Positions 1-55,249 of a stretch of 55,249 nucleotides of DNA are shown here, piece after piece. Position numbers and translations under genes: made by a program. The DNA comes from an uncultured Lentisphaerales bacterium (GTDB lineage: Bacteria; Verrucomicrobiota; Lentisphaeria; JABSQK01; UBA12247), in contig CALSSJ010000041.1 in the NCBI GenBank assembly GCA_943788985.1, positions 1 through 55,249 on the forward strand, in the 5' to 3' direction. Numbering within the stretch: the first letter of the stretch is position 1; every line of letters begins with the position of its first letter. A model generated the notes under the pieces. That model saw only the letters and a list, made by a program, of their open reading frames with translations, ran no database searches and was not told the DNA's origin.

Positions 1-3000
1 GACTACCTGCGGTTCTACCTGGATGGTGAGTTGGCCGCAAGCTGGAGCGGCGAGTTGGACTGGCTCACAGTGGCCTTTTCAGTCTCTGCTGGTTTACACG
101 ACTTTCGCTGGGTCTACGAGAAAGATGTTTCAGATGCGGCCGGCGACGACCGCGCGTGGATCGATGACGTATCCTGGCCCGACCAGGGCGAATGGTCCGC
201 CCATGATACCTTTGCCGCCCCCTTGGATGCCGGACGCTGGTCCAGCAGCAATTCCGGAACGGGGAGCGCTCCCGCCAGCGCCAACGGCAGCGTCACGCTA
301 GCCACGGGCAGCAATGGTGCGAGCAGCATCACCAGCACCTCCATGCCTCAGAATGAAGGCTTGTTGGCCGCCTTTAGTTTCATTGGCGAAGGCGAGGCAC
401 ACGTGCTCTTTGAGCTACTCGATGGCCGCAGCGTCGCAGTCGAAATTGGCCCCGATCAGGCTGCCGCCGAACATTCGGGGACCGCCCGAATCGTGGGCGG
501 CCAAGATGCAGAAGACGTCTGGCCGTGGGTAGCAGGGCTGGCCACTCGCGGTGTGCAAGACGGTTTCCAAGCTCAATTCTGCGGCGGCACTCTCATTCAC
601 CCCAGCTGGGTGCTCACTGCCGCGCACTGCATCGAAGGGGTCCAGGCCGAAACTGTGGATGTCATTCTGGGCCGACGCGATCTGTCCTCCTCTGATGGAG
701 AGCGCATCCCCGTGGCAGAGATCATCCCACTCCCCGGCTACGATCCGGTTACCCTGGACCGCGATCTGGCTCTGCTGCGGCTAGAAACACCTTCCACCAT
801 CACGCCACTGCCTCTGATCACTAGCGCAGATCAATACGCACCGGGCGTCGTCGCGACGATCCTTGGCTGGGGAACACTATCGGAAGGAGGCGCTTCGCCC
901 AATCGCCTTCAAATCGCCGAAGTCCCGATCGTATCCAACGAGACCGCAAACGCCTCGCCTCTGCTCAGCGGGGTCACCGACAACATGTTCGCCGCCGGTT
1001 TCGCAAGCGGCGGGGTCGACACCTGCCAGGGCGACAGTGGTGGCCCCATCATTGTCCCTGACGGACAGTTGTGGCACCTCGCCGGCGTCACAAGCTGGGG
1101 AATCGGCTGCGCCCAGCCACAAGGCTACGGCCTCTACACGCGCATCGAGAACTTCCTGACCTGGATCAGTGACCACGTCGGCGCGCGCCAACTCACCGCG
1201 CGGCTCCTTCAGGGCGACGTCGTCCTTGCGGAGTCCGCAACCCTCAACACGAGCGCGGACGCCTTTCGAATCGCCCTGCGCACCGATGACGGCATTCGGC
1301 TCGAACAGAACGGGCTGACCATTTGGGAGGCAGAGACTGCAGCTTCCGGCACGATTACGGGACTTGCGATCTCCGCACTTTCTGATGAAGGCCCCACAAC
1401 CATCTCCCTAGACGAGGTCTCACTCTACGATGGCGCTGCCCAAGCGCCGCCTGCGGTCATCCCTGAGTTCTCGCTGCCCCGCGCGCCCATCGGCGGCCAA
1501 GTAAGCTGTGATGTCGTGCTTGTCGGGCCCACCGGCACCTATGCCGTGACCAGCGAACTGCACTACCCCTCTGCCTACCTAACACCGCTGCAGTTGCCCG
1601 CCAACATCACCCACCAAGCCCCGGGAATCCTGAGCGTGGTCATTCCCGAAGGGCACGTTGGGCCCGACCACGATCCTCGGCACCGTCTTGTTTTCCGTAT
1701 CTGCCACTGCCCCAGTCGAGGCAACCGTACAGACTGCGAACTCCGCAACCACCATCGCCGATTCGATCGAGCAAGGGTCGGCTACCCTGGCCATCATCAA
1801 CGCCGTGCCGTACGACCTATTCGAGGCACCGCTGGTCTTGGATCCGTTGAGCGGGACAGTGACCGGATCCGTAGACGGAGCCAGCGCAGAGGATAACGAG
1901 CCAACCCACACGAGCTTGGGGAAGGGCGCTTCACTCTGGTTTTCATGGACCGCACCAGCGGATGGGCACGTGTCCTTCGATACGTTCGGAAGTCTCTTCG
2001 ACACCGTTCTGGTGGCCTACCAGGGTGCATCGCCTTGGACTCCGCTCACCCCGCTCGCCGAAAACGATGACGTCTACCAGACCCTGCGCAGCCGCATTGT
2101 GCTGCCAGTAAAGGCCCGACAGAATGTCCGGATCGCCCTCGACCAGGTGTCCCAGGCCAACGCCACTTTTCAGCTACAGCACAGTTTTCGCCCCACCCTG
2201 ATCCAGGTTGGGGGCACGACCGAAGATTGGCAGGGAGCCCCGGAATACCAGTGGGAAAGCTTCGGAAATGCCCCCTGGACCGCAGATGCTGGCGCGCTGC
2301 GCAGTGGCGCTGCAGGAGACCTGGGCCTGAGCGGCATCGAAACCTACGCCGCAGTCGGTACGGGCAGCGTCGAGTTTCGGCTACGCACCAGCTCGGAATT
2401 CACCTACGACTTCTTGGTCTTCACCATAGATGACGTCATCACAGCGAAGTGGAGTGGTGAGATCGCCTGGCAAACCTATACGGCCAACGTGAGCCCTGGC
2501 CTGCATCGCTTCTCCTGGATGTACAGCAAGGACCCCAGCTTCGGTGCCTTTGAGGATGCGGTCTGGATTGATGATATCAGCCTGCCGGCCCCAGACCCGC
2601 TCCAGCTAGCACGAACTCCCGGGACGACCTGGCTACATGTCGACGAGGGGAATTCGGTGGTCGCCTCGGTGGGTGTAGAGAATCCAGTCGGACTGCTTTC
2701 CTACGAGTGGACCTACGACGGCAACTCCGTCCCCGGAGACTTGCCCACAACAACCATTTCCCCCGATTTCGATTCGATCACTCACCCTACGCTCTCCGAG
2801 ACCACAGATTTGGAATGCCATATCACCGACCTGGGCACGGGAAAAACCGCAACTCTGAGCTGGGTGGTCACGGTAAACGATCAGGATCAACCGCCTCCAA
2901 CGCCAACAATCCGCGTGGTCCCGACCGTCGCCCGCGTCGGATCTGCTGTGGTTGGTGAACTCACTCCAGCACTGGATCTGGACGGGGATGCCGTCCAATA

Positions 3001-4134
3001 CCGCTTTCGTTGGGAAGGCGCAGGCAGAACCATCGTCGGTCCCATTCTACCAGCCGGCACCGCGACCCGCGGCCAGGTCTGGCAATTTACGGTCACCCCA
3101 GAGACCTTTCCCTATGGCAACCGGGTGCAGCATGCGGGAGTCACCACCTCGGTGACCTTTGCGAACTCCGCACCAGTTATCCAGGATCAATTCATTGCGA
3201 TCTCCGCAGCTGTGACTGCACTTGCACCGGACGCCCATGATCCCGACGGAGACGCGCTCACCGTAGAGATTCTGAGCGCACCGCAGCACGGGACCTGGAA
3301 CGGCACTCACTACACGGTTGCGAACTTCGCAGCCTGGGAAGACGAGATCGTCTGGCGGGTGCGAGACACGGAAGGGGCAACCGCGAGCGCAAAGCTTACC
3401 CTGCTTCCTCGGCGGCTGGCGGCTCCCGCTGCTGGCAACCGGAGAGCAAGTGGAGATTGGTGCAGCGATCGGCGCCATCGCCGGTGTGGGCGCAGAAGAC
3501 ACGATCGCCGCGACGCCGCTGTTCGCCCAGGGCAGCGGCAGCGACCTAGACGTGGACCTGCGAGCACTTGGTGCCCCGGCAGTTTGGGAGCTGCCACTCT
3601 CAGAGACGACGGTCCTGCAATGGGACCCCGCGCTGGTTCCACCGCTCGGCCTCACAATCGGGCCCGCGCAGCTCGACATGCGTGCCGTTGCGGAGTTCGC
3701 AACCACCGAAAACGCAGTCATTACCACGACCGCGCATGAATTCGAGCTCACGCTCCACCCGGGTTGGAACTGGTGCTCCCTGCCGATTCAACCGCTGCAG
3801 CCAACCGTGAACGACCTCTTTCCAGCGGCAAGATGTGTACTGTTGGAACGACGGCTGGAAAAGGCCAGCGCTCCTCAATGCCGGGGAGGGCTTTACCGTC
3901 TTCGTGCCCGGTGAAGGCTACATAATTCAGATCTCAGGCTACGAGAACGCACTCGAGCCCAGCGGAACGGGCTGGCAACTGGTCGGCCCCACCTCGAAAC
4001 CACCCTACCAGGCGGTGCCAGCCACGGACCTAAGCGCCGATCCAGTCTGGACGGCAGCCGGCGATGCCTTTGAGCGCGCCGAAATGCTCCAACCAGGTAC
4101 AGCCTACTGGGTCTGGCGCAGCACGGCACCTTAA
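1..4134 (+). CDS. Large secreted multidomain S1A trypsin-like serine protease (5' partial; split by three apparent +1 homopolymer indels)
   Basis: Frame 1 is open from base 1 (DYLRFYLDGELAASW...). The trypsin domain (~490-1179) has R|IVGG, FCGGTLI..WVLTAAHC, DLALLRL and GVDTCQGDSGGP. Removing one base from each of the runs GGG 1651-1653, CCC 3399-3401 and TTT 3819-3821 joins ORFs 31..1896, 1658..3739, 3318..3914 and 3835..4134 into one frame of >1370 aa. It also has a duplicated 'F.ID....WSG...W....G.H.F.W.Y.KD...D.WIDD' domain, Ig-like repeats and a C-terminal GW(N/Q) domain. Confidence 0.85.
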
Positions 4135-4278
4135 CTCCGTGCCCCTGCCCCTCCCTGCCGCTGCCCGTGCCCTATCTCCGACACGGCGAGAGGCCGAAGC
4201 CGCTGCTCTCCCAGGCTCCACGCGGCTTCACGCGACGCGACTCCCGTCGCTGACTGCACTACGAACTCACGCCTTCTC

Positions 4279-4450
4279 CCTGAGTGAAAGGCTCGGTCCC
4301 TCATGACTGGGCTGACGCCGTGACGATGACTGCTGGTCGGGCGTCATCATGTCAGGGCGGCGTCGGGAGTCATGGCGTCCCCCAGTCACCAAGTCCTATT
4401 CCATCAAGCCCAGGCGTGACGGCTCGCGGGGGCAGCAGGACTCGGTGACT
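4279..4450. repeat. 172-bp structured repeat, copy 1 (REP/REPIN-like)
   Basis: Near-identical to 6166-6337. It contains nested imperfect inverted repeats (catgact...agtcatg; ctgacgccg...cggcgtcgg; gatgac...gtcatc). Confidence 0.9.
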
Positions 4451-4476
4451 CGATGACTTGGTGACGCCCGATGACA

Positions 4477-4578
4477 TCATGACTGGGCTGACGCCGTGAC
4501 GATGACTGCTGGTCGGGCGTCATCATGTCAGGGCGGCGTCGGGAGTCTTGGCGTCACCCAGTCACCAAGTCCTATTCC
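4477..4578. repeat. Partial (102-bp) tandem copy 2 of the same repeat
   Basis: tcatgactgggctgacgccg...aagtcctattcc matches 4301-4402 with only about 2 substitutions. Confidence 0.9.
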
Positions 4579-4580
4579 GG

Positions 4581-4667
4581 AATTTGCATAGGTATTCGGG
4601 ACTTAAGCTCTCCAATATGCATGGTTATTCGGGAATACGATCCCTAAATATCCCTTAGTATTCGGGA
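4581..4667 (+). repeat. 33-bp-period mini-array AAT(A/T)T-N7-TATTCGGGA-N12 upstream of the ATPase gene
   Basis: TATTCGGGA occurs at 4593, 4626 and 4659, exactly 33 bp apart. AATTT or AATAT starts 12 bp before each copy. Confidence 0.8.
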
Positions 4668-4747
4668 ATCATGCTCTGATAGTGCGACCTTGGGATCTGC
4701 CGAAGATTGCCGGGATGCCGAAGCAATACGAGCCTGGAGAAATTGAC

Positions 4748-6058
4748 GTGAAACGACTTGCTGAGAAGAGCCTGCTGACGTGGGCAGAACATCCCAAGCG
4801 AAAAGCACTGATCATTCGTGGAGCGCGACAAGTGGGCAAGACATGGCTTGTCGAGAATTGTCTGGCGAAGCAGTTTGAGCGCGTTGTCAAGATAGACCTC
4901 GAGAGTCAGCCGCAATTTCACGCAGCTTTTGCAGGAGAGCTGAGTCCTAAAGCAATGCTCAACGCCATCGAGCCCTACACGGAGCGAATCCTTCCCGGAC
5001 AGACATTGCTGTTTATTGATGAGATTCAAGCCTGTCCAAGGGCGATTACGGCATTGCGCTATTTCTATGAACAGCTACCCGAGCTGCACGTTGTGGCGGC
5101 GGGTTCAATGCTCGAGTTCGCTCTGGGGGAATACTCCGTACCGGTTGGGCGGGTCCAGTATCTTCACCTTTCGCCCATGACGTTCTATGAGTACTTGCTG
5201 GCCATGGGCAAGAACGCCGCAGCAGAAATGACACTGGAGCATCCGCGGGAACACTCACAGGCTACTGTGGACGCGTTGCACGAGCAGTTGCGGGACTATT
5301 TCTTCATCGGGGGAATGCCCGAAGCTGTGGCCACCTATCGTGACACGGGATCGCGACTCGAAGCCTACGACGTACAGGCGCAGATCGTCACATCCTTTCG
5401 TGATGACTTTGCCAAATACCGCCCAGTCGTCAATTCCGCGTGTTTGGATGCCGTGTTTGAAGCAGCCGCCAAGTCAGTGGGACAACAGATTATTTACACG
5501 CAGCTCTATGCGCAGGCCACTGGCAAGACTAACCACAAGGCCTTTGACCTTCTGTGCAGGGCGAAGCTATTCAGTAAGATCTGCTCTGCCACGCCCTCGG
5601 GGTTGCCTTTGGGGCACTCGCAGGGAAAACGCTTCAAGGCGGCGATGCTGGATATTGGCCTCATGCAACATGTGTGCGGGCTACATCCGGCGATGGCCGT
5701 TGGCAACCATGACCTGATGGCAATTTATCGCGGTCAGATGGCTGAGCAGTTCGTCGCCCAGGAGATGTTGGCGTGGCATAGCGAATCGTTGTACTACTGG
5801 TCTCGTGCAACAAAAGGATCTACTGCGGAAGTTGACTATCTTGCAATTCACGACGGCAAGATCCATCCACTCGAAGTCAAATCAGGCCCTGCGGGACGCC
5901 TCCGCAGTCTGCACCGATGCTTGGAGACCTATCCCAACTGCGAACAAGGCTGGGTTCTACAACAGGGGCCCTATCAGGAATTACCTGAACAGGCACTGGT
6001 ATTCTGGCCACTGTACGCCACAGCACAGCTCGGCAATCGCCAGAGACTGCCGCTATAG
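4748..6058 (+). CDS. AAA+ ATPase (AAA_14-type) with C-terminal DUF4143/PD-(D/E)XK-like domain
   Basis: GTG start at 4748 after GGAG. Walker A is GARQVGKT, Walker B is LLFIDEIQ, and the GGMPEAV motif is present. The C-terminus reads EVDYL...PLEVKSG. Confidence 0.9.
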   Translation: MKRLAEKSLLTWAEHPKRKALIIRGARQVGKTWLVENCLAKQFERVVKIDLESQPQFHAAFAGELSPKAMLNAIEPYTERILPGQTLLFIDEIQACPRAITALRYFYEQLPELHVVAAGSMLEFALGEYSVPVGRVQYLHLSPMTFYEYLLAMGKNAAAEMTLEHPREHSQATVDALHEQLRDYFFIGGMPEAVATYRDTGSRLEAYDVQAQIVTSFRDDFAKYRPVVNSACLDAVFEAAAKSVGQQIIYTQLYAQATGKTNHKAFDLLCRAKLFSKICSATPSGLPLGHSQGKRFKAAMLDIGLMQHVCGLHPAMAVGNHDLMAIYRGQMAEQFVAQEMLAWHSESLYYWSRATKGSTAEVDYLAIHDGKIHPLEVKSGPAGRLRSLHRCLETYPNCEQGWVLQQGPYQELPEQALVFWPLYATAQLGNRQRLPL

Positions 6059-6165
6059 ACGCCCCGAAGTGGATGAACATGCTGTATTGCGAGGGGGCAT
6101 CTGTCCGATACCTTTGTGGTTGGCTGGCCGGCTAGCCTGTCGGACTTAGGATGATCGGCTGCAAA

Positions 6166-6337
6166 CCTGAGCGAAAGGCTCGGCCCCTCATGACTGTGTT
6201 GACGCCGTGACGATAACTGCTGGTCGGGCGTCATCATGTCAGGGCGTCGTCGGGAGTCATGGCGTCCCCGAGTCACCAAGTCCTATTCTATCACGCCCAG
6301 GCGTGACTGCTCGCGGGTGTAGCAGGACTCGGTGACT
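6166..6337. repeat. 172-bp structured repeat, copy 3 (direct orientation relative to copy 1)
   Basis: Aligns end to end with 4279-4450 with scattered substitutions. Confidence 0.9.
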
Positions 6338-6560
6338 TGGACAGGCGAGAGCTGGATATCCTGCGGGTCTTGTGGACGCGGGGCAGGTGCATCGCGCCCG
6401 ATGGGCACGAGGCACTGAACGAGCCGCAGCGTCGCGGCTACACCAACACCCGTAAGCTGATGCAGTTGATGGCCGAGAAGGGACTGGTACGCGAGACGAG
6501 TCGCACGCACCGCTACCGCGCCGCCGGCTCGGAAACAGAGGGGCAGTCGCGCTTGTTAAT
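6337..6560 (+). pseudogene. BlaI/MecI/CopY-family repressor fragment
   Basis: ELDILRVLW..G.......HEAL.....GYT...KLMQLMAEKGLV......HRYRAA is the BlaI winged-helix N-terminus. The 5' end abuts the repeat, the dimerisation domain is missing, and there is no M56 peptidase partner. Confidence 0.7.
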
Positions 6561-6759
6561 GATCCCAATACCCTGTCCAAACGTCGAAGGCCCTCGCCTT
6601 CAATTGACGTGCGAAGCTCTCGCGACCACGACACCGGATTTGGGCTTCCGGATCTCGGCCTCGCCGACAATAATCCGGCCACGCTGTAACGGTATTCTGG
6701 TCGCATTGGGATAATGTGTCATTTTCTCGTACGACTCAAGTTCGCACAAGGGAGTTAAA

Positions 6760-7413
6760 ATGTTGCAGGCACTCACAGACCGGCTGGCTCAACATCCAAT
6801 CGCCTACGATCAATTGCGCAGGGTGATCGAGTTTAATTTTGTAGCCCTTCACCGGGCGCTGAGCGAGGCGCGAGAACGTCTAAACATTGACGACAAAGAC
6901 GGCTGGATTCTTGATCTTCCTTGCGGTACCGGAATCTTTGCAACAAATATTGAGGAGGACGCCTACGTCGGGGCGGATCTCGAGGCACTCTACGTAAGCG
7001 CTGCCCGGCGTCGGCACCCGGCACGCCATTTCCAAGTAGCGGATGGAACCGCCCTTCCCTACGCCGACGAATCGTTCCAAGGGGCCATATTAATGGGGTT
7101 TCTGCATCACCTAGATGAGCCGACTGTGGGAGCCGTGTTGGCAGAAGTGGCTCGGGTGCTACGCCCAGACGCGTGGCTAATTCTCATTGAGGACGCACCC
7201 AGCCCGGGCTTTCGTAATCCAATCGGCTGGTGTTTGCAGAAGCTCGATGTAGGAGATCACATTCGCGAAAGCGACGCCTATACGCCGCTGCTGGAGCCAG
7301 CATTTAGAGAACAGTACCGGCGCTCCTTTGCCAGTGGCTTTTGGAACTACACCATGTGGCTGGGACGTAAGCAAGATCTTGGGGACCGAGAAGCCACTCC
7401 CGCGGAGCGCTGA
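6760..7413 (+). CDS. Class I SAM-dependent methyltransferase (Methyltransf_11-like)
   Basis: Motifs ILDLPCGTG, YVGAD, ADGTALPYADESF, FLHHL and EVARVLRP. RBS GGGAG precedes the ATG. Confidence 0.85.
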   Translation: MLQALTDRLAQHPIAYDQLRRVIEFNFVALHRALSEARERLNIDDKDGWILDLPCGTGIFATNIEEDAYVGADLEALYVSAARRRHPARHFQVADGTALPYADESFQGAILMGFLHHLDEPTVGAVLAEVARVLRPDAWLILIEDAPSPGFRNPIGWCLQKLDVGDHIRESDAYTPLLEPAFREQYRRSFASGFWNYTMWLGRKQDLGDREATPAER

Positions 7414-7824
7414 ACGGAAGTTGCGAAGTCCGCAACCAGAACGGAGCGCCACGCGCGGGACAATGACTGCATCGGTCCAGAGCCGGACCTCAGACAGGGC
7501 GGCTAGGCTGCGAACGAGCGAGGACTTTCATGTGAGTAGCTCCCACGCGCCAAGTTGCACCGCCGGTCACGCCATCGACTGGCTGAAGCAGCAGAGCAAC
7601 GCGAAAAAGCGGCAGCTGCATTTTCCCGAATGCCCTACTCGGCCCATAGAGCGCACCCGACGCCTATCAGGAGCTGTATGTGTGTGCGGCCATCGAGAAT
7701 CCAGCACCAAAAACGAAGGCTGGCGTCTTCGCTATGATCAGCAACATCGATGAAAACGCCAGGGTACCCGATGGCGGGCTTTCGGATTGCCCTGTAATCG
7801 GACAAGCCCGGCTCAAATAGACGG

Positions 7825-9528
7825 CTAATCTGCTGGAGCTTGAGGAAGAAGGCTGGCGTGGGTTTTCGGAAGGTAAGGGCCAAGCAGCCGCACATTGTAC
7901 TCAAGCTTCTCGCGAAACTGCCAATAGGTGCCGATCGCGATCTCCTTATGAGCCTCTCCAGCAGTAAACTTTGCATCGACATACGCTTGAAGTTCGTCGG
8001 ACAACGGCCCAGCCAGCAGCAGCCATAACCGCGAATCCTCGGCCATTGGGGTCCGCTCGAAGAAACTAAGATTGATTGAGTCTATGCAGTCGTAGCCGGA
8101 GAACACCCACGCACATCCGTAGCTGCGGACCTCTGCCGCCGCTATCAGACCTGGCAGGTCCGGGTAAGCTAGAAGACGGTCATGCTGTTTGTCGAAGCCA
8201 GCCGGTCCCAACGAGTCTCGTAATTGCTGGATCGTATTGGCTAGATCCTGCCGCACTGTGACGCCGCGCAACAGAGGTGCGGCACACGCCACCGTGTTAT
8301 CGCCCCAACTCCCGCTACGATAAGACTTGTGGATGCAGAACCGGAATGACAGCGTCAGCAGACACACCGCTGCCGCGATAGAGGCGATCCTGCGTCGCCC
8401 AGGCGGCAGCTTGCAGAGCAGCCAGGTCAACTGCGGCGCAAGCAGTATACCTGCCCAGCCGTACATCGTGAAAATCTTGTTACCGCTGCCAAGCAGCGCG
8501 AGCACAATCCCAGCCGGAAAGAGCAGAAAGATTCCCAGCTCAGGTCTCGCATGACGCGCTCCGGCCCGCCACCGCCTCAGCTCGTTTAGGAGAACGACCA
8601 ATGCGCAAGCGCATCCCGCTCGGCCAAGATTGGCGGTGCTCCGGATGACCAGTGCAGTGGAACAGACAATCAGGACCACACACAACAGCGAGGCGAGATG
8701 CGGCCGCTTGCGAGTCACCACTCCCGCCAGGACGAAATAGGCGGCAGCAAGCACCACCATGCGTCCCCAGCTGCTCACACTGCCGAGTGCCTCAAGGGGA
8801 CTCTTGTAGCAAGTTTCCTGAGCCACACGCAGAATTTCCACCAAATCTCGATACTGAGCCGCATGGATCCACGTCCAGAGACCGAACAGGACGCCCGATA
8901 CCGCCACATAGATGACCAGGTTCAACAGCAGAACACGCCCACTCCGACGAAGCAGAACCAGCAACACGCAGCCCCCAAATCCAGCCATCAGAATCCCGTT
9001 TGGCATGCGCCCGGTATAGGCCAAGAACGCCCCCGCTCCCGCGATTGCAGCTCCGATACGCCCGGCCACTTCCCCCCCCCGTGCCGCGATCAACCCGCTG
9101 CACCAGGCAGTCGCGCCGAGGAAGGTAACCGCGGAGTACCAGAGCGTCTTGTAACAGGGAAAGCTAAGCGAAACCGCCGCGAACGCACAGAACACGATCA
9201 TGGCGCTCCGTGAGCATTGACTCTGCCCTTCGCCGAGCCCGTGCACCACGTAGCCTGCATAGCAACTGACGCCAAGGATCAGGATCAGATGAAGGATCCG
9301 GTACAGCAGCAAACCATGTCCAAAGAGCTCGCCAAGCGGGTAAAACAACAAGTGATAGGTGGTAAAGAACGAAGACTCTGGCCCGAAGCGAAGCAAATGA
9401 AGAATCAGGCCCTCATCAGTGACATCGAAGTACCGAGTAAAACCCCATAGGGTAATCAGGCAAGCTAGCGTCAGCCCGGTGCCACCCACTACGAGCATGG
9501 GCCTCGAATGTACGTCTTTATTCATCAA
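7825..9528 (-). CDS. Multi-pass membrane protein, possible GT-C-fold glycosyltransferase
   Basis: About 12 hydrophobic segments, an N-terminal loop motif FDVTDEG, and a soluble C-terminal domain. It lies directly downstream of a flippase remnant. Confidence 0.6.
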   Translation of the reverse strand: MMNKDVHSRPMLVVGGTGLTLACLITLWGFTRYFDVTDEGLILHLLRFGPESSFFTTYHLLFYPLGELFGHGLLLYRILHLILILGVSCYAGYVVHGLGEGQSQCSRSAMIVFCAFAAVSLSFPCYKTLWYSAVTFLGATAWCSGLIAARGGEVAGRIGAAIAGAGAFLAYTGRMPNGILMAGFGGCVLLVLLRRSGRVLLLNLVIYVAVSGVLFGLWTWIHAAQYRDLVEILRVAQETCYKSPLEALGSVSSWGRMVVLAAAYFVLAGVVTRKRPHLASLLCVVLIVCSTALVIRSTANLGRAGCACALVVLLNELRRWRAGARHARPELGIFLLFPAGIVLALLGSGNKIFTMYGWAGILLAPQLTWLLCKLPPGRRRIASIAAAVCLLTLSFRFCIHKSYRSGSWGDNTVACAAPLLRGVTVRQDLANTIQQLRDSLGPAGFDKQHDRLLAYPDLPGLIAAAEVRSYGCAWVFSGYDCIDSINLSFFERTPMAEDSRLWLLLAGPLSDELQAYVDAKFTAGEAHKEIAIGTYWQFREKLEYNVRLLGPYLPKTHASLLPQAPAD

Positions 9529-10400
9529 TCGCGGACTGGGGCTTCATCGGAGGGAATGGCATGATAACGCCTCCACGCCTTTCTGCAAACCACGAACGAG
9601 GCAGGGATTCGTAGCAAAGAGGCGATCATGTAAGCCATGCCAATCCCGGTGAAACCCATGCGTTGCGCCGAACGCAATGGTATAGAGCAGGGGCCTGCCC
9701 GTAAAATGAGGGAGGCGACCATCAACGGCTCTTCTTTGTGCGCTCGAACGAACACGGATAAGGCCAGGCTACAGCGCAACAGAAATGCGGCAGGCAAAAA
9801 TAGAACCGCCTTTGTCGCCGGTAGCACGGGGCTGGGCTTGTCACCAGTAATCAGGACCGGAAAGACAATAATCGCCACAGAGAGCACCGCGAGCAGGACT
9901 CCATGCTTGGGAATCGTCACCCACAAAATGCACTTGAGCTGATCGTGAAATCTGCGCTAGTCCTTCTTGGCGACGTAGCCGCCAAACTCAGGCGTCCTCA
10001 CGGTCACCCACGTGCCAGTGATGCTGGTCACGGCAGTCATCAGATTGATTGTCATACCCAGCCGGCCAGCAACTGCGACACCTTCAACTGCCAAGATGGT
10101 CATGTTAGCCGGTACGTCACACACCAGGTGGTCAGCGCCATTCGCCACTACATCGGGATCTCTTCACGAGCTGCGGCGGCAAGCAGGGCAATGGATCCAG
10201 ACAGCGCTTCGCCGTAGGTGGAGGCGTCGGCAGGGCCAACGGCCTCAAGCCCGTCAGCACCTTGCCAAAGCACGAGGCAGAGCGAGGCGATGCCAAGAGC
10301 AATGACCGTAAGAAACCAGAGCCGGGAACGCTGCAAACTGAGACCTCCTTCCACTGAATTGTCAGCTGTTACCACGCGGTTGCACGAAGATCTCGACTCG
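9525..10400 (-). pseudogene. Degraded Wzx-like polysaccharide flippase
   Basis: Fragments in several frames with internal stops: 'AGRLGMTINLMTAVTSITGTWVTVRTPEFGGYVAKKD*' and 'SVFVRAHKEEPLMVASL' resemble O-antigen translocase motifs. Confidence 0.55.
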
Positions 10401-10654
10401 GACGCGCTGTGAGACGGCTGTCCGGGTGGTCCCAAAGCAGCTGTCCAAATGTCCCTTGGTGAGGACAGGCGATAGTCATCAACCCGTCTTGACGAGTGTG
10501 CAACTATTAGACCGGAGGCGGAACCCAATTCGGTTTGAGCGTCAGGGGGCAGGATTCATGAATGACGGGGGTATTCCTGCCGCGACCGATCAACAGGGGC
10601 ATATCGAAAATAGGACTCGAGGCCGTCGCTTGATAACGGGCCCGGAGTGGGTTA

Positions 10655-11341
10655 ATGCCCTCAATGAAAAAGATCCTCCTCCTCGCTCGAGTTGTGCGCC
10701 GTCACCAAGCAATACGCTGGTGCCAATGCCACCATCGTCGCGGTCGATGGTGTCGACCTTGCCTTGAGCCGCGGCCAGTTTGTCGCGCTGCATGGCCCCA
10801 GCGGCTGTGGAAAGTCTACCTTGATGCTCAGGCCGGTTCCTTGCTCGGGCCAAACAGCGGATCGGTCACGATCTGCGGCCAGCGGCCCTACGAGCTATCC
10901 AGTGAAGCGCGCGCCGCCTTTCGGGCCCGCCACGTAGGCTTCGTCTTTCAGAGATTTCACCTTATTCCGTACCTGCGCGTCCTCGAAAATCTGCTGACAC
11001 CAACCCTGGCCCTGGGAATCGACCATGCCGAACAGCGCGCGGCTGAACTCCTTGAGCAGTTCGGCTTGAGCCAGCGGAAGAATCATCGCCCCGAGGCACT
11101 CAGCGTGGGGAAGCAACAGCGAGTGGCGCTGGCCCGTGCTCTGCTGCCGAAGCCGGAATTGGTACTAGCAGACGAGCCCACCGGAAATCTCGACGAAGCC
11201 AATTCCACGGCGGTTCTAGATGTGCTGGCTAGCTACGCAGCATCAGGCCATACAGTCCTGATGGTCAACCACGATCCCCAAGCGCGCGATCGTGCGAATC
11301 GCCGAATCGCGATGGCCGCCGGAAAACTTACGCCCGAATAG
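10655..11341 (+). pseudogene. LolD/MacB-type ABC transporter ATP-binding protein, frameshifted and orphan
   Basis: Walker A GPSGCGKST is in one frame. GFVFQRFHLIP, LSVGKQQRVALARAL and LADEPTGNLD are in another, with the shift near 10829. The H-loop is the atypical VNHD, and no permease gene is adjacent. Confidence 0.75.
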
Positions 11342-11424
11342 CCCCAGGATGGCCCACCCAATTGTTGACAAGCCGGTCGGCTTCGTTAAGGTTCGCATTT
11401 AATTCGCATAGAGCGGGACCTCTC

Positions 11425-12171
11425 ATGACCAGCACGTACTTATCAGCGCGCCATACCCTGTGCCTTGGCCTTCTTTTCTGCCTCCCCGTCTTTGCACAGG
11501 AAGAAACTGCGGTAACCGACCCCAAGATCGAACTGCAAGCCCTACTAAGGGAGGGCGGTACACCGATGATGCTGCTCATGCTTTTATCGGTTTTTGCAAC
11601 CTTCATGGTCGTCTACTATTTCCTCACACTTCGCATTAATTTGCTGATGCCCCGGGCGTTTCACATGGAAGCAGCCGAACTGGCCTCACGCGGAGATTCG
11701 CTGGCACTGTCCGCCGTGTGCGCCGAGAGCGGCTGCGCTGGTGCTCGCATTGTGGGCTCGGCTGCGAGAATGCTCAGTGAGAATCCAAACGCGGACTTCC
11801 AATCGCTTCGGGATGCTTTGGAAGACGAAGGTAGCCGCCAGGCCGCCGCCCTGTGGCAGCGGATTCACTATCTGCTTGACTGTGCGGTTGTGGCTCCAAT
11901 GCTTGGCCTGCTCGGTACGGTTCTCGGTATGATGGAGTCATTTCATGGCTTGGCTGAAGACTTTGGCTCTGTGAAGCCTGCCGTGCTGGCCTCCGGGGTA
12001 TCTCAAGCATTGGTAACTACCGCCGGCGGGATGTGTGTCGGCATTGTCGGCATGGTGTTGTACGCCTATTTCCGCGGCCGCGTGACCTCACTAATCGCCC
12101 AGCTGGAAGAACGCTGCAACCTGGTACTGCAGCGCCTCTATGCCACGACCCATCGTCAGCAGAAACCATGA
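11425..12171 (+). CDS. MotA/TolQ/ExbB proton channel protein
   Basis: Motifs APMLGLLGTVLGMM.SF and GVSQALVTTAGG. Signal-like N-terminus from ATG 11425. Confidence 0.92.
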   Translation: MTSTYLSARHTLCLGLLFCLPVFAQEETAVTDPKIELQALLREGGTPMMLLMLLSVFATFMVVYYFLTLRINLLMPRAFHMEAAELASRGDSLALSAVCAESGCAGARIVGSAARMLSENPNADFQSLRDALEDEGSRQAAALWQRIHYLLDCAVVAPMLGLLGTVLGMMESFHGLAEDFGSVKPAVLASGVSQALVTTAGGMCVGIVGMVLYAYFRGRVTSLIAQLEERCNLVLQRLYATTHRQQKP

Positions 12172-12599
12172 ACTTTCGCAAGAACATTCAGCAGCAGGAG
12201 ACGGGCTTTCAAATGGCTCCGATGGTGGACGTCGTCTTCCTCCTCCTGCTATTTTTCATGGTAGCCTCGGTCTATGCGCAGTGGGAGACTAAGATCGGAA
12301 TCGAAGTGCCAACCGCGGGCGACGCCGACGCGCGGACGCCGCAGGAAATCCTGATCAACATAGACAAGGAGGGCCAGTTGTGGGTTAACGGCTTCATCCT
12401 CTCGCGTTTTATGTTGGAGAGCAATCTCAAGAAGATGTCCCGGATTCGCAGTGGCCAGCCGATCATTATCCGGGCGGATAAGAAGACGGATTACGAGCAC
12501 GTCATCTCGGTGCTAGATATGTGCCGACAGGCGGATATCTGGAACGTGTCTTTTGCCACGCTTCCGCCCAAGAAAAACGCGGTAGCACCCACGCCGTGA
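12168..12599 (+). CDS. ExbD/TolR biopolymer transport protein
   Basis: Motifs MAPMVDVVFLLLLFFMV and IIIRADKKTDYEHVISVLD. ATGA overlap with the exbB-like gene. Confidence 0.92.
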   Translation: MNFRKNIQQQETGFQMAPMVDVVFLLLLFFMVASVYAQWETKIGIEVPTAGDADARTPQEILINIDKEGQLWVNGFILSRFMLESNLKKMSRIRSGQPIIIRADKKTDYEHVISVLDMCRQADIWNVSFATLPPKKNAVAPTP

Positions 12600-15004
12600 C
12601 TGCGTTCCGCCTGCTTCTTGCGCTAGCCGCCATAGCTACTACGCTCCCTGCGCAGGATCCGACTGAGCCGGGCGACGCTCTGTTCAAGAATGGCGAGGAA
12701 GCCTATCGCTTCGCCGAAGGGTACTACCGCCGCCACCACTACGATCGAGCCGCTGCGCAATTTGAACAGGTCGTGCAGACCTTTCCCGAGTTCGATAAAC
12801 GGGACAAGGCGTGCTTCCTCTGGGCGGAGTCCCTGAGGCTGGGCAAGAAATTCGATCTGGCCGGGCGCGTCTATGTCACGGTCGTCCAGAGTTTTCCCGA
12901 AAGCGAGTACGCGCCACGCTCTTCAGTCGTGCTCGGCAGCCTGCTCCTGAAAGAAGGTAAAGTAGATGACGCCATTGTCGTGCTCGATATGGGCATGGAG
13001 CTTAAGCCACCGGAGCAATATCGAGAGGATTTGAACTACTTTCTGGGCGTAGCCAAGCACCGCAAAGGGGAGGTGGCAGCCGCTCTGAAGCATTTTGCTC
13101 TTCTGCCCGGTGAATTCGACGCCGAGCATGCCTACCGCGCGCATGCCCGCCTCAACACCGGCTATCTGCAGCGATCTGCCGGCAAGGATGACGAAGCTAA
13201 GACGGCTTTTGCCTCACTGATCAAAGACGATGGCGTGGCACCCAAGGTGATCGAGGAAGCGCTCTCGCAGCTTGCGGATATCGCCTTTGCCGCAAGTGAC
13301 CACGAAGAAGCCGTTCGCTACTACCGGCAGCAGCTCGATGCCTACCCCTTGGGCGCCTTCGCAAACCGCGGCATGGTCGAACTGAGCTGGAGCCTGTACC
13401 ACCTCGAGCGCTACCAGGAAGTAATCGAACTGCTCAAGGACCAGGCTAATATTTCCACCGAAGATACGCTCTACCTCCTCGGCAGTAGCAGCAAGCAACT
13501 CGGCCAATACGAGGCCGCAATTGCCAGGTTTCAAGAGATGCAAAAGGCTTACCCCGATGGGCGCTTGGGAAAGCTCGCCAAGTTTGACCTGATTGAGTGC
13601 GCCTTCCGCCTCAAGCGCTTTGAAGAAGCAATTGCCAAAGCCAAGCAATTTCTCGAGCAGCACGCCAATCACAAGCAGGCTTCCGACGCCGCCTACTTTC
13701 TTGCCCACAGCCTGACCGAAGCCGGGCAACTCGATGAGGCAGCAAGCCAGTTCGAAACGCTCTACGAGCGCTACGGCGATACCTGGGAGTACCGTGAAGA
13801 TACATTGTTCATCTTGGCCGACATCTATTCAAAGCTGAATCGGCCAGAGGACTCCGCCGCTGCCCTCCGCCGGGTCATGGCCGTAGATTCCTCCAAACAA
13901 AGAGACCGCGCCTTGCTGCTGGCCGCCGAAGCCGCTCAGAATGCCGCCAATCTCGACGCTGCTATTGCCGACTACCGGCGCTTCCTTAAAGAGTTTCCAA
14001 AGAGTGAGCTGTTGCCAACTGCCATGCTCCAACTGGCGGACTTGCTCATGCGTCGCGAGGACAAGAGCGCTGCCGAAGTCCTGACCTCCTTTCTCGAGGC
14101 TTTTCCCGAGCACGCCTTTGTGCCAAGGGCCTACTACCTGCGTGGCAATCTCCAATACAACGAAAACCAGTTCGCAACGGGCATCTCCGACTTTCGCCGG
14201 GCAATCGATTACCCGAACTTTCCCGAGCGAGACTTCGCACAGTTGATGCTGGCATACAGCCTTTGGGAACTCGGTATCCGCAACGACAGCCCCGACGCCG
14301 GGAAAGAAGCGCTCAAGATTTTTGCCGAGCTGATCGAAATCGAATCACTCAGCCAGGACTTCGTACCCGAGCTGCTGCAGGTCATCGGCGAGAAGTACGT
14401 GGAGCTGAATAACCTTGGCGCCGCGGAGCGCTGCTTTGACATGCTCAGCGCTCACGAGAATGAGCAGATCGCACTCCAGGGACTGCTAGGCAAAGGCAAG
14501 ATCGCCTTCGGCCGTGAGCAATTTGATGACGCACGAGTGGCCTTTAACGAAGTGCGTACCCGAGCCGCCGATGATCGCGAATTACTGAGCGAAGCTATCT
14601 CCTACCTCGGTGAAACTCTGCGCCGTCAATCCCGCATCTCAGAAGCGCACGTCGTCCTTCGGGACGGGTTGGACCTAGATATCAGGAACACCACCACTAA
14701 GTCCCGGCTGCTGCTCTCGTTGGCACATGTGCTGCTCGCAGAAAACGACGAAGAGCGCGCCGTGGACTACGCCTCCAGTGTCTACTTTGTCTACCACGAT
14801 CCAGTGATGGCACCAGAGGCCATGCTCCTAACCCTCTCCATTCAGCTCCGCCGTGGAGAGCATAAAGAAGCCTGCGCCGTTGTCGCAGAACTCACAGATC
14901 GGTTTCCCGGTGCTTGGGCCTCTTTCCAAAATCGCCCGGATAACGCACAGCTGGTCGAGCAGATTCAGACAGCCTGTGAAAAACCCGCAGCCCCAACTCC
15001 CTGA
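12596..15004 (+). CDS. Periplasmic tetratricopeptide-repeat protein (BamD/CpoB-like repeats)
   Basis: GTGA overlap start and a signal peptide (VTAFRLLLALAAIATTLPAQ). Many repeats of the form 'A...F..V...FP.S.....A'. Confidence 0.85.
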   Translation: MTAFRLLLALAAIATTLPAQDPTEPGDALFKNGEEAYRFAEGYYRRHHYDRAAAQFEQVVQTFPEFDKRDKACFLWAESLRLGKKFDLAGRVYVTVVQSFPESEYAPRSSVVLGSLLLKEGKVDDAIVVLDMGMELKPPEQYREDLNYFLGVAKHRKGEVAAALKHFALLPGEFDAEHAYRAHARLNTGYLQRSAGKDDEAKTAFASLIKDDGVAPKVIEEALSQLADIAFAASDHEEAVRYYRQQLDAYPLGAFANRGMVELSWSLYHLERYQEVIELLKDQANISTEDTLYLLGSSSKQLGQYEAAIARFQEMQKAYPDGRLGKLAKFDLIECAFRLKRFEEAIAKAKQFLEQHANHKQASDAAYFLAHSLTEAGQLDEAASQFETLYERYGDTWEYREDTLFILADIYSKLNRPEDSAAALRRVMAVDSSKQRDRALLLAAEAAQNAANLDAAIADYRRFLKEFPKSELLPTAMLQLADLLMRREDKSAAEVLTSFLEAFPEHAFVPRAYYLRGNLQYNENQFATGISDFRRAIDYPNFPERDFAQLMLAYSLWELGIRNDSPDAGKEALKIFAELIEIESLSQDFVPELLQVIGEKYVELNNLGAAERCFDMLSAHENEQIALQGLLGKGKIAFGREQFDDARVAFNEVRTRAADDRELLSEAISYLGETLRRQSRISEAHVVLRDGLDLDIRNTTTKSRLLLSLAHVLLAENDEERAVDYASSVYFVYHDPVMAPEAMLLTLSIQLRRGEHKEACAVVAELTDRFPGAWASFQNRPDNAQLVEQIQTACEKPAAPTP

Positions 15005-15015
15005 GACGGGCTGTC

Positions 15016-15726
15016 TTGAACGTTCTAGTCACCAACGACGACGGGATCGATGCCGCAGGGCTGCGCCTTCTGGTCCTTGCTCTCGCAGATCTTGGCCATG
15101 ACGTGTACGTCATCGCGCCAGATACCTGTCACAGCGCGGGAAGCATGCGCATCACAGTCGGGCCAAAGCTCACTGTCACCTCGCGCGACGTGGCCGGTGC
15201 CACCGCTGCCATGGCTACCAGTGGCACGCCTGTGGACTGCGTCAAATTAGCTCTGACCGTGCTCGATATTCCACGCCCCGACCTGCTCGTCTCTGGCATC
15301 AACTTTGGCCTGAACGTCGCCCGCGACCTACTTTATTCGGGAACCGTGGGCGCTGCCCTCGAAGGCGCTGACTCCTCCCTCCCGTCCATTGCGATCTCCG
15401 CAGAGCGCAGCTCGGAAGGCGATGTCATCTATGAACAGGCGGCAACTACGCTGAGCGACGCCTTTCCCCGTATCTGGAACCGGATCCAGCTCGGGACGCG
15501 ACGCGAGTTCGTCAACATCAACGTTCCGATGACGCCCATGAAGGGCGTGCGCTGGACCCGAGTGAGCGAAGGAAGCTACTTCGTCGACGGCTACGACGTC
15601 CAAGACGGAACCTACCAGCTCAACGGCCCACGCACACACGCTGAGCAGGACATCGACACAGACCTGGGAGCCATCGAGGCTGGCTACGCTTCCATCAGCT
15701 TTGTCCGCCATCGCTGGGAAAGCTAA
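15016..15726 (+). CDS. surE: 5'/3'-nucleotidase SurE
   Basis: Motifs VLVTNDDGIDAAGL, GTPVDCV and PDLLVSGINFGLNV..DLLYSGTVGAALEG. Confidence 0.95.
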   Translation: MNVLVTNDDGIDAAGLRLLVLALADLGHDVYVIAPDTCHSAGSMRITVGPKLTVTSRDVAGATAAMATSGTPVDCVKLALTVLDIPRPDLLVSGINFGLNVARDLLYSGTVGAALEGADSSLPSIAISAERSSEGDVIYEQAATTLSDAFPRIWNRIQLGTRREFVNINVPMTPMKGVRWTRVSEGSYFVDGYDVQDGTYQLNGPRTHAEQDIDTDLGAIEAGYASISFVRHRWES

Positions 15727-15730
15727 GCGG

Positions 15731-15760
15731 CACTTCTGCCGGATTGATCCGGCAGAAGTG
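15731..15760. terminator. Perfect 14-bp inverted repeat after surE (terminator-like hairpin)
   Basis: CACTTCTGCCGGAT-TG-ATCCGGCAGAAGTG, 5 bp after the surE stop and between convergent genes. The U-tract is weak. Confidence 0.6.
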
Positions 15761-15910
15761 AGCTTCACTTTGGGGGCATTGCAGAAAGGGAGCAGGCTCC
15801 GAATGCCCGATCAATCCCGCGCTCCCAGTAGGCGCTTCCCAGTTCGGGAGAGGATCAGGAGGCGAAAAACAGTTGCCCCGTCTTGCCCCCTGATCTCAGA
15901 CCACCGTTTC

Positions 15911-16603
15911 TTAGTCGTCCGAAGACATGAACAGCCGTAGCACGTACCAGAACATCATTGCGACTGAAGCAAACAGCTGCAACGCTGCGCCCACATGGCG
16001 ATCTTCCGGGTAGTGATGCAGAATATTGGACGTGTCGTATAGGATGGCGCAGCCCGCCAAAGCCACCATCGCCACCGAGAACCAAGTGCCCATCTGAAAG
16101 CCAAAGATGACGCTGGCCACGATTCCGACCAGGGCTACCACAAATCCCCAGACCAGCACGCTGCGCAGGAACGAGAAGTCTTTCCGCGTGATCAGGGCGA
16201 CTGCAGTAAGCGCACCAAAGCCCAAGAGCGTGGTGATCGCTGCGGATTCAATCACGCCACCGGCCATTCTCTCCGCGATGAAAAGCATCGGGACAAAGAT
16301 CAAAGCTTGCGCCAAAACGAAGCCGCCCAACGCTGCATACTGCGCAAGCACGGACTCCGCACTATGCGCCAGCCGGCTCGCAAACCATGACACCACCATA
16401 AAGGCACCCAGAATCGCCAACCAAGGAATGCTTACCATCGCCTGAGCGATTGGTCTCGCCAGACCCGAACTGAATAGCCCGACCTCAATCAGCGTGAAGG
16501 CCCCGATGGCGCCAAAGAGATGCACGTACGTGCGTGTAATGAAGGCCGCGCGGGCATCCTCGCTCAATGCCGATACCGGGATGCCCATTGTTGCTGTGTT
16601 CAT
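15911..16603 (-). CDS. Bax inhibitor-1/YccA family membrane protein
   Basis: Seven hydrophobic segments, with RAAFITRTYVHL, TRKDFSFL and ILYDTSNI...AALQLFASV. Confidence 0.9.
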   Translation of the reverse strand: MNTATMGIPVSALSEDARAAFITRTYVHLFGAIGAFTLIEVGLFSSGLARPIAQAMVSIPWLAILGAFMVVSWFASRLAHSAESVLAQYAALGGFVLAQALIFVPMLFIAERMAGGVIESAAITTLLGFGALTAVALITRKDFSFLRSVLVWGFVVALVGIVASVIFGFQMGTWFSVAMVALAGCAILYDTSNILHHYPEDRHVGAALQLFASVAMMFWYVLRLFMSSDD

Positions 16604-16793
16604 CGTCTCTCACTTTAATCTACGGCTGCAAGCGGAGGTGTACATCTATCGTGCAACCAAACAATGTCAATCAATGTTATGATGGGAATCGAAAGGGAAA
16701 GAAGTTGCCGGAGTTGCCTGTTGACATCTGCTCACGCACCTCTATTGGTATCGGTTTGCCAATTTCCTTGTGATCCCATATGGAGTTTCGTCT

Positions 16794-17006
16794 GTGAATA
16801 ACGACTACGTCAAGCAGGCCATTAAGAAAGTTCCGGACCGTCTCGTTCTGGTTCGTATTGCATCTGAGCGCGCGAAAGACCTGGCTCGCGGAGCCGGAGC
16901 GCTTGTAGAAACCCTTCCCGCCGAGAAGGGCTGCTACCTCGATATCGCGCTGAAGGAAATTGGTGCTGGTAAGATTATCGTAGATCCGGCCTCGCTGGAA
17001 GCATAG
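16794..17006 (+). CDS. rpoZ: RNA polymerase omega subunit
   Basis: GTG start after GGAG. LVLVRIASERAKDLARGA..LV...LDIALKEI..GKI matches the short omega pattern. Confidence 0.8.
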   Translation: MNNDYVKQAIKKVPDRLVLVRIASERAKDLARGAGALVETLPAEKGCYLDIALKEIGAGKIIVDPASLEA

Positions 17007-17034
17007 GCTTTTTCGCCACCAGCGACTCTCTATC

Positions 17035-18195
17035 ATGGATGTTTCCCCTACACTACCACCCGGGTTTCGGGCGGCTGGCCTGTGCTGTGGGCTCAAGGAC
17101 GACGGCGCCTTTGATCTAGGCCTGATCCTAGCAGACCAGCCCTGCACCGCTGCCGCGGTCTTTACGAGGAATCACTTCCCGGGTGCGCCTGTGCTATTAG
17201 GCCGCGAGACCATTCGCGGCGGCGTCCTGCAGGCCATCGTGGTCAACAGCAAGGTAAGCAACGTTGGCATGGGGGAACCCGGCCTCGTCAACGCCAGCCG
17301 GATGGCGCACGCCGTCGCAGAGAACTACCAAGTCGATCCTGGCCACGTTCTGGTCAGTTCGACCGGCGTGATTCTCCAGCGGTTGCCGATCTCCAAAATT
17401 GAGGCGGGAATCGCAGCCTGCGCGGACCTGCTCGGCCCCGACCCGCTGCCGGCCGCGCGCGGCATGATGACCACAGATAGCTATGCTAAGGCCGTGACTG
17501 TAAAGGCGGGCGAAGCGACGATAACCGTCCTCGCCAAGGGCGCAGGCATGGTCGCACCTGACATGGCCACCATGCTGGTCTATGCGCTTACTGATGCCAC
17601 GTTCTCGAGCTCTGAGCTTGACGCACTGCTGCGCGAGACAGTCGACCAGACCCTGAACATGCTTTCGATCGATACCGACACCAGTACCTCGGACACCTGT
17701 GCGATCCTCGCAAGTGGCCGCGTATCCGTAGACCGTACGGAGTTCGCAACTGCCCTCCACAACGCCTTCGTCCAAGTCACCGAGATGCTCGCCCGTGACG
17801 CAGAAGGAGCGACTAAGCTGCTCCGAGCAGTCGTCACCGGTGCGAACTCGGCAGCTGATGCCAAGACGTTCGCCAAGGCCTTGATCGACTCTCCCCTGAT
17901 CAAGACCATGGCCTACGGTGCCGACCCCAATGTCGGCCGGGTCTTGATGGCCATCGGCAAGTGCGTGACCTGCGAGATTGCTGCAGACGCCGTCCAGATC
18001 ACCATCAATGGCACTGTTGTCTATGGCGAAGGAAAGCGCACCGATTTCGATGAAGAGGCGATGCGCAACTCATTGAGCGGTGACCCGGTGGAGATCTCCG
18101 TGCTCGTGAACCACGGCCCTCATCAAGCAACTGCCTACGGCTGCGATCTCACGGAAAGCTACATCACCGAGAACGCAGCCTACTACTCATCCTGA
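17035..18195 (+). CDS. argJ: Bifunctional ornithine acetyltransferase/N-acetylglutamate synthase
   Basis: Motifs LP.GFRAAG, SSTGVI, MMTTD, AKGAGMVAPDMATML, DTDTSTSDT, LARDAEGATK, DPNVGR and GCDLT..YI.ENAAYYS. Confidence 0.95.
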   Translation: MDVSPTLPPGFRAAGLCCGLKDDGAFDLGLILADQPCTAAAVFTRNHFPGAPVLLGRETIRGGVLQAIVVNSKVSNVGMGEPGLVNASRMAHAVAENYQVDPGHVLVSSTGVILQRLPISKIEAGIAACADLLGPDPLPAARGMMTTDSYAKAVTVKAGEATITVLAKGAGMVAPDMATMLVYALTDATFSSSELDALLRETVDQTLNMLSIDTDTSTSDTCAILASGRVSVDRTEFATALHNAFVQVTEMLARDAEGATKLLRAVVTGANSAADAKTFAKALIDSPLIKTMAYGADPNVGRVLMAIGKCVTCEIAADAVQITINGTVVYGEGKRTDFDEEAMRNSLSGDPVEISVLVNHGPHQATAYGCDLTESYITENAAYYSS

Positions 18196-18514
18196 CACGG
18201 AAAAACCCGGCCGGATGAATCCGACCGAGCCCAGATCGGAGACCAATCAATCGTACCGGCATTGACTGCCAAATGTCTGGAATCTGAAGACCTTTAGAAG
18301 AGGCGGTAGGGACGTGAAATCTTGAGAATCCTCGTGAAAGATCGACGCTTTTCATTCGTTGAGAGCGCTTCGCTCGACGCACGCGAGCCGGCGATTGCTG
18401 AAATACAGCATTAGTAGATCACTGAGGTTTACGAGCTCCCTCGAATCGGTCCAAGGAAAATTGCACCATTTTGTGCCGATAACGAGCGGACCCCGTACCC
18501 CACAGTGTTGCGAA

Positions 18515-19690
18515 CTACTTTGTGATTCCGAGAGCGGCGCGGATCTTGCCGGTCACGCGTCCACTGAGCTTGATGGAACCGGGCTTCGAGAAATGAACGT
18601 TCTTGGGGAGCAGCAGCTTCTCCATCTGAGGCTCGACAAAGGCATGCAGGTCATTGATCTGAATGCCATTCTCGGCCATGATTCCGGCAGCAATTTCATT
18701 GTAGACCGAGACTTGGTCGGCGCGGCGAAGTGGGCCACTAGGCTTGTCTGGATACGGGGTGGTGTTGGCAAAGATCAGGTGCGCGCCCGTCTCCTTCAGG
18801 ACTTTGACGACCTCCCGCAGATTCTCCGCGTAGGCATCGGGTGATGCCTGCTGCGGATGACTCTCATCGGTGGAGTTTTTCCCGGTGTCCGGGTGCACGT
18901 GTTTGAGGTCATGAAGGCCGAAGTTGAAATGGATCACGTCCCACTTGGTATCGCCAAGCCAACGGCTGACGTGCTCGCGGGCATAGGTGGTCCCGCCGCA
19001 GTTCTCAGCCTTGGCCCCCTTCATGGGGCGCGTGATATTAGCCTCGCCCGTCATGCCTCTGGTGACAATAGGCGTGTAGCCGATCGAGATCGAGTCTCCG
19101 AGAATTAGGACATTGGCCAGCTCCGGATCAAAGTCGGCGACCGAGGTTGCGACAGTCATGCTCCCCTTCTTTGCTGCGGGCTTCTTTGGGGCCTTCTTAT
19201 TGGCAGACTGTTGCTTCTGTTGGCCAGCCTTGGCTTTTCCCTTGGCTTTGCCCTTTCCTTTCGCTTGAGCTTTGGGTTTGGGGGTGGCGGTCGGCATTGG
19301 TTTGCCATCAAGTGCTTTCATGCCGGTGACCTTAATCTTTGCGAACCTGATCTGGTCATTGTCTCGAGCCTGGGCCTGGCCAGTGAAACTCAGCTGTATC
19401 TTGCGGCCAGCCAGCTTGGCTGTAGGAATCTTGTTCACGACATTGGGCAGGTCAATGGGCCACAGTTTGGTCTTTCCGAAGCTCTGGTCCGGCTTGAAAT
19501 AGGCGAGAGCAGCGGCGACCTCGACGACACCCTTAAGGGCAAAGGTTCTCTTGTTTAGCAAGGTCTTGCCCTTGGCTGACACACTCGCGGCTGGGCCGCC
19601 ATTTGGCTGCTTCTTCTTTGCGGCTTCGGCCGAGGCGACGATCAGGCAGAGAGCGGCAAGGATGGTGAGGGCACGGGTAGTGAGGCGCAT
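18515..19690 (-). CDS. Secreted SGNH/GDSL hydrolase with N-terminal extension
   Basis: Signal peptide from ATG 19690 and a Lys-rich linker. Motifs VLILGDSISIGY, WDVIHFNFGLHDL and NVHF. Confidence 0.85.
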   Translation of the reverse strand: MRLTTRALTILAALCLIVASAEAAKKKQPNGGPAASVSAKGKTLLNKRTFALKGVVEVAAALAYFKPDQSFGKTKLWPIDLPNVVNKIPTAKLAGRKIQLSFTGQAQARDNDQIRFAKIKVTGMKALDGKPMPTATPKPKAQAKGKGKAKGKAKAGQQKQQSANKKAPKKPAAKKGSMTVATSVADFDPELANVLILGDSISIGYTPIVTRGMTGEANITRPMKGAKAENCGGTTYAREHVSRWLGDTKWDVIHFNFGLHDLKHVHPDTGKNSTDESHPQQASPDAYAENLREVVKVLKETGAHLIFANTTPYPDKPSGPLRRADQVSVYNEIAAGIMAENGIQINDLHAFVEPQMEKLLLPKNVHFSKPGSIKLSGRVTGKIRAALGITK

Positions 19691-19807
19691 GGGGAAGCTC
19701 CGTTTGGCTTTGGCACAGGGTGGTGAAGTTTGGCGGTTCTGAGGCTGGAGGGGCAAGTAGGAGTGCTTGGCTTAAGAATAGGGCATCCGACAGGATGCTT
19801 GGTCCTA

Positions 19808-21319
19808 TTACTGCTTGGATTTCTTCTCAGATTTCCAAAGGCGGATTGTTGCTACATCATTGCTGGTGGAAGGACCATCATTGCTGCGTCCCGCGTCCAC
19901 GTATGCAGTCAATTGCCTCAACAAACGCTCGGCGATCTCAGGATGCGTGTCGTACAGGTTCGTTTTTTCGCCCGGATCTGCTTCCATGTCGTAGAGCTGA
20001 GCCTTTGGCAGATTGCTCGTCTTGGCCTGCGCTTCACGTGGCGCGGTCCAGCCGCCGGATCCTCTTGCGAGCAGTAGTTTCCACTGGGTTTCGCGATACC
20101 CAAAGTGACCGGTAATGGAGTGATGAATAATGCCCTTGCGGTTGGTCTGTATCTTCTCGCCGAGCAGGGCAGGCAGGAAGCTGACGCTGTCTTCGGCGGC
20201 GTTGTCTGGAAGCGTTGCTCCGGCCAGCTCGGCACTGGTGGCGACAAAGTCAGTGAGGCAAATGATCGCATCGCTGGTCGAACCGGCCTTAACCTTTGCA
20301 GGCCAACGGACAATGAAGGGGACGCGATGCCCGCCATCCCACAGGTCAGCCTTTGAACCACGGAACTGCGCGCTGGGGAAATGCCCCTTCGCCTGAAGAC
20401 CTTCAATGTTAGCGGCCTTTGAGCAGCCATTGTCGCTGGAGACGATCACGACTGTATTCTCGGCTACGCCTGCATCATCAAGCGCCTGCAGGACCTGGCC
20501 TACGAATGCGTCGGTCTCCATCATGAAGTCGCCATAGGGCCCCATGTCACTTTTTCCCTGCCATCTCTTGGCAGGGACAATGGGGGTGTGCGGAGAAGGC
20601 AGGGCGATATAGGTAAAAAACGGCTGCGTGCCATCCTGGTTCTTAATGTAGGAGACAGACTTCTCGGCCAAATCATCAAGGACGTCAATCGCCTCAAGGT
20701 CGGCGTGAGCGGGGCCTTTGCGTCTGGGGTGAAACTCCTTAATGGTGGTGCACTCGCCCACGAACTTGTCATTCTCCACATAGATATAGGGTGGCATATC
20801 GAGAGAGGCGGTGATGCCAAAGTAGTAGTCAAAGCCGAGCGCACAGGGGCCGCCAGCTATGGTGCCTTTCCAGTCAACCTTCTGTTTCCCTTTCCCCTTG
20901 GGCAGGTTCATGCCAAGATGCCATTTCCCAATCATAGCTGTCTTGTAGCCTTGGCTCTTGAGTAGGCTTGCGACCGTCAGGCGGTTCGCTGGAATGAGCG
21001 CCGGACTGAATCCCCCCAGAACTCCGGCCTGCTTCTTGGAGCGCCAATTATAGCGACCGGTCAGTAAGCTGTAGCGTGACGGGGTACAGACGGAGGAGCT
21101 GGTATGGGCGTCGGTGAAAATCATGCCATCCGCAGCCAGCTGATCCAAGTGTGGAGTGGCGATCTTACCGCGCTCCGGATTGAGGCAGTGGACATCGCCA
21201 TAGCCTAGGTCATCGGCGAAGATGAATACGATATTGGGCGCCGTCCCTGCCAGAGCTGCGCCAGCGAGCAGTAGTGTTGCAAGTGCAGTGAGCAGGTACT
21301 TGAGGATGATGTTTTTCAT
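19808..21319 (-). CDS. Cys-type S1 sulfatase (arylsulfatase A-like)
   Basis: Signal peptide, then PNIVFIFADDLGYGD, CTPSRYSLLTGR, IGKWHLG, SDNG and DGGHRVPFIVRWP. Confidence 0.95.
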   Translation of the reverse strand: MKNIILKYLLTALATLLLAGAALAGTAPNIVFIFADDLGYGDVHCLNPERGKIATPHLDQLAADGMIFTDAHTSSSVCTPSRYSLLTGRYNWRSKKQAGVLGGFSPALIPANRLTVASLLKSQGYKTAMIGKWHLGMNLPKGKGKQKVDWKGTIAGGPCALGFDYYFGITASLDMPPYIYVENDKFVGECTTIKEFHPRRKGPAHADLEAIDVLDDLAEKSVSYIKNQDGTQPFFTYIALPSPHTPIVPAKRWQGKSDMGPYGDFMMETDAFVGQVLQALDDAGVAENTVVIVSSDNGCSKAANIEGLQAKGHFPSAQFRGSKADLWDGGHRVPFIVRWPAKVKAGSTSDAIICLTDFVATSAELAGATLPDNAAEDSVSFLPALLGEKIQTNRKGIIHHSITGHFGYRETQWKLLLARGSGGWTAPREAQAKTSNLPKAQLYDMEADPGEKTNLYDTHPEIAERLLRQLTAYVDAGRSNDGPSTSNDVATIRLWKSEKKSKQ

Positions 21320-21372
21320 GGGATTCAGGTTCTCTTTGGTGGTGAGGGAAGGGGGCTTGATTTTTCCGGTGT

Positions 21373-22727
21373 TTATAGGTCAGGGCGGGCGGAGTTAAGC
21401 TCACGTAGTAAGAAGGTTTTGAGCGCTGAAACCGGTTCTGGATACTGAGCGGCCAGCTTGTACCGCTCTTCATTGTCGTTCTTCAGATTGTAGAGCTGAA
21501 AGTCGTTCTTCTTACGATCAAGCTCAACAAGCTTCCGCCCGTCCTTGGCAATCAAGACAGTACGGCCCATGCGCGTGTTTCGATTATTGACCATGATGTA
21601 GTCGTGCGATTTTGGTTGAGTTTTTTTAGCAGCGACGGCAAGTAGGAAATGCTGTCTTTTCCCGGTGGCGTTTCTGTCCCAACCACTTCGGCGATTGTCA
21701 CCACGAAATCATAGTGACTGCTCAATATATCGCTTCGACTGCCAGGTTTAATCTTGCCAGGCAAGCACACAATCAATGGGCATTGGATTCCGCCTTGGTA
21801 GCCGGAACGTTTGAGCCCGGCTCGGCCGCCAGTGCCATCGAAGACAACCATGGTCTTTTCGTCGATCCCCTGGGCTGTCAGCTCCTTCATAATCAGGCCG
21901 ACGTGGTCATTGAGCATCTTGACCATCGAGCCGTATTTCTTCTCCACCAGTGACAGCGTCGGATGGTTCGCAAAGTCAGGGTGCAGCTTGGGAATCGCAA
22001 CCGGCCCATAGGGCAATTGCGTGGGATGATACAGGAAGAATGGCTCATCCTTGTGCGTTCGGATGAAGGAGAGGATTCCTTCAATGAACACGTTCTGGGA
22101 ACAGGTTTTGCCATCGGAACCAACGGGCTCATTGCCCTTCGCCGTCATCTTGGCACAGTGGGCCCGCAGGTTGCCTTCCAGCTCGAACTTCTCGCCATTG
22201 CGCCAGAGATAGGGTGGGTAGAAGCCGTGGCAGCGTGAGTGGCTGAAGTAGTCTTCATAGAAGTCCCAGCCAAAGCGCTTCACCCGTTCATGGTTGGTCA
22301 GGAAGCCCACGTCCAGCTTGCCAAATTGTGCCGTCCGGTAGCCTGCCTGCTGGGCTACTTGGGCCAGAAATACCTCGTGCTCTGGAATCGGCGTAGCGGT
22401 TTTTCGGACCTGCTCGGCAAAGCGTGTCATGTACGCTTCTTCTGGTACGTGTGCCTTACCCATTTCAATCAACAAGCCGGATCTGTTTTGTCCCCAGCCG
22501 CCCTGGCAACCATCATGCATCCCAGTCATCAGGGTCCAGCGAGCAGGCGCGCAGAAGAATCCGCCATGGTAGTTGGCAAACTGCATCCCCTCTGTAGCCA
22601 GGCGGTTGATATGCGGCGCTTTTAGCAGCTGTTGACCGTAACAGCCCAGCATGCCGATGCCCTCGGTATCCGCCAGGAGACCTGTGGAGAAGATTGTGAA
22701 GATAAGCAGCGTAATCAGTGATTTCAT
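21373..22727 (-). pseudogene. Sulfatase pseudogene with internal deletions and a frameshift
   Basis: CAPARWTLMTG and FGKL are present. The PN..I.ADD start and the SDNG segment are missing. The C-terminal part (21373..21594) is in another frame. Confidence 0.8.
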
Positions 22728-22757
22728 GGCTTGAGTCTTGGCTAGCTCGTCATTGGC

Positions 22758-25304
22758 TCATTGACCAGGCCAGATCTTCGCCTGACCCTTCTTCAGCGAG
22801 ATCACATCACTGAGACTTGCAGCTGCATAGAGGCGGAAAGAGCCGTCTCTGTTTGCGCGGATTGTGGCTTGCGTGAGCGTGCCGCTCTGCCACGAAAGAT
22901 CGACCTCAAAGCCGCCGCGCGCGCGCAGGCCGTTGATTCGGCCACTGGGCCAAGCGGAGGGGAGAGCAGGGAGCAGGTGCAGGATGTAGGGCGCTTCGGC
23001 CAGGCTCTCGTCCGGTACCACAGGCAGGAAGTTCTTTGGTGCCTTCGGATCGCTCTTATAGGCGACAAAAGCGGCCTCTTCGATCGTCTTGGCATCGGGA
23101 TTAGCACTGCGCAGATGGCTCTGCAGCAGCATCTCGCAGACGCCCGCGACCCCACCAAAATTGCCGTCGATCTGAAAGGGGGGATGAAAGTCAAACAGAT
23201 TGGGATAGGCCCGCTTGGCGGTAAGAAAGCGGTAGATCTTGTGGGCTCGATCGCCGTTGTGTAGTCGTGACCAGAAACAGGTTTTCCAGCCTGTGCTCCA
23301 ACCGGTCGATTGATCCCCGCGGTGCGCCATTGTCACTAACGCGGCCGCAGTCAGCTCCTTGGTGGTGAGCGGCGAGATATCGCGGCCTGGGTGCAAGGCG
23401 ATCAGATGGGAGATATGACGATGCTTGTCCTTGGGGCTGTCCCAGTCCTCCGGCCATTCTTGAAGCTGGCCATGCTGTCCAATCTTCTGCGGGCACAGCT
23501 TGGGAATCAGCTCCTGCAAGACCTGACGAAAGGCGTCATCGCGCCCCAGTACCGTCGAGGCCTCAATGCAGTCTGTGAACAGATTTAGCACAAGCTGCTG
23601 ATCCCAGGCTGCACCATAGGCTTGCTTGTTTAGCTTACCATATTGGCCGGGGAGGTAGGTATTCTCGGGGGACCACGTGGGATAGACCACGAGGGTGCCA
23701 TCCTTCCACGGTGCCAGAAACTCGACAAAGAACTCAGCTGCACCTTTTAGGATTGGGTAGATCTCCTCGAGATAGACGCGGTCTTGGCTGTAGGCGTAGT
23801 GGTCAAAGAGATTCTGAGCCAGCCAATGCCCGGCCTGCTGATTACGGCGCCCGTGGACATTTTGGGCAGTGAAACCAAAGACATTGCCGTTTAACCCGAC
23901 GCTCCAGCCCTTGTCGATGCCGAAGGTCTCCCGGGCAACGTGGCTACCGGATTTGGCAAGGATCTTCAGCCACTCGACAAACGGCCTGAACGATTCGGGC
24001 AGGTTGGCAGGATTCACCATCCAGTAGTTCATCTGCACGTTGATGTCGGTGTGGTAGTCACAATTCCACGCAGGCTTGAGCTGCGAATTCCACAGACCTT
24101 GGAGGTTTGAAGGAACTGGGGCGCCGCGGGAGCAGCTCAGCTGCAGGTAGCGACCATAGTGAAAGTAGAGGTTGTCTAGTTCCAAGCTGCCGTTACCGGC
24201 CACCAGCTTGTCGGTGGTCACGGCCGAGGGAGTAAAGTCCAACTGTAGGCGACAGCGATCCATCAGTGTCGAAAAGTCTGTTACGTGGATTTCCTTTAAG
24301 GCGGCGTAGCCAAGCGCCCTTGCCCTCTCAATGGTCGTCTTGCAATCGGCTTGGAAGTCGCGTCCTTTGAACGCCGGATAGACAGGCAGGTAGTCGGTAT
24401 AGCCCGTCAGGATGATACTCACACTGGTAGCGTCTGTGACTTTGACCGAGCCATCTGGCTGAGGTGCGAGTGTGCCGTCGTCAGTAGCGATCTGCACCAG
24501 CTGCATAAACTCGATGTTATCCTGGACCATCTTGACCTCGCCGCTGAGGATGATCTGATTTCCAGTAGCTCTCGACTGAGTCACCTTGTGCTGTGTGGTG
24601 GCTTTGATTGTGAGGTTGAGCGTGGCGTTCTTCGCGGTATAGCGCGCTGCGACTAGGTCATTGGGATAGCTACAGAAATACTCACGGGTAAAGATCCCGT
24701 CGCCAATCGAATAACGGACCGTGCCGAGCCCGGTGCGTGCATCCAGCGCCCGGCGATACTCGGTCGCCGCTTTCGGATCGTGCCCAGTGGAGATCAATAG
24801 ATTGGTGAAGGGGGCGTAGTTACCGAGTGGTTCTTTGGTGCTTAGGAACTTAGTCGCCAGGCTTTCCATGCTGTCGTTCTTGGTGCCGTACTTGCCCTGA
24901 CGATAGGCCTCGCGGACCGTATCGAGGTGGGCAGCGGCGCCCTTCGGCGTGCCAGACTGGTCGACCTCATTGAGCCCGCGTTTCGCATTCATCCACAGCG
25001 TGATCTCATTTAGCAGCAGATTCTCTTGATCGATTCCTCCTGAGAACATCGCGCCCAGTCGGCCATTGCCGAGGGGGAGCGCAGTCTGGATATAGCCAAT
25101 TCCTTTCGCGGCTTTGCCCTTCGCCCCCAAGTTGTCTTTGGCCGGTTTGTCGTAGCGCAAGACAGAGTGTTCATTGGCACCAGCCAAAGCTACAGATAGC
25201 AATAAGGCTCCGAGCACTATTCTTATCCGATGGCCGCTCAAAACTGAGGGGAGGTGGCTCTGGGAAGGGCCCTGCCAAGCAAGATCTTGTTGTAGGCTAG
25301 ACAT
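22758..25304 (-). CDS. Glycoside hydrolase family 95 (alpha-L-fucosidase-like)
   Basis: Motifs ALPLGNGRLGAM, YGRYL..SCSR, NLQGLWN, W..DYHTDINVQMNYW, HRHISHL, PFQIDGNFG, EMLLQSH and LLPALPSAWP.G.I.GLRARGG. Confidence 0.93.
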   Translation of the reverse strand: MSSLQQDLAWQGPSQSHLPSVLSGHRIRIVLGALLLSVALAGANEHSVLRYDKPAKDNLGAKGKAAKGIGYIQTALPLGNGRLGAMFSGGIDQENLLLNEITLWMNAKRGLNEVDQSGTPKGAAAHLDTVREAYRQGKYGTKNDSMESLATKFLSTKEPLGNYAPFTNLLISTGHDPKAATEYRRALDARTGLGTVRYSIGDGIFTREYFCSYPNDLVAARYTAKNATLNLTIKATTQHKVTQSRATGNQIILSGEVKMVQDNIEFMQLVQIATDDGTLAPQPDGSVKVTDATSVSIILTGYTDYLPVYPAFKGRDFQADCKTTIERARALGYAALKEIHVTDFSTLMDRCRLQLDFTPSAVTTDKLVAGNGSLELDNLYFHYGRYLQLSCSRGAPVPSNLQGLWNSQLKPAWNCDYHTDINVQMNYWMVNPANLPESFRPFVEWLKILAKSGSHVARETFGIDKGWSVGLNGNVFGFTAQNVHGRRNQQAGHWLAQNLFDHYAYSQDRVYLEEIYPILKGAAEFFVEFLAPWKDGTLVVYPTWSPENTYLPGQYGKLNKQAYGAAWDQQLVLNLFTDCIEASTVLGRDDAFRQVLQELIPKLCPQKIGQHGQLQEWPEDWDSPKDKHRHISHLIALHPGRDISPLTTKELTAAALVTMAHRGDQSTGWSTGWKTCFWSRLHNGDRAHKIYRFLTAKRAYPNLFDFHPPFQIDGNFGGVAGVCEMLLQSHLRSANPDAKTIEEAAFVAYKSDPKAPKNFLPVVPDESLAEAPYILHLLPALPSAWPSGRINGLRARGGFEVDLSWQSGTLTQATIRANRDGSFRLYAAASLSDVISLKKGQAKIWPGQ

Positions 25305-25650
25305 CTCGGGGCCTTCTCGCTGTCAATTGGGTGACTCAATCACGACATCAGCAAGAGTACGATCTCCGTCTGGTGCCGCAACGTGTTCAACGTCAATTCA
25401 TGGGGACGCGTGGCTCGAGCAAGTCTCGCTTCTTCTCCTCGAGTTGCTTCGCTGCCCCTATATTCATAAAACAGCACCGTGAATATTTTTCCTGAAACAA
25501 GGCTCGGGTTAATCAATCCTCTCCAAGCTGACGCCGTAGTTTTTGAGCTTGCTCGTCATACATCTGCGCTGTGGCCTGGCGGCTGAGGCGGCAGTCGAGC
25601 TTTCTCGATATATGTGGAGGGCCTCTGGCCGGGGCCAGTCAGGGCAATCA

Positions 25651-26060
25651 TTATACAATTAGACTCTCCAGCTCCGCAACGATCTTGCCGAAGGCCGACG
25701 CCGGTGTCGTGTCGATCTCAGCCGCACAGACCGTCTGTGGTGTGAAACCGCGCTGACGCCAGTACCCATTTCTGCGCCAATCTCTCGCAGTGTCCGACGA
25801 CTGCTGCAAAAGCGGCAAGACAGTAGACAAGCATCCGCCAAACGTCTCGAGTACGGCATCAGGTGTCTTTGTCGGCATCTGGCTGTCACGGATGGGACAG
25901 TGACATTGATACTGAGCCGGCGTTCATCCTCTCCATACCAGCACTCTTCGGTTCGGAAAATGGGACAACCGCTTTCAGATGAGAGTGCCCCTCCTGGTAG
26001 CTTCTTTTCGGCTGGTTTCTCCGACGACCACCCGCGTCTATCTACCGATATTCGTCCGTA
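25651..26060 (-). pseudogene. Possible remnant of a REP-associated/Y1 transposase C-terminal HTH
   Basis: 'LLSCRFC...TLREIGAEMGTGVSAVSH' resembles the DnaA-C-like HTH tail of RAYT-type transposases. The frames are broken and no HUH motif was seen. Confidence 0.3.
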
Positions 26061-26381
26061 CAACGAGGCTGCGGTCTGGTACCTCTGCCTAGTAGACGTC
26101 AGCGATCATCCGACGGAGGTCAAGATAGAATGGGCCCCGAAAACACCCTTGTTTCCGAGATAGGCCTCCGCTGGGGGCTGTTGATTTCTGTTTTGTTTTT
26201 GGAAGAGCGACTCACGACTCACGAGTCCAAAATCTTAAAACCAAATTAATCTAACAGAAGGGTGGAACCTGATTGGCCCGCACCGCGAGCATGGAGAAGG
26301 CTACTGGCTGAGCAGTCACCGCCCGCAAACCATTGAACTCCGAGAGAAGGGGGCGAGTCGGGCGCTTGCAGCCTGGCACTC

Positions 26382-27068
26382 TCAGACGGCGTCCCGAATT
26401 CCTGCGATGGCCGCAGTGGGGCCGTCGGGGTGGCCAAAGACGCTGCTGCCTGCGACGAGGACCGTGGCCCCAGCCTCAGTTGCTACAGGAGCGGTTCTGG
26501 CATCAATGCCGCCGTCTACCTGAATCGGAATCGACAGCCCGCGGCGAGACAGCTCTGCCGAGATTACCCGAATAGCAGGCATCGACTCTGCCATGAAGGA
26601 CTGCCCGCCAAATCCCGGCTCTACCGTCATCACCAGAATCAGCTCAAGCTGATCCAGAAACGGGAAAATGGTTTCCGGCGCAGTGGCAGGCTTGATCGAA
26701 AGCCCTGCGCTCAGACCAGCGTCATGAATCACCTGGATGGTTTCCCCAACGTCGCTATCCGCTTCGACATGGATAGTGATGTGGTCCGCCCCGGCCTTTA
26801 CGTAGTCCGCAATGTAGCGTCCAGGATCAGTCATCATCAAATGAACATCAAGAAAGGCATCGGTGTAGGCGCGTACACTGGCCAAGACTGGCGGTCCCAT
26901 CGAAAGATTGGGGACAAAGTGCGCATCCATCACATCTACGTGCAGGAGGTCTGCACCGGCTGCCAGAACGGCATCGATATCTGCGCCCAAACGGCAGAAA
27001 TCGGCGGCCAGCAATGACGGTGCAATCAAGAGGCGGGTATCGCCCGCAAACGGGTTCAATCGTCCCAT
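26382..27068 (-). CDS. rpe: Ribulose-phosphate 3-epimerase
   Basis: Motifs IAPSLLAADF, LHVDVMDAHFVPNLSMG, DVHLM, MTVEPGFGGQSF, VDGGI and LVAGSSVF. Confidence 0.96.
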   Translation of the reverse strand: MGRLNPFAGDTRLLIAPSLLAADFCRLGADIDAVLAAGADLLHVDVMDAHFVPNLSMGPPVLASVRAYTDAFLDVHLMMTDPGRYIADYVKAGADHITIHVEADSDVGETIQVIHDAGLSAGLSIKPATAPETIFPFLDQLELILVMTVEPGFGGQSFMAESMPAIRVISAELSRRGLSIPIQVDGGIDARTAPVATEAGATVLVAGSSVFGHPDGPTAAIAGIRDAV

Positions 27069-27619
27069 GAGTTGACGTTATCGTCGTTGTCGTCGTCATT
27101 GAGGCGATTATCGATCGCGCTATCGAGCCCGTCCTTGCCCTTAGACCAGATAATTACGTCACGATCGATGTCGTCTTCGTCTTCGTCGTAGGGGGCGTCG
27201 TCGTCGTAATAGCCATAGATCACTGCTCCGTCAACTTTCCCGTCGTAGTCCAAGTCCAGAGCCACCTGGTAGCTTCCTTCCCAACCATCCACGTATGTAT
27301 CGTCGTCTGCGCTGAGCATCGGTAGTGCGCGAGGATTCAGGTCGACGTCGGCTGCACGCAGGCACTTGATCAGATCTTCGTACTCGCCAGAGTTCAGTCG
27401 CTTATCCACAGTCGAAATCAACGTGAAGGGGTAGTAGGAGTAGGTGCTGCGATACTGCTCGATCGCCATCTGTAAAGCGCTCATTCTTGCCTTGGTCTGA
27501 ACGATACGTGCCTTTTCGCTTACCTTGAGAAAACCACCAGCGGCAAGTCCAGCTAAAACGGCGATGATGGTAATCACGGTAAGTAACTCAACCAGAGTAA
27601 AACGACGCGTTTTCATCAT
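27056..27619 (-). CDS. Type II secretion/type IV pilin-like protein with prepilin N-methylation motif
   Basis: Motifs RR|FTLVELLTVITIIAVLAGL, 'ALQMAIEQY...Y..YP', 'D.W...Y' and 'WS.G.DG', with an acidic C-terminus. Confidence 0.9.
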   Translation of the reverse strand: MMKTRRFTLVELLTVITIIAVLAGLAAGGFLKVSEKARIVQTKARMSALQMAIEQYRSTYSYYPFTLISTVDKRLNSGEYEDLIKCLRAADVDLNPRALPMLSADDDTYVDGWEGSYQVALDLDYDGKVDGAVIYGYYDDDAPYDEDEDDIDRDVIIWSKGKDGLDSAIDNRLNDDDNDDNVNSWDD

Positions 27620-27737
27620 TGCCTCATGTTCTGACGGGAAGGAATATCCGGTTACTATCAGTTATACGCTGGCCTTGTCAAGGGATCCAGCTCATCCGGT
27701 AGGCCTTACGACCGTGTTCTGCCCGCGGTTCTAATCA

Positions 27738-29312
27738 TTAACGCGCCTTCATCACGCCAGCAGGGACGAAATCCTCGCGCCCCACCCACAAGAACTGATC
27801 GATCATCACGCCATCCTCAAGATTGCGGATCAGGAGTTCAGCGCTGGAGACAGGTACGGAAATCATTCTGGGTGCCCGCACCCAGTGCCAGAGTCCGTAA
27901 CGACTATCAGAAACGATCATCGATGATTCCCCCACGACTACGCCCACAGAGTTGCCACAGCCGTCCTCCCAGAACACCCGCAGCCAGAGATGGTAGGTGC
28001 CCGGTGGAATCTGCACAGAGTACCGCGCTGTGCCCTTGCCTTTCCCAGCGTCCACGGGAATCGCCAGGACGTGATTCCCAGAGGCGCCGTTCGCCTCGCG
28101 GACGTCCATCCCCTCACTTGGCGGTTCAGCTGGATGTTCGGCTTCAAATACATGGCAGCGAATCTCCTCGACTGCTGACTGCAAAATGCGCGGTTTTACG
28201 GGCTGTCCCCGCGCCTCTGGATTGCGGAGCAGACCGCCCACGCAGCCAGTAAGAATCAAGGCGGCTGGCCCCCAGAGCGGGCGCCACCCAGCCTGCGGCC
28301 ACTTTCCCCGCCATACTCCCAACGCGGCAGCGACGACGAGCCCCGTGTGGCTGGTAATGACGGTCGTAAATAATCCGGCAATCAGGATCACCACGCCAAA
28401 CACACGCTCGTGGTCCTGCTTTCCCTTTCCAAGAATGCTCCCGCCGACTAGCAGGAGCCAGGCGAGCGCCAGCGGAATCCCTCCCTCGACCGCCCAGACC
28501 AGATAGGTACTGTTTGTATCCGGCGCCACTCGATTATCGTAGTGGGCGGGGAATGAGCGGTGATAGTTGCCGATCGTGTTTTTGTACGATCCCAGGCCAA
28601 ATCCCAGTGACCGCGCCGAAATTGCGCCTGGTGTGGCCTGCATCTCCAGCAAGCCGCGCTTGGGCTGACCATCCGCGTGATGAAGACGGAGGGACTCCAC
28701 CGCCGCACGATTGAGCAGCACTGCCAGCAGCGCGACCGCAAAAATTGCGCACGCTTGTGGCAGCCGGCTGCGGCGCCGCGTGATCGCGGCTGCGCCAGCG
28801 GCCCCAAGAAGAATCAAAGGGCCGTTGTCGATCGCTGTTCCGCAGACTGCTGCCACGGGCACCACTCCCCAAAGTGCCCACCGAGGGGCAGTCGCAGCCA
28901 GCGCCACGAGCCCCACCGCAGCAACCAAACCGAGCCGAGCCGGACTTGCGAAGTTCGCAAAACCCAGCCCCGCTGCCACAGGTGCCAAGGCGGCCAGCAG
29001 AAACCCCAGCCAGCGTTTGTCCTCGGGAGCCAACGCGCCACACACGATCCAGCCCACTCCGATCACCAACAATAACTGCGCAGCCTCGCGGAAGCCCGCT
29101 CCGCCCGTCGGTGGGGCCGCGAGGCAAACGGCTGCGCAAAACAACGCCCACGTCCAAGGCGGCTTGGGCGGTTGCGAAGGATTCCCGCAGAGGATCAGCC
29201 CCCCGGCCAGACAGACCAGAACGGTCGATACCGGAATGCCGTGCCAATTCACCGCCAGAAGGTCGAGCAGAATCGCCGCCGCGATCGCCAGGGCAGCTAT
29301 TCGCCGCGCCAT
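27738..29312 (-). CDS. O-antigen-ligase-like (Wzy_C) membrane protein with C-terminal carbohydrate-binding-type beta domain
   Basis: Many TM segments and LGFGLGSY...NSTYLVWAVEGG. The C-terminal VFEAE...G.Y.LWLRV...W.W..IDQF resembles a jelly-roll module. Confidence 0.55.
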   Translation of the reverse strand: MARRIAALAIAAAILLDLLAVNWHGIPVSTVLVCLAGGLILCGNPSQPPKPPWTWALFCAAVCLAAPPTGGAGFREAAQLLLVIGVGWIVCGALAPEDKRWLGFLLAALAPVAAGLGFANFASPARLGLVAAVGLVALAATAPRWALWGVVPVAAVCGTAIDNGPLILLGAAGAAAITRRRSRLPQACAIFAVALLAVLLNRAAVESLRLHHADGQPKRGLLEMQATPGAISARSLGFGLGSYKNTIGNYHRSFPAHYDNRVAPDTNSTYLVWAVEGGIPLALAWLLLVGGSILGKGKQDHERVFGVVILIAGLFTTVITSHTGLVVAAALGVWRGKWPQAGWRPLWGPAALILTGCVGGLLRNPEARGQPVKPRILQSAVEEIRCHVFEAEHPAEPPSEGMDVREANGASGNHVLAIPVDAGKGKGTARYSVQIPPGTYHLWLRVFWEDGCGNSVGVVVGESSMIVSDSRYGLWHWVRAPRMISVPVSSAELLIRNLEDGVMIDQFLWVGREDFVPAGVMKAR

Positions 29313-31969
29313 GTCGGCATCCCGATGGTGTAGCGTGTTCCCTTGGGGTTCCCGCTGGTGCCTACCAGCAGGTATTCCTCGTTGCTACTGTTGCCGACCG
29401 TGAGCGTGACCATGGTGGAACCTGGCACCGATCCGACCGCATTGATCATCTCTCCCAGATTAATCACCAGCAAGCCCGCCACCGGCCGAGCCGAGCCGAT
29501 CAGCTTCAGCCCATTGTCGGCCCGCAGATAACTACGCGAAAAACGGGCCAAAGCCTTGGGCTTCAGGCAGTTCATCATCTGCCCAGTAGGCGCCGAAATC
29601 GCAACCAGATAGGTGGCCGAACCGATCTGAATGTGCAAGTTTACCTTTGCCCCAGAAACCTGCAACGGAAGCTCGAGAATCGGTGTCTCCTGCAAGTTTA
29701 CGGAAAACGCCTGCCAGACCCCCAGCGTGCCACCACTGACTGCATTCTCGACATCGGTAAGGGCCTCGCGGGTAGATAGCCGCACAGAGTCAGGATCGAG
29801 CGGCTTCCAGGCGCTGGTGAGGTCCCCATAATCCTGCCAGCTCACTTCCGGGTTGAGTGCCTGCCGTTCAGCAGCGACCGTCACGCGCGACACGGTGAAG
29901 GCGTTGGCGACAGTCCAGAGTGCCAGATGCCCGCCCTCTAGCGGCTCCTCATCCTGGACGTCAAACATCGTGCGGCCGTTGTAACGCACGATGACACGCG
30001 TGCCTTCCTTGCGACATTCAAAGTGCCACATCCGCCAGTGGACCTCATGGTGATTCGTACCAATTGGAAACCGAAACTCTCGATCGGTGGTTTCGGCAAT
30101 GACTACGCCCTTGCGCCGCAACTGCGTCACGCGATTATTATCCGCACCGAACATCACCGAGTAGCCACTGTTCACATCGTAGCCATTGGTACAGAATGAA
30201 ACGTTCAGGTCACGCCGAATATAATACTGCTGCTGAGAGCTCAAGGCAGCCGCCAGCGACAGATATGCATCCACCACCTGGTCCCCATGAAAGGATCGCT
30301 TGCTGTGCAGCACCGCCGCGTTCTGGCTCTTGCCAGCCATGAAATTCCAGCCTGGTTGACAGGCCCAGCGCGTGTTCATTCCAAAACCGCCATTGTGCCA
30401 GTACCAGTCGCTTGGTGCCTGTTCAAACAGCTCATGCCAAATTGAGTCACTGCGTAACTCGTGACGATCCGCAGCTAGTAACTGCTGACTGGGTGGGACA
30501 ATCATCAGATAGGCAGGCCCCTGATACGGTGCGCCCATGACCTGTCGCCCCTTGGAGCCGACGTAGTAGAACTGCCCATCGGCCCGGCCAAACTCCAAGG
30601 AGAGAACCATATCATCAGCTGGCAACTTCCAACTGCCACCTTCAGTCTTTACAACGTCCAAGCGCTGCAGCACGTCGGCTGGCTGCGCAGGGACTTCTTT
30701 CGACATCAGAATGAATTGATAGTCTCCAAAGGGGAAATCGGGCATCGACTGATAGATGAAATCAGCGAAAAGTGGAAGCCGAACACGGACGCGATCCTTA
30801 CTCAAGTTCAACCGGGAATCAACGCCATCCAGCTTGATAAAGGTATTCCTCCCGCGGGCCCAGTGTTCGAACTGAACGGGATCGCGACCTGAGACCGCCT
30901 CCTTCTTGCTGAAAGCCGCACTCTTGACAAAAAGCGGCTGAAGTCGCTTAGGAGCCCGCAGCGCTCGACACACCACGTCGTCCACTTCGATCCCCCGTGT
31001 ACTGGCAGTCTCGATCGCTAGCCCCGGCTGCACAACCCGCGGCAGCTCGACGCGCCCCAGCTCGACACCATCCAACTGGGCCACGGCCACGGTCCCATTC
31101 TCCACGGCCAGTCCTACCCGCGCCCACGTCCCAACGGGCGGGCGCTTGCGCCAAGTCTGCAGCGGATGCCAGGCCCCCACCTCGTCTTCAAGCGCCAGTT
31201 CCCAGCGGCTGCCATCCCACCCGAACCGCAATTCGTCCTCACCTCGCCCCTGAAGCAGATAGAATGGCCGAATGGTAGACGCATACCCAGATTCGCCGCG
31301 AAACTCTATACGAGCTTCAATCAGCAGGTTCCCCGCAAAGCGTGGGACCCGCGCATACTCCAGACGAGCAATCTCCTCGTCTCCGACTTGCTGGCCTTTC
31401 AACGTGAATGGATTGACCGCCCGCATGGCTGACGCGTCCTCTTCCCGAGAAACCATCCCGCCGCCGTGCTTCTCCATCCGCCAAATGCCCTGTTTGATCC
31501 GCCACTCCCCATCCGGGGCTAAGTCCTTCCGCATAAATCGGTCTTCCATCTGAAATTCCGAGAGGACCTTCTGCTCCGGTGCAGGCGCATCGACAGTCAT
31601 GACCACTTCGAAGATCTCCCAGCCATTCCCGGTTTTGCGGAGTTCGCACTCCTGCCGTGCCCCGCGTGTCAGCGCTAATGCGTCCGCCCACACGTAGAGC
31701 CGAGCATCCTGAACCGTTGCCCGTTCGCATGAATCGGATGAGCTATCGCGAAAATAGAGGTCCAGCGTCTCCGCCTCATAGACTAGCCCATAGTTCCCCG
31801 CTGGGATTGTACAAGAAAGCGGACGCAGCATCGCACCCAACTCCGCTAGCTCACGCTCCATCGTTTCGATCTGTCCAGGCTCAGGGTCCCGCGCTGCACC
31901 GACCAGCCGTAGGGCGATTGAGCCAGCCACCGCCGCCGCGATCACTCCCAGTATCCACCAGCGCTTCAT
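29297..31969 (-). CDS. Hypothetical exported protein with lectin/DUF1080-like beta-sandwich regions
   Basis: 890-aa ORF with an N-terminal TM or signal segment, overlapping the downstream gene. 'WHFECRKEGTRVIVRYNG...D.EPL.GGHLALWT' is ConA-like. Confidence 0.7.
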   Translation of the reverse strand: MKRWWILGVIAAAVAGSIALRLVGAARDPEPGQIETMERELAELGAMLRPLSCTIPAGNYGLVYEAETLDLYFRDSSSDSCERATVQDARLYVWADALALTRGARQECELRKTGNGWEIFEVVMTVDAPAPEQKVLSEFQMEDRFMRKDLAPDGEWRIKQGIWRMEKHGGGMVSREEDASAMRAVNPFTLKGQQVGDEEIARLEYARVPRFAGNLLIEARIEFRGESGYASTIRPFYLLQGRGEDELRFGWDGSRWELALEDEVGAWHPLQTWRKRPPVGTWARVGLAVENGTVAVAQLDGVELGRVELPRVVQPGLAIETASTRGIEVDDVVCRALRAPKRLQPLFVKSAAFSKKEAVSGRDPVQFEHWARGRNTFIKLDGVDSRLNLSKDRVRVRLPLFADFIYQSMPDFPFGDYQFILMSKEVPAQPADVLQRLDVVKTEGGSWKLPADDMVLSLEFGRADGQFYYVGSKGRQVMGAPYQGPAYLMIVPPSQQLLAADRHELRSDSIWHELFEQAPSDWYWHNGGFGMNTRWACQPGWNFMAGKSQNAAVLHSKRSFHGDQVVDAYLSLAAALSSQQQYYIRRDLNVSFCTNGYDVNSGYSVMFGADNNRVTQLRRKGVVIAETTDREFRFPIGTNHHEVHWRMWHFECRKEGTRVIVRYNGRTMFDVQDEEPLEGGHLALWTVANAFTVSRVTVAAERQALNPEVSWQDYGDLTSAWKPLDPDSVRLSTREALTDVENAVSGGTLGVWQAFSVNLQETPILELPLQVSGAKVNLHIQIGSATYLVAISAPTGQMMNCLKPKALARFSRSYLRADNGLKLIGSARPVAGLLVINLGEMINAVGSVPGSTMVTLTVGNSSNEEYLLVGTSGNPKGTRYTIGMPTWRGE

Positions 31970-32017
31970 ACCATTCTACACCCTGAGTCTGGAACAATTC
32001 CTGAGTATTGCGCGAGG

Positions 32018-32042
32018 GAACGGCCCGCGAGAAGGGCCGTTC
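32018..32042. terminator. 9-bp stem hairpin downstream of tsaE
   Basis: GAACGGCCC-gcgagaa-GGGCCGTTC, with no clear U-tract. Confidence 0.35.
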
Positions 32043-32122
32043 AGCCGAACAGTCATCGAATCACCAGTCTGTTACCCTAAGACCGCGTTGCTTCACGCGC
32101 ACGAGGAAATTTTGGACCGGGA

Positions 32123-32602
32123 CTACTGCTGCTCGCTTGGCTTGCTGGACGCCGGGCGCCCCTGCTGCTGCGTGATCCTGCGCTCGGTCTCCCTGACGCG
32201 CTCAAGCGTAATGTGGACCGTCTCTGCAGGCAGCAATGTTGGAAGTCGCTCTGCCCATTCGAGAATCGTGATCGCAGACCGATCGGCCAGGAAATCCTCA
32301 ATGCCAAAGGCGATTGCGTCGTCCTCGCTGCTAAGCCGGTATAGATCGATATGGTATAGAGTCCATACGTTGCCCAAGTATTCCTGAACCACAGTGAAGG
32401 TCGGGCTGGTGACTGCTGATTGGATCCCCAGCCCCCTGGCAATTCCTCGCGCTATCACCGTCTTTCCCGCACCAAGATCCCCGTGCAGAGCGATGACACT
32501 GCCGCCTTGCAGTTTTGCGGCCAGTTGAGTGCCCAACGCTTCCGTTTCCTCCGGGCTCCCGCAAAGCGAGACGATCGGCGCCTCAGGTATCAAAATGGAC
32601 AT
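32123..32602 (-). CDS. tsaE: tRNA threonylcarbamoyladenosine biosynthesis ATPase TsaE
   Basis: Motifs IALHGDLGAGKT, VTSPTFTVVQEY, LYHIDLYRL and ILEWAE. Confidence 0.95.
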   Translation of the reverse strand: MSILIPEAPIVSLCGSPEETEALGTQLAAKLQGGSVIALHGDLGAGKTVIARGIARGLGIQSAVTSPTFTVVQEYLGNVWTLYHIDLYRLSSEDDAIAFGIEDFLADRSAITILEWAERLPTLLPAETVHITLERVRETERRITQQQGRPASSKPSEQQ

Positions 32603-33014
32603 GGCGCTCGATCGCTGGATCTGCCAATTGACTGCGTAACCCGTCGAAATCCACTTCCAATGCCGGGGCACGGGCAGTGGGCTGGCAGTCGACCTCGACG
32701 ATATCGTAGGTATCTCCTTCCATCACCGCGTGTGCCAAAGAGGCATCGGGCAGCTTCTCAGGCATCCCGTCCCCACGAAGCTGCGCCAGCTGCTCTTCTA
32801 GCTGCTTTCGATCAGCCTGAATGAGTTGCTGCGCATTCAGCACGGCCCGCTTGACCGGGTCGGTCAGCTGGGCTTCGGCCAAGGTCAGTCGCTCCATCAT
32901 CGCAGGATCAGACGCGTCGGCCTTAAGCTTGGACAGCTTGCCACTAATCTCCTGGTCTGTAGCCCATGGGGAAACTTGCAATAGGTCGTAAATCTCAGAA
33001 GGGTCATCAGCCAT
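32583..33014 (-). CDS. Small J-domain-like (DnaJ-like) protein lacking HPD
   Basis: YDLLQVSPWATDQEIS and 'LTLAEAQLTDPVKRA' mirror J-domain helices I/II and IV. There is no HPD motif. Confidence 0.6.
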   Translation of the reverse strand: MADDPSEIYDLLQVSPWATDQEISGKLSKLKADASDPAMMERLTLAEAQLTDPVKRAVLNAQQLIQADRKQLEEQLAQLRGDGMPEKLPDASLAHAVMEGDTYDIVEVDCQPTARAPALEVDFDGLRSQLADPAIERHVHFDT

Positions 33015-33017
33015 GGC

Positions 33018-36000
33018 TTAGCTAATCTCCAAACGTTTGATCGTGCTGTACATCTTCCGAAACTCATTGGCGACGCTGACGCCGCTCTTCGCTGCAAGCT
33101 CAGGATTGGCCGCTGCCTCGCGCAGTGTATGGAGGCGCTCAACACTGCGTCCCAGCGGTATTCCAGGGGGTATCTTGCGCAACAGCTTGACCAAGCGCTT
33201 CGCCGCACCCGAGCGGTCGCCATCGGCACCCGCTTGAAGCGCACCCAACAGGTCGAAAATGAATCCCTGGCGGGCCTCTTTGTAATCCTGTGGTGTCTTA
33301 TACCGACTCCGGCATTTCCGCTGCACCTTAAGCTCTTCTTCCATCTCTGTGCCGGTGCCAAGCATTTCCTGCATCCGGGCCTGGACTGTAAGAATCGAAA
33401 GCTGCATGTCCCAAGTGTTGCCGTGCGGATGTTCGCCCAGGCCCTGCAGGAATTCCGCGAGAGAGGCATTGAGCTGCCCGACGATTTCCTTCATCTGGCC
33501 AGAACGCGCAGCGATGAATTCCAGCAGGGACAGATGCCGGTTAATCCCGGACTCGTTCATCTGCCCCAGATTCGTGATCGTGTAATTACGAAATACCGGC
33601 GCCAGCACCTCCCGGGCGACATCTGCGGTGAGCTGATGGGCCAGCTCTGGCGTCACCTCCGTCCGGTCATCAAGCAATGCCAGCTCGCCTGACCAATACT
33701 CGGGCTGGTTCATCACGTTGGCGATCCAATAATCCTGCCACGCCTTCCAAGTATCTCCCAGCCTCTCGCTGGCGGTTGCTTCATCTCTGGTGCCTAATAT
33801 GAAGTAAAGCGCGTTCAGATTATGCCGGAAGGTATGGCGCATCCCGGGATCTTCCATCGTCTGCATCTGCTCGGAAAGCGTCTCGATGCTCTGACTGACT
33901 TCTGGCCCGGTCTCCAGGGCTGAAAGGGCCACCGCTGCGCGGAGGGAGGCAGCGATTCTTTTAGCGTCACTTTCGGCGGGGAGCGCAGAAAGCAGGTCCA
34001 GTGCCGCCACATAGTCGCTCGCGTCCAGTGCTGCGCCAGCCGCATCTGCGGCCAACATCCGGTACAAGTCCGCGACTTTTTGACTGGTTTCCACATGTGG
34101 CTTAAGCACCCGAATCGCGACATCGATCGCACCACTTCCAACAGCGGCAAGCGCGTGGTAATAGGCTGCGTGGCCTTGCTCTTCCGCTGGCAGACAATCC
34201 ACCAGCTCCTGAATCCCTGTGTTATCCCGCAGATGGCACAGACACAGCAAGTGAGCCTCGATTACCTTCTTGCGAACTTGCTGCACACCAGGAAAATCCA
34301 TCTCGATCTCTTCGATGCTGCCAAGGATATCGGCACCTTCGCGTAGATTGCCTCGCGAGGCGTTGAGGTAGGCCTGGATGACTTGCAGCCCAGCAGACAG
34401 GTGACCAGGTAAATCATCCCGCGCGGAGAGCTCCCGTAAATGACGCATCCCGCGGATGTCGTCGGACATCCCAAATTCGGCAACCGTAAGATGGTAGAGA
34501 AAGCGTACATTGTCTGCGGTGGCTTCCATCAAGCGAGTCAGAGTCGCAGACGCATCAGTGTAGTTGCCCTGGTACAGATGACAGAGCGACAAGTAGTACT
34601 GATACAGCACCGAGCGATTTGCATCATGGGTCTGGATTTGCAGCTTGGCAATCAACTCTTCGGCATTGTCATAGTCATGCTCGGCCAGCATCCCAATCAC
34701 CAGACGGAAACGCGTCTCCTCGATGATCTCGGCGAGCTTAGGCGACTGATTAAGGCGATGTGCAGCCACAAACTCAAAGCAACGCAGAGCAAGCTTGAAT
34801 TCGCTCTGCTCGAAGAACACGACACCGATCGAATACATAGCCTCTACGCTATGCTCCTGCCACGACTTATCCGGGTGATTCCGTCCCAAAATACGCAGCA
34901 GCACAGCCTCACAGCGCTTCTGATGCGACAGAATTGCCAGCGTGTACGCGTAGAAATAGAGGAACCATGGGGGACTGTTCGCCGGTGGACTCGGCCCGCT
35001 CAAAGCTCCGCAGCGCCTCGTTGTACTCGCCCTTGAAGAAGTGAATGCGACCGACGTAGTTTTCGACCAGACGCGTGTACTCAATGGCCTCGCCAGCGCG
35101 CTTGAAATACTGCAGAGCCAGATCCGGGCTCTCTCCTTCAAGCTGCGTTCCCATAAAGAAATTTGCACTTGGGTGATTCTGGTCCGCAGCTAGCACCGAC
35201 TGGAAGTGACGGCGGGCCGCTTCCGGCTCTCCCTTCTGGGTCAGCACCTGTCCCATTCCCAGCAGGGCAGGAATGCAGTCCGATGAGTCCGCGAGCACAG
35301 AGGTGAAAATTCCCTCTGCTTCGGCAGTCTTGCCCGCACGCAGAAGCAGATTCGCGGCGACGGCCTGACCATCACTGTACAGGCGATCTCCGTTCGGAAT
35401 CAGGCCGACCAGTTTGATCGCCTTGCGATCTTGGCCCTGGTGGGCAAAACATGACGCCATGTAGTAGATCGCCTCTGTATCGTTGGGATCTCGTTTCAGC
35501 AACAGCTGGTACCACTCGATTGCGCCAGCCCGCTCTCCAGACCGAAAGAATGCCCGTGCCCCAAAGAAAAGCGCGTCACGGGTACGCTCCAGCATGGAGT
35601 TGAAACATTTTCCCGCCTCATCCGGACGACCAGCTTCGAAATGACAGCGCCCCAGCTGATACCAGAGCTTATCGCTACCACCCTGGGTCGCCAGACAGCT
35701 ACGGATGTACTGGCTGGCTTCGTCGTATTTGCCCTGAGAAAACAACAGCTCACCAAGAATCCGCCGCTGGGTAAAGACATCCGGATTTTCCGGATTCGTT
35801 TCCAGGTCTTTCATAAAGCACTCGATGGTCAGCTCAGCGTTCCCGAGCGTCAGCGCCACATTCCCCAGCTCTCTCATACACATGTGATAGCGCTCATTCC
35901 AACGCTCACCCCTTTACTATCTCATGCTCCAGAGTATTCCCCAGCTTCTTCAGCATATCCACACTCTTTCCTGGATTGGTCTGAGCGGTCACCGTAGCCC

Positions 36001-39000
36001 GATGAATCCGATAAAGGCTGTAGTCATGGACATATGTAAGGTCGCGCTCACGAATCCGAATGTCTGCCTGCATCGCCAAGCGCAGGTTCATAGAGGCCCT
36101 GAAACTCCCGATAATCGGAAGTCTGAACAACACACAGAGCAACTCTTGAACCGCGATCCAGCGTTCAAAGTAGATTAGTGGAAAGAACCGACAGGATCGG
36201 AGCGCGTAGGTCATCAAGATCACCCCAGGCAATATGAACCCGACTGCGAAGCCCACGATGAAGGGAAATCCGAGCAGGCAAAGCGTCGCTTGAATCGCGA
36301 CGTAAATACTGAAGGTCATGCCAAAGTGAAAAAAGCGGGTCCCAGCATGACCGCGCTCGCGCAGCCCGGAGATCACGCCCAGTGCCAGCCAAAGCCACAG
36401 GACCACTGCCACCCCAACCGCGACCCAATCCGCAATGGAGCGAACTTGCAGCGGACGCTTAATCCGGGCGAGTTCATAGCTCATGCGTAGCTGGTCTCGC
36501 TGGCCAGTCAGCCCAGAGGCAATTGCAAGATCCGGAAAATCACGAATCAGCTCGTCATATATCTCGAAAGCCTTTGCTGGATCATGGTCAGCGAAGCGCT
36601 CTGCGAACGGAATTTTCAACTCCACGTAGTTGCTGTCCAAGCCGTGCTGGTTGGCCATCACCGGATACTTGAGCGCCAAAGCCCTTAGCAATTCAACTTT
36701 CTTCGCTGGCGGGAGCTTCACCCCAGACTGCACCCAAGACTGCCGCCACATAGAAAACTCATGCCTGGCATCCGCGAGAAACGTGGACCATAGCCGAGCT
36801 ACTGCGAACAGATGCGGCATCACTTCTTCCATCTCAAGGTACTTTTCATAGGTCTGGATATAGGCACCGCGGCCCCAGGTCTGCCCCAGCTGATACCGAA
36901 TCTGTAGGCTGGCATCTTCAAGGGGCCTTCAACTCCGCCAGCGGCTTGGGAAAAACCCTACAGAGTCCGTTCAGAACCAGCCACTCATCATTCCGCTTGT
37001 CAGTCGTCTTACCGGCTGCGTGTTTGAAATGATACGAAATAATCTCGTCGTAAAACTGCTGCTCGATGGATTCCTTAGGATAGTCTCGCGCTAGTGTAAT
37101 CATGTCCTCGAGCGCGGGCTCATGTTCACCAGTGGCCCACCGACTCTTCGCGGCCTTCCGACGCAGGCGGAACAACTGATCATGTACACCGCACTCAATC
37201 GCGAACGCCTTATCATGACTCAAAGCCCGCCGGCAGAGATCTAGCGCGCCCTCCACATCGCCATTAGACTCGACCGCCTCTGCGACACTCAGCTGCAGGA
37301 CAATAAGCGAGCCCCTAACGGCCGGATTAAGCGCTCCTTGGATGGCTCCGTTCACCAGCTTCACCGCTCGTTCTGCCCGGTTTTCTCGCAAGAACAGCCG
37401 CGCCAGACGAACAATGTACGGCACATCCGCCTGAGTCACGGCAGCTGCCCCATCGATAAAACGCCGCTCCACCTCTGCCTGCGCCGCTGATGCGGACTCC
37501 GCAAACAATTTCTCCCAATGCGCCAGGTCGATCGGATCAAGCTCATTGCGATGCTCCTCAACCCACTGATTCAGCGAATCCAACAATCCCCAAGAAGCTG
37601 CCGTGTTGCCGACCTTACTAAGCTCCGCGTAGCGACTGCGGTAGGCGTACAGCGTGCGCAGCTTGCGCAGCAGGTTCTCGAACGTAGCGACGTTCATCCC
37701 AGTGCCCTTCAGCTTGCTGCCGCTCTCCTTCAGAAACTCGTCCGTACGCTCCACCAGCGCCTTCAAATCAGCCAGCTCTAGCGCCCGGGCATTTCGCAGC
37801 TCGTTCACCAGGGAGGCGGCCGTGGCGACGAACAATGTATCCTGAAGACGAGGCAAAATTTCCTCTCTCGGCAGACCATTTACCTGAATGGCTTCGATGA
37901 TCTCCTGGACGGTCACCAAGGCCAGCTCAGGCTGATTCCGACGCAACGCCAACTCTGCACCCAGAATCTTGTCCAGCAAAACCACAATCAAAGCACGACG
38001 CTCAGATGCCGTCTCGACATGATGCGTGGCCAACTCATCTGCTGCCTGAATTCGCCCTTGGATTACCTGGGCCTCATCGCCCCAGAGCCCCGTTCCGACT
38101 TCCCCCAGAAACACCTGACGGCTCCCAATCGCCCGCATGATCGCCACGTACTTCGTGCTAAGAGCAGGCCGATCCTTGCTAAAGGTAAAAATTCGATCCA
38201 CAGCCGGCTTCAGCGGCGGAATCAAGCGCTCTTTCAAGTCCGCAATCAACACGTCTACCAACGGCGACAGCGGAGAGTTGTAATTGCCTTGGCGCTCCCG
38301 GGCCGTTCTCAACTTCGCTAGCATCTTACGAATCGGCCGGGGATCGCCTTTGCGGAGGTAGGAATCCTCTGCATCTTTGCGGACTGTTTCCAGCGTTTCG
38401 CTCAGCTGTGTCGCAAATTGCGCTCGCATCCACTCCAGTTCCAGCATCCGCCGCCGTGGGACCTTGACCTCCTTGAAAAGCTCCACTTCCACACGCATCA
38501 GCTCATCGATCAACTCTAAGTCCCGCGGAAGTAGCCCTTCCTTGATCTGTTGGTCCACCCGCCGCATGTGCTCGATCGCTTCCAGCAATTTGAGAACGAG
38601 CGGGACCCGGGCAGCACGCGCCTTGTAGTGGGCAATTGCCGTCTGCAAGCAGCCTTTACGGTCGTTTGGCGTCGGCATCGCCGAGCGCAACAAAGGTGCC
38701 GCAGCTGATTCCAGACCCTGAATCTCCCGCTGAAGTCTCCGCTGGTAATCCTCGATGCGGGTCAGCTCGTCATCATCGAACAGCTTATCCAGAAGCAACA
38801 GCATGTCGTTCGCTGTCCGGCAAATAGGCGTCCAAGTCCCCGGCACTTGCACCGACTTCTTTGGGATCCTTTTAACCGCCTTGCTCGTCGCCAGCACGAA
38901 ATACAGCCGGTCCTCTTCGACCAAGATACCCCACTCCTTGCGACCATCGTCAAGTAGAAACTTCACAGGGCCCAAAGATTCCTGAGCGCAGACCGACAGC

Positions 39001-39050
39001 GCTCCAGCAAAAAAAGACAGGCAGATAACGGCGCGGACGTGACGCGTCAA
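33018..39050 (-). CDS. Giant (~2000 aa) membrane-spanning TPR protein, split by three apparent +1 homopolymer indels
   Basis: TTG start at 39050 after AGGAG, with a signal peptide. Removing one base at runs 36922-36925, 35909-35912 and 34969-34973 fuses ORFs 36918..39050, 35906..36832, 34909..35883 and 33018..35168. The result is a helical N-terminal region, 3-4 TM helices (~36100-36450), then TPR repeats. Confidence 0.8.
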
Positions 39051-39151
39051 GGCAAACTCCTAGGAAGATCAATACCTGCCAGTGCCCGCAGGTGCAATTG
39101 ACACATAGGACTATAGTATGTGCTTTTTCGAATGCCAACGAGAGGTTATGT

Positions 39152-39979
39152 GTGCTTTGGAATCCTGAAATGATTCGGTCACTCATGTACGAAGCCGGTG
39201 CCATCGCCTTGCGTTATTATGACTCACCCGAGATTCGCATGAAGGCCGATCGGACCATCGTCACCCAGGCCGACGGAGCCGTAGAAAATTTCCTGCGCAA
39301 CGCCCTGCTGGCTGCCAACCCAGACACCTATGTGTTGGGCGAAGAGTCAGAGGCAGAGATTACAGAATCAGACCTTTCCGCCGCACTCGACGGAACCCTA
39401 TACATCATTGATCCGATTGACGGCACCTCCCCCTATGCCCATCACCTGCCTACTTGGGGCGTATCGCTCGGTATGGCCAGCAATGGCCGCCTAACCGAAG
39501 GCGCAATCTACCTGCCAGTCACCGATGAACTCTACCTGACCCAAGGCGACGGGGTTACCTACTGGGCCGAAAAAGACAGCGAAGGCGTGCGACTCCCTCC
39601 CCCAGACCCGGCCTGCGAACTGTCCACCATGGTCGCGGTCTCACAGAAGACCGCCCGCCACGGAGGCGCTGGGTTCCCGAACCCAATTTTGGCGATATCC
39701 TGCGCAGTCTCGCCGCTGATGTCTGTCGCTCATGGTCGGGTCATGGCCTACTGCTCACGCGTGAAACTTTGGGACCTCGCCGGATCGCTTCCTATTCTCG
39801 AACGCCTGGGCCTTACCACCCGGCGCTACGACGGAACCCCGTTCACCAACGAGATCTCTCCGGAAAACTACGATCTTTCCCCGAGCTCCGAGACACGCTG
39901 GCTCCAGACCTCTCTATGTGTCTTTAGCGTCCCACAGGCCTACGACTATCTCAAGCCGTATCTCAAACCCGCAGACTGA
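39152..39979 (+). CDS. Inositol monophosphatase family protein
   Basis: Motifs VTQAD..VE, VLGEE, IIDPIDGT and KLWDLAG. Probable GTG start at 39152 after GAGAGG. Confidence 0.9.
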   Translation: MLWNPEMIRSLMYEAGAIALRYYDSPEIRMKADRTIVTQADGAVENFLRNALLAANPDTYVLGEESEAEITESDLSAALDGTLYIIDPIDGTSPYAHHLPTWGVSLGMASNGRLTEGAIYLPVTDELYLTQGDGVTYWAEKDSEGVRLPPPDPACELSTMVAVSQKTARHGGAGFPNPILAISCAVSPLMSVAHGRVMAYCSRVKLWDLAGSLPILERLGLTTRRYDGTPFTNEISPENYDLSPSSETRWLQTSLCVFSVPQAYDYLKPYLKPAD

Positions 39980-39981
39980 CG

Positions 39982-42900
39982 CTATTCCGGCGCGATCAGC
40001 TCGAAATCGGTCCCGGCATCGTAGATCATGTAGTATCCCTCATAGAGGGACAAGTCGGCCTCAAAGGGCACCTTCTGCCAGCTACCGCCCACGAAGCGCC
40101 AGATAATCAGAGGTGCCGGGCCAGGCCACGGGCCCGCCTGAAGCGCTCCCACCACGGCCCAGTCGCCCGCGCCAAACGCCACATCCACGGCACGGACTGG
40201 CGACGTGAAGATCGCACTTTCGCAGGGGATCGCTGAAAACGCCCAATACCCCGTTCCTGGCAGCAAAAACTCCGCATCGCCTACCGCCACCAGCCCACCA
40301 GCCGTCACCCGGTATACCGCCACCGCACAGTTGCCGAACATCGTCCCCATCGGCTGATGGGGACTGCCCGGCACGCTCATCAACTGCCAACCCGCCGCGA
40401 TCGGCACCGTGTGTTCACGCGTCTCCGCCACCAGCGAGACCGTTACCTCGTGCGACACCGCCTCACCATCCGTTGCCTGATACGTGAACGAGTCTTCGCC
40501 CGTAAATGAAGCGCCCGGCTCATAGCTAAAACTACCGTCGCTCAGCAACGTGAGCGTACCGTGCGCCACTGACGTGACTACGCTCGCCTCCAAGCCCGCA
40601 CTGTCGACATCATCATCGTTTGCCAACACGCCGGTCCCAGAGACCAGCAACTGGTTACCGTCCACGCTATAGCTGTCTTCAACCGCCACTGGCGGATCGT
40701 TGACCGCCAAGACCGTGATCGTCACCGTTGCGGAGTTGGTAAACAACCCATCCACCACCGCGTAAATGAAGACGTCCTGCCCGTTGAAATCCTGGGGAGG
40801 TGCATAGGTAAACGAGCCATCTGAGGATAGGTTCAGGGTGCCGGAAGGTTCAATTTCCACCGAATAAACCAGCCCACCTTCCAGATCTGTGTCCGCGATG
40901 GAGTCATTCAGGGTTTCATCTTCATTTGCAGTAAAGGCATCATCGCTGATTGTCGGCGGGTCATTCACGGGGCTCACCGTAAGCGACACGGTTGCGGAGT
41001 TCGCAAACAACCCATCCACCACAGCGTAGACGAACTCGTCCTGCCCGTTGAAGTCCTGAATCGGCGTATATGTAAACGAACCGTCGGACAACAGCACGAG
41101 TCCTCCCGCCGGGGCAATCTGCAGCGAATAGGTCAGCCCGCCTTCCACGTCCTCATCGGCGATCGTATCACGCAGCGTCATATCCTCTTCCAGGGTAAAT
41201 GCGTCAGCGCTTACCGTCGGCGCATCGTTGACCGGATCCACTGTAATCGTCACCGTTGCGGACTCCGCAAACTCACCGTCTATCACCGCATAGATGAACA
41301 CATCTAGCCCGTTGAAGTTCTGGGGAGGCGTGTAGCCAAATGAACCATCGGAGGAAAGATTCAGGATCCCAATAGGTTCCGTATGCACCGAATAAACCAG
41401 CCCGCCCTCAACATCCGCATCTGCAATGGAATCATTCAGGATTTCGTCCTCATCTGTCGTAAAGGCATCGTCTGTCACGGTTGGCGCATCGTTGACCGGT
41501 TCGATCGTGATTGTCACCAAGGTCGGTCCCGAACTCAGCCGTGTGTCAGTAGCGAGGTACTGAAAGCTGACCGGGGCCGTCGCGTTGAGTGCGGGCTGAT
41601 AGGTGAAGCTGCCATCTGCCAGCAACGTTAGTTCGCCGGAGTCTGGCGCCAGCTGCAGCAGCGCCTCGAGCTCATCCTCATCAATGTCGCTGTCATTGTC
41701 GAGCAGGTTGCCAAACACCGGCAAGTCTTCTATTGCCGTGAACGACTCAGCAGTCCCGACGGGCGGATCATTCACGGGTTGAATCGTAATGCTGATCAGA
41801 GCCGTGACCGAGATCTCCCCGTCCGAAATTGCATAAGAAAACGTATCCACGCCATTCTGCTCCGCCTCCGGCACGTAAGTAAATGCCCCATCTGCCGTGA
41901 GCGTAATCCTCCCAAGCGCGGGCTCGGTTGCCAGCGTTGCCTCGAATACGAGATCGTCGACATCACTATCGTTCGCCAGCAAACCATCCACAGCCGCCAC
42001 CGAGAACGCTGTGTCTTCATCGGTCAGAAAGGCGTCGCCCAACGCAATTGGCGCGTCGTTCTGCGCCACAATCGTGATCAGCACGGACCCAGCCAATGAA
42101 TCGAGCGCGCCGTCGCTTGCCAGGTACGTGAAGGTCACAGGATCCGTCTGATTGAGCGCTGGCACATAGGTGAAGGCCCCCGACGAATCCAGCTGCAACT
42201 GCCCGGTCGCGGGCGACAAAAGAACGCTGAGGCTCAGCACGTCTTGGTCGACATCGCTGTCATTCTCAGACAGGTCTCCCGCCAGCGTGCCATCTTCAAG
42301 CACCGTATAGCTGTCAGCTGCGACCACCGGCCTGTCATTCACCGCTTCGACCGTGATCGTGACTGTCGTCGTCGCCGATGCCACAGTGCCGTCGAATACC
42401 GCGTACGAAAAGACCACATCGCCGACCGCGTCTACTTCCGGCTCAAAGGTAAAACTGCCGTCCGCCTCCAGCGTCAGCGCGCCACTGCCAGGCCCGGTCC
42501 CCAGAATCGCGCTGATAGCGTCTTGGTCCAGGTCCGTGTCATTGCTCAGCACGGACCCTGCGATCGCAGTATCCTCGGCTGTGGTGAAGCTGTCTGCCAG
42601 TGCCACTGGCGGGTCATTCTGCGGCAGGATCGTCAACGTAATCGTCGCCGACGCCGAAGGTTCCGTCCCATCGGATGCCACAAACACGAAGGAGCGGGAC
42701 CCGTGATCGTTGCCCGCGGGCACATACGTGAACGCTCCAGTTGCCGCTGCCTCCAGAACGCCGCTAGCCGGTGCCGTCAAGACCATCAGAGCCAGCGCAT
42801 CACCATCGACATCATCGGCCCCAGCCAGAGCGCCCGGGGCAGGGACAACCAGAGTTGTATCCTCTAGGAGGGTGTAGGTCGCGTCGATCACCGTTGGCGA

Positions 42901-45900
42901 GTCGTTGACCGGCGTGATGGTAATCACGACGGTTGCGGAGTTCGCAGCACCACTGGGGTCGGTGATGCGATACACAAACTGGTCTGGCCCGTTGGCGTCC
43001 GCGTGCGGTTCGTAGCTGAATGCCCCGTCGGCAGCCAGCGACAGCGAACCTTGAGCCGGCGGCGTTACGCTCGCGACCAGCAAACCATCGCCATCCACGT
43101 CATTGTCATTGTCCGTGAGATTTCCACTCCACAGGCCATCTTCGTCCACGGTGAAGGCATCCGCACCAGCCTGAGGCGCGTCATTGACGGGCAGCACCGT
43201 GATCGTCACCGTAGTCGTGGCGCTCAGTTCGCCATCGCTCACGGTCGCCGTCAACTCAAACGGTCCGTGCGCATCGGCAGGCGGATCAAACGTAAACGTC
43301 CCAGCCACCGACTGGCTCGCTACCCCCGCGACAATGCCAAATTCAAGCGTTGCCGAGTCAATATCCTGCGCAAACGCTGCGAGGTCCGCACTCAGCAGCT
43401 GATCCTCGTCGGTGATGAAGGCGGGAGCCTGCAAAAACACCGGCGCGTCGTTCACGGGCTCGATCACAATCGACACCTCGCCGGTATCGCTAAGCGCCCC
43501 ATCCGAAACCGTGTAGCTGAAGGCCACGTCCGCATTCGCATCCGCGGCTGGCGCGTAGGTAAAAGTCCCATCGCTCGCCACCTCCAGTGTGCCAGTTGCT
43601 GGCGCGACCAGCACCTCGAAACTCAGCACGGGGGAATCAACATCCCCGTCATTGGCCCCCAGCGCGACACCGGCAGAGGGCGTCAGCAGCCCATCCTCGC
43701 TCATCGTGTAGCTATCTGGCTCGGCCACCGGAGCGTCGGCCACCGCGCTGATCGAGAGCCGCACGGTCGCAAGAGAAGAATTCAGCTGCCCATCAGTGGC
43801 CTGGTAACTGAAGCTGTCCTCGCCATAAGCGTTCGCAGTCGGCTCAAACGTAAAGGTACCATCCGCTGCGAGCGTGAGTTCGCCAAGGCTCGGTGGCACC
43901 AGCAACGTTGCCGCTAGCTCATCGCCATCGGGATCGTCGTCGTTCAACAGAATCGAGGGCGCCTCCAGAACCACGTCTTCGGTCAGGGTAAAGGCGTCGT
44001 CTTCCGCGGTTGGAAGGTCATTATTGCCGCCCACCACAATCGTGACGCTGGCAGTCCGGTCGAACTCCCCGTCACTCACCGTGTACACGAATGACACCTG
44101 GCCATCGAAGTTCGCAGCCGGTTCGTAGGTGAAGGCACCAGATGCGGCCAGAGTGAGCGTGCCCTCCACCGGCTCAGTCTGTACCGTGGTCGCCAAGGCG
44201 TCATCCTCGACATCATCGTCATTCGACAGAACCCCCGCTTCCGCGGTCACAAAAAGCGTCGTATCCTCCTGCGTCAGGTAGGCATCGGCAAACGGCGTCG
44301 GGGCATCGTTAATCGGCTCGACGACCAAACCGATGATCACAGCTGCGGACTGCGCAAGCCCGTCATCCACCGTGGCCGTAAACGCGTCCGCACCGGCAAA
44401 ATCAGCGTCTGGCACGTAAGTAAAGGCCCCGTCCGCGGCGATCGTGAGCGTCCCGTGCGTCGGCTGCGTCGCCTGCGGCAGCAGTGAGTCGCCATCCACA
44501 TCCGTGGCCAGCGCCAGCAGCCCGGCTCCCGCGCCCACCTCCAGCGTCGCATCCTCGTTCACCGAAAACGCCAACGCCACAGCCACCGGCGCATCGTTCT
44601 CTGCCGTAATCGTCAGCGTGACCGTAGCCGTACGCGAGAGCTGCCCGTCGCTGCAGCTGTAGCTGAAGAAAACCTCGCCGTTCACGTTCTCAGCGGGGAC
44701 ATAGGTAAAGGCACCGTCCGCCACGAGCGTAAGGGTGCCAGTCGCTGGCTCGCTCAGGACCGTCGCCGTCAGCCCATCCCCGTCCACATCATCATCGTTT
44801 GCCAACACACCGCTGACCGCCGGGACCGACACCGTTTCGTCCTCCACCAGCGAGTACGCATCCGGCTGCGGAGCTGGCGGGTCGTTGACGGGAATCCCCA
44901 CCAACGTCACAACCCCCGTCGTGGCGCTGGTCCCATCGTGGGCTGCATAGACAAAGCTGTCCGCGGCATTTTCCTGCGCGTCCGGCGTGTAGGTAAAGGC
45001 ACCATCGGCCAGCAAGGTCAGCTGCCCCGCTGCCGGAGATTGCACCACCTGCGCCGTCAGCCCGACGCTGTCGATATCGCTGTCATTGGCCAACGGCCCC
45101 GCAACGGCAACCACAAGCGCCGTATCTTCCGTAAACGTGTAGCTGTCTGCCATCGTCACCGGAGCGTCATCGGCGGCATTGATCGTGATCGTAAGGATCG
45201 CGTGATTTCCCACCGTCAGTCCGTCGCTTGCCTGGTACGTGAACAGCGCTGTACCGCTCGCGTTGTCTGTCGGAATAAACAAAAATGAGCCGTCGGCGCT
45301 CAGCGACAGCTGTCCGAGGCTATGATTAGCGTTACTGGTGAGCACCGCAAACAGACCAGGCCCATCCACATCTACATCATTGTCCAAAACCCCACCGGCG
45401 AGCGCCGCGATGCTGAGCGTCTCATCCTCGCCCGTCTCATAGGCGTCATTCTCCGAAATCGGCGGGTCATTCAACGCGGTCACCGTCACCGTCACGACCA
45501 CCGACTCCGAGGCAGCTGCGCCGTCGTGCGTCTGGTAGCTGAAGCTAAACACTCCGGCTTGTTCCGCAGCTGGGACAAAGGTGAAGCTACCATCCGCCAG
45601 CAACGTCAGCTCGCCCGTGGCCGGTGCCGTCAGCAGTTGTGCCTGAAGCTCCGGCGAATCGATATCGCTATCGTTCTCCAGGACGCCTGGGGCCGTAACC
45701 GTGAGAGTCGCATCCTCATCCAGCTCCCATTCGTCGGCCACGGCCACCGGCGCATCGTTCTCTGCCGTCACCGTGAGCGTCACCAACTGCGTCACCGATA
45801 CCGTGCCATCGCTCAGCGAGTAGCTGAACTGATCCGAGCCTGCGAAGTTCGCAACCGGCGTGTAGGTAAACGCCCCACTGGCCAGCAACGTCACCGCCCC

Positions 45901-48900
45901 ATGCGCCGGATCCCCCAGCACCGCCGTCTCCAGCGGGTCCAAATCCACGTCACTGTCGTTCGCCTGCAGGTCATCGCTCACGCTGCCGTCTTCCACCAGC
46001 ACGTAGTTATCAAGTAGCGCGACCGGCGCGTCATTGACCGGCAGAATCACAAACGCCACCGTGCGCACCGGCGAATTCAACGCCCCATCCGTCGCGCGAT
46101 AGCTGAAGCTGTCGTTCCCAGTCGCATCGGCTACTGGGACGTAGCTGAGCGCGCCAGACGCCGTGAACGTCAGCTGCCCCGCCGGCATCGTCAGCGCCAC
46201 AAAGCTCAGTTCGTCCCCGTCCGGGTCCTCATCGTTGGCCAGCGGACCTGGCGGCGCGAGCACCAGCTCAGTATCTTCATCCAAGGTATAGCTGTCGGCC
46301 GTTGCTTCCGGCGAATCCGCCCGCGGGTTCACCGTAATCGTCACCAGCGCCGTCACCGTCGTCCCCCCGTCCGTCACGCTGTAGGCGAACACATCCTCGC
46401 CAAAGAAATTCGCCACCGGCGTATACGTGTAGGCGCCGGATGCCTCCACCACAATCTCAGCCGTTGCGGACTCCGCAAAAAGCGCAGCCACCAAGGCATC
46501 CCCATCCGGATCAGAATCATTCGCCAGCAGCCCGTTTGCCTCGCCGCGGATGAGCGTCGCATCCTCATCCAGCGTTGCGGAGTCCGCAACTGCCACAGGC
46601 GGATCTGGCTGCGCGATGATCGCAATCGTCGCCGTCGTCGTCACGCTGAACTCCCCATCGCTGACTTGATAGGTAAACACCACGCCATCGGTTCGGTGCT
46701 CACTAGGAGTCAAGGTGAAGGCTCCCGAGCCATCCAACACCAGATTCCCATGCGCCGGCTGATTCAGCGCCGTGTACACCAGCCCGGCGCTGTCGATATC
46801 CTGATCCGGCGCCACGCTGTCCACCAGCTGCATGTCTTCGACCACCGTAAACGCATCGGCAATGGCCACCGGCGGGTCATTGACCGGCTCGATCGTAATC
46901 GTCACCGTTGCGGAGTCCGCAATCCCGCCGTCCACGACGGAATAGATGAACACATCCTCACCGTTGAAATCCGCCACCGGCGCGTAGGTGAAAGTACCAT
47001 CAGAGGAAAGGATAAGGGTTCCAAAAGGTTCCGTATGCACTGAATACACCAGCCCACCTTCGAGATCTTCATCCGCAATGGAGTCGTTCAGGGTTTCATC
47101 TTCATCGATCGTAAAGGCGACGTCGGTAACCGTGGGCGGGTCATTCACCGGCTCGATCGTAATCGTCACCGTTGCGGAGTCCGCAAACTCCCCGTCGAAG
47201 ACCCGATAGAGAAAGCTGTAGCTGCCGGATTGGTCGCTGGGGGCGAGAAAGGTGTAGGCCCCGGTCTCAGCGAAAGTGAGAGCGCCAGCAACCGGATCCG
47301 AGAGCTTGATAAAGGTAAGGCCACCTTCAGGGTCGAAATCGTTGCTGGCTACGGAGTTGACGAGCAGGATGTCTTCCTCGCCGGTGTGGGAGTCGGCGAC
47401 AGCCTGCGGCGGGTCGTTCTCTGGCGTGAACGTGAAGGTGACCGTTGCGGAGTCCACAAACTCTTCGTCTGCAATCCGATACAGAAAGGAGTCTGAGCCA
47501 TCGAAGTGCAGGTTGGGCTGGTAGGCAAAGTTGCCATCGGCAAAAATGAGCGTGCCATTGGTGGGTTCGCTGAGCTTGGTGACCACCAGCGCGCTGTCCG
47601 GATCGACGTCGTTATCGACCACGCTGCCCGCGATCGGCTGGTCTTCCAGAGCCGTGTAGCTGTCATCCACGGCGTCCGGCGGGTCGTTTTGTGGGGTAAG
47701 CGTGATCGTCACCAGCCCGGTCAGGCTGTGCGCGCCGTCAGTCACGCGGTAGCTGAAGGAGATGTCACCGGTGACATTCTCCGCCGGATTATAGGTGAAG
47801 CTACCGTCTGCGATCAGCTCGACCGCGCCTGACGGCGGATCTAGCTCGACAGCATAGCTAAGGCCGCCTTCGACGTCTGCATCGGCGACGGATCCGCTTG
47901 CTGGCGTATCCTCGAGCACAGTGAAGGTATCGTTCGTGATCACGGGCGCGTCGTTCACCGGGTCAATCTGGATCGTGAGAGTCGAGGTGATGGTGAAGCT
48001 GCCATCGGAAATGCTGTAGTGAACCGTCTCGTTGCCGAACAGATTCTCGCTGGGCGTGTAGCTAAAGCCGCCCGTGGTGTCCACCACCAGCGTTCCCAAC
48101 GTGGTGGCCGACGCGCTGTAGACGAGCGCCCCGTGCTGGTCGTCGGTATCGTTCGTGGCCAGCGAGCCGGAGACAGGCTGATCTTCGTCGGTGGTCACGC
48201 TGTCCGCCACGGCCACGGCAGGATCATTGACCGGGCTGATGCTGAGACTGACAGTGTTGCTGACAGTGTACTCGACGTCTGAGACGGCATAGCGGAAGCT
48301 GTCCGCGCCGTTGAAATCCCCGTCTGGCTCGTAGGTAAAGGAGCCGTCTGCCAGCAAAGTGAGCGTGCCGGAACCAGGGCCTTCCACCACGCTGTGAGTG
48401 AGTACGGCCGTGTCGAGATCAGAAGAGGGCAGGGTGCCAGACACTGGCTCATCCTCAGACGTTGTCACGCTCAAAGCCTCTGCCAGCGGCGGATCGTTCA
48501 CCGGGTCCACCTGCATGGTAAGTGCTGCGCTGACGGTATGCTCAGTGTCGGTCACGGTGTAGAGCAGCTGCTCGAGCCCAGTCGCATTCTCGTTCGGGGT
48601 GTAAGTGAAGCTGCCATCCGGCAACAAGACCACCGAACCAAATGCCGCCGGCGTGACGCTGATGTAGAGAAGCCCACCTTCCACATCGAAGTCGTTGGCG
48701 GAGAGGTCGCCCGGGAGCGGGGTGTCTTCCGCGGTGGTATAGCTGTCGGCGGTCAGCTCGGGAACATCGTTTACGGGCGACATGGTGATGGTGGCGGTTG
48801 CGGAGACCGAAACCATCTCATCGCTGACCGAGTAGGTGAGGAAGACGGTGTCAGTCGCGTTCTCAACAGGCACGTAAGTGAGCGAACCGTCTGCCTCAAA

Positions 48901-50040
48901 CGTGAATGAGCCGGTCGCGGGGCCAAGCACAAGGCTGGCCGAGAGCGAGTCGAGGTCGACATCGGAGTCGTTCGCCAGCAAGTCGGCAAACAAGACGGAA
49001 TCCTCGGGAAAGGTGATGGACTCGCCGACTACCGTCGGGGGATCATTCACCGGCGTGATCGTGATGGTAACGGTTGCGGAGTCCGCAAGATCGGTGTCGC
49101 TGACCGAGTAGCTGAAGCTGACCTCGCCATTGTCGTTTTCCGCGGGTGTGTAGGTGAACGCACCGGACGGGAGCAGCGTCAGGTCTCCCCGTGGTGGCGG
49201 GGTAACGACAGAGACGGTCAGCACGTCGCCTTCGTCTGGATCTGCGTCATTCGCCAGAACGTCATCAGAAACCGCAGTGTCCTCGTCGGTGGTATAACCG
49301 TCCGCTGTAGCCTGGGGCGGGTCGTTCACCGGGGTGATGGTGATGGTCACAGTGCTGGTGGCGGAGAGATTGCCATCATCTGCTGCGTAGATAAAGCTGA
49401 TCTCGCCGGCAGCATTCAGCGGCGGGCTAAAGGTGAAGGAGCCGTCGGCGGCAACCGTGGCAGTGCCGGTAGCGGGGGCAGTGGCCAGCGACGCGGTCAT
49501 CGGGTCGGTATCGACGTCGTTATCCAGCAGCCCGGGGGCCGCGACGAAGAGCTCGGTGTCTTCGGCGATGGTGTAGCTGTCCGGGTTTGCGGTTGGTGGG
49601 CCATTCACATTCCAGGTCAACGACGCGGCCGTGATGCCGTGAGTCGCCCGATCTAGAGTCGGCAGGAAGTCGTCCGCGTTCGGCGCGCCACTGCCCACAG
49701 TTGCGACGGCGTAGGGCGTCACCTGGCTCAGCACCAGGGTAATAGGCGTGACGCCGCTCAGCTCGCCTAGCTGAATCACCCCAACAAAGTAGCCGCTCGC
49801 CGCTTCATCCAGGCCGGATAGGTCTGCGGTAGTAATGATCTGGTCGGCACCGTTGCGCACTTCCGCGGTGTAATTTGCGAGGTTCGCAGCGGTGAGCAGG
49901 GCATCCGTGTGGTCCAACGCGGGCGCACCCGCCGAGCCAAGCTCGAGCCAGATGATGTCCGCCAGCGCTGGCATGGCCAGAAGCAGCGCCAGCCCCAACA
50001 GGCGCCACCCGCGGAGCCGCGTTCGACCAGGGTCAGTCAT
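39982..50040 (-). CDS. Giant secreted adhesin-like protein with ~33 tandem cadherin-like/Big_9 (tandem-95) repeats
   Basis: Intact 3352-aa ORF with a signal peptide. I count about 33 'P(V)ND(A/P)P.A..D.Y...ED' units, each with 'L..ND.D.D' and 'G.F.Y.P..N..G.D.F.Y'. A C-terminal GWQ domain follows. Confidence 0.93.
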   Translation of the reverse strand: MTDPGRTRLRGWRLLGLALLLAMPALADIIWLELGSAGAPALDHTDALLTAANLANYTAEVRNGADQIITTADLSGLDEAASGYFVGVIQLGELSGVTPITLVLSQVTPYAVATVGSGAPNADDFLPTLDRATHGITAASLTWNVNGPPTANPDSYTIAEDTELFVAAPGLLDNDVDTDPMTASLATAPATGTATVAADGSFTFSPPLNAAGEISFIYAADDGNLSATSTVTITITPVNDPPQATADGYTTDEDTAVSDDVLANDADPDEGDVLTVSVVTPPPRGDLTLLPSGAFTYTPAENDNGEVSFSYSVSDTDLADSATVTITITPVNDPPTVVGESITFPEDSVLFADLLANDSDVDLDSLSASLVLGPATGSFTFEADGSLTYVPVENATDTVFLTYSVSDEMVSVSATATITMSPVNDVPELTADSYTTAEDTPLPGDLSANDFDVEGGLLYISVTPAAFGSVVLLPDGSFTYTPNENATGLEQLLYTVTDTEHTVSAALTMQVDPVNDPPLAEALSVTTSEDEPVSGTLPSSDLDTAVLTHSVVEGPGSGTLTLLADGSFTYEPDGDFNGADSFRYAVSDVEYTVSNTVSLSISPVNDPAVAVADSVTTDEDQPVSGSLATNDTDDQHGALVYSASATTLGTLVVDTTGGFSYTPSENLFGNETVHYSISDGSFTITSTLTIQIDPVNDAPVITNDTFTVLEDTPASGSVADADVEGGLSYAVELDPPSGAVELIADGSFTYNPAENVTGDISFSYRVTDGAHSLTGLVTITLTPQNDPPDAVDDSYTALEDQPIAGSVVDNDVDPDSALVVTKLSEPTNGTLIFADGNFAYQPNLHFDGSDSFLYRIADEEFVDSATVTFTFTPENDPPQAVADSHTGEEDILLVNSVASNDFDPEGGLTFIKLSDPVAGALTFAETGAYTFLAPSDQSGSYSFLYRVFDGEFADSATVTITIEPVNDPPTVTDVAFTIDEDETLNDSIADEDLEGGLVYSVHTEPFGTLILSSDGTFTYAPVADFNGEDVFIYSVVDGGIADSATVTITIEPVNDPPVAIADAFTVVEDMQLVDSVAPDQDIDSAGLVYTALNQPAHGNLVLDGSGAFTLTPSEHRTDGVVFTYQVSDGEFSVTTTATIAIIAQPDPPVAVADSATLDEDATLIRGEANGLLANDSDPDGDALVAALFAESATAEIVVEASGAYTYTPVANFFGEDVFAYSVTDGGTTVTALVTITVNPRADSPEATADSYTLDEDTELVLAPPGPLANDEDPDGDELSFVALTMPAGQLTFTASGALSYVPVADATGNDSFSYRATDGALNSPVRTVAFVILPVNDAPVALLDNYVLVEDGSVSDDLQANDSDVDLDPLETAVLGDPAHGAVTLLASGAFTYTPVANFAGSDQFSYSLSDGTVSVTQLVTLTVTAENDAPVAVADEWELDEDATLTVTAPGVLENDSDIDSPELQAQLLTAPATGELTLLADGSFTFVPAAEQAGVFSFSYQTHDGAAASESVVVTVTVTALNDPPISENDAYETGEDETLSIAALAGGVLDNDVDVDGPGLFAVLTSNANHSLGQLSLSADGSFLFIPTDNASGTALFTYQASDGLTVGNHAILTITINAADDAPVTMADSYTFTEDTALVVAVAGPLANDSDIDSVGLTAQVVQSPAAGQLTLLADGAFTYTPDAQENAADSFVYAAHDGTSATTGVVTLVGIPVNDPPAPQPDAYSLVEDETVSVPAVSGVLANDDDVDGDGLTATVLSEPATGTLTLVADGAFTYVPAENVNGEVFFSYSCSDGQLSRTATVTLTITAENDAPVAVALAFSVNEDATLEVGAGAGLLALATDVDGDSLLPQATQPTHGTLTIAADGAFTYVPDADFAGADAFTATVDDGLAQSAAVIIGLVVEPINDAPTPFADAYLTQEDTTLFVTAEAGVLSNDDDVEDDALATTVQTEPVEGTLTLAASGAFTYEPAANFDGQVSFVYTVSDGEFDRTASVTIVVGGNNDLPTAEDDAFTLTEDVVLEAPSILLNDDDPDGDELAATLLVPPSLGELTLAADGTFTFEPTANAYGEDSFSYQATDGQLNSSLATVRLSISAVADAPVAEPDSYTMSEDGLLTPSAGVALGANDGDVDSPVLSFEVLVAPATGTLEVASDGTFTYAPAADANADVAFSYTVSDGALSDTGEVSIVIEPVNDAPVFLQAPAFITDEDQLLSADLAAFAQDIDSATLEFGIVAGVASQSVAGTFTFDPPADAHGPFELTATVSDGELSATTTVTITVLPVNDAPQAGADAFTVDEDGLWSGNLTDNDNDVDGDGLLVASVTPPAQGSLSLAADGAFSYEPHADANGPDQFVYRITDPSGAANSATVVITITPVNDSPTVIDATYTLLEDTTLVVPAPGALAGADDVDGDALALMVLTAPASGVLEAAATGAFTYVPAGNDHGSRSFVFVASDGTEPSASATITLTILPQNDPPVALADSFTTAEDTAIAGSVLSNDTDLDQDAISAILGTGPGSGALTLEADGSFTFEPEVDAVGDVVFSYAVFDGTVASATTTVTITVEAVNDRPVVAADSYTVLEDGTLAGDLSENDSDVDQDVLSLSVLLSPATGQLQLDSSGAFTYVPALNQTDPVTFTYLASDGALDSLAGSVLITIVAQNDAPIALGDAFLTDEDTAFSVAAVDGLLANDSDVDDLVFEATLATEPALGRITLTADGAFTYVPEAEQNGVDTFSYAISDGEISVTALISITIQPVNDPPVGTAESFTAIEDLPVFGNLLDNDSDIDEDELEALLQLAPDSGELTLLADGSFTYQPALNATAPVSFQYLATDTRLSSGPTLVTITIEPVNDAPTVTDDAFTTDEDEILNDSIADADVEGGLVYSVHTEPIGILNLSSDGSFGYTPPQNFNGLDVFIYAVIDGEFAESATVTITVDPVNDAPTVSADAFTLEEDMTLRDTIADEDVEGGLTYSLQIAPAGGLVLLSDGSFTYTPIQDFNGQDEFVYAVVDGLFANSATVSLTVSPVNDPPTISDDAFTANEDETLNDSIADTDLEGGLVYSVEIEPSGTLNLSSDGSFTYAPPQDFNGQDVFIYAVVDGLFTNSATVTITVLAVNDPPVAVEDSYSVDGNQLLVSGTGVLANDDDVDSAGLEASVVTSVAHGTLTLLSDGSFSYEPGASFTGEDSFTYQATDGEAVSHEVTVSLVAETREHTVPIAAGWQLMSVPGSPHQPMGTMFGNCAVAVYRVTAGGLVAVGDAEFLLPGTGYWAFSAIPCESAIFTSPVRAVDVAFGAGDWAVVGALQAGPWPGPAPLIIWRFVGGSWQKVPFEADLSLYEGYYMIYDAGTDFELIAPE

Positions 50041-50084
50041 CTGCGGACTCCGAGGGAGTCAATAGCGGAGCAAAGGGCAAGGGA

Positions 50085-50534
50085 TCAGTGCCGAACGCGG
50101 GTCGCGCCGTGCCCCTCCACCAGGCGAACACGATCGCCTACATTGAAGTACACGTCCGCCTCCTGCACCACCACAAGCGCCGACCCGGAATCCAGGCGCA
50201 CGGTAATCTCCAGCGCTTGCTTCTGCGTCAGGCGCTCTTCCGCTGCGGCTCCGCCCACACCGCCCAGCAGGCCGCCGAGCACGGATCCGAGCTTGGCGGA
50301 ATCATTGTGATTGCTGACGGTCGAGCCGGCCACGCCGCCCGCAATTGCCCCGATCATGGCACCGGTTCCAGATTTCTTGCCCTCGATCAGCACGTTAGCG
50401 ACATGCGTCACCGTGCCCATTTTGACGCTGTGAGCCTGGCGGGCTTGGTCGTGGGTGTAGACTTTTCCGGAACGGCTGGAGACACAACCGATGAGTAACA
50501 GAGCGGAGAGAATCAGAATTGTGAGAGCTTTCAT
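50085..50534 (-). CDS. Glycine-zipper 2TM outer-membrane lipoprotein (SlyB/Pcp-like)
   Basis: Lipobox LLIGC, glycine zipper GAMIGAIAGGVAG...GGLLGGVGG, and 'EITVRLDSG..VVVQ....F.VGDRV'. Confidence 0.9.
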   Translation of the reverse strand: MKALTILILSALLLIGCVSSRSGKVYTHDQARQAHSVKMGTVTHVANVLIEGKKSGTGAMIGAIAGGVAGSTVSNHNDSAKLGSVLGGLLGGVGGAAAEERLTQKQALEITVRLDSGSALVVVQEADVYFNVGDRVRLVEGHGATRVRH

Positions 50535-50651
50535 ACGCGCGCGGACCTTTGTTTTTTGCGGGGATTTAATCGGTAAGACCGTAACGGTACCTGAGAGTTG
50601 CTGATGTTGCAAGATTTGCCAGCTGCAGCATCGGCCTTATGGTTCGAGGGT

Positions 50652-50727
50652 GCTCCGGTAGCTCAGGGGATAGAGCAACGGTCTTCTAAACCGTCGGTCG
50701 CTGGTTCGATCCCAGCCCGGAGTGCCA
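50652..50727 (+). tRNA. tRNA-Arg (anticodon TCT)
   Basis: Acceptor stem GCTCCGG/CCGGAGT, D-arm GCTCAGGGGATAGAGC, anticodon arm ACGGT-CTTCTAA-ACCGT, T-loop GGTTCGATCC and an encoded CCA. Confidence 0.97.
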
Positions 50728-51084
50728 TTCTTACCTACGATGCCGACCCGCCAAATCTTACCCGCGCCCCTACCTTCCGTGCGTTCCGTGGTTAAAAGCG
50801 ATACCCTACGGCAGCCGCGGTTATATTTCTTCGCCAGCATTCGCTGGGTAGAAGGACGTCGGAGACGCAAAAATCGGCTGCTCCGACTAACTGAGCGACA
50901 CTAGCGCTCGTCCGGTGCGATGACCAAAAGCGCGTAACTTGCCCAGTCCCAAGGGGATATTCGCTGGTGAAAGGCGAAAAACGCCCGCTGTTGTCCGCTT
51001 CTCTCGGTTGAGCCCCGAGATAACAAGGCTAGCCCACGTTACTAAAAGGTCCGGTAGCGGCCCGGTAGCTGGAATCCGCAGAAG

Positions 51085-51327
51085 GTCCACGCTCGGGAAT
51101 TGTTCCGCACAGCCATCGAGACCAATTGCGCCCGGGTCGTTGTCGTGCACAATCATCCGAACGGCGATCCAACCCCAAGCGCTCAGGACCTTTCCAGCAC
51201 ACGGGAACTGGCGAGTGCTGGGGAGATTCTCGGCATAAAGGTCACCGACCATGTGATTCTTGGTCGTAAGATCGAGTCCCACACACGAGACTACTTCAGC
51301 TTTCTGGATGCTGGCATCCAGCTCTAA
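51085..51327 (+). pseudogene. radC: 3' fragment of radC (JAB/MPN domain)
   Basis: VHARELFR.AI...ARVVVVHNHPNGDPTPSAQD...DHVILG...YFSF. An in-frame TAG at 51055 lies upstream, so the 5' half is absent. Confidence 0.85.
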
Positions 51328-51335
51328 CAGGACTG

Positions 51336-51360
51336 CCGCATCTCCATTGGGGAGATGCGG
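51336..51360. terminator. Perfect 10-bp stem hairpin between convergent genes
   Basis: CCGCATCTCC-ATTGG-GGAGATGCGG. Confidence 0.5.
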
Positions 51361-51406
51361 AACCTATGACGCTGAACTCCGCCTAGCATCTGAACTTGGC
51401 GGTGAA

Positions 51407-51787
51407 TCAGAATAGTTTTGGATGCAAGAGGGGAATTCCCTTCGGGGTTGTGGAGTCCGCCAATAGATGGACCCCATACTGCCAGGCAAGAGAGCGCAGC
51501 AGGTTCCGCTCAAACTCGCCTAGCTGTTCTGATTCCGACCCAAAGGCGACTCTTCCGAGAATAGCCGCTGCCGTAACACTGTGGAAGAACGCTCTGTGGT
51601 TTGGGCTGGTTGCTGGCTCCAGAAAATCGGGAATTGACGCCCCCACATATCCAACAGCCATGTTGGTTAGTAGTTTACCAACGGGAAAGGGGGCGTTGGG
51701 ATCGTGTTCGAGTTGTATGCAATGCTGCCAAAGTGTGATGCCGACGCCGACGGTGACGCCGATTACTTGATGTTGTTTTCTGTTCAC
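51407..51787 (-). CDS. YdjM-like membrane-associated metal-dependent hydrolase
   Basis: Motifs N-terminal H, PD.LEP....HRAFFHS and HLLADSTTPKGIPLL. RBS is degenerate and the start is GTG. Confidence 0.8.
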   Translation of the reverse strand: MNRKQHQVIGVTVGVGITLWQHCIQLEHDPNAPFPVGKLLTNMAVGYVGASIPDFLEPATSPNHRAFFHSVTAAAILGRVAFGSESEQLGEFERNLLRSLAWQYGVHLLADSTTPKGIPLLHPKLF

Positions 51788-52083
51788 GAGGAGGTCCTAT
51801 AATTCACAGCCATAGGCATAAAGTGTTTATAGCCTACGGCTTCTTTTCGATGATGCAAGCCTCTCATCTCCATTTCGGGGATGCGGCGCTTTCCATTGGG
51901 CTGCGGGAGGCCCACCGGCTCTCAGAGACCGACCTCTTCAGGTGTCCTCAATCACATTTTTTTCACTTCCTGGGCCATTGCCCCAAAGCTTACGTCATGG
52001 TAGAGTCCGTGCTGACCCGCCCCCACCACAGTTGAGGGAGCGGCCCGATCGATTGTGACTTATCTAAGGGATGTACGACGAAC

Positions 52084-52209
52084 ATGGCTCAAGACACCAG
52101 CAGTGCGGCACAAGATCGCAGTTCAAGGCAAACCAGCATCAAAGAATATCGGATTGCCCTGATCTCCCAAGCGGTCACAGGAAAGATTGATGTAAGGGCG
52201 GCAGTCTAA
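52084..52209 (+). pseudogene. Mini-ORF ending in the C-terminal tail of a type I restriction HsdS subunit
   Basis: Translates as MAQDTSSAAQDRSSRQTSIKEYRIALISQAVTGKIDVRAAV*. KEYR.ALI..AVTGKIDVR is the typical HsdS C-terminus. It has a TAATG overlap with the next gene. Confidence 0.75.
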
Positions 52210-53147
52210 TGGCAATTGGAAAGCTTGAACGTGTCCCGCTGCGGGAGGTTTGGAAGCATGAGGCTCATGATTTCACGGTGTGGATGGAGGAAAACCTTGA
52301 TGTCCTTTCCGAAGTCCTCGACATCAACCTTTCCAATGTGGAACGAGAAAAGGGTACAGGAAACTTCAGTGTCGATCTGGTTGCAGAAGACGACAATGGC
52401 AACGCTGTCATCATTGAGAACCAGCTTGAGAAGAGCAACCATGACCATCTGGGAAAGGTCATTACCTACCTGGCTGCCGTGGGGGCCAAGACTGCCATCT
52501 GGATCGTCTCTGATCCTCGCACCGAGCATGTCGCGGCCATCAACTGGCTGAACGAGTCCACAGCAGCCTCGTTCTACTTACTGAAGGTCGAAGCCATCAA
52601 GATCGGCGCATCTGAACCTGCACCGTTACTTACTGAAATCGTTGGACCGTCCGAAGAAGGGAAGCAAATCGGCCAGCAAAAAAAGGAGATCGCTGAACGC
52701 CATGTGATTAGAAGGCGGTTTTGGACCCAACTACTTGAGCACGCGAAGAGCAAGACCAAGCTCCATTCGACGATTTCTCCAAGCCAGTACAATTGGATTG
52801 GGACCGGGACAGGCGTTCGCGGTGTGGGCCTGAATTACTCACTCACACAACATGAAGTCAGTGTTGAGATATACATTGACCGTGGCAAGGATGCAGACGA
52901 AGAAAATTCAGCAATTTTTGATCAACTGCACGCAGAGCGTGAAGCGCTCGAGGCGAAGTTCGGCAGCCCACTGGAATGGCAGTCTCTCCCCACAAAGCGG
53001 GCTTGCCGCGTGCGCTACATGCTGAAGAATGGTGGATATCGTGATGAAGAAGAGTGGGAGAGCAGCATCCCCAAAGCGGTGGATACGATGATCCGTTTCG
53101 AGGCAGCGCTCCGACCACACATCAAAAAACTTCAGGTGGGCGGGTGA
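52209..53147 (+). CDS. DUF4268-domain protein with N-terminal PD-(D/E)XK (NucS-like) nuclease domain
   Basis: Motifs LREVWKHEA.DFT.W, VDLVAED..IIENQL..NHDHLGK.ITY, 'RRFWTQLL' and 'LEAKFG.PLEWQ.L..KRACR'. Confidence 0.85.
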   Translation: MAIGKLERVPLREVWKHEAHDFTVWMEENLDVLSEVLDINLSNVEREKGTGNFSVDLVAEDDNGNAVIIENQLEKSNHDHLGKVITYLAAVGAKTAIWIVSDPRTEHVAAINWLNESTAASFYLLKVEAIKIGASEPAPLLTEIVGPSEEGKQIGQQKKEIAERHVIRRRFWTQLLEHAKSKTKLHSTISPSQYNWIGTGTGVRGVGLNYSLTQHEVSVEIYIDRGKDADEENSAIFDQLHAEREALEAKFGSPLEWQSLPTKRACRVRYMLKNGGYRDEEEWESSIPKAVDTMIRFEAALRPHIKKLQVGG

Positions 53148-53388
53148 AGCTGCATTTAGGCCCGAGGAGTGCGCGTCAGTTGACGATGGAGGACAGCGTG
53201 ATCCATTGAGCTGCAGCCATCTCTTCAATCAATCTCAACTACGCGAGTGAGCCCTGTGAGTAAGAGTATGGACATAAGAAGGAGTGGCTACTGTCTCTTC
53301 ATTGGGGAGATGGACCTCAACGATCGATTCTACGAACAGGCTGGCCAAGAGGTTGCAGCGCTGACAGAAAACGGCCTCCTGACACCAG

Positions 53389-54003
53389 TTGATCACGCAG
53401 CAAGAGAACACCGTCGTGAGCTCTGATTCACTGGGCCAGACATTGGATGAGATGTGGGCGGCACAAGACGGCGTATCGGTTGCGGAGTATCGCGCCAGAG
53501 AAAAGGACCGGCAAGTTTTCATGGCGAGAGCAGAGACGTTTGAGCAGCTACCTCCTGAGGCTTGGCCTGACCTACATCCTAATTGGGACCTGAGCATTGA
53601 CGGCCGTCGGCATACACTTGATGGTCCCAGTATTCGTCCTGGACAGTGCAGTGAGACCGTGCAATTGGCCCGGAAAACGTCCGAAGGCGAGTGGTGCCTG
53701 GGGTGGGTTGAAGGCGTCGCATTGAGAGATCAGCTTATATCGTCGCTGCGGATTGAGAAGCACGAACTCTGGACGAAGCTAAGTGCACCTAAGCTCTCAA
53801 GGGTCATCGCACACATCGCCCAAGGAGGGGCGCTCTCCCCTCCCTTGGTCGGAATCGCGCCTTCAGGAGATTGGCTGACCCTATGTGGGGGGAGGCATCG
53901 TTTTACAGCACTTTGTGCAATAGGGCACAGCCGTATACCAATCTACTGCGGCCCGGCGGATCTCGACAAGGTTGAGGCTCGAGTTTCTATCGAATGGGCT
54001 TGA
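53389..54003 (+). CDS. Hypothetical protein with C-terminal ParB/sulfiredoxin-like domain
   Basis: 'IAHIAQGGALSPPLV.......LTLCGGRHRFTAL...G...IPIY' matches the ParB/Srx G.HR signature. The start is uncertain. Confidence 0.55.
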   Translation: MITQQENTVVSSDSLGQTLDEMWAAQDGVSVAEYRAREKDRQVFMARAETFEQLPPEAWPDLHPNWDLSIDGRRHTLDGPSIRPGQCSETVQLARKTSEGEWCLGWVEGVALRDQLISSLRIEKHELWTKLSAPKLSRVIAHIAQGGALSPPLVGIAPSGDWLTLCGGRHRFTALCAIGHSRIPIYCGPADLDKVEARVSIEWA

Positions 54004-54137
54004 ATGTCGCCGGTGCCACTCACCGCGGTGTGATGCGTGGGGGCGCTCTGATACCCTGATACTAGGCTTGAAATCCTTCACCCTGAGTGCTATTCTCATC
54101 CTCATGAGGCTTTCTAACAATCCCCAAGGCCACTACA

Positions 54138-55249
54138 ATGCGTATCGTTGCTCTACTTGTTCTCCTAGTCTTGGCTCAGCACGCTGCGGCAGCAATTGAC
54201 CCCGCAGCACTTAACCGGGTCCTTGGAGATATCGCGTTTGAGGCGGGCAATTACACTGAAGCTGTAAACCGATACCGTAAGGCCGCAGAGGGAAACGACC
54301 GGCGCGCAAAATTCGATCTCGGCGTAATGTACGGCAGTGGGAAAGGCGTGCCTCAAGACTTCGGTCAAGCGAGGAAATGGTATCGTGAGGCTGCTGATCA
54401 AGGTGAGCTGGCCGCCCAGGTCAACCTGGGTGCAATGTACAGCATGGGCAAGGGTGTACCTGAAAGTGATTCGGACGCGATGAAATGGTACCGCAAGGCC
54501 GCCGAAAGCCATGCCTGGAACCTGTACTGGAGTATGACCTCAAAGCATGACAGAGGCGCAGGCGCTAGCCAGGATTATACCGAAGTTGGGCGTTGGTTAC
54601 GTTCCGCGGCTGCTGAAGGAAAGGCATCCGCACAGTTGGCTCTTGGCGTAATGTACGCCACCGGACAAGGAGTCCCCCAAGATTATGGTCAGGCAAGGGA
54701 GTGGTGTCGCGAGGCTGCCGATCAGGGCGAGGCGTTTGCACAATTGTCCCTCGGCGTATTTCATGGCATGGGAAAGGGGGTACCTGAGAGCAACATGGAG
54801 GCGATGAAATGGTACCGCAAGGCCGCCGAGCACGGCGTCTCGTTTGCTCAGTTTTATGTCGGGTGGGGATACCAAAATGGCGAAGGCGTCGTGAAGGACA
54901 GCGCAAAGGCTGCCGAGTGGTATACAAAGGCCGCCGAACAGGAGCACATTCACGCGCGGCAAAACCTTGGCTTCATGTACTTTCGTGGTGAGGGAGTGGT
55001 TAAGAACTATGCCAAGGCCGTTGAGTGGCTCAGTAAGGAGACACACGGCCCATCGACTCGTTCGTCGTTATTGGCTTTATGTATGAGCAAGGTGGAAATG
55101 GTCTCACGCAAAACTACTCCGACGCCGTCGATTGGTATCGTGCAGGTGCGGACACTGGAGACGCAAGCGCCCAGAATAGTCTCGGCCTCATGTATCGCGC
55201 TGGCAAGGGTGTACCCCGAGACCACTCCGAAGCGGCCAAGTGGTTCCGC
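54138..55249 (+). CDS. Secreted Sel1-like repeat (SLR) protein, 3' partial, with an apparent frameshift near 55050
   Basis: Not in the ORF track because it has no stop in the window. MRIVALLVLLVLAQHAAA is a signal peptide, followed by repeated 'AQ..LG.MY..G.GVP.D...A.KWYRKAAE'. The Sel1 pattern changes frame at CCC 55049-55051. Confidence 0.88.
   Translation, partial: MRIVALLVLLVLAQHAAAAIDPAALNRVLGDIAFEAGNYTEAVNRYRKAAEGNDRRAKFDLGVMYGSGKGVPQDFGQARKWYREAADQGELAAQVNLGAMYSMGKGVPESDSDAMKWYRKAAESHAWNLYWSMTSKHDRGAGASQDYTEVGRWLRSAAAEGKASAQLALGVMYATGQGVPQDYGQAREWCREAADQGEAFAQLSLGVFHGMGKGVPESNMEAMKWYRKAAEHGVSFAQFYVGWGYQNGEGVVKDSAKAAEWYTKAAEQEHIHARQNLGFMYFRGEGVVKNYAKAVEWLSKETHGPSTRSSLLALCMSKVEMVSRKTTPTPSIGIVQVRTLETQAPRIVSASCIALARVYPETTPKRPSGS

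Follow-up and report, generated by a model that had tools for sequence, protein, structure and literature searches.

To our knowledge few DNA words that are hyper-abundant throughout a lineage have been described (DUS, USS, HIP1 and Chi/KOPS), and each of them has opened a view on DNA uptake, repair or chromosome handling. The DUS of Neisseriaceae and the USS of Pasteurellaceae are non-palindromic, come in family-level "dialects", and are recognized either by the pilin ComP or by a receptor that is not known. According to work by Redfield and co-workers and by Frye et al., these words of at least 9 bp reportedly distort peptide frequencies and are explained by drive instead of selection on each site. 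Other short DNA sites are bound by chromosome-organizing proteins: MatP binds matS, with about 23 sites in the terminus domain of enterobacteria, SlmA binds SBS and Noc binds NBS, all three being read by dimers, and we know of no MatP outside Enterobacterales and Vibrionales. Palindromes of the REP/REPIN/MITE type are 20-40+ nt long and spread through RAYT transposases. HIP1 in cyanobacteria is, in two published accounts, an iterated palindrome common to a large clade that is neither a peptide nor an RNA motif (PMC5861425; PMC4390886), and the first of these describes it as hyper-abundant inside ORFs and conserved, and argues that it is selected and tied to nucleoid structure (PMC5861425). It has now been proposed, in PMC13756078 and bioRxiv 10.1101/2024.09.10.611283, to act as a clade-wide uptake or "self" tag.

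Here we describe an iterated palindrome in a 55,249-nt stretch of DNA (the window) that looks like an undescribed counterpart of the Neisseria/Haemophilus uptake sequences and of cyanobacterial HIP1. Full-text literature searches found no published description of the motif, in line with the original prediction that the signal might be a new one. Taken jointly, that this is a DNA-level palindrome, shared across a clade, arising by substitution and persisting where it is tolerated, we regard as nearly certain. What the motif does is a question we approach more tentatively.

Results

The window holds 18 exact copies of TGCGRASTYCGCA (Table 1), or about one per 3 kb. Across 100 shuffles that preserve dinucleotides the mean was 0.02, and no shuffle had more than 1; with up to one mismatch allowed there are 27 matches against 0.42 expected. 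The original prediction had located the same 18 copies, had put the chance expectation far below one match and had named seven near-copies, and we recover all of these together with two further near-copies in argJ. The fuller consensus is K-TTGCGRASTYCGCAA-M with the core GCGRASTYCGC; the longer form TTGCGGANTCCGCAA is present at seven of the exact copies and TTGCGAANTTCGCAA at one, and the information content of the motif is about 24 bits. Internal variation is common only at position 5 (G/A) and position 9 (C/T), with 23 G to 13 A among the half-sites. The central base is S in 18 of 18 copies and W in none, so that the codons GAG, GAC and AAC are used and GAA, GAT and AAT never are. The motif has sharp edges: GGANTCC occurs 30 times in the window, 10 of these read CGGANTCCG, 8 read GCGGANTCCGC, and all 8 are TGCGGANTCCGCA. 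The inner GGANTCC alone is not enriched, with 20 of the 30 falling outside the motif. Nor is GANTC, a CcrM/HinfI-type site, part of every copy: GASTC is present in the 8 GGA..TCC copies only, and the other 10 copies, in which position 5 is A or position 9 is T, are without it.

Table 1. Host genes and copies of the palindrome in the window
Feature	Coordinates	Strand	Context
Trypsin/Big_9 gene	1-3914	+	Reads as three ORFs; five exact copies
ORF	27738-29312	-	No Pfam family; one exact copy
ORF	29297-31969	-	Signal peptide; sub-threshold DUF6250 match, 24.1 bits vs cutoff 26.9
ORF	36918-39050	-	One exact copy; F-A-E-S-A-S
3352-aa cadherin-like gene	39982-50040	-	Nine exact copies
Exact copy TGCGGAGTCCGCA	1227..1239	gene +	L-A-E-S-A-T, trypsin/Big_9 gene
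Exact copy TGCGAACTCCGCA	1735..1747		T-A-N-S-A-T, trypsin/Big_9 gene, second frame segment
Exact copy TGCGAACTCCGCA	3160..3172		F-A-N-S-A-P, trypsin/Big_9 gene
Exact copy TGCGAACTTCGCA	3319..3331		V-A-N-F-A-A, trypsin/Big_9 gene
Exact copy TGCGGAGTTCGCA	3689..3701		V-A-E-F-A-T, trypsin/Big_9 gene, third frame segment
Exact copy TGCGAAGTCCGCA	7422..7434		Intergenic; begins 9 nt past final stop-codon base (7411-7413) of 6760-7413
Exact copy	28947..28959		F-A-N-F-A-S, ORF 27738-29312 (-)
Exact copy, other frame	31636..31648		C-E-L-R, ORF 29297-31969 (-)
Exact copy	37491..37503		F-A-E-S-A-S, ORF 36918-39050 (-)
Exact copy	40993..41005		F-A-N-S-A-T-V-S-L-T; repeat position directly before ..PVND, 3352-aa gene (-)
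Exact copy	41257..41269		F-A-E-S-A-T-V-T-I-T; repeat position as 40993, 3352-aa gene
Exact copy	42934..42946		A-A-N-S-A-T-V-V-I-T; repeat position as 40993, 3352-aa gene
Exact copy	45841..45853		V-A-N-F-A-G; other repeat position, 3352-aa gene
Exact copy	46465..46477		F-A-E-S-A-T-A-E; other repeat position, 3352-aa gene
Exact copy	46576..46588		V-A-D-S-A-T-L-D; other repeat position, 3352-aa gene
Exact copy	46909..46921		I-A-D-S-A-T-V-T-I-T; repeat position as 41257, 3352-aa gene
Exact copy	47173..47185		F-A-D-S-A-T-V-T-I-T; repeat position as 41257, 3352-aa gene
Exact copy	49075..49087		L-A-D-S-A-T-V-T-I-T; repeat position as 41257, 3352-aa gene
One-mismatch copy TGCGATCTCCGCA	1365..1377		A-I-S-A; identical variant at 3196-3208 and 15390-15402 (surE)
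One-mismatch copy	17736..17748		argJ
One-mismatch copy	17841..17853		argJ; A-N-S-A with TCG instead of TCC
One-mismatch copies	43378..43390, 44344-44356, 47446-47458, 49876-49888		3352-aa gene

Seventeen of the 18 copies are coding and are spread over five genes. The remaining copy is the only one in the non-coding 12% of the window, so intergenic DNA shows no enrichment, although the sample is small; it follows a gene for a class I SAM methyltransferase, and we rejected it as a terminator because there is no T-run downstream. The five host genes had been described beforehand as unrelated. Their number stands, but two of them share Big_9/cadherin-like domains, and the copies are clumped, with 14 of the 18 in these two genes. 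Exact copies are absent between 7434 and 28947, a 21.5-kb gap over core and sulfatase genes that has P ~0.003 under uniform placement and ~0.02 with repeat copies collapsed. The gap agrees with the earlier remark that neither the core genes nor the sulfatase cluster has an exact copy; the core genes surE and argJ hold near-copies only, three against about 0.06 expected for that stretch. Within the 3352-aa gene, six of the nine copies occupy one protein-repeat position, ..A[DEN]SATV.IT..PVND, so that the window has 13 or more independent sites, not 18. In the six paralogous repeats concerned the motif codons are invariant and the flanking T/V/P codons vary, a comparison that is circular since the repeats were chosen by the motif.

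The two frame changes in the trypsin/Big_9 gene lie about 75 and 100 nt from the nearest copies, and we found no link between them and the motif. A homologue search with the ORF at 36918-39050 found none at E<=1e-10; atlas matches for this ORF, TPR-like and with Verrucomicrobiota or Planctomycetota the commonest sources, score below 0.9 and are no more than leads.

The signal resides in DNA rather than in protein. By 1000 synonymous-codon shuffles the shuffled genes should have about 0.07 copies but have 16; with the 3352-aa gene removed, the expectation is about 0.04 and the count 7 (the raw means of 2.07 and 2.04 include two unshuffled sites). The original prediction was to be given up if the enrichment vanished from this comparison on collapsing the repeats of the 3352-aa gene; it survives removal of the whole gene. 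In genes of either orientation, all but one of the 17 coding copies read xxT-GCG-RAS-TYC-GCA in the sense direction. These 16 encode A[EDN][SF]A, the copy at 31636 encodes CELR and that at 7422 is intergenic, which bears out the two reading frames and single intergenic copy seen at the outset. Conversely, 16 of the 18 A[EDN][SF]A peptides in the window are written exactly T-GCG-RAS-TYC-GCA, the preceding wobble T included, a codon string expected in fewer than 1% of such peptides (the codon-family shares are 32% for GCG, 19% for TCC and 20% for GCA). The peptide itself is about 5-fold over-represented, at 18 against 3.4 +/- 1.8 expected, so the motif shapes protein sequence, as had been supposed. 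That duplication of protein repeats cannot alone explain the copies was also rightly argued, given the shuffles, the peptide-codon counts and the intergenic and CELR-frame copies.

The motif is common to the source organism and to many Lentisphaeria, Victivallales, Kiritimatiellota and Verrucomicrobiota genomes of any G+C. A scan of genome contigs with the 15-mer returned at least 115 loci, which we assigned to lineages by record title (the window itself is not among the loci listed), and at least 53 of them are titled as MAGs of these four groups. At least 21 PVC genomes carry the motif, at least 12 of which gave two or more loci, and the G+C of these motif-bearing genomes runs from 0.36 to 0.71. 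Among the loci listed, extra exact copies are found in Lentisphaeria-type PVC loci and, as a single abutting pair, in a locus of Planctomycetota; the matches listed from other non-PVC loci show none; this distribution supports the predicted lineage specificity. The 38 listed loci with Lentisphaer- or Victivallales titles (220 kb) contain 6 extra exact and 33 one-mismatch copies and one Kiritimatiellota MAG (30 kb) contains 5 and 7, while the controls, 53 listed loci that belong neither to the PVC group nor to Reyranella (308 kb), contain 0 and 2. A MAG of 36% GC (MAG179, 27.7 kb) has twelve exact 15-mers, some of them tightly clustered (3 within 190 bp, 4 within 1.3 kb); two lie in its EPSP synthase gene (aroA), three in a radical-SAM/B12 ORF, one per frame, and three in a U32 peptidase ORF as C-[EG]-[LV]-R. 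In two MAGs the density is one copy per 4-7 kb. An alphaproteobacterial element that contains the 15-mer matched no family in an Rfam scan of 3 of the 8 loci sharing it. The ArgJ of the window has a best relative that is 73% identical, and matches of 55-61% span several phyla; it is 41% identical to the single Lentisphaeria ArgJ among the loci listed, at the top of the 26-41% tblastn range against these loci.

Copies arise by base substitution within existing genes, not by insertion. When AroA is aligned to solved AroA structures, the motif replaces residues and there is no 15-bp insertion; this replacement, with the coding location of 17 of 18 copies, led us to reject a REP/MITE-like insertion element. 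The CELR site at 31636 lies in a variable stretch, and homologues with 53% and 39% identity do not have it. Two MAGs have one site in common, but at 91% identity they are too close to inform on conservation. Copies persist mainly where the peptide is tolerated, in the frame [FLIV]-A-[E/D/N]-[S/F]-A-[T/K/N..] and in variable, beta-rich or poorly conserved segments, and this persistence gives the motif a footprint in the proteome.

Discussion

The TTGCG half-sites are 10 bp apart centre to centre and each independently tolerates R. Such half-sites would lie on one face of the helix, which together with their spacing and independent tolerance of R makes reading by a dimer probable, and we picture a clade-conserved symmetric dimer that acts on double-stranded DNA. 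With presumably hundreds to thousands of sites of this specificity, selection at each site against the cost to the protein seems implausible, so a drive is the most likely cause of accumulation. Among such drives the best documented favors tag-bearing DNA in uptake and recombination, as for DUS/USS and as recently proposed for HIP1, and we speculate that in the exchange or repair of DNA the motif may mark "self-DNA" throughout the clade. As a whole statement, an iterated clade-wide palindrome with an uptake or self-tag function, we offer this by analogy and tentatively, giving it less than an even chance. That K-TTGCGRASTYCGCAA-M is specifically a class- to phylum-wide self tag, whose putative dimeric reader would decide what DNA the cell takes up, recombines or spares, we consider somewhat unlikely. 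If true, this would be the first palindromic uptake or self-recognition sequence of at least 13 bp, and the first such system beyond Proteobacteria and cyanobacteria, and its effect would be strong enough to alter residues even in housekeeping enzymes, AroA for one. Several observations count against an uptake tag. A palindrome does not have the asymmetric core of DUS/USS, and its copies are clumped into two genes and interrupted by the 21.5-kb gap, whereas USS are spread more evenly along the genome. A drive with protein cost as its sole filter should moreover favor intergenic DNA, where, in a small sample, we see one copy of 18. As a possible part of a competence apparatus the window offers only a pseudopilin-like gene, whose score is under the family cut-off.

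It is also possible, but in our estimation unlikely, that the motif is bound by an abundant protein of the chromosome-organizing or nucleoid-occlusion type, an HTH or RHH dimer that would structure or position the chromosome and whose sites selection would maintain. The motif is a palindrome of 13-15 bp, its half-sites are separated by one turn of the helix and vary independently (R/Y), and matS and the sites of SlmA and Noc are built in this way too. The clumping in the window and the tight clusters in MAG179 would suit cooperative binding, and an identical motif at 36-71% GC suggests a conserved reader. HIP1 is a precedent for selection and a nucleoid link, as argued in one account (PMC5861425). 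However, selection per single site should be too weak to overwrite enzyme residues as in AroA, the single testable site (CELR) is not kept in the homologue of 53% identity, and we identified no candidate binding protein. The densities in the window and in the two MAGs are also 10-20 times those of matS, NBS and SBS.

Another model, which we think quite unlikely, is that a functionless motif is left as a by-product of sequence-specific biased repair or gene conversion, in which a very-short-patch-like system with a methyltransferase or nicking enzyme would turn near-matches into matches. Copies do arise by point substitution, and the clade has a large halo of one-mismatch copies: among the loci listed, those of Lentisphaeria type have 33 in 220 kb and the controls 2 in 308 kb. 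The G/A and C/T transition polymorphism is what would remain if a methylated C at position 9 were deaminated, and with R=G and Y=C the center of the motif is GASTC, a subset of GANTC. But the over-represented unit is the whole 13-15-mer and not the inner GGANTCC, whereas known methyltransferase/Vsr sites are 4-8 bp; the window has no DNA methyltransferase or Vsr gene, the gene at 6760-7413 matching small-molecule class I families; and intergenic DNA is not enriched.

An RNA-level hairpin (6-bp stem, 3-nt loop) that affects the stability, processing or translation of mRNAs is very improbable. Folded as single-stranded DNA, the 15-mer gives -5.3 kcal/mol and its variants -4.1 to -4.8, which are modest energies, and 17 of 18 copies are transcribed within ORFs. 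But genes on both strands carry the motif equally and one copy is intergenic, five of the six imperfect coding copies would have an A.C mismatch in the mRNA and just the sixth the G.U wobble that pairing in RNA should prefer, the outer and central bases are constrained though a hairpin needs neither, and the stem sequence is fixed with no compensatory variation. Hardly credible, finally, is an artefact of protein or codon usage, whereby a common Ig-like repeat peptide was duplicated with its repeats and written in favored codons: it would account for the shared repeat position of six giant-gene copies and for the 14 copies in two genes with Big_9/cadherin-like domains, but it is refuted by the synonymous shuffle outside the giant gene, the single codon string in 16 of 18 peptides, the intergenic and CELR-frame copies, the other peptides found at that position in giant-gene repeats without the motif, the nine copies that lie in varied contexts outside the repeat gene (which also dismiss the Big_9/cadherin-like tandem repeat as sole cause), and the unrelated enzymes of other genomes (aroA, radical-SAM and peptidase genes), where the motif occupies all three frames.

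Whatever its function, the motif is an unusually long, specific and palindromic word that spans 36% to 71% G+C and measurably bends protein sequences, in a host clade (Lentisphaeria and relatives) that is poorly studied and mostly uncultured. It provides a concrete oligonucleotide for pull-downs, a marker to assign contigs to the clade and spot foreign DNA in these genomes, and a second, independent case in which to test HIP1-like palindromes as clade-wide uptake or self tags.

Comparison with known systems

REP/REPIN/MITE elements are likewise short palindromes with hundreds of copies and the capacity to form hairpins, but they are intergenic and inserted, whereas the motif described here lies within ORFs in all but one of its copies in the window and replaces residues. 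It shares with matS (GTGACRNYGTCAC, as quoted in the original prediction) the form of a 13-bp palindrome with symmetric R..Y degeneracy and a free center. It is not matS, however, as it differs from that consensus at fixed positions, and its density of one per 3 kb in the window is far too high for matS. The uptake sequences of Neisseriaceae (DUS) and Pasteurellaceae (USS) are likewise specific, occur about once per 1-3 kb, are mostly genic and sit in tolerated frames or segments, and the 18 copies in 55 kb, the one frame of 16 of 17 coding copies and the 5-fold peptide enrichment match this pattern. DUS/USS are non-palindromic, unlike the motif, and DUS often forms inverted pairs in terminators, whereas a single copy here is intergenic. 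Full-text searches for competence in the Lentisphaeria-type clade found nothing.

HIP1 (GCGATCGC) is 8 bp long and of unrelated sequence, whereas our motif has 13-15 bp, an odd center and R/Y degeneracy and belongs to PVC bacteria rather than cyanobacteria. HIP1 holds the GATC and CGATCG sites of the methylases DmtA and DmtC, whereas no DNA methylase is seen in this window. The sites of HIP1 are reported to be conserved between orthologues; the single site that could be compared here is absent at 53% identity. The ten most frequent 8-bp palindromes in the window, a ranking that reaches down to 4 copies, do not include HIP1. Like HIP1, however, the motif is palindromic, hyper-abundant beyond codon-aware expectation, located mostly in ORFs and clade-wide, and two marks of a HIP1-type word, over-representation against a codon-aware null and presence throughout a clade whatever the genome composition, are both found here.

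The iterated palindrome in the window

The original prediction had placed 18 matches to TGCGRASTYCGCA in this DNA and judged them far beyond chance. All 18 are present in the 55,249-base window at the predicted positions; across 100 shuffles that preserved dinucleotides, the mean count was 0.02 and the maximum 1. Allowing up to one mismatch raises the count in the window to 27 sites, against 0.42 expected, and pieces of the motif dominate the window's commonest 8- to 13-mers. Its edges are sharp: in a k-mer census of the window, GGANTCC occurs 30 times, 10 of them as CGGANTCCG and 8 as GCGGANTCCGC, and all 8 of the latter set are TGCGGANTCCGCA, with TTGCGGANTCCGCAA at 7. In the flanks, T is preferred at -1 (0.81) and either G or T at -2, the opposite flank mirrors both, and no preference extends beyond -2 and its mirror position. 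The consensus is therefore K-TTGCGRASTYCGCAA-M. At the R position the half-sites vary independently: GGA..TCC accounts for 8 copies and GAA..TTC for 3, the other 7 being mixed, so that 23 half-sites have G and 13 have A. The centre base is S in 18 of 18 exact copies, and W in none of the nine one-mismatch copies in the window. One such variant, TGCGATCTCCGCA, encoding A-I-S-A, is found three times, once in surE; it is perhaps a sub-variant that is tolerated.

Features of the window and the exact motif copies they hold (gene placement by Pfam and NCBIfam)
Feature	Position	Strand	Exact copies
Trypsin-domain/Big_9 gene	1-3914	+	5
One-mismatch variant TGCGATCTCCGCA	1365-1377
One-mismatch variant TGCGATCTCCGCA	3196-3208
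One-mismatch variant TGCGATCTCCGCA	15390-15402
AAA_14/DUF4143 ATPase gene	4682-6058	+
SAM methyltransferase gene	6760-7413	+
Sole intergenic copy, starting 9 nt past the methyltransferase stop codon	7422		1
Stretch without exact copy	7434-28947		0
Gene of no secure family	27738-29312	-	1
Gene of no secure family, sub-threshold DUF6250 match only	29297-31969	-	1
Gene of no secure family	36918-39050	-	1
Giant gene (3352-aa protein, 33 Cadherin_4/Big_9/Cadherin_5 repeats)	39982-50040	-	9
Glycine-zipper small protein	50085-50612
tRNA-Arg(TCT)	50652-50727

The signal resides in the nucleotides and distorts the proteome. Sixteen of the 17 coding copies, on either gene strand, read along their own gene as xxT-GCG-RAS-TYC-GCA, giving A-[E/D/N]-[S/F]-A; the other, at 31636, supplies the predicted second frame as C-E-L-R, in an ORF that opens with a plausible signal peptide. 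When synonymous codons were shuffled within each gene 1000 times, ~0.07 copies were expected and 16 observed in the shuffled genes, and without the giant gene, which the prediction had named as its refuting test, 7 were observed against ~0.04. (The raw means, 2.07 and 2.04, include two unshuffled sites, the intergenic copy and 31636, whose gene overlaps its neighbour and was left out.) Moreover, the window has 18 A[EDN][SF]A peptides and the exact palindrome encodes 16 of them, down to the wobble T in the codon before, yet GCG, TCC and GCA make up only 32%, 19% and 20% of their codon families. The excess outside the giant gene and this single codon string show that the pattern is no by-product of a protein repeat; together with the other frame and the intergenic copy, they agree with the earlier denial that repeat duplication could be the sole cause. 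Protein sequence is shaped too, as had been proposed: residue shuffling of the proteins leaves 3.4 +/- 1.8 A[EDN][SF]A peptides where 18 occur. Of the giant gene's nine copies, six occupy one repeat position (..[FLIA]-A-[DEN]-S-A-T-V-x-[IL]-T..PVND), so we count independent sites as at least 13; giant-gene repeats that lack the motif have other peptides there.

As predicted, exact copies are missing from the core and sulfatase genes. The stretch without them (P ~0.003 under uniform placement) contains lolD-like, exbB/tolQ-like, surE, argJ, two sulfatase genes and rpe; surE and argJ together carry three one-mismatch copies. The best relative of this ArgJ is 73% identical, named matches from several phyla reach 55-61%, and the sole Lentisphaeria ArgJ among the scan loci listed is 41% identical. 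No T-run follows the intergenic copy, and the gene before it encodes a small-molecule-type class I SAM methyltransferase; this gene and the ATPase gene separate two motif-rich regions. The trypsin-domain/Big_9 gene runs through three frames, passing from frame 1 into that of ORF 1658-3739 at ~1655-1665 and into that of ORF 3318-3914 at ~3405-3425, and each ORF's tail is Arg-rich nonsense; these are either two assembly indel errors or a decaying gene. The 710-aa product of 36918-39050 has a signal-peptide-like start and a helical-repeat look. It had no homologue at E<=1e-10 among 8000 scored candidates, and its Atlas hits (below 0.9, TPR-like) are leads only, weakly toward Verrucomicrobiota or Planctomycetota. 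At higher coordinates the giant gene is followed by the glycine-zipper protein and then the tRNA.

Occurrence in other genomes

A scan of TTGCGGAGTCCGCAA against a genome collection of 185,579 species returned at least 115 loci, where simple arithmetic gives a chance expectation of ~0.01 per genome. By record title, which is not phylogeny, the 115 loci listed comprise 38 from Lentisphaeria/Lentisphaerae/Victivallales, 4 from one Kiritimatiellota MAG, 7 from MAG179 (a MAG of 36% G+C titled 'Verrucomicrobiota'), 4 from other Verrucomicrobiota/Opitutae, 3 from Planctomycetota, 6 from Reyranella and 53 scattered over other phyla; none of these loci is the window itself. At least 12 Lentisphaeria-type genomes have two or more loci, and one has at least nine. 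Extra copies in the DNA surrounding the scan seeds served as an internal control, and they favour the lineage-specific signal that had been proposed: the 38 Lentisphaeria/Lentisphaerae/Victivallales loci listed (220 kb) hold 6 further exact 13-mers and 33 one-mismatch copies, whereas the 53 scattered loci listed (308 kb) hold 0 and 2. The Kiritimatiellota loci listed (30 kb) add 5 and 7, those of MAG179 carry twelve exact 15-mers in 27.7 kb, and the six Reyranella loci listed have none extra. Outside the Lentisphaeria/Lentisphaerae/Victivallales, Kiritimatiellota and MAG179 groups, the sole second copy among the matches listed belongs to an abutting 15-mer pair in a Planctomycetota MAG (locus L108, 302-331, starts 302 and 317; A-E-S-A-I-A-D-S-A-I). 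Carriers among the scan loci listed span a G+C of 0.36-0.71. Their commonest deviation is C/G replacing the outermost T/A, which leaves GCGRASTYCGC as the core, and five centre-W variants among the carrier loci listed make the central S a strong preference and no absolute rule.

The motif is not an adhesin feature, being found also in EPSP synthase, radical-SAM, peptidase and glycoside-hydrolase ORFs. In MAG179, whose A+T-rich genome makes ORF calls safe, EPSP synthase (AroA) has two copies and a radical-SAM/B12-binding ORF three, one per frame. A U32 peptidase ORF has three more in its C-terminal part, all read as C-[EG]-[LV]-R. The peptidase copies fall inside 190 bp (L047, 863-1049), and four copies lie inside 1.3 kb within and beside the radical-SAM ORF (L094, 302-1605). 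High-GC relatives, with frames from a longest-open-frame heuristic, have the motif in glycoside-hydrolase, CBM, pectate-lyase-like and other large ORFs.

Eight loci (L005, L027, L034, L042, L051, L061, L080, L106) have in common a segment of ~65-150 nt with the 15-mer inside it; they come from Reyranella, Asaia and other alphaproteobacterial MAGs. Over this segment seven of the loci match one another at 92-99% identity and L061 at 75-77%. No Rfam family was found in the three scanned, and the segment is a phenomenon distinct from the motif of the PVC group. Loci L004, L038 and L109, from one Acidoferrales MAG, are copies of one gene (99.7-99.9% identical, peptide KPLTIADSATIILG), a repeated element and no motif enrichment.

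Origin and possible function

Aligned to solved AroA structures, both MAG179 copies replace residues, one with a single-residue indel adjoining the conserved ..KTFP.. block, and the alignment rules out a 15-bp insertion as the origin of either. In the window, the C-E-L-R copy occupies a variable stretch directly ahead of a conserved GWEIFE block and is missing from the sole two homologues found (53% and 39% identity). It follows from the AroA replacements and this absence that copies are made by substitution, turn over at that timescale and are placed where proteins tolerate them. In its preferred frame the 15-mer reads [FLIV]-A-[ED]-S-A-[T/N/K/S/R/I/M], a benign, beta-strand-like peptide. This may be why beta-rich surface proteins have an excess of copies and core enzymes have near-copies alone.

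The motif is thus a clade-wide, DNA-level palindromic word, gained through substitutions that run counter to codon preference and carry some cost to proteins. Its TTGCG half-sites have a centre-to-centre spacing of 10 bp and degenerate independently, which would suit the operator geometry of symmetric dimers, and a putative dimeric reader would have to be conserved among genomes that differ widely in composition. Hundreds to thousands of ~24-bit copies probably accumulate by drive, because so many such words are hard to keep singly by selection. Among drives that act on long words, biased uptake with recombination is the best documented, as with DUS and USS. This argument and the analogy with HIP1, DUS and USS lead us to rank first, tentatively, a self-DNA or uptake-type tag; HIP1 has recently been proposed as a phylum-wide uptake sequence (PMC13756078). 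Against such a tag stand the palindromic form, unlike DUS or USS, the clumped distribution in the window and the lack of enrichment in intergenic DNA, which makes up 12% of the window and has 1 of the 18 copies. A chromosome-organising binding site, ranked second, seems to us a less probable reading; for HIP1, Xu et al. favour selection and a nucleoid role instead (PMC5861425). Biased repair tied to modification comes third and is doubtful. An RNA hairpin is unlikely, because five of six imperfect coding copies would pair A.C and not G.U in mRNA and the stem sequence is fixed, without covariation.

Comparison with known systems

In open-access full text, nothing relevant turned up on the motif sequence, nor on uptake sequences or iterated palindromes of Lentisphaerae, Verrucomicrobia or Victivallales. 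The motif departs from matS in consensus and density, does not classify as a REP or MITE element and does not behave as GANTC. It lacks the asymmetry by which DUS and USS are defined, and any part of it in DNA uptake would be putative. HIP1, of which methylases are a defining feature, is the closest palindromic analogue, although the two differ in sequence, length and clade. In behaviour the motif resembles HIP1 and the uptake sequences, but it belongs to neither family.

Follow-up and report, generated by a model that had tools for sequence, protein, structure and literature searches.

A phased array lies upstream of an AAA_14-DUF4143 gene

The window, by which we mean the whole stretch of 55,249 nucleotides that was analysed, contains on its forward strand a gene for a 436-residue protein with AAA_14 and DUF4143 domains, of the PADLOC class PDC-S01 (4748..6058; assigned through Pfam, PADLOC and a structural model), and a ribosome-binding site, GGAG (4737..4740, forward strand), can be read in the sequence 7 nt before its GTG start. 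Upstream on the same strand lies a phased array (4581..4683), delineated by repeat family and best lag, consisting of three 33-bp units (4581-4613, 4614-4646 and 4647-4679) and a -10-like hexamer after unit 3. An earlier sequence-only reading had placed the repeats about 80 bp before the start codon, which is true for GTG 4748, the start indicated by the ribosome-binding site and the point at which the alignment of all homologues begins; the three 21-nt copies described below lie 80 nt before it. The alternative start used by gene callers, GTG 4682, would yield a protein of 458 residues, against 434-443 in relatives.

Both the array and the gene are bordered by repeats of another kind. On the left, 1.6 copies of a dispersed and tandem repeat family of 172-176 nt (family D1) occupy 4279..4578 on the forward strand, with the copies at 4301-4402 and 4477-4578 being 98% identical, and a further forward-strand copy (6166..6337), 93% identical to 4279-4450, forms the right flank. 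The left-flank repeat is context and lies outside the operator proposed below. A related motif, TATTCCGGA, had been noted at 4573 as the junction between the long repeat and the array; the motif is present, but it is out of phase because it lies 20 nt from box 1, and its first six bases are part of the long repeat at 4477-4578.

The protein is modelled as an AAA+ module, a winged helix and a nuclease-type domain

The protein matches PF13173 (AAA_14, E 4.3e-26) and PF13635 (DUF4143, E 4.6e-26), and the PDC-S01 profile PDLC04788 of PADLOC aligns residues 1-430 with its positions 1-439 of 448 (E 3.8e-132, 439 bits), with six more PDC-S01 profiles also matching. No match was found among NCBIfam profiles, and the sole solved structure matched by sequence was the midasin AAA domain, over residues 16-65. 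Both Walker A (G30, K31) and Walker B (D91, E92) are unchanged across 47 sequences, and the nuclease residues E361, D363, E376 and K378 are invariant in the alignment. D363, E376 and K378 lie on model strands 361-368 and 371-377, so the catalytic D...E-x-K motif of the PD-(D/E)XK superfamily is present on the core sheet; a table row in PMC3424549 places DUF4143 within this superfamily.

The full-length model (pLDDT 89.9) divides into an AAA+ domain (1-165), a lid (166-224), a winged helix (225-302) and a PD-(D/E)XK domain (303-436). The winged helix follows the order H-H-H-beta-wing-beta, with helices at 230-242, 250-252 and 259-271, the last being the predicted recognition helix, and strands at 275-282 and 296-300; it occupies the WHD place of AAA+/STAND relatives in the model, and modelled in isolation it reaches a pLDDT of 56. 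Residues 1-311 of the model match best to two archaeal AAA+ ATPases, PAB2304 (2qen, Z 16.5) and SSO1545 (2fna, Z 15.4), over a range spanning all of both structures, as well as the NBD-HD-WHD modules of STAND proteins, CED-4 and plant NLRs having Z 14-15. The structural matches listed cover model residues 1-347 only and barely probe the C-terminal nuclease part. Unlike the protein studied here, none of these relatives has a C-terminal nuclease, and we know of no DNA ligand for 2qen or 2fna. Among STAND proteins, this winged-helix domain typically acts in oligomerisation and not in DNA reading. Foldseek also lists the DNA-bound Orc1/Cdc6 structures 2qby (chain A, E 3.8e-6, TM 0.31/0.35) and 2v1u (chain A, E 9e-6), whose global superposition on the model is weak (rmsd 9.5-10.7 Å).

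Each unit carries one box and a -10-like element

A repeat search confirmed the layout given by the sequence-only reading, namely three units of period 33 in which AATWT and TATTCGGGA alternate with segments of 7 and 12 nt. The underlying repeat (family D2) is a 21-nt unit present three times, at 4581-4601, 4614-4634 and 4647-4667, with copies 2 and 3 showing 86% and 76% identity to copy 1 and both start-to-start steps measuring 33. All three units read AATWT, 7 nt, TATTCGGGA and a 12-nt segment, and the best lag of the upstream region is 33, with 14/16 matches. The 'dual motif' of the earlier description is better described as one box of ~18 nt plus a -10-like hexamer, where AATAT is the -10-like element and TATTCGGGA forms the box's right half.

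Counting both strands, the 4.58-Mb assembly contains the 9-mer TATTCGGGA 21 times, three of them within the array. With up to one mismatch, its plain count in the window is not unusual, 9 compared with 7.9 expected. The 11-mer TATTCGGGAAT with up to one mismatch has 52 matches genome-wide, compared with ~42 expected, none of which stands in 33-nt phase outside the array. The combination AATWT-N7-TATTCGGGA is found in the assembly at the three array sites only. The array signal is one of clustering and exact phase.

Set in the register of the orthogroup matrix described below, the box copies (n = 3) lie at -163, -130 and -97 from the start codon, all on the forward strand. Box 1, CATAGGTATTCGGGACT (4587..4603), includes the -35-like hexamer TAGGTA (4589-4594), and its right half matches TATTCGGGA exactly. 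Box 2, CATGGTTATTCGGGAAT (4620..4636), includes TGGTTA (4622-4627) and is the top-scoring box of the window against the matrix. Box 3, the proximal one, CCTTAGTATTCGGGAAT (4653..4669), includes TTAGTA (4655-4660); read from the sequence in the same register, it can be aligned gap-free with the proximal box of L034, a relative with 88% identity. The left part of the window box, CCTTG in relatives, is degenerate, while the right part, TATTCGGGAAT, is invariant.

A -10-like element can be read 17-18 nt past the hexamers of the first two boxes on the forward strand: CCAATAT (4612..4618) after box 1 and TAAATAT (4645..4651) after box 2, which contain the two AATAT motifs and are weak -10 matches (3/6 each). 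The family consensus TttAaAaT occupies the position in the unit that corresponds to these elements. After the unit at -97, the hexamer score picks out GATAGT (4678..4683, forward strand), 17 nt past the box-3 hexamer with a 4/6 match, as a candidate proximal promoter. A consensus scan of 4100-6500 returned no promoter above threshold.

The 33-bp period recurs upstream of homologues

We scanned 106 homologue upstream regions at lags of 10-80 nt, scoring matches out of 16. The best lag was exactly 33 in 49 of them and 31-35 in 58, while lag 33 was best in 5/281 upstream regions of other ORFs at the same loci and in 7/1060 shuffles. At least 13/16 matches at lag 31-35 were reached by 55/106 homologue upstream regions but by only 1/276 control upstream regions, 0/86 mostly non-coding controls and 3/1060 shuffles. 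Every other 5-nt lag band held 0-5 of the 106 real upstream regions, save 64-68, twice 33, with 24. Among the 69 loci with at least 12/16 matches, arrays had two copies in 40, three in 25 and four to six in 4; the other 37 of the 106 upstream regions have no repeat at this level at lag 31-35.

In a subfamily of ~395-residue DUF4143 proteins with the top Pfam scores, a repeat of at least 13/16 at lag 32-33 occurs in only 3 of 29 loci, two of the 29 having less than 50 nt of upstream sequence, and periods of 22-23 nt appear in two other loci. In paralogues at 25-40% identity, the 33-bp period persists with boxes of unrelated sequence, and box sequences differ among clades. In young arrays (L013, L017 and L061), entire 33-nt units are identical, which amounts to plain tandem duplication. 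The test put forward in the sequence-only reading, whether homologues carry fixed-period upstream repeats whose sequence co-varies with the protein, had a positive outcome on both counts, and 33-bp phasing is a family trait co-inherited with the AAA_14-DUF4143 gene.

Conserved boxes overlap promoter-like elements

For the orthogroup, we assembled 79 loci from many phyla, with proteins at 42-88% identity. Their box has the consensus AaCCTTGTATTTTTAAA; its segment aCCTTGTATTTcTAAA overlaps a -35-like hexamer, and the conserved box runs 10 nt past that hexamer. Neighbouring boxes are spaced by 33 in 55 of 63 cases and by 32-34 in 59, and across the 79 upstream regions 137 matches lie on the gene strand compared with 4 on the opposite strand. 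Boxes were called at 8 bits against the orthogroup matrix. Five of the 79 loci have no called box, and the window locus is one of them because its best score, 3.4 bits, falls below the threshold.

The position of the -10-like hexamer differs between boxes. It lies 16-19 nt after the TTGnnn of the distal box in 40/62 loci, compared with 14/62 for the proximal box and 46/385 for random places, and it directly precedes the proximal box in 41/62 loci and the distal box in 14/62. This placement suggests that box 1 sits on the -35 region and box 2, the next one, on the likely transcription start. One and the same box is common to records from Planctomycetota, Desulfobacterota, Nitrospirota, Verrucomicrobiota, Bacteroidota, Fibrobacterota and Spirochaetota, suggesting that the box goes with the protein and not with the host.

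Box sequence follows the start of the predicted recognition helix

The recognition helix, 259-271, had been named from the model before we computed APC-corrected mutual information for 431 columns of the protein against 22 of the box. Residues 259 and 260, the start of this helix, ranked first and second. The scan was repeated with 35 representatives below 75% identity, with the proximal box only and with the distal box only; in each of these three variants residue 260 was first of 429, while residue 259 ranked 3-8. None of 200 label permutations put both top columns in the helix. Further top columns (34, 54, 138, 337 and 356) lie outside the winged helix, implying that phylogenetic carry-over is present.

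The residue-box pairs read like a code. GK..H goes with CGGGAA, SK with TGGGAA or CGGAT, and HK with ATGGGAT; GP or GV goes with TCTAAA, GQ with TCTAC/T and NP..L with TTTAAA; and Y(Q/K) goes with TAGAA, GA with CTGAAA and (G/S)F with TTGAA. The window protein has G-K-T-N-H at 259-263, with the box CGGGAAT, and GP..R orthologues such as those of L039 and L109 pair with TCTAAA. On a tree built without the helix, ~9 of ~13 phylogenetically independent pairs changed in the same direction and ~0 in the opposite one, with residue-base classes defined after the table had been seen and single sign tests far from significance (p 0.25-1). This co-variation hints, indirectly, that the winged helix may bind DNA via its recognition helix.

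These data also bear on whether the units might simply be tandemly duplicated promoters or sites for a host factor, with the ATPase not binding at all. Such an origin would fit the -35-like and -10-like hexamers standing 17-18 nt apart in every unit, and the plain 33-nt duplications of the young arrays. Against it, a good -10 hexamer usually stands behind the distal unit only, the conserved box reaches well beyond the -35 hexamer, the same box is shared by phyla with differing promoter types, including Bacteroidota, and its sequence tracks residues 259 and 260; nor is a host regulator gene linked to the array. We consider this explanation improbable.

The array is very unlikely to be a guide-RNA array

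The sequence-only reading had left two interpretations side by side, binding sites for the ATPase or a small guide-like RNA array. The first has gained ground, with the period recurring upstream of homologues and the box co-varying with residues 259 and 260. The second, in which a TIGR-type array would be processed to guide an ATPase-nuclease, found no support. TIGR arrays most often comprise 5-15 units with 36-nt products and accompany Tas proteins that have a Nop domain, according to the available text of PMC12045711. The likeness, a short alternation of conserved and variable parts with a unit of ~33-36 nt, here two short motifs with 7- and 12-nt segments, is superficial. In contrast to those systems, there are just three units, of period 33, and no Nop-domain protein: none of the 13 ORFs of window positions 1-18195 matched such a domain, and PF01798 had 0 matches in the 83.6%-complete genome, while four control archaea were positive. 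The 12-nt segment and AATAT carry the conserved -10-like element, so the 'variable segments' do not count as free spacers, and in the young arrays of relatives the whole 33-nt unit is identical. Folding of 4575-4750 as RNA gave no structure signal (z = +0.34), and no Rfam family matched the array, the only match at the gathering threshold being a tRNA at 50652. A guide function is thus extremely unlikely.

An RNA-library contig (4549-5323) does span the entire array, as would be expected of a transcribed guide locus, in data consisting of assembled contigs only. Its left end is shared with a DNA contig (4549-4675), which shows that the assembly broke there, within the flanking repeat, and that the end is no transcription start. 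If the contig truly derives from RNA, transcription begins in part before the boxes. In a second RNA run, contigs were found only inside the coding sequence (4782-6084), and the gap in its coverage at 4546-4727 carries no meaning.

The gene stands alone

Among 40 loci with 1.5 kb or more of sequence to either side, the top recurrent neighbour family within 1.8 kb occurred at 3, and the gene stands alone, with no co-travelling partner. Several paralogues per genome are often present, in a chromosomal setting. A regulon search of the assembled genome found no phased box cluster elsewhere, and no array was found at two degraded paralogues of the same genome (C24 and C13). On C44, a box-like pair at a distance of 17 nt falls within a 405-aa ORF.

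The setting recalls a one-gene mobile cassette, with the array as an end or recombination site worked by the cassette's own nuclease or ATPase. The gene is scattered across many phyla, with identities of 50-88%, the nucleotide-level match to the 88%-identical relatives ends where the coding sequence does (4745-6058), the gene lies here between copies of the 172-nt repeat, and the left junction, ATTCCGGAAT, resembles a box. What speaks against a cassette end is that the boxes are confined to one side and one strand, no second or inverted box set was found downstream of the gene, flanking direct repeats of at least 20 nt were not found in the five nearest relatives, and the repeat that flanks the gene here is a member of a family scattered through the genome. 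We regard such a role as very improbable.

A proposed promoter-operator

Box sequence changes in step with recognition-helix residues, and no other gene co-travels. The array is probably a private phased operator read by its own product, which would bind cooperatively and head to tail and repress its own gene. In this proposal, the mini-array would be the private promoter-operator of the downstream PDC-S01 gene, each 33-bp unit providing one box of ~18 bp followed by a -10-like hexamer 17-18 nt past the -35-like hexamer. The product would read the boxes via the N-terminal end of its recognition helix, residues 259-263. A 33-bp step corresponds to about three helical turns (~112 Å), and since the direct repeats share one strand at this fixed step, protomers would line up head to tail on one face of the DNA, where they may contact each other through asymmetric AAA+ interfaces. 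With the -35 region and the transcription start lying under occupied boxes, the protein would limit its own level. From the sequence we infer that the protein physically binds, that binding is cooperative, that the regulation is repressive and that ATP may play some role. Against this proposal stand the weak boxes and hexamers of the window locus itself, the homologue upstream regions that have no repeat, the subfamily that mostly lacks the array, the top columns outside the winged helix, the oligomerising role usual for STAND winged helices and the RNA-library contig across the array.

The same geometry may serve assembly instead of, or besides, repression, with the boxes nucleating an ATP-dependent oligomer that is parked, inactive or poised, and whose release or activation would be the real function; such a loading platform would resemble initiator-iteron or Orc1/Cdc6-ORB nucleoprotein complexes. 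The AAA+-lid-winged-helix fold common to Orc1/Cdc6 and STAND oligomerisers, the strict 33-bp step in a single orientation, the intact Walker A/B and nuclease motifs, and the three to six boxes in 29/69 arrays, more than a repressor needs, are all consistent with it. Yet the boxes lie exactly on the -35 region and start site, 40/69 arrays have two boxes only, and autoregulation suffices to explain them, so we think a loading platform unlikely. A more specific version, in which a STAND-like ATPase-nuclease, driven by ATP, would form a head-to-tail filament or partial ring at its own promoter with the 33-bp array as nucleation track, appears to us a similarly doubtful prospect.

Relation to known systems

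The array shares with plasmid iterons a layout of phased direct repeats next to the gene for the presumed binding protein. In pPS10 (RepA), R6K (pi) and RK2 (TrfA), iterons are same-orientation direct repeats in fixed helical phase that adjoin, upstream, the gene of the winged-helix Rep protein binding them; they are private to the replicon, co-vary with Rep, and serve autoregulation plus assembly. The likeness is one of layout only: here the protein is an AAA+-lid-winged-helix-nuclease without a Rep family match in Pfam, the period is 33 instead of ~22, and the setting is chromosomal. In archaeal Orc1/Cdc6, a winged helix comes after an AAA+ module and reads repeated boxes next to the gene of the protein itself. 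ORB elements flank the unwinding element in inverted orientation, whereas the boxes here all point one way (137 vs 4), and the present protein has an additional PD-(D/E)XK domain.

Among the closest known systems is PDC-S01 itself, which shares the full-length profile match, the order AAA_14 then DUF4143 and the lack of an obligatory partner gene. It is defined by the protein alone, and the upstream array is absent from the available text of its descriptions (PMC12988326, 10.1101/2024.01.29.577857, PMC3424549); we also found no description of upstream repeats of the AAA_14-DUF4143 family in full-text searches of the literature. PDC-S01 (COG1373) is reported to be the fourth most common prokaryotic defence-type system, with ~39,000 detected copies, of which 9,986 are archaeal and 29,494 bacterial (PMC12988326), and its candidacy for phage defence derives from genomic embedding only (bioRxiv 10.1101/2024.01.29.577857). 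In one test in E. coli B, eight candidates that included a PDC-S01 were exposed to T7, T5 and T4, and the PDC-S01 fell outside the four that were reported as protective (bioRxiv 10.1101/2024.09.26.614923).

With respect to the original finding, the outcome is sobering, in that the array appears to be a promoter-operator and not a new guide-RNA system. For the PDC-S01 family, a conserved, phased, gene-private site would be the first concrete predicted ligand, with residues 259-263 as the candidate reading head. Cloning such genes without the native 150-200 bp in front of them, or together with this stretch in a host in which the protein represses them, may alter expression, which could bear on negative phage assays. 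If the nucleation track were true, expression, assembly state and nuclease licensing would be coupled in a self-contained 1.6-kb module, and specificity would be a swappable code between residues 259-263 and box positions 13-16; PDC-S01 proteins would then be programmable, sequence-specific DNA-binding AAA+ nucleases, each with its private site.

Genomic context of the array and its gene

The window is one entire contig of an assembly of 48 contigs that is 83.6% complete. Within it, the array, its gene and a further 107 nt form a block (4579–6165) bounded by copies of a 172–176-nt repeat family (4279–4578 and 6166–6337). Copies at 4301–4402 and 4477–4578 are 98% identical, and those at 4279–4450 and 6166–6337 are 93% identical. 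Elsewhere in the genome the family occurs as long tandem arrays on contigs C10 (125214–127531) and C7 (73597–74267) and as single copies, with a further location at C32:29896–30074. It has strong internal inverted repeats, and public assemblies break inside it; it may be a MITE-like, satellite or structured element. The two closest relatives of the gene (88% protein identity, in metagenome-assembled genomes labelled Victivallales) share nucleotide similarity with the window only across the coding sequence (4745–6058), showing that the gene is located in unrelated contexts. No flanking direct repeats were detected in the five nearest relatives, so the flanks characterise this genome, not the gene family; that the array is a cassette end or recombination site is very improbable. 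The contig also carries an open frame of 3352 aa (39982–50040, minus strand), and its cumulative GC skew changes direction at about 47 kb.

The ORF downstream of the array (4682–6058) contains Pfam AAA_14 and DUF4143. Its true start is most likely the GTG at 4748, given a GGAG at 4737–4740 and the alignment of all homologues, which begins there; the last TATTCGGGA lies 80 nt upstream, matching the distance of about 80 bp proposed in the sequence-only reading. The encoded protein is a full-length PDC-S01, a phage-defence candidate in PADLOC, and its AlphaFold model (pLDDT 89.9) has four domains: an AAA+ domain (residues 1–165), a helical lid (166–224), a winged helix (225–302, with H230–242, H259–271 and a wing of E275–282 and E296–300) and a C-terminal PD-(D/E)XK domain, in which D363, E376 and K378 are invariant in the alignment. 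Over residues 1–311 the model matches the fold of two archaeal ATPases, 2qen (Z 16.5) and 2fna (Z 15.4), and that of the STAND-protein NBD-HD-WHD module, and Foldseek matches include DNA-bound Orc1/Cdc6. Upstream arrays are absent from two degraded paralogues in the same genome (C24:41416–42336 and C13:83202–84077), both of which contain an in-frame TAG.

A three-unit array with an exact 33-nt period

A repeat search returned a 21-nt unit in three copies starting at 4581, 4614 and 4647, with spacings of 33 and 33 nt, and the sequence of 4581–4667 agrees with the dual-motif array described earlier. Of the 21 occurrences of the 9-mer TATTCGGGA in the 4.58-Mb assembly, both strands counted, three belong to the array, and the combined pattern AATWT-N7-TATTCGGGA is found assembly-wide only at the array's three sites. 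Allowing one mismatch, the 9-mer is unremarkable in the window alone (9 matches against 7.9 expected); the 11-mer TATTCGGGAAT at up to one mismatch has 52 genome matches against ~42 expected, and forms no in-phase group genome-wide besides the array. The evidence therefore lies in clustering and exact period. Two box-like 11-mers 17 nt apart within a 405-aa ORF (C44:56541–56568) are probably due to chance.

The related element TATTCCGGA at 4573, previously assigned to the junction with the long repeat, is present, but at a distance of 20 nt from box 1 it is out of phase, and its first six bases are part of the long repeat. The junction also holds a perfect 10-bp palindrome, ATTCCGGAAT (4574–4583), which matches the box right half TATTCGGGAAT at 10/11 positions, 20 nt out of phase, and may have arisen by chance or record how the block was joined. 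Two copies of TGCCGAAG 18 nt apart (4698–4723) lie downstream of box 3 in what is presumably the 5′ leader, before the start codon.

The period recurs upstream of homologues

We compared 106 upstream regions, consisting of the window, a first set from relatives of this genome (11 loci and 20 regions, 25–57% identity) and a second set of 80 loci from many phyla (one genome per species, 36–88% identity over the best segment), leaving out of the latter L073, L107, L108 and L110 as N-terminally cut matches and L076 and L063 with <120 nt upstream. Fixed-period repeats, which the sequence-only reading had suggested looking for, were indeed common: when each region was matched against itself at lags of 10–80 nt, the best lag was exactly 33 in 49/106 regions and 31–35 in 58/106, while lag 33 was rare in upstreams of other ORFs at the same loci (5/281), in mostly non-coding controls (1/89) and in shuffles (7/1060). 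At 13/16 matches or more, a lag of 31–35 was found in 55/106 regions, against 1/276, 0/86 and 3/1060 in the respective controls. Other five-lag bands of the same 106 sequences held 0–5 regions each, except 64–68 (twice 33), with 24. Arrays have two copies in 40 loci, three in 25 and four to six in 4.

Paralogues at 25–40% identity keep the period with unrelated box sequences. In the distant paralogues L014, L023, L025 and L032, each 33-nt unit holds the box core as an inverted repeat, AAAAGTGTA ... TACACTTTT; judging by these sequences, some subfamilies may read palindromic sites inside the same period. Not all of DUF4143 shares the period: in a third set (the 30 loci of the phylum with the best Pfam DUF4143 scores), a ~395-aa subfamily has a 32–33-nt repeat in only 3/29 loci and 22–23-nt repeats in 2/29 (L114, L137). 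In place of the 33-nt array, the upstream signatures of other DUF4143 subfamilies in this set (L113–L142) are these 22–23-nt phased repeats or short palindromes that overlie a promoter of the TTGA type (e.g. L118).

Boxes overlap promoter-like elements

An iterated weight matrix across the 79 loci of the orthogroup yielded the box AaCCTTGTATTTTTAAA, with 137 gene-strand matches against 4 on the opposite strand. Adjacent boxes are 33 nt apart in 55/63 cases (32–34 in 59/63), and the proximal box starts a median of 52.5 nt upstream of the start codon. The 5′ end of the box is a −35-like TTGnnn. A −10-like hexamer lies 16–19 nt downstream of 40/62 distal boxes, compared with 14/62 proximal boxes and 46/385 random places, and immediately precedes the proximal box in 41/62 loci and the distal box in 14/62, implying that one box covers the −35 and the next the transcription start. 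Autorepressed promoters classically have this predicted arrangement.

For the window's three boxes (4587–4603, 4620–4636 and 4653–4669), alignment with the nearest relatives' boxes is gap-free. All three retain the right half TATTCGGGA(A/C)T, and in place of the left TTG they have TAG, TGG or TTA. The −10-like elements CCAATAT and TAAATAT end in the AATAT noted earlier, and a −10-like GATAGT (4678–4683) follows box 3. The −35/−10-like hexamers here are weak, a consensus scan calls no promoter, and the boxes fall below the orthogroup weight-matrix threshold.

Box sequence co-varies with the winged helix

No neighbour gene is conserved (the most recurrent family is present in 3/40 loci), and an identical box type is found in hosts of very different phyla; that the boxes are plain tandem promoters, or host-factor sites, is improbable. 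With H259–271 already designated as the recognition helix, 431 protein columns were scored against 22 box columns across 70 loci by APC-corrected mutual information. The co-variation raised in the sequence-only reading was detected: residues 259 and 260 were the top two protein columns, their box partners being positions 13, 15 and 16, and none of 200 label permutations placed both top columns inside the helix. Residue 260 still came first with 35 representatives of <75% identity, with the proximal box only and with the distal box only, residue 259 ranking 3–8 in these variants. Several further high-scoring columns fall outside the winged helix.

In residue–base classes defined only after inspecting the table, helices starting GK..H, as in the window, accompany the box right half CGGGAA; SK, TGGGAA or CGGAT; HK, ATGGGAT; GP or GV, TCTAAA; GQ, TCTAC/T; NP..L, TTTAAA; Y(Q/K), TAGAA; GA, CTGAAA; and (G/S)F, TTGAA. 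In a tree from which the helix columns had been left out, ~9 of ~13 independent pairs went in the same direction and ~0 in the opposite one, with no single sign test significant.

Discussion

Of the two alternatives originally offered, phasing and co-variation favour ATPase binding sites with autoregulation over a guide-like RNA array, and we consider the array to be probably a phased self-operator and not a guide array. TIGR arrays are defined by a Nop-domain protein and free spacers (as described in PMC12045711). Neither feature is seen here, the former among the ORFs around the array and in the 83.6%-complete genome, and we rejected the guide-array reading, whose likelihood is negligible.

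It is reasonably likely that the protein binds its own boxes via the winged helix, as a phased self-operator; we infer not only this binding but also its cooperativity, the direction of the regulation and what ATP contributes. The protein would dock on its boxes through the winged helix, and boxes repeated in the same orientation every 33 bp (about three turns, ~112 Å) would set protomers head-to-tail on one DNA face, an order suited to the asymmetric interfaces of AAA+ assemblies. With the boxes on the −35 and start site occupied, transcription would fall. A less probable reading, though the likeliest of the alternatives to a self-operator, is that the boxes are a platform for assembly or loading and do more than regulate.

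PMC3424549 lists DUF4143 among the PD-(D/E)XK families whose function is unknown. PDC-S01 originates in a collection of 145 candidates, all untested (bioRxiv 10.1101/2024.01.29.577857) and is given as the fourth most common defence-type system, unvalidated, in PMC12988326; one representative, challenged with T7, T5 and T4, is absent from the four that bioRxiv 10.1101/2024.09.26.614923 reports as protective. Full-text literature searches returned no description of an upstream array for the PDC-S01/DUF4143 family. Operator and iteron-like arrays are a known kind and are likewise phased, but the array here is tied to an AAA+-winged-helix-nuclease, a combination that is new against this literature. 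A large uncharacterised family thereby gains a testable candidate DNA ligand.
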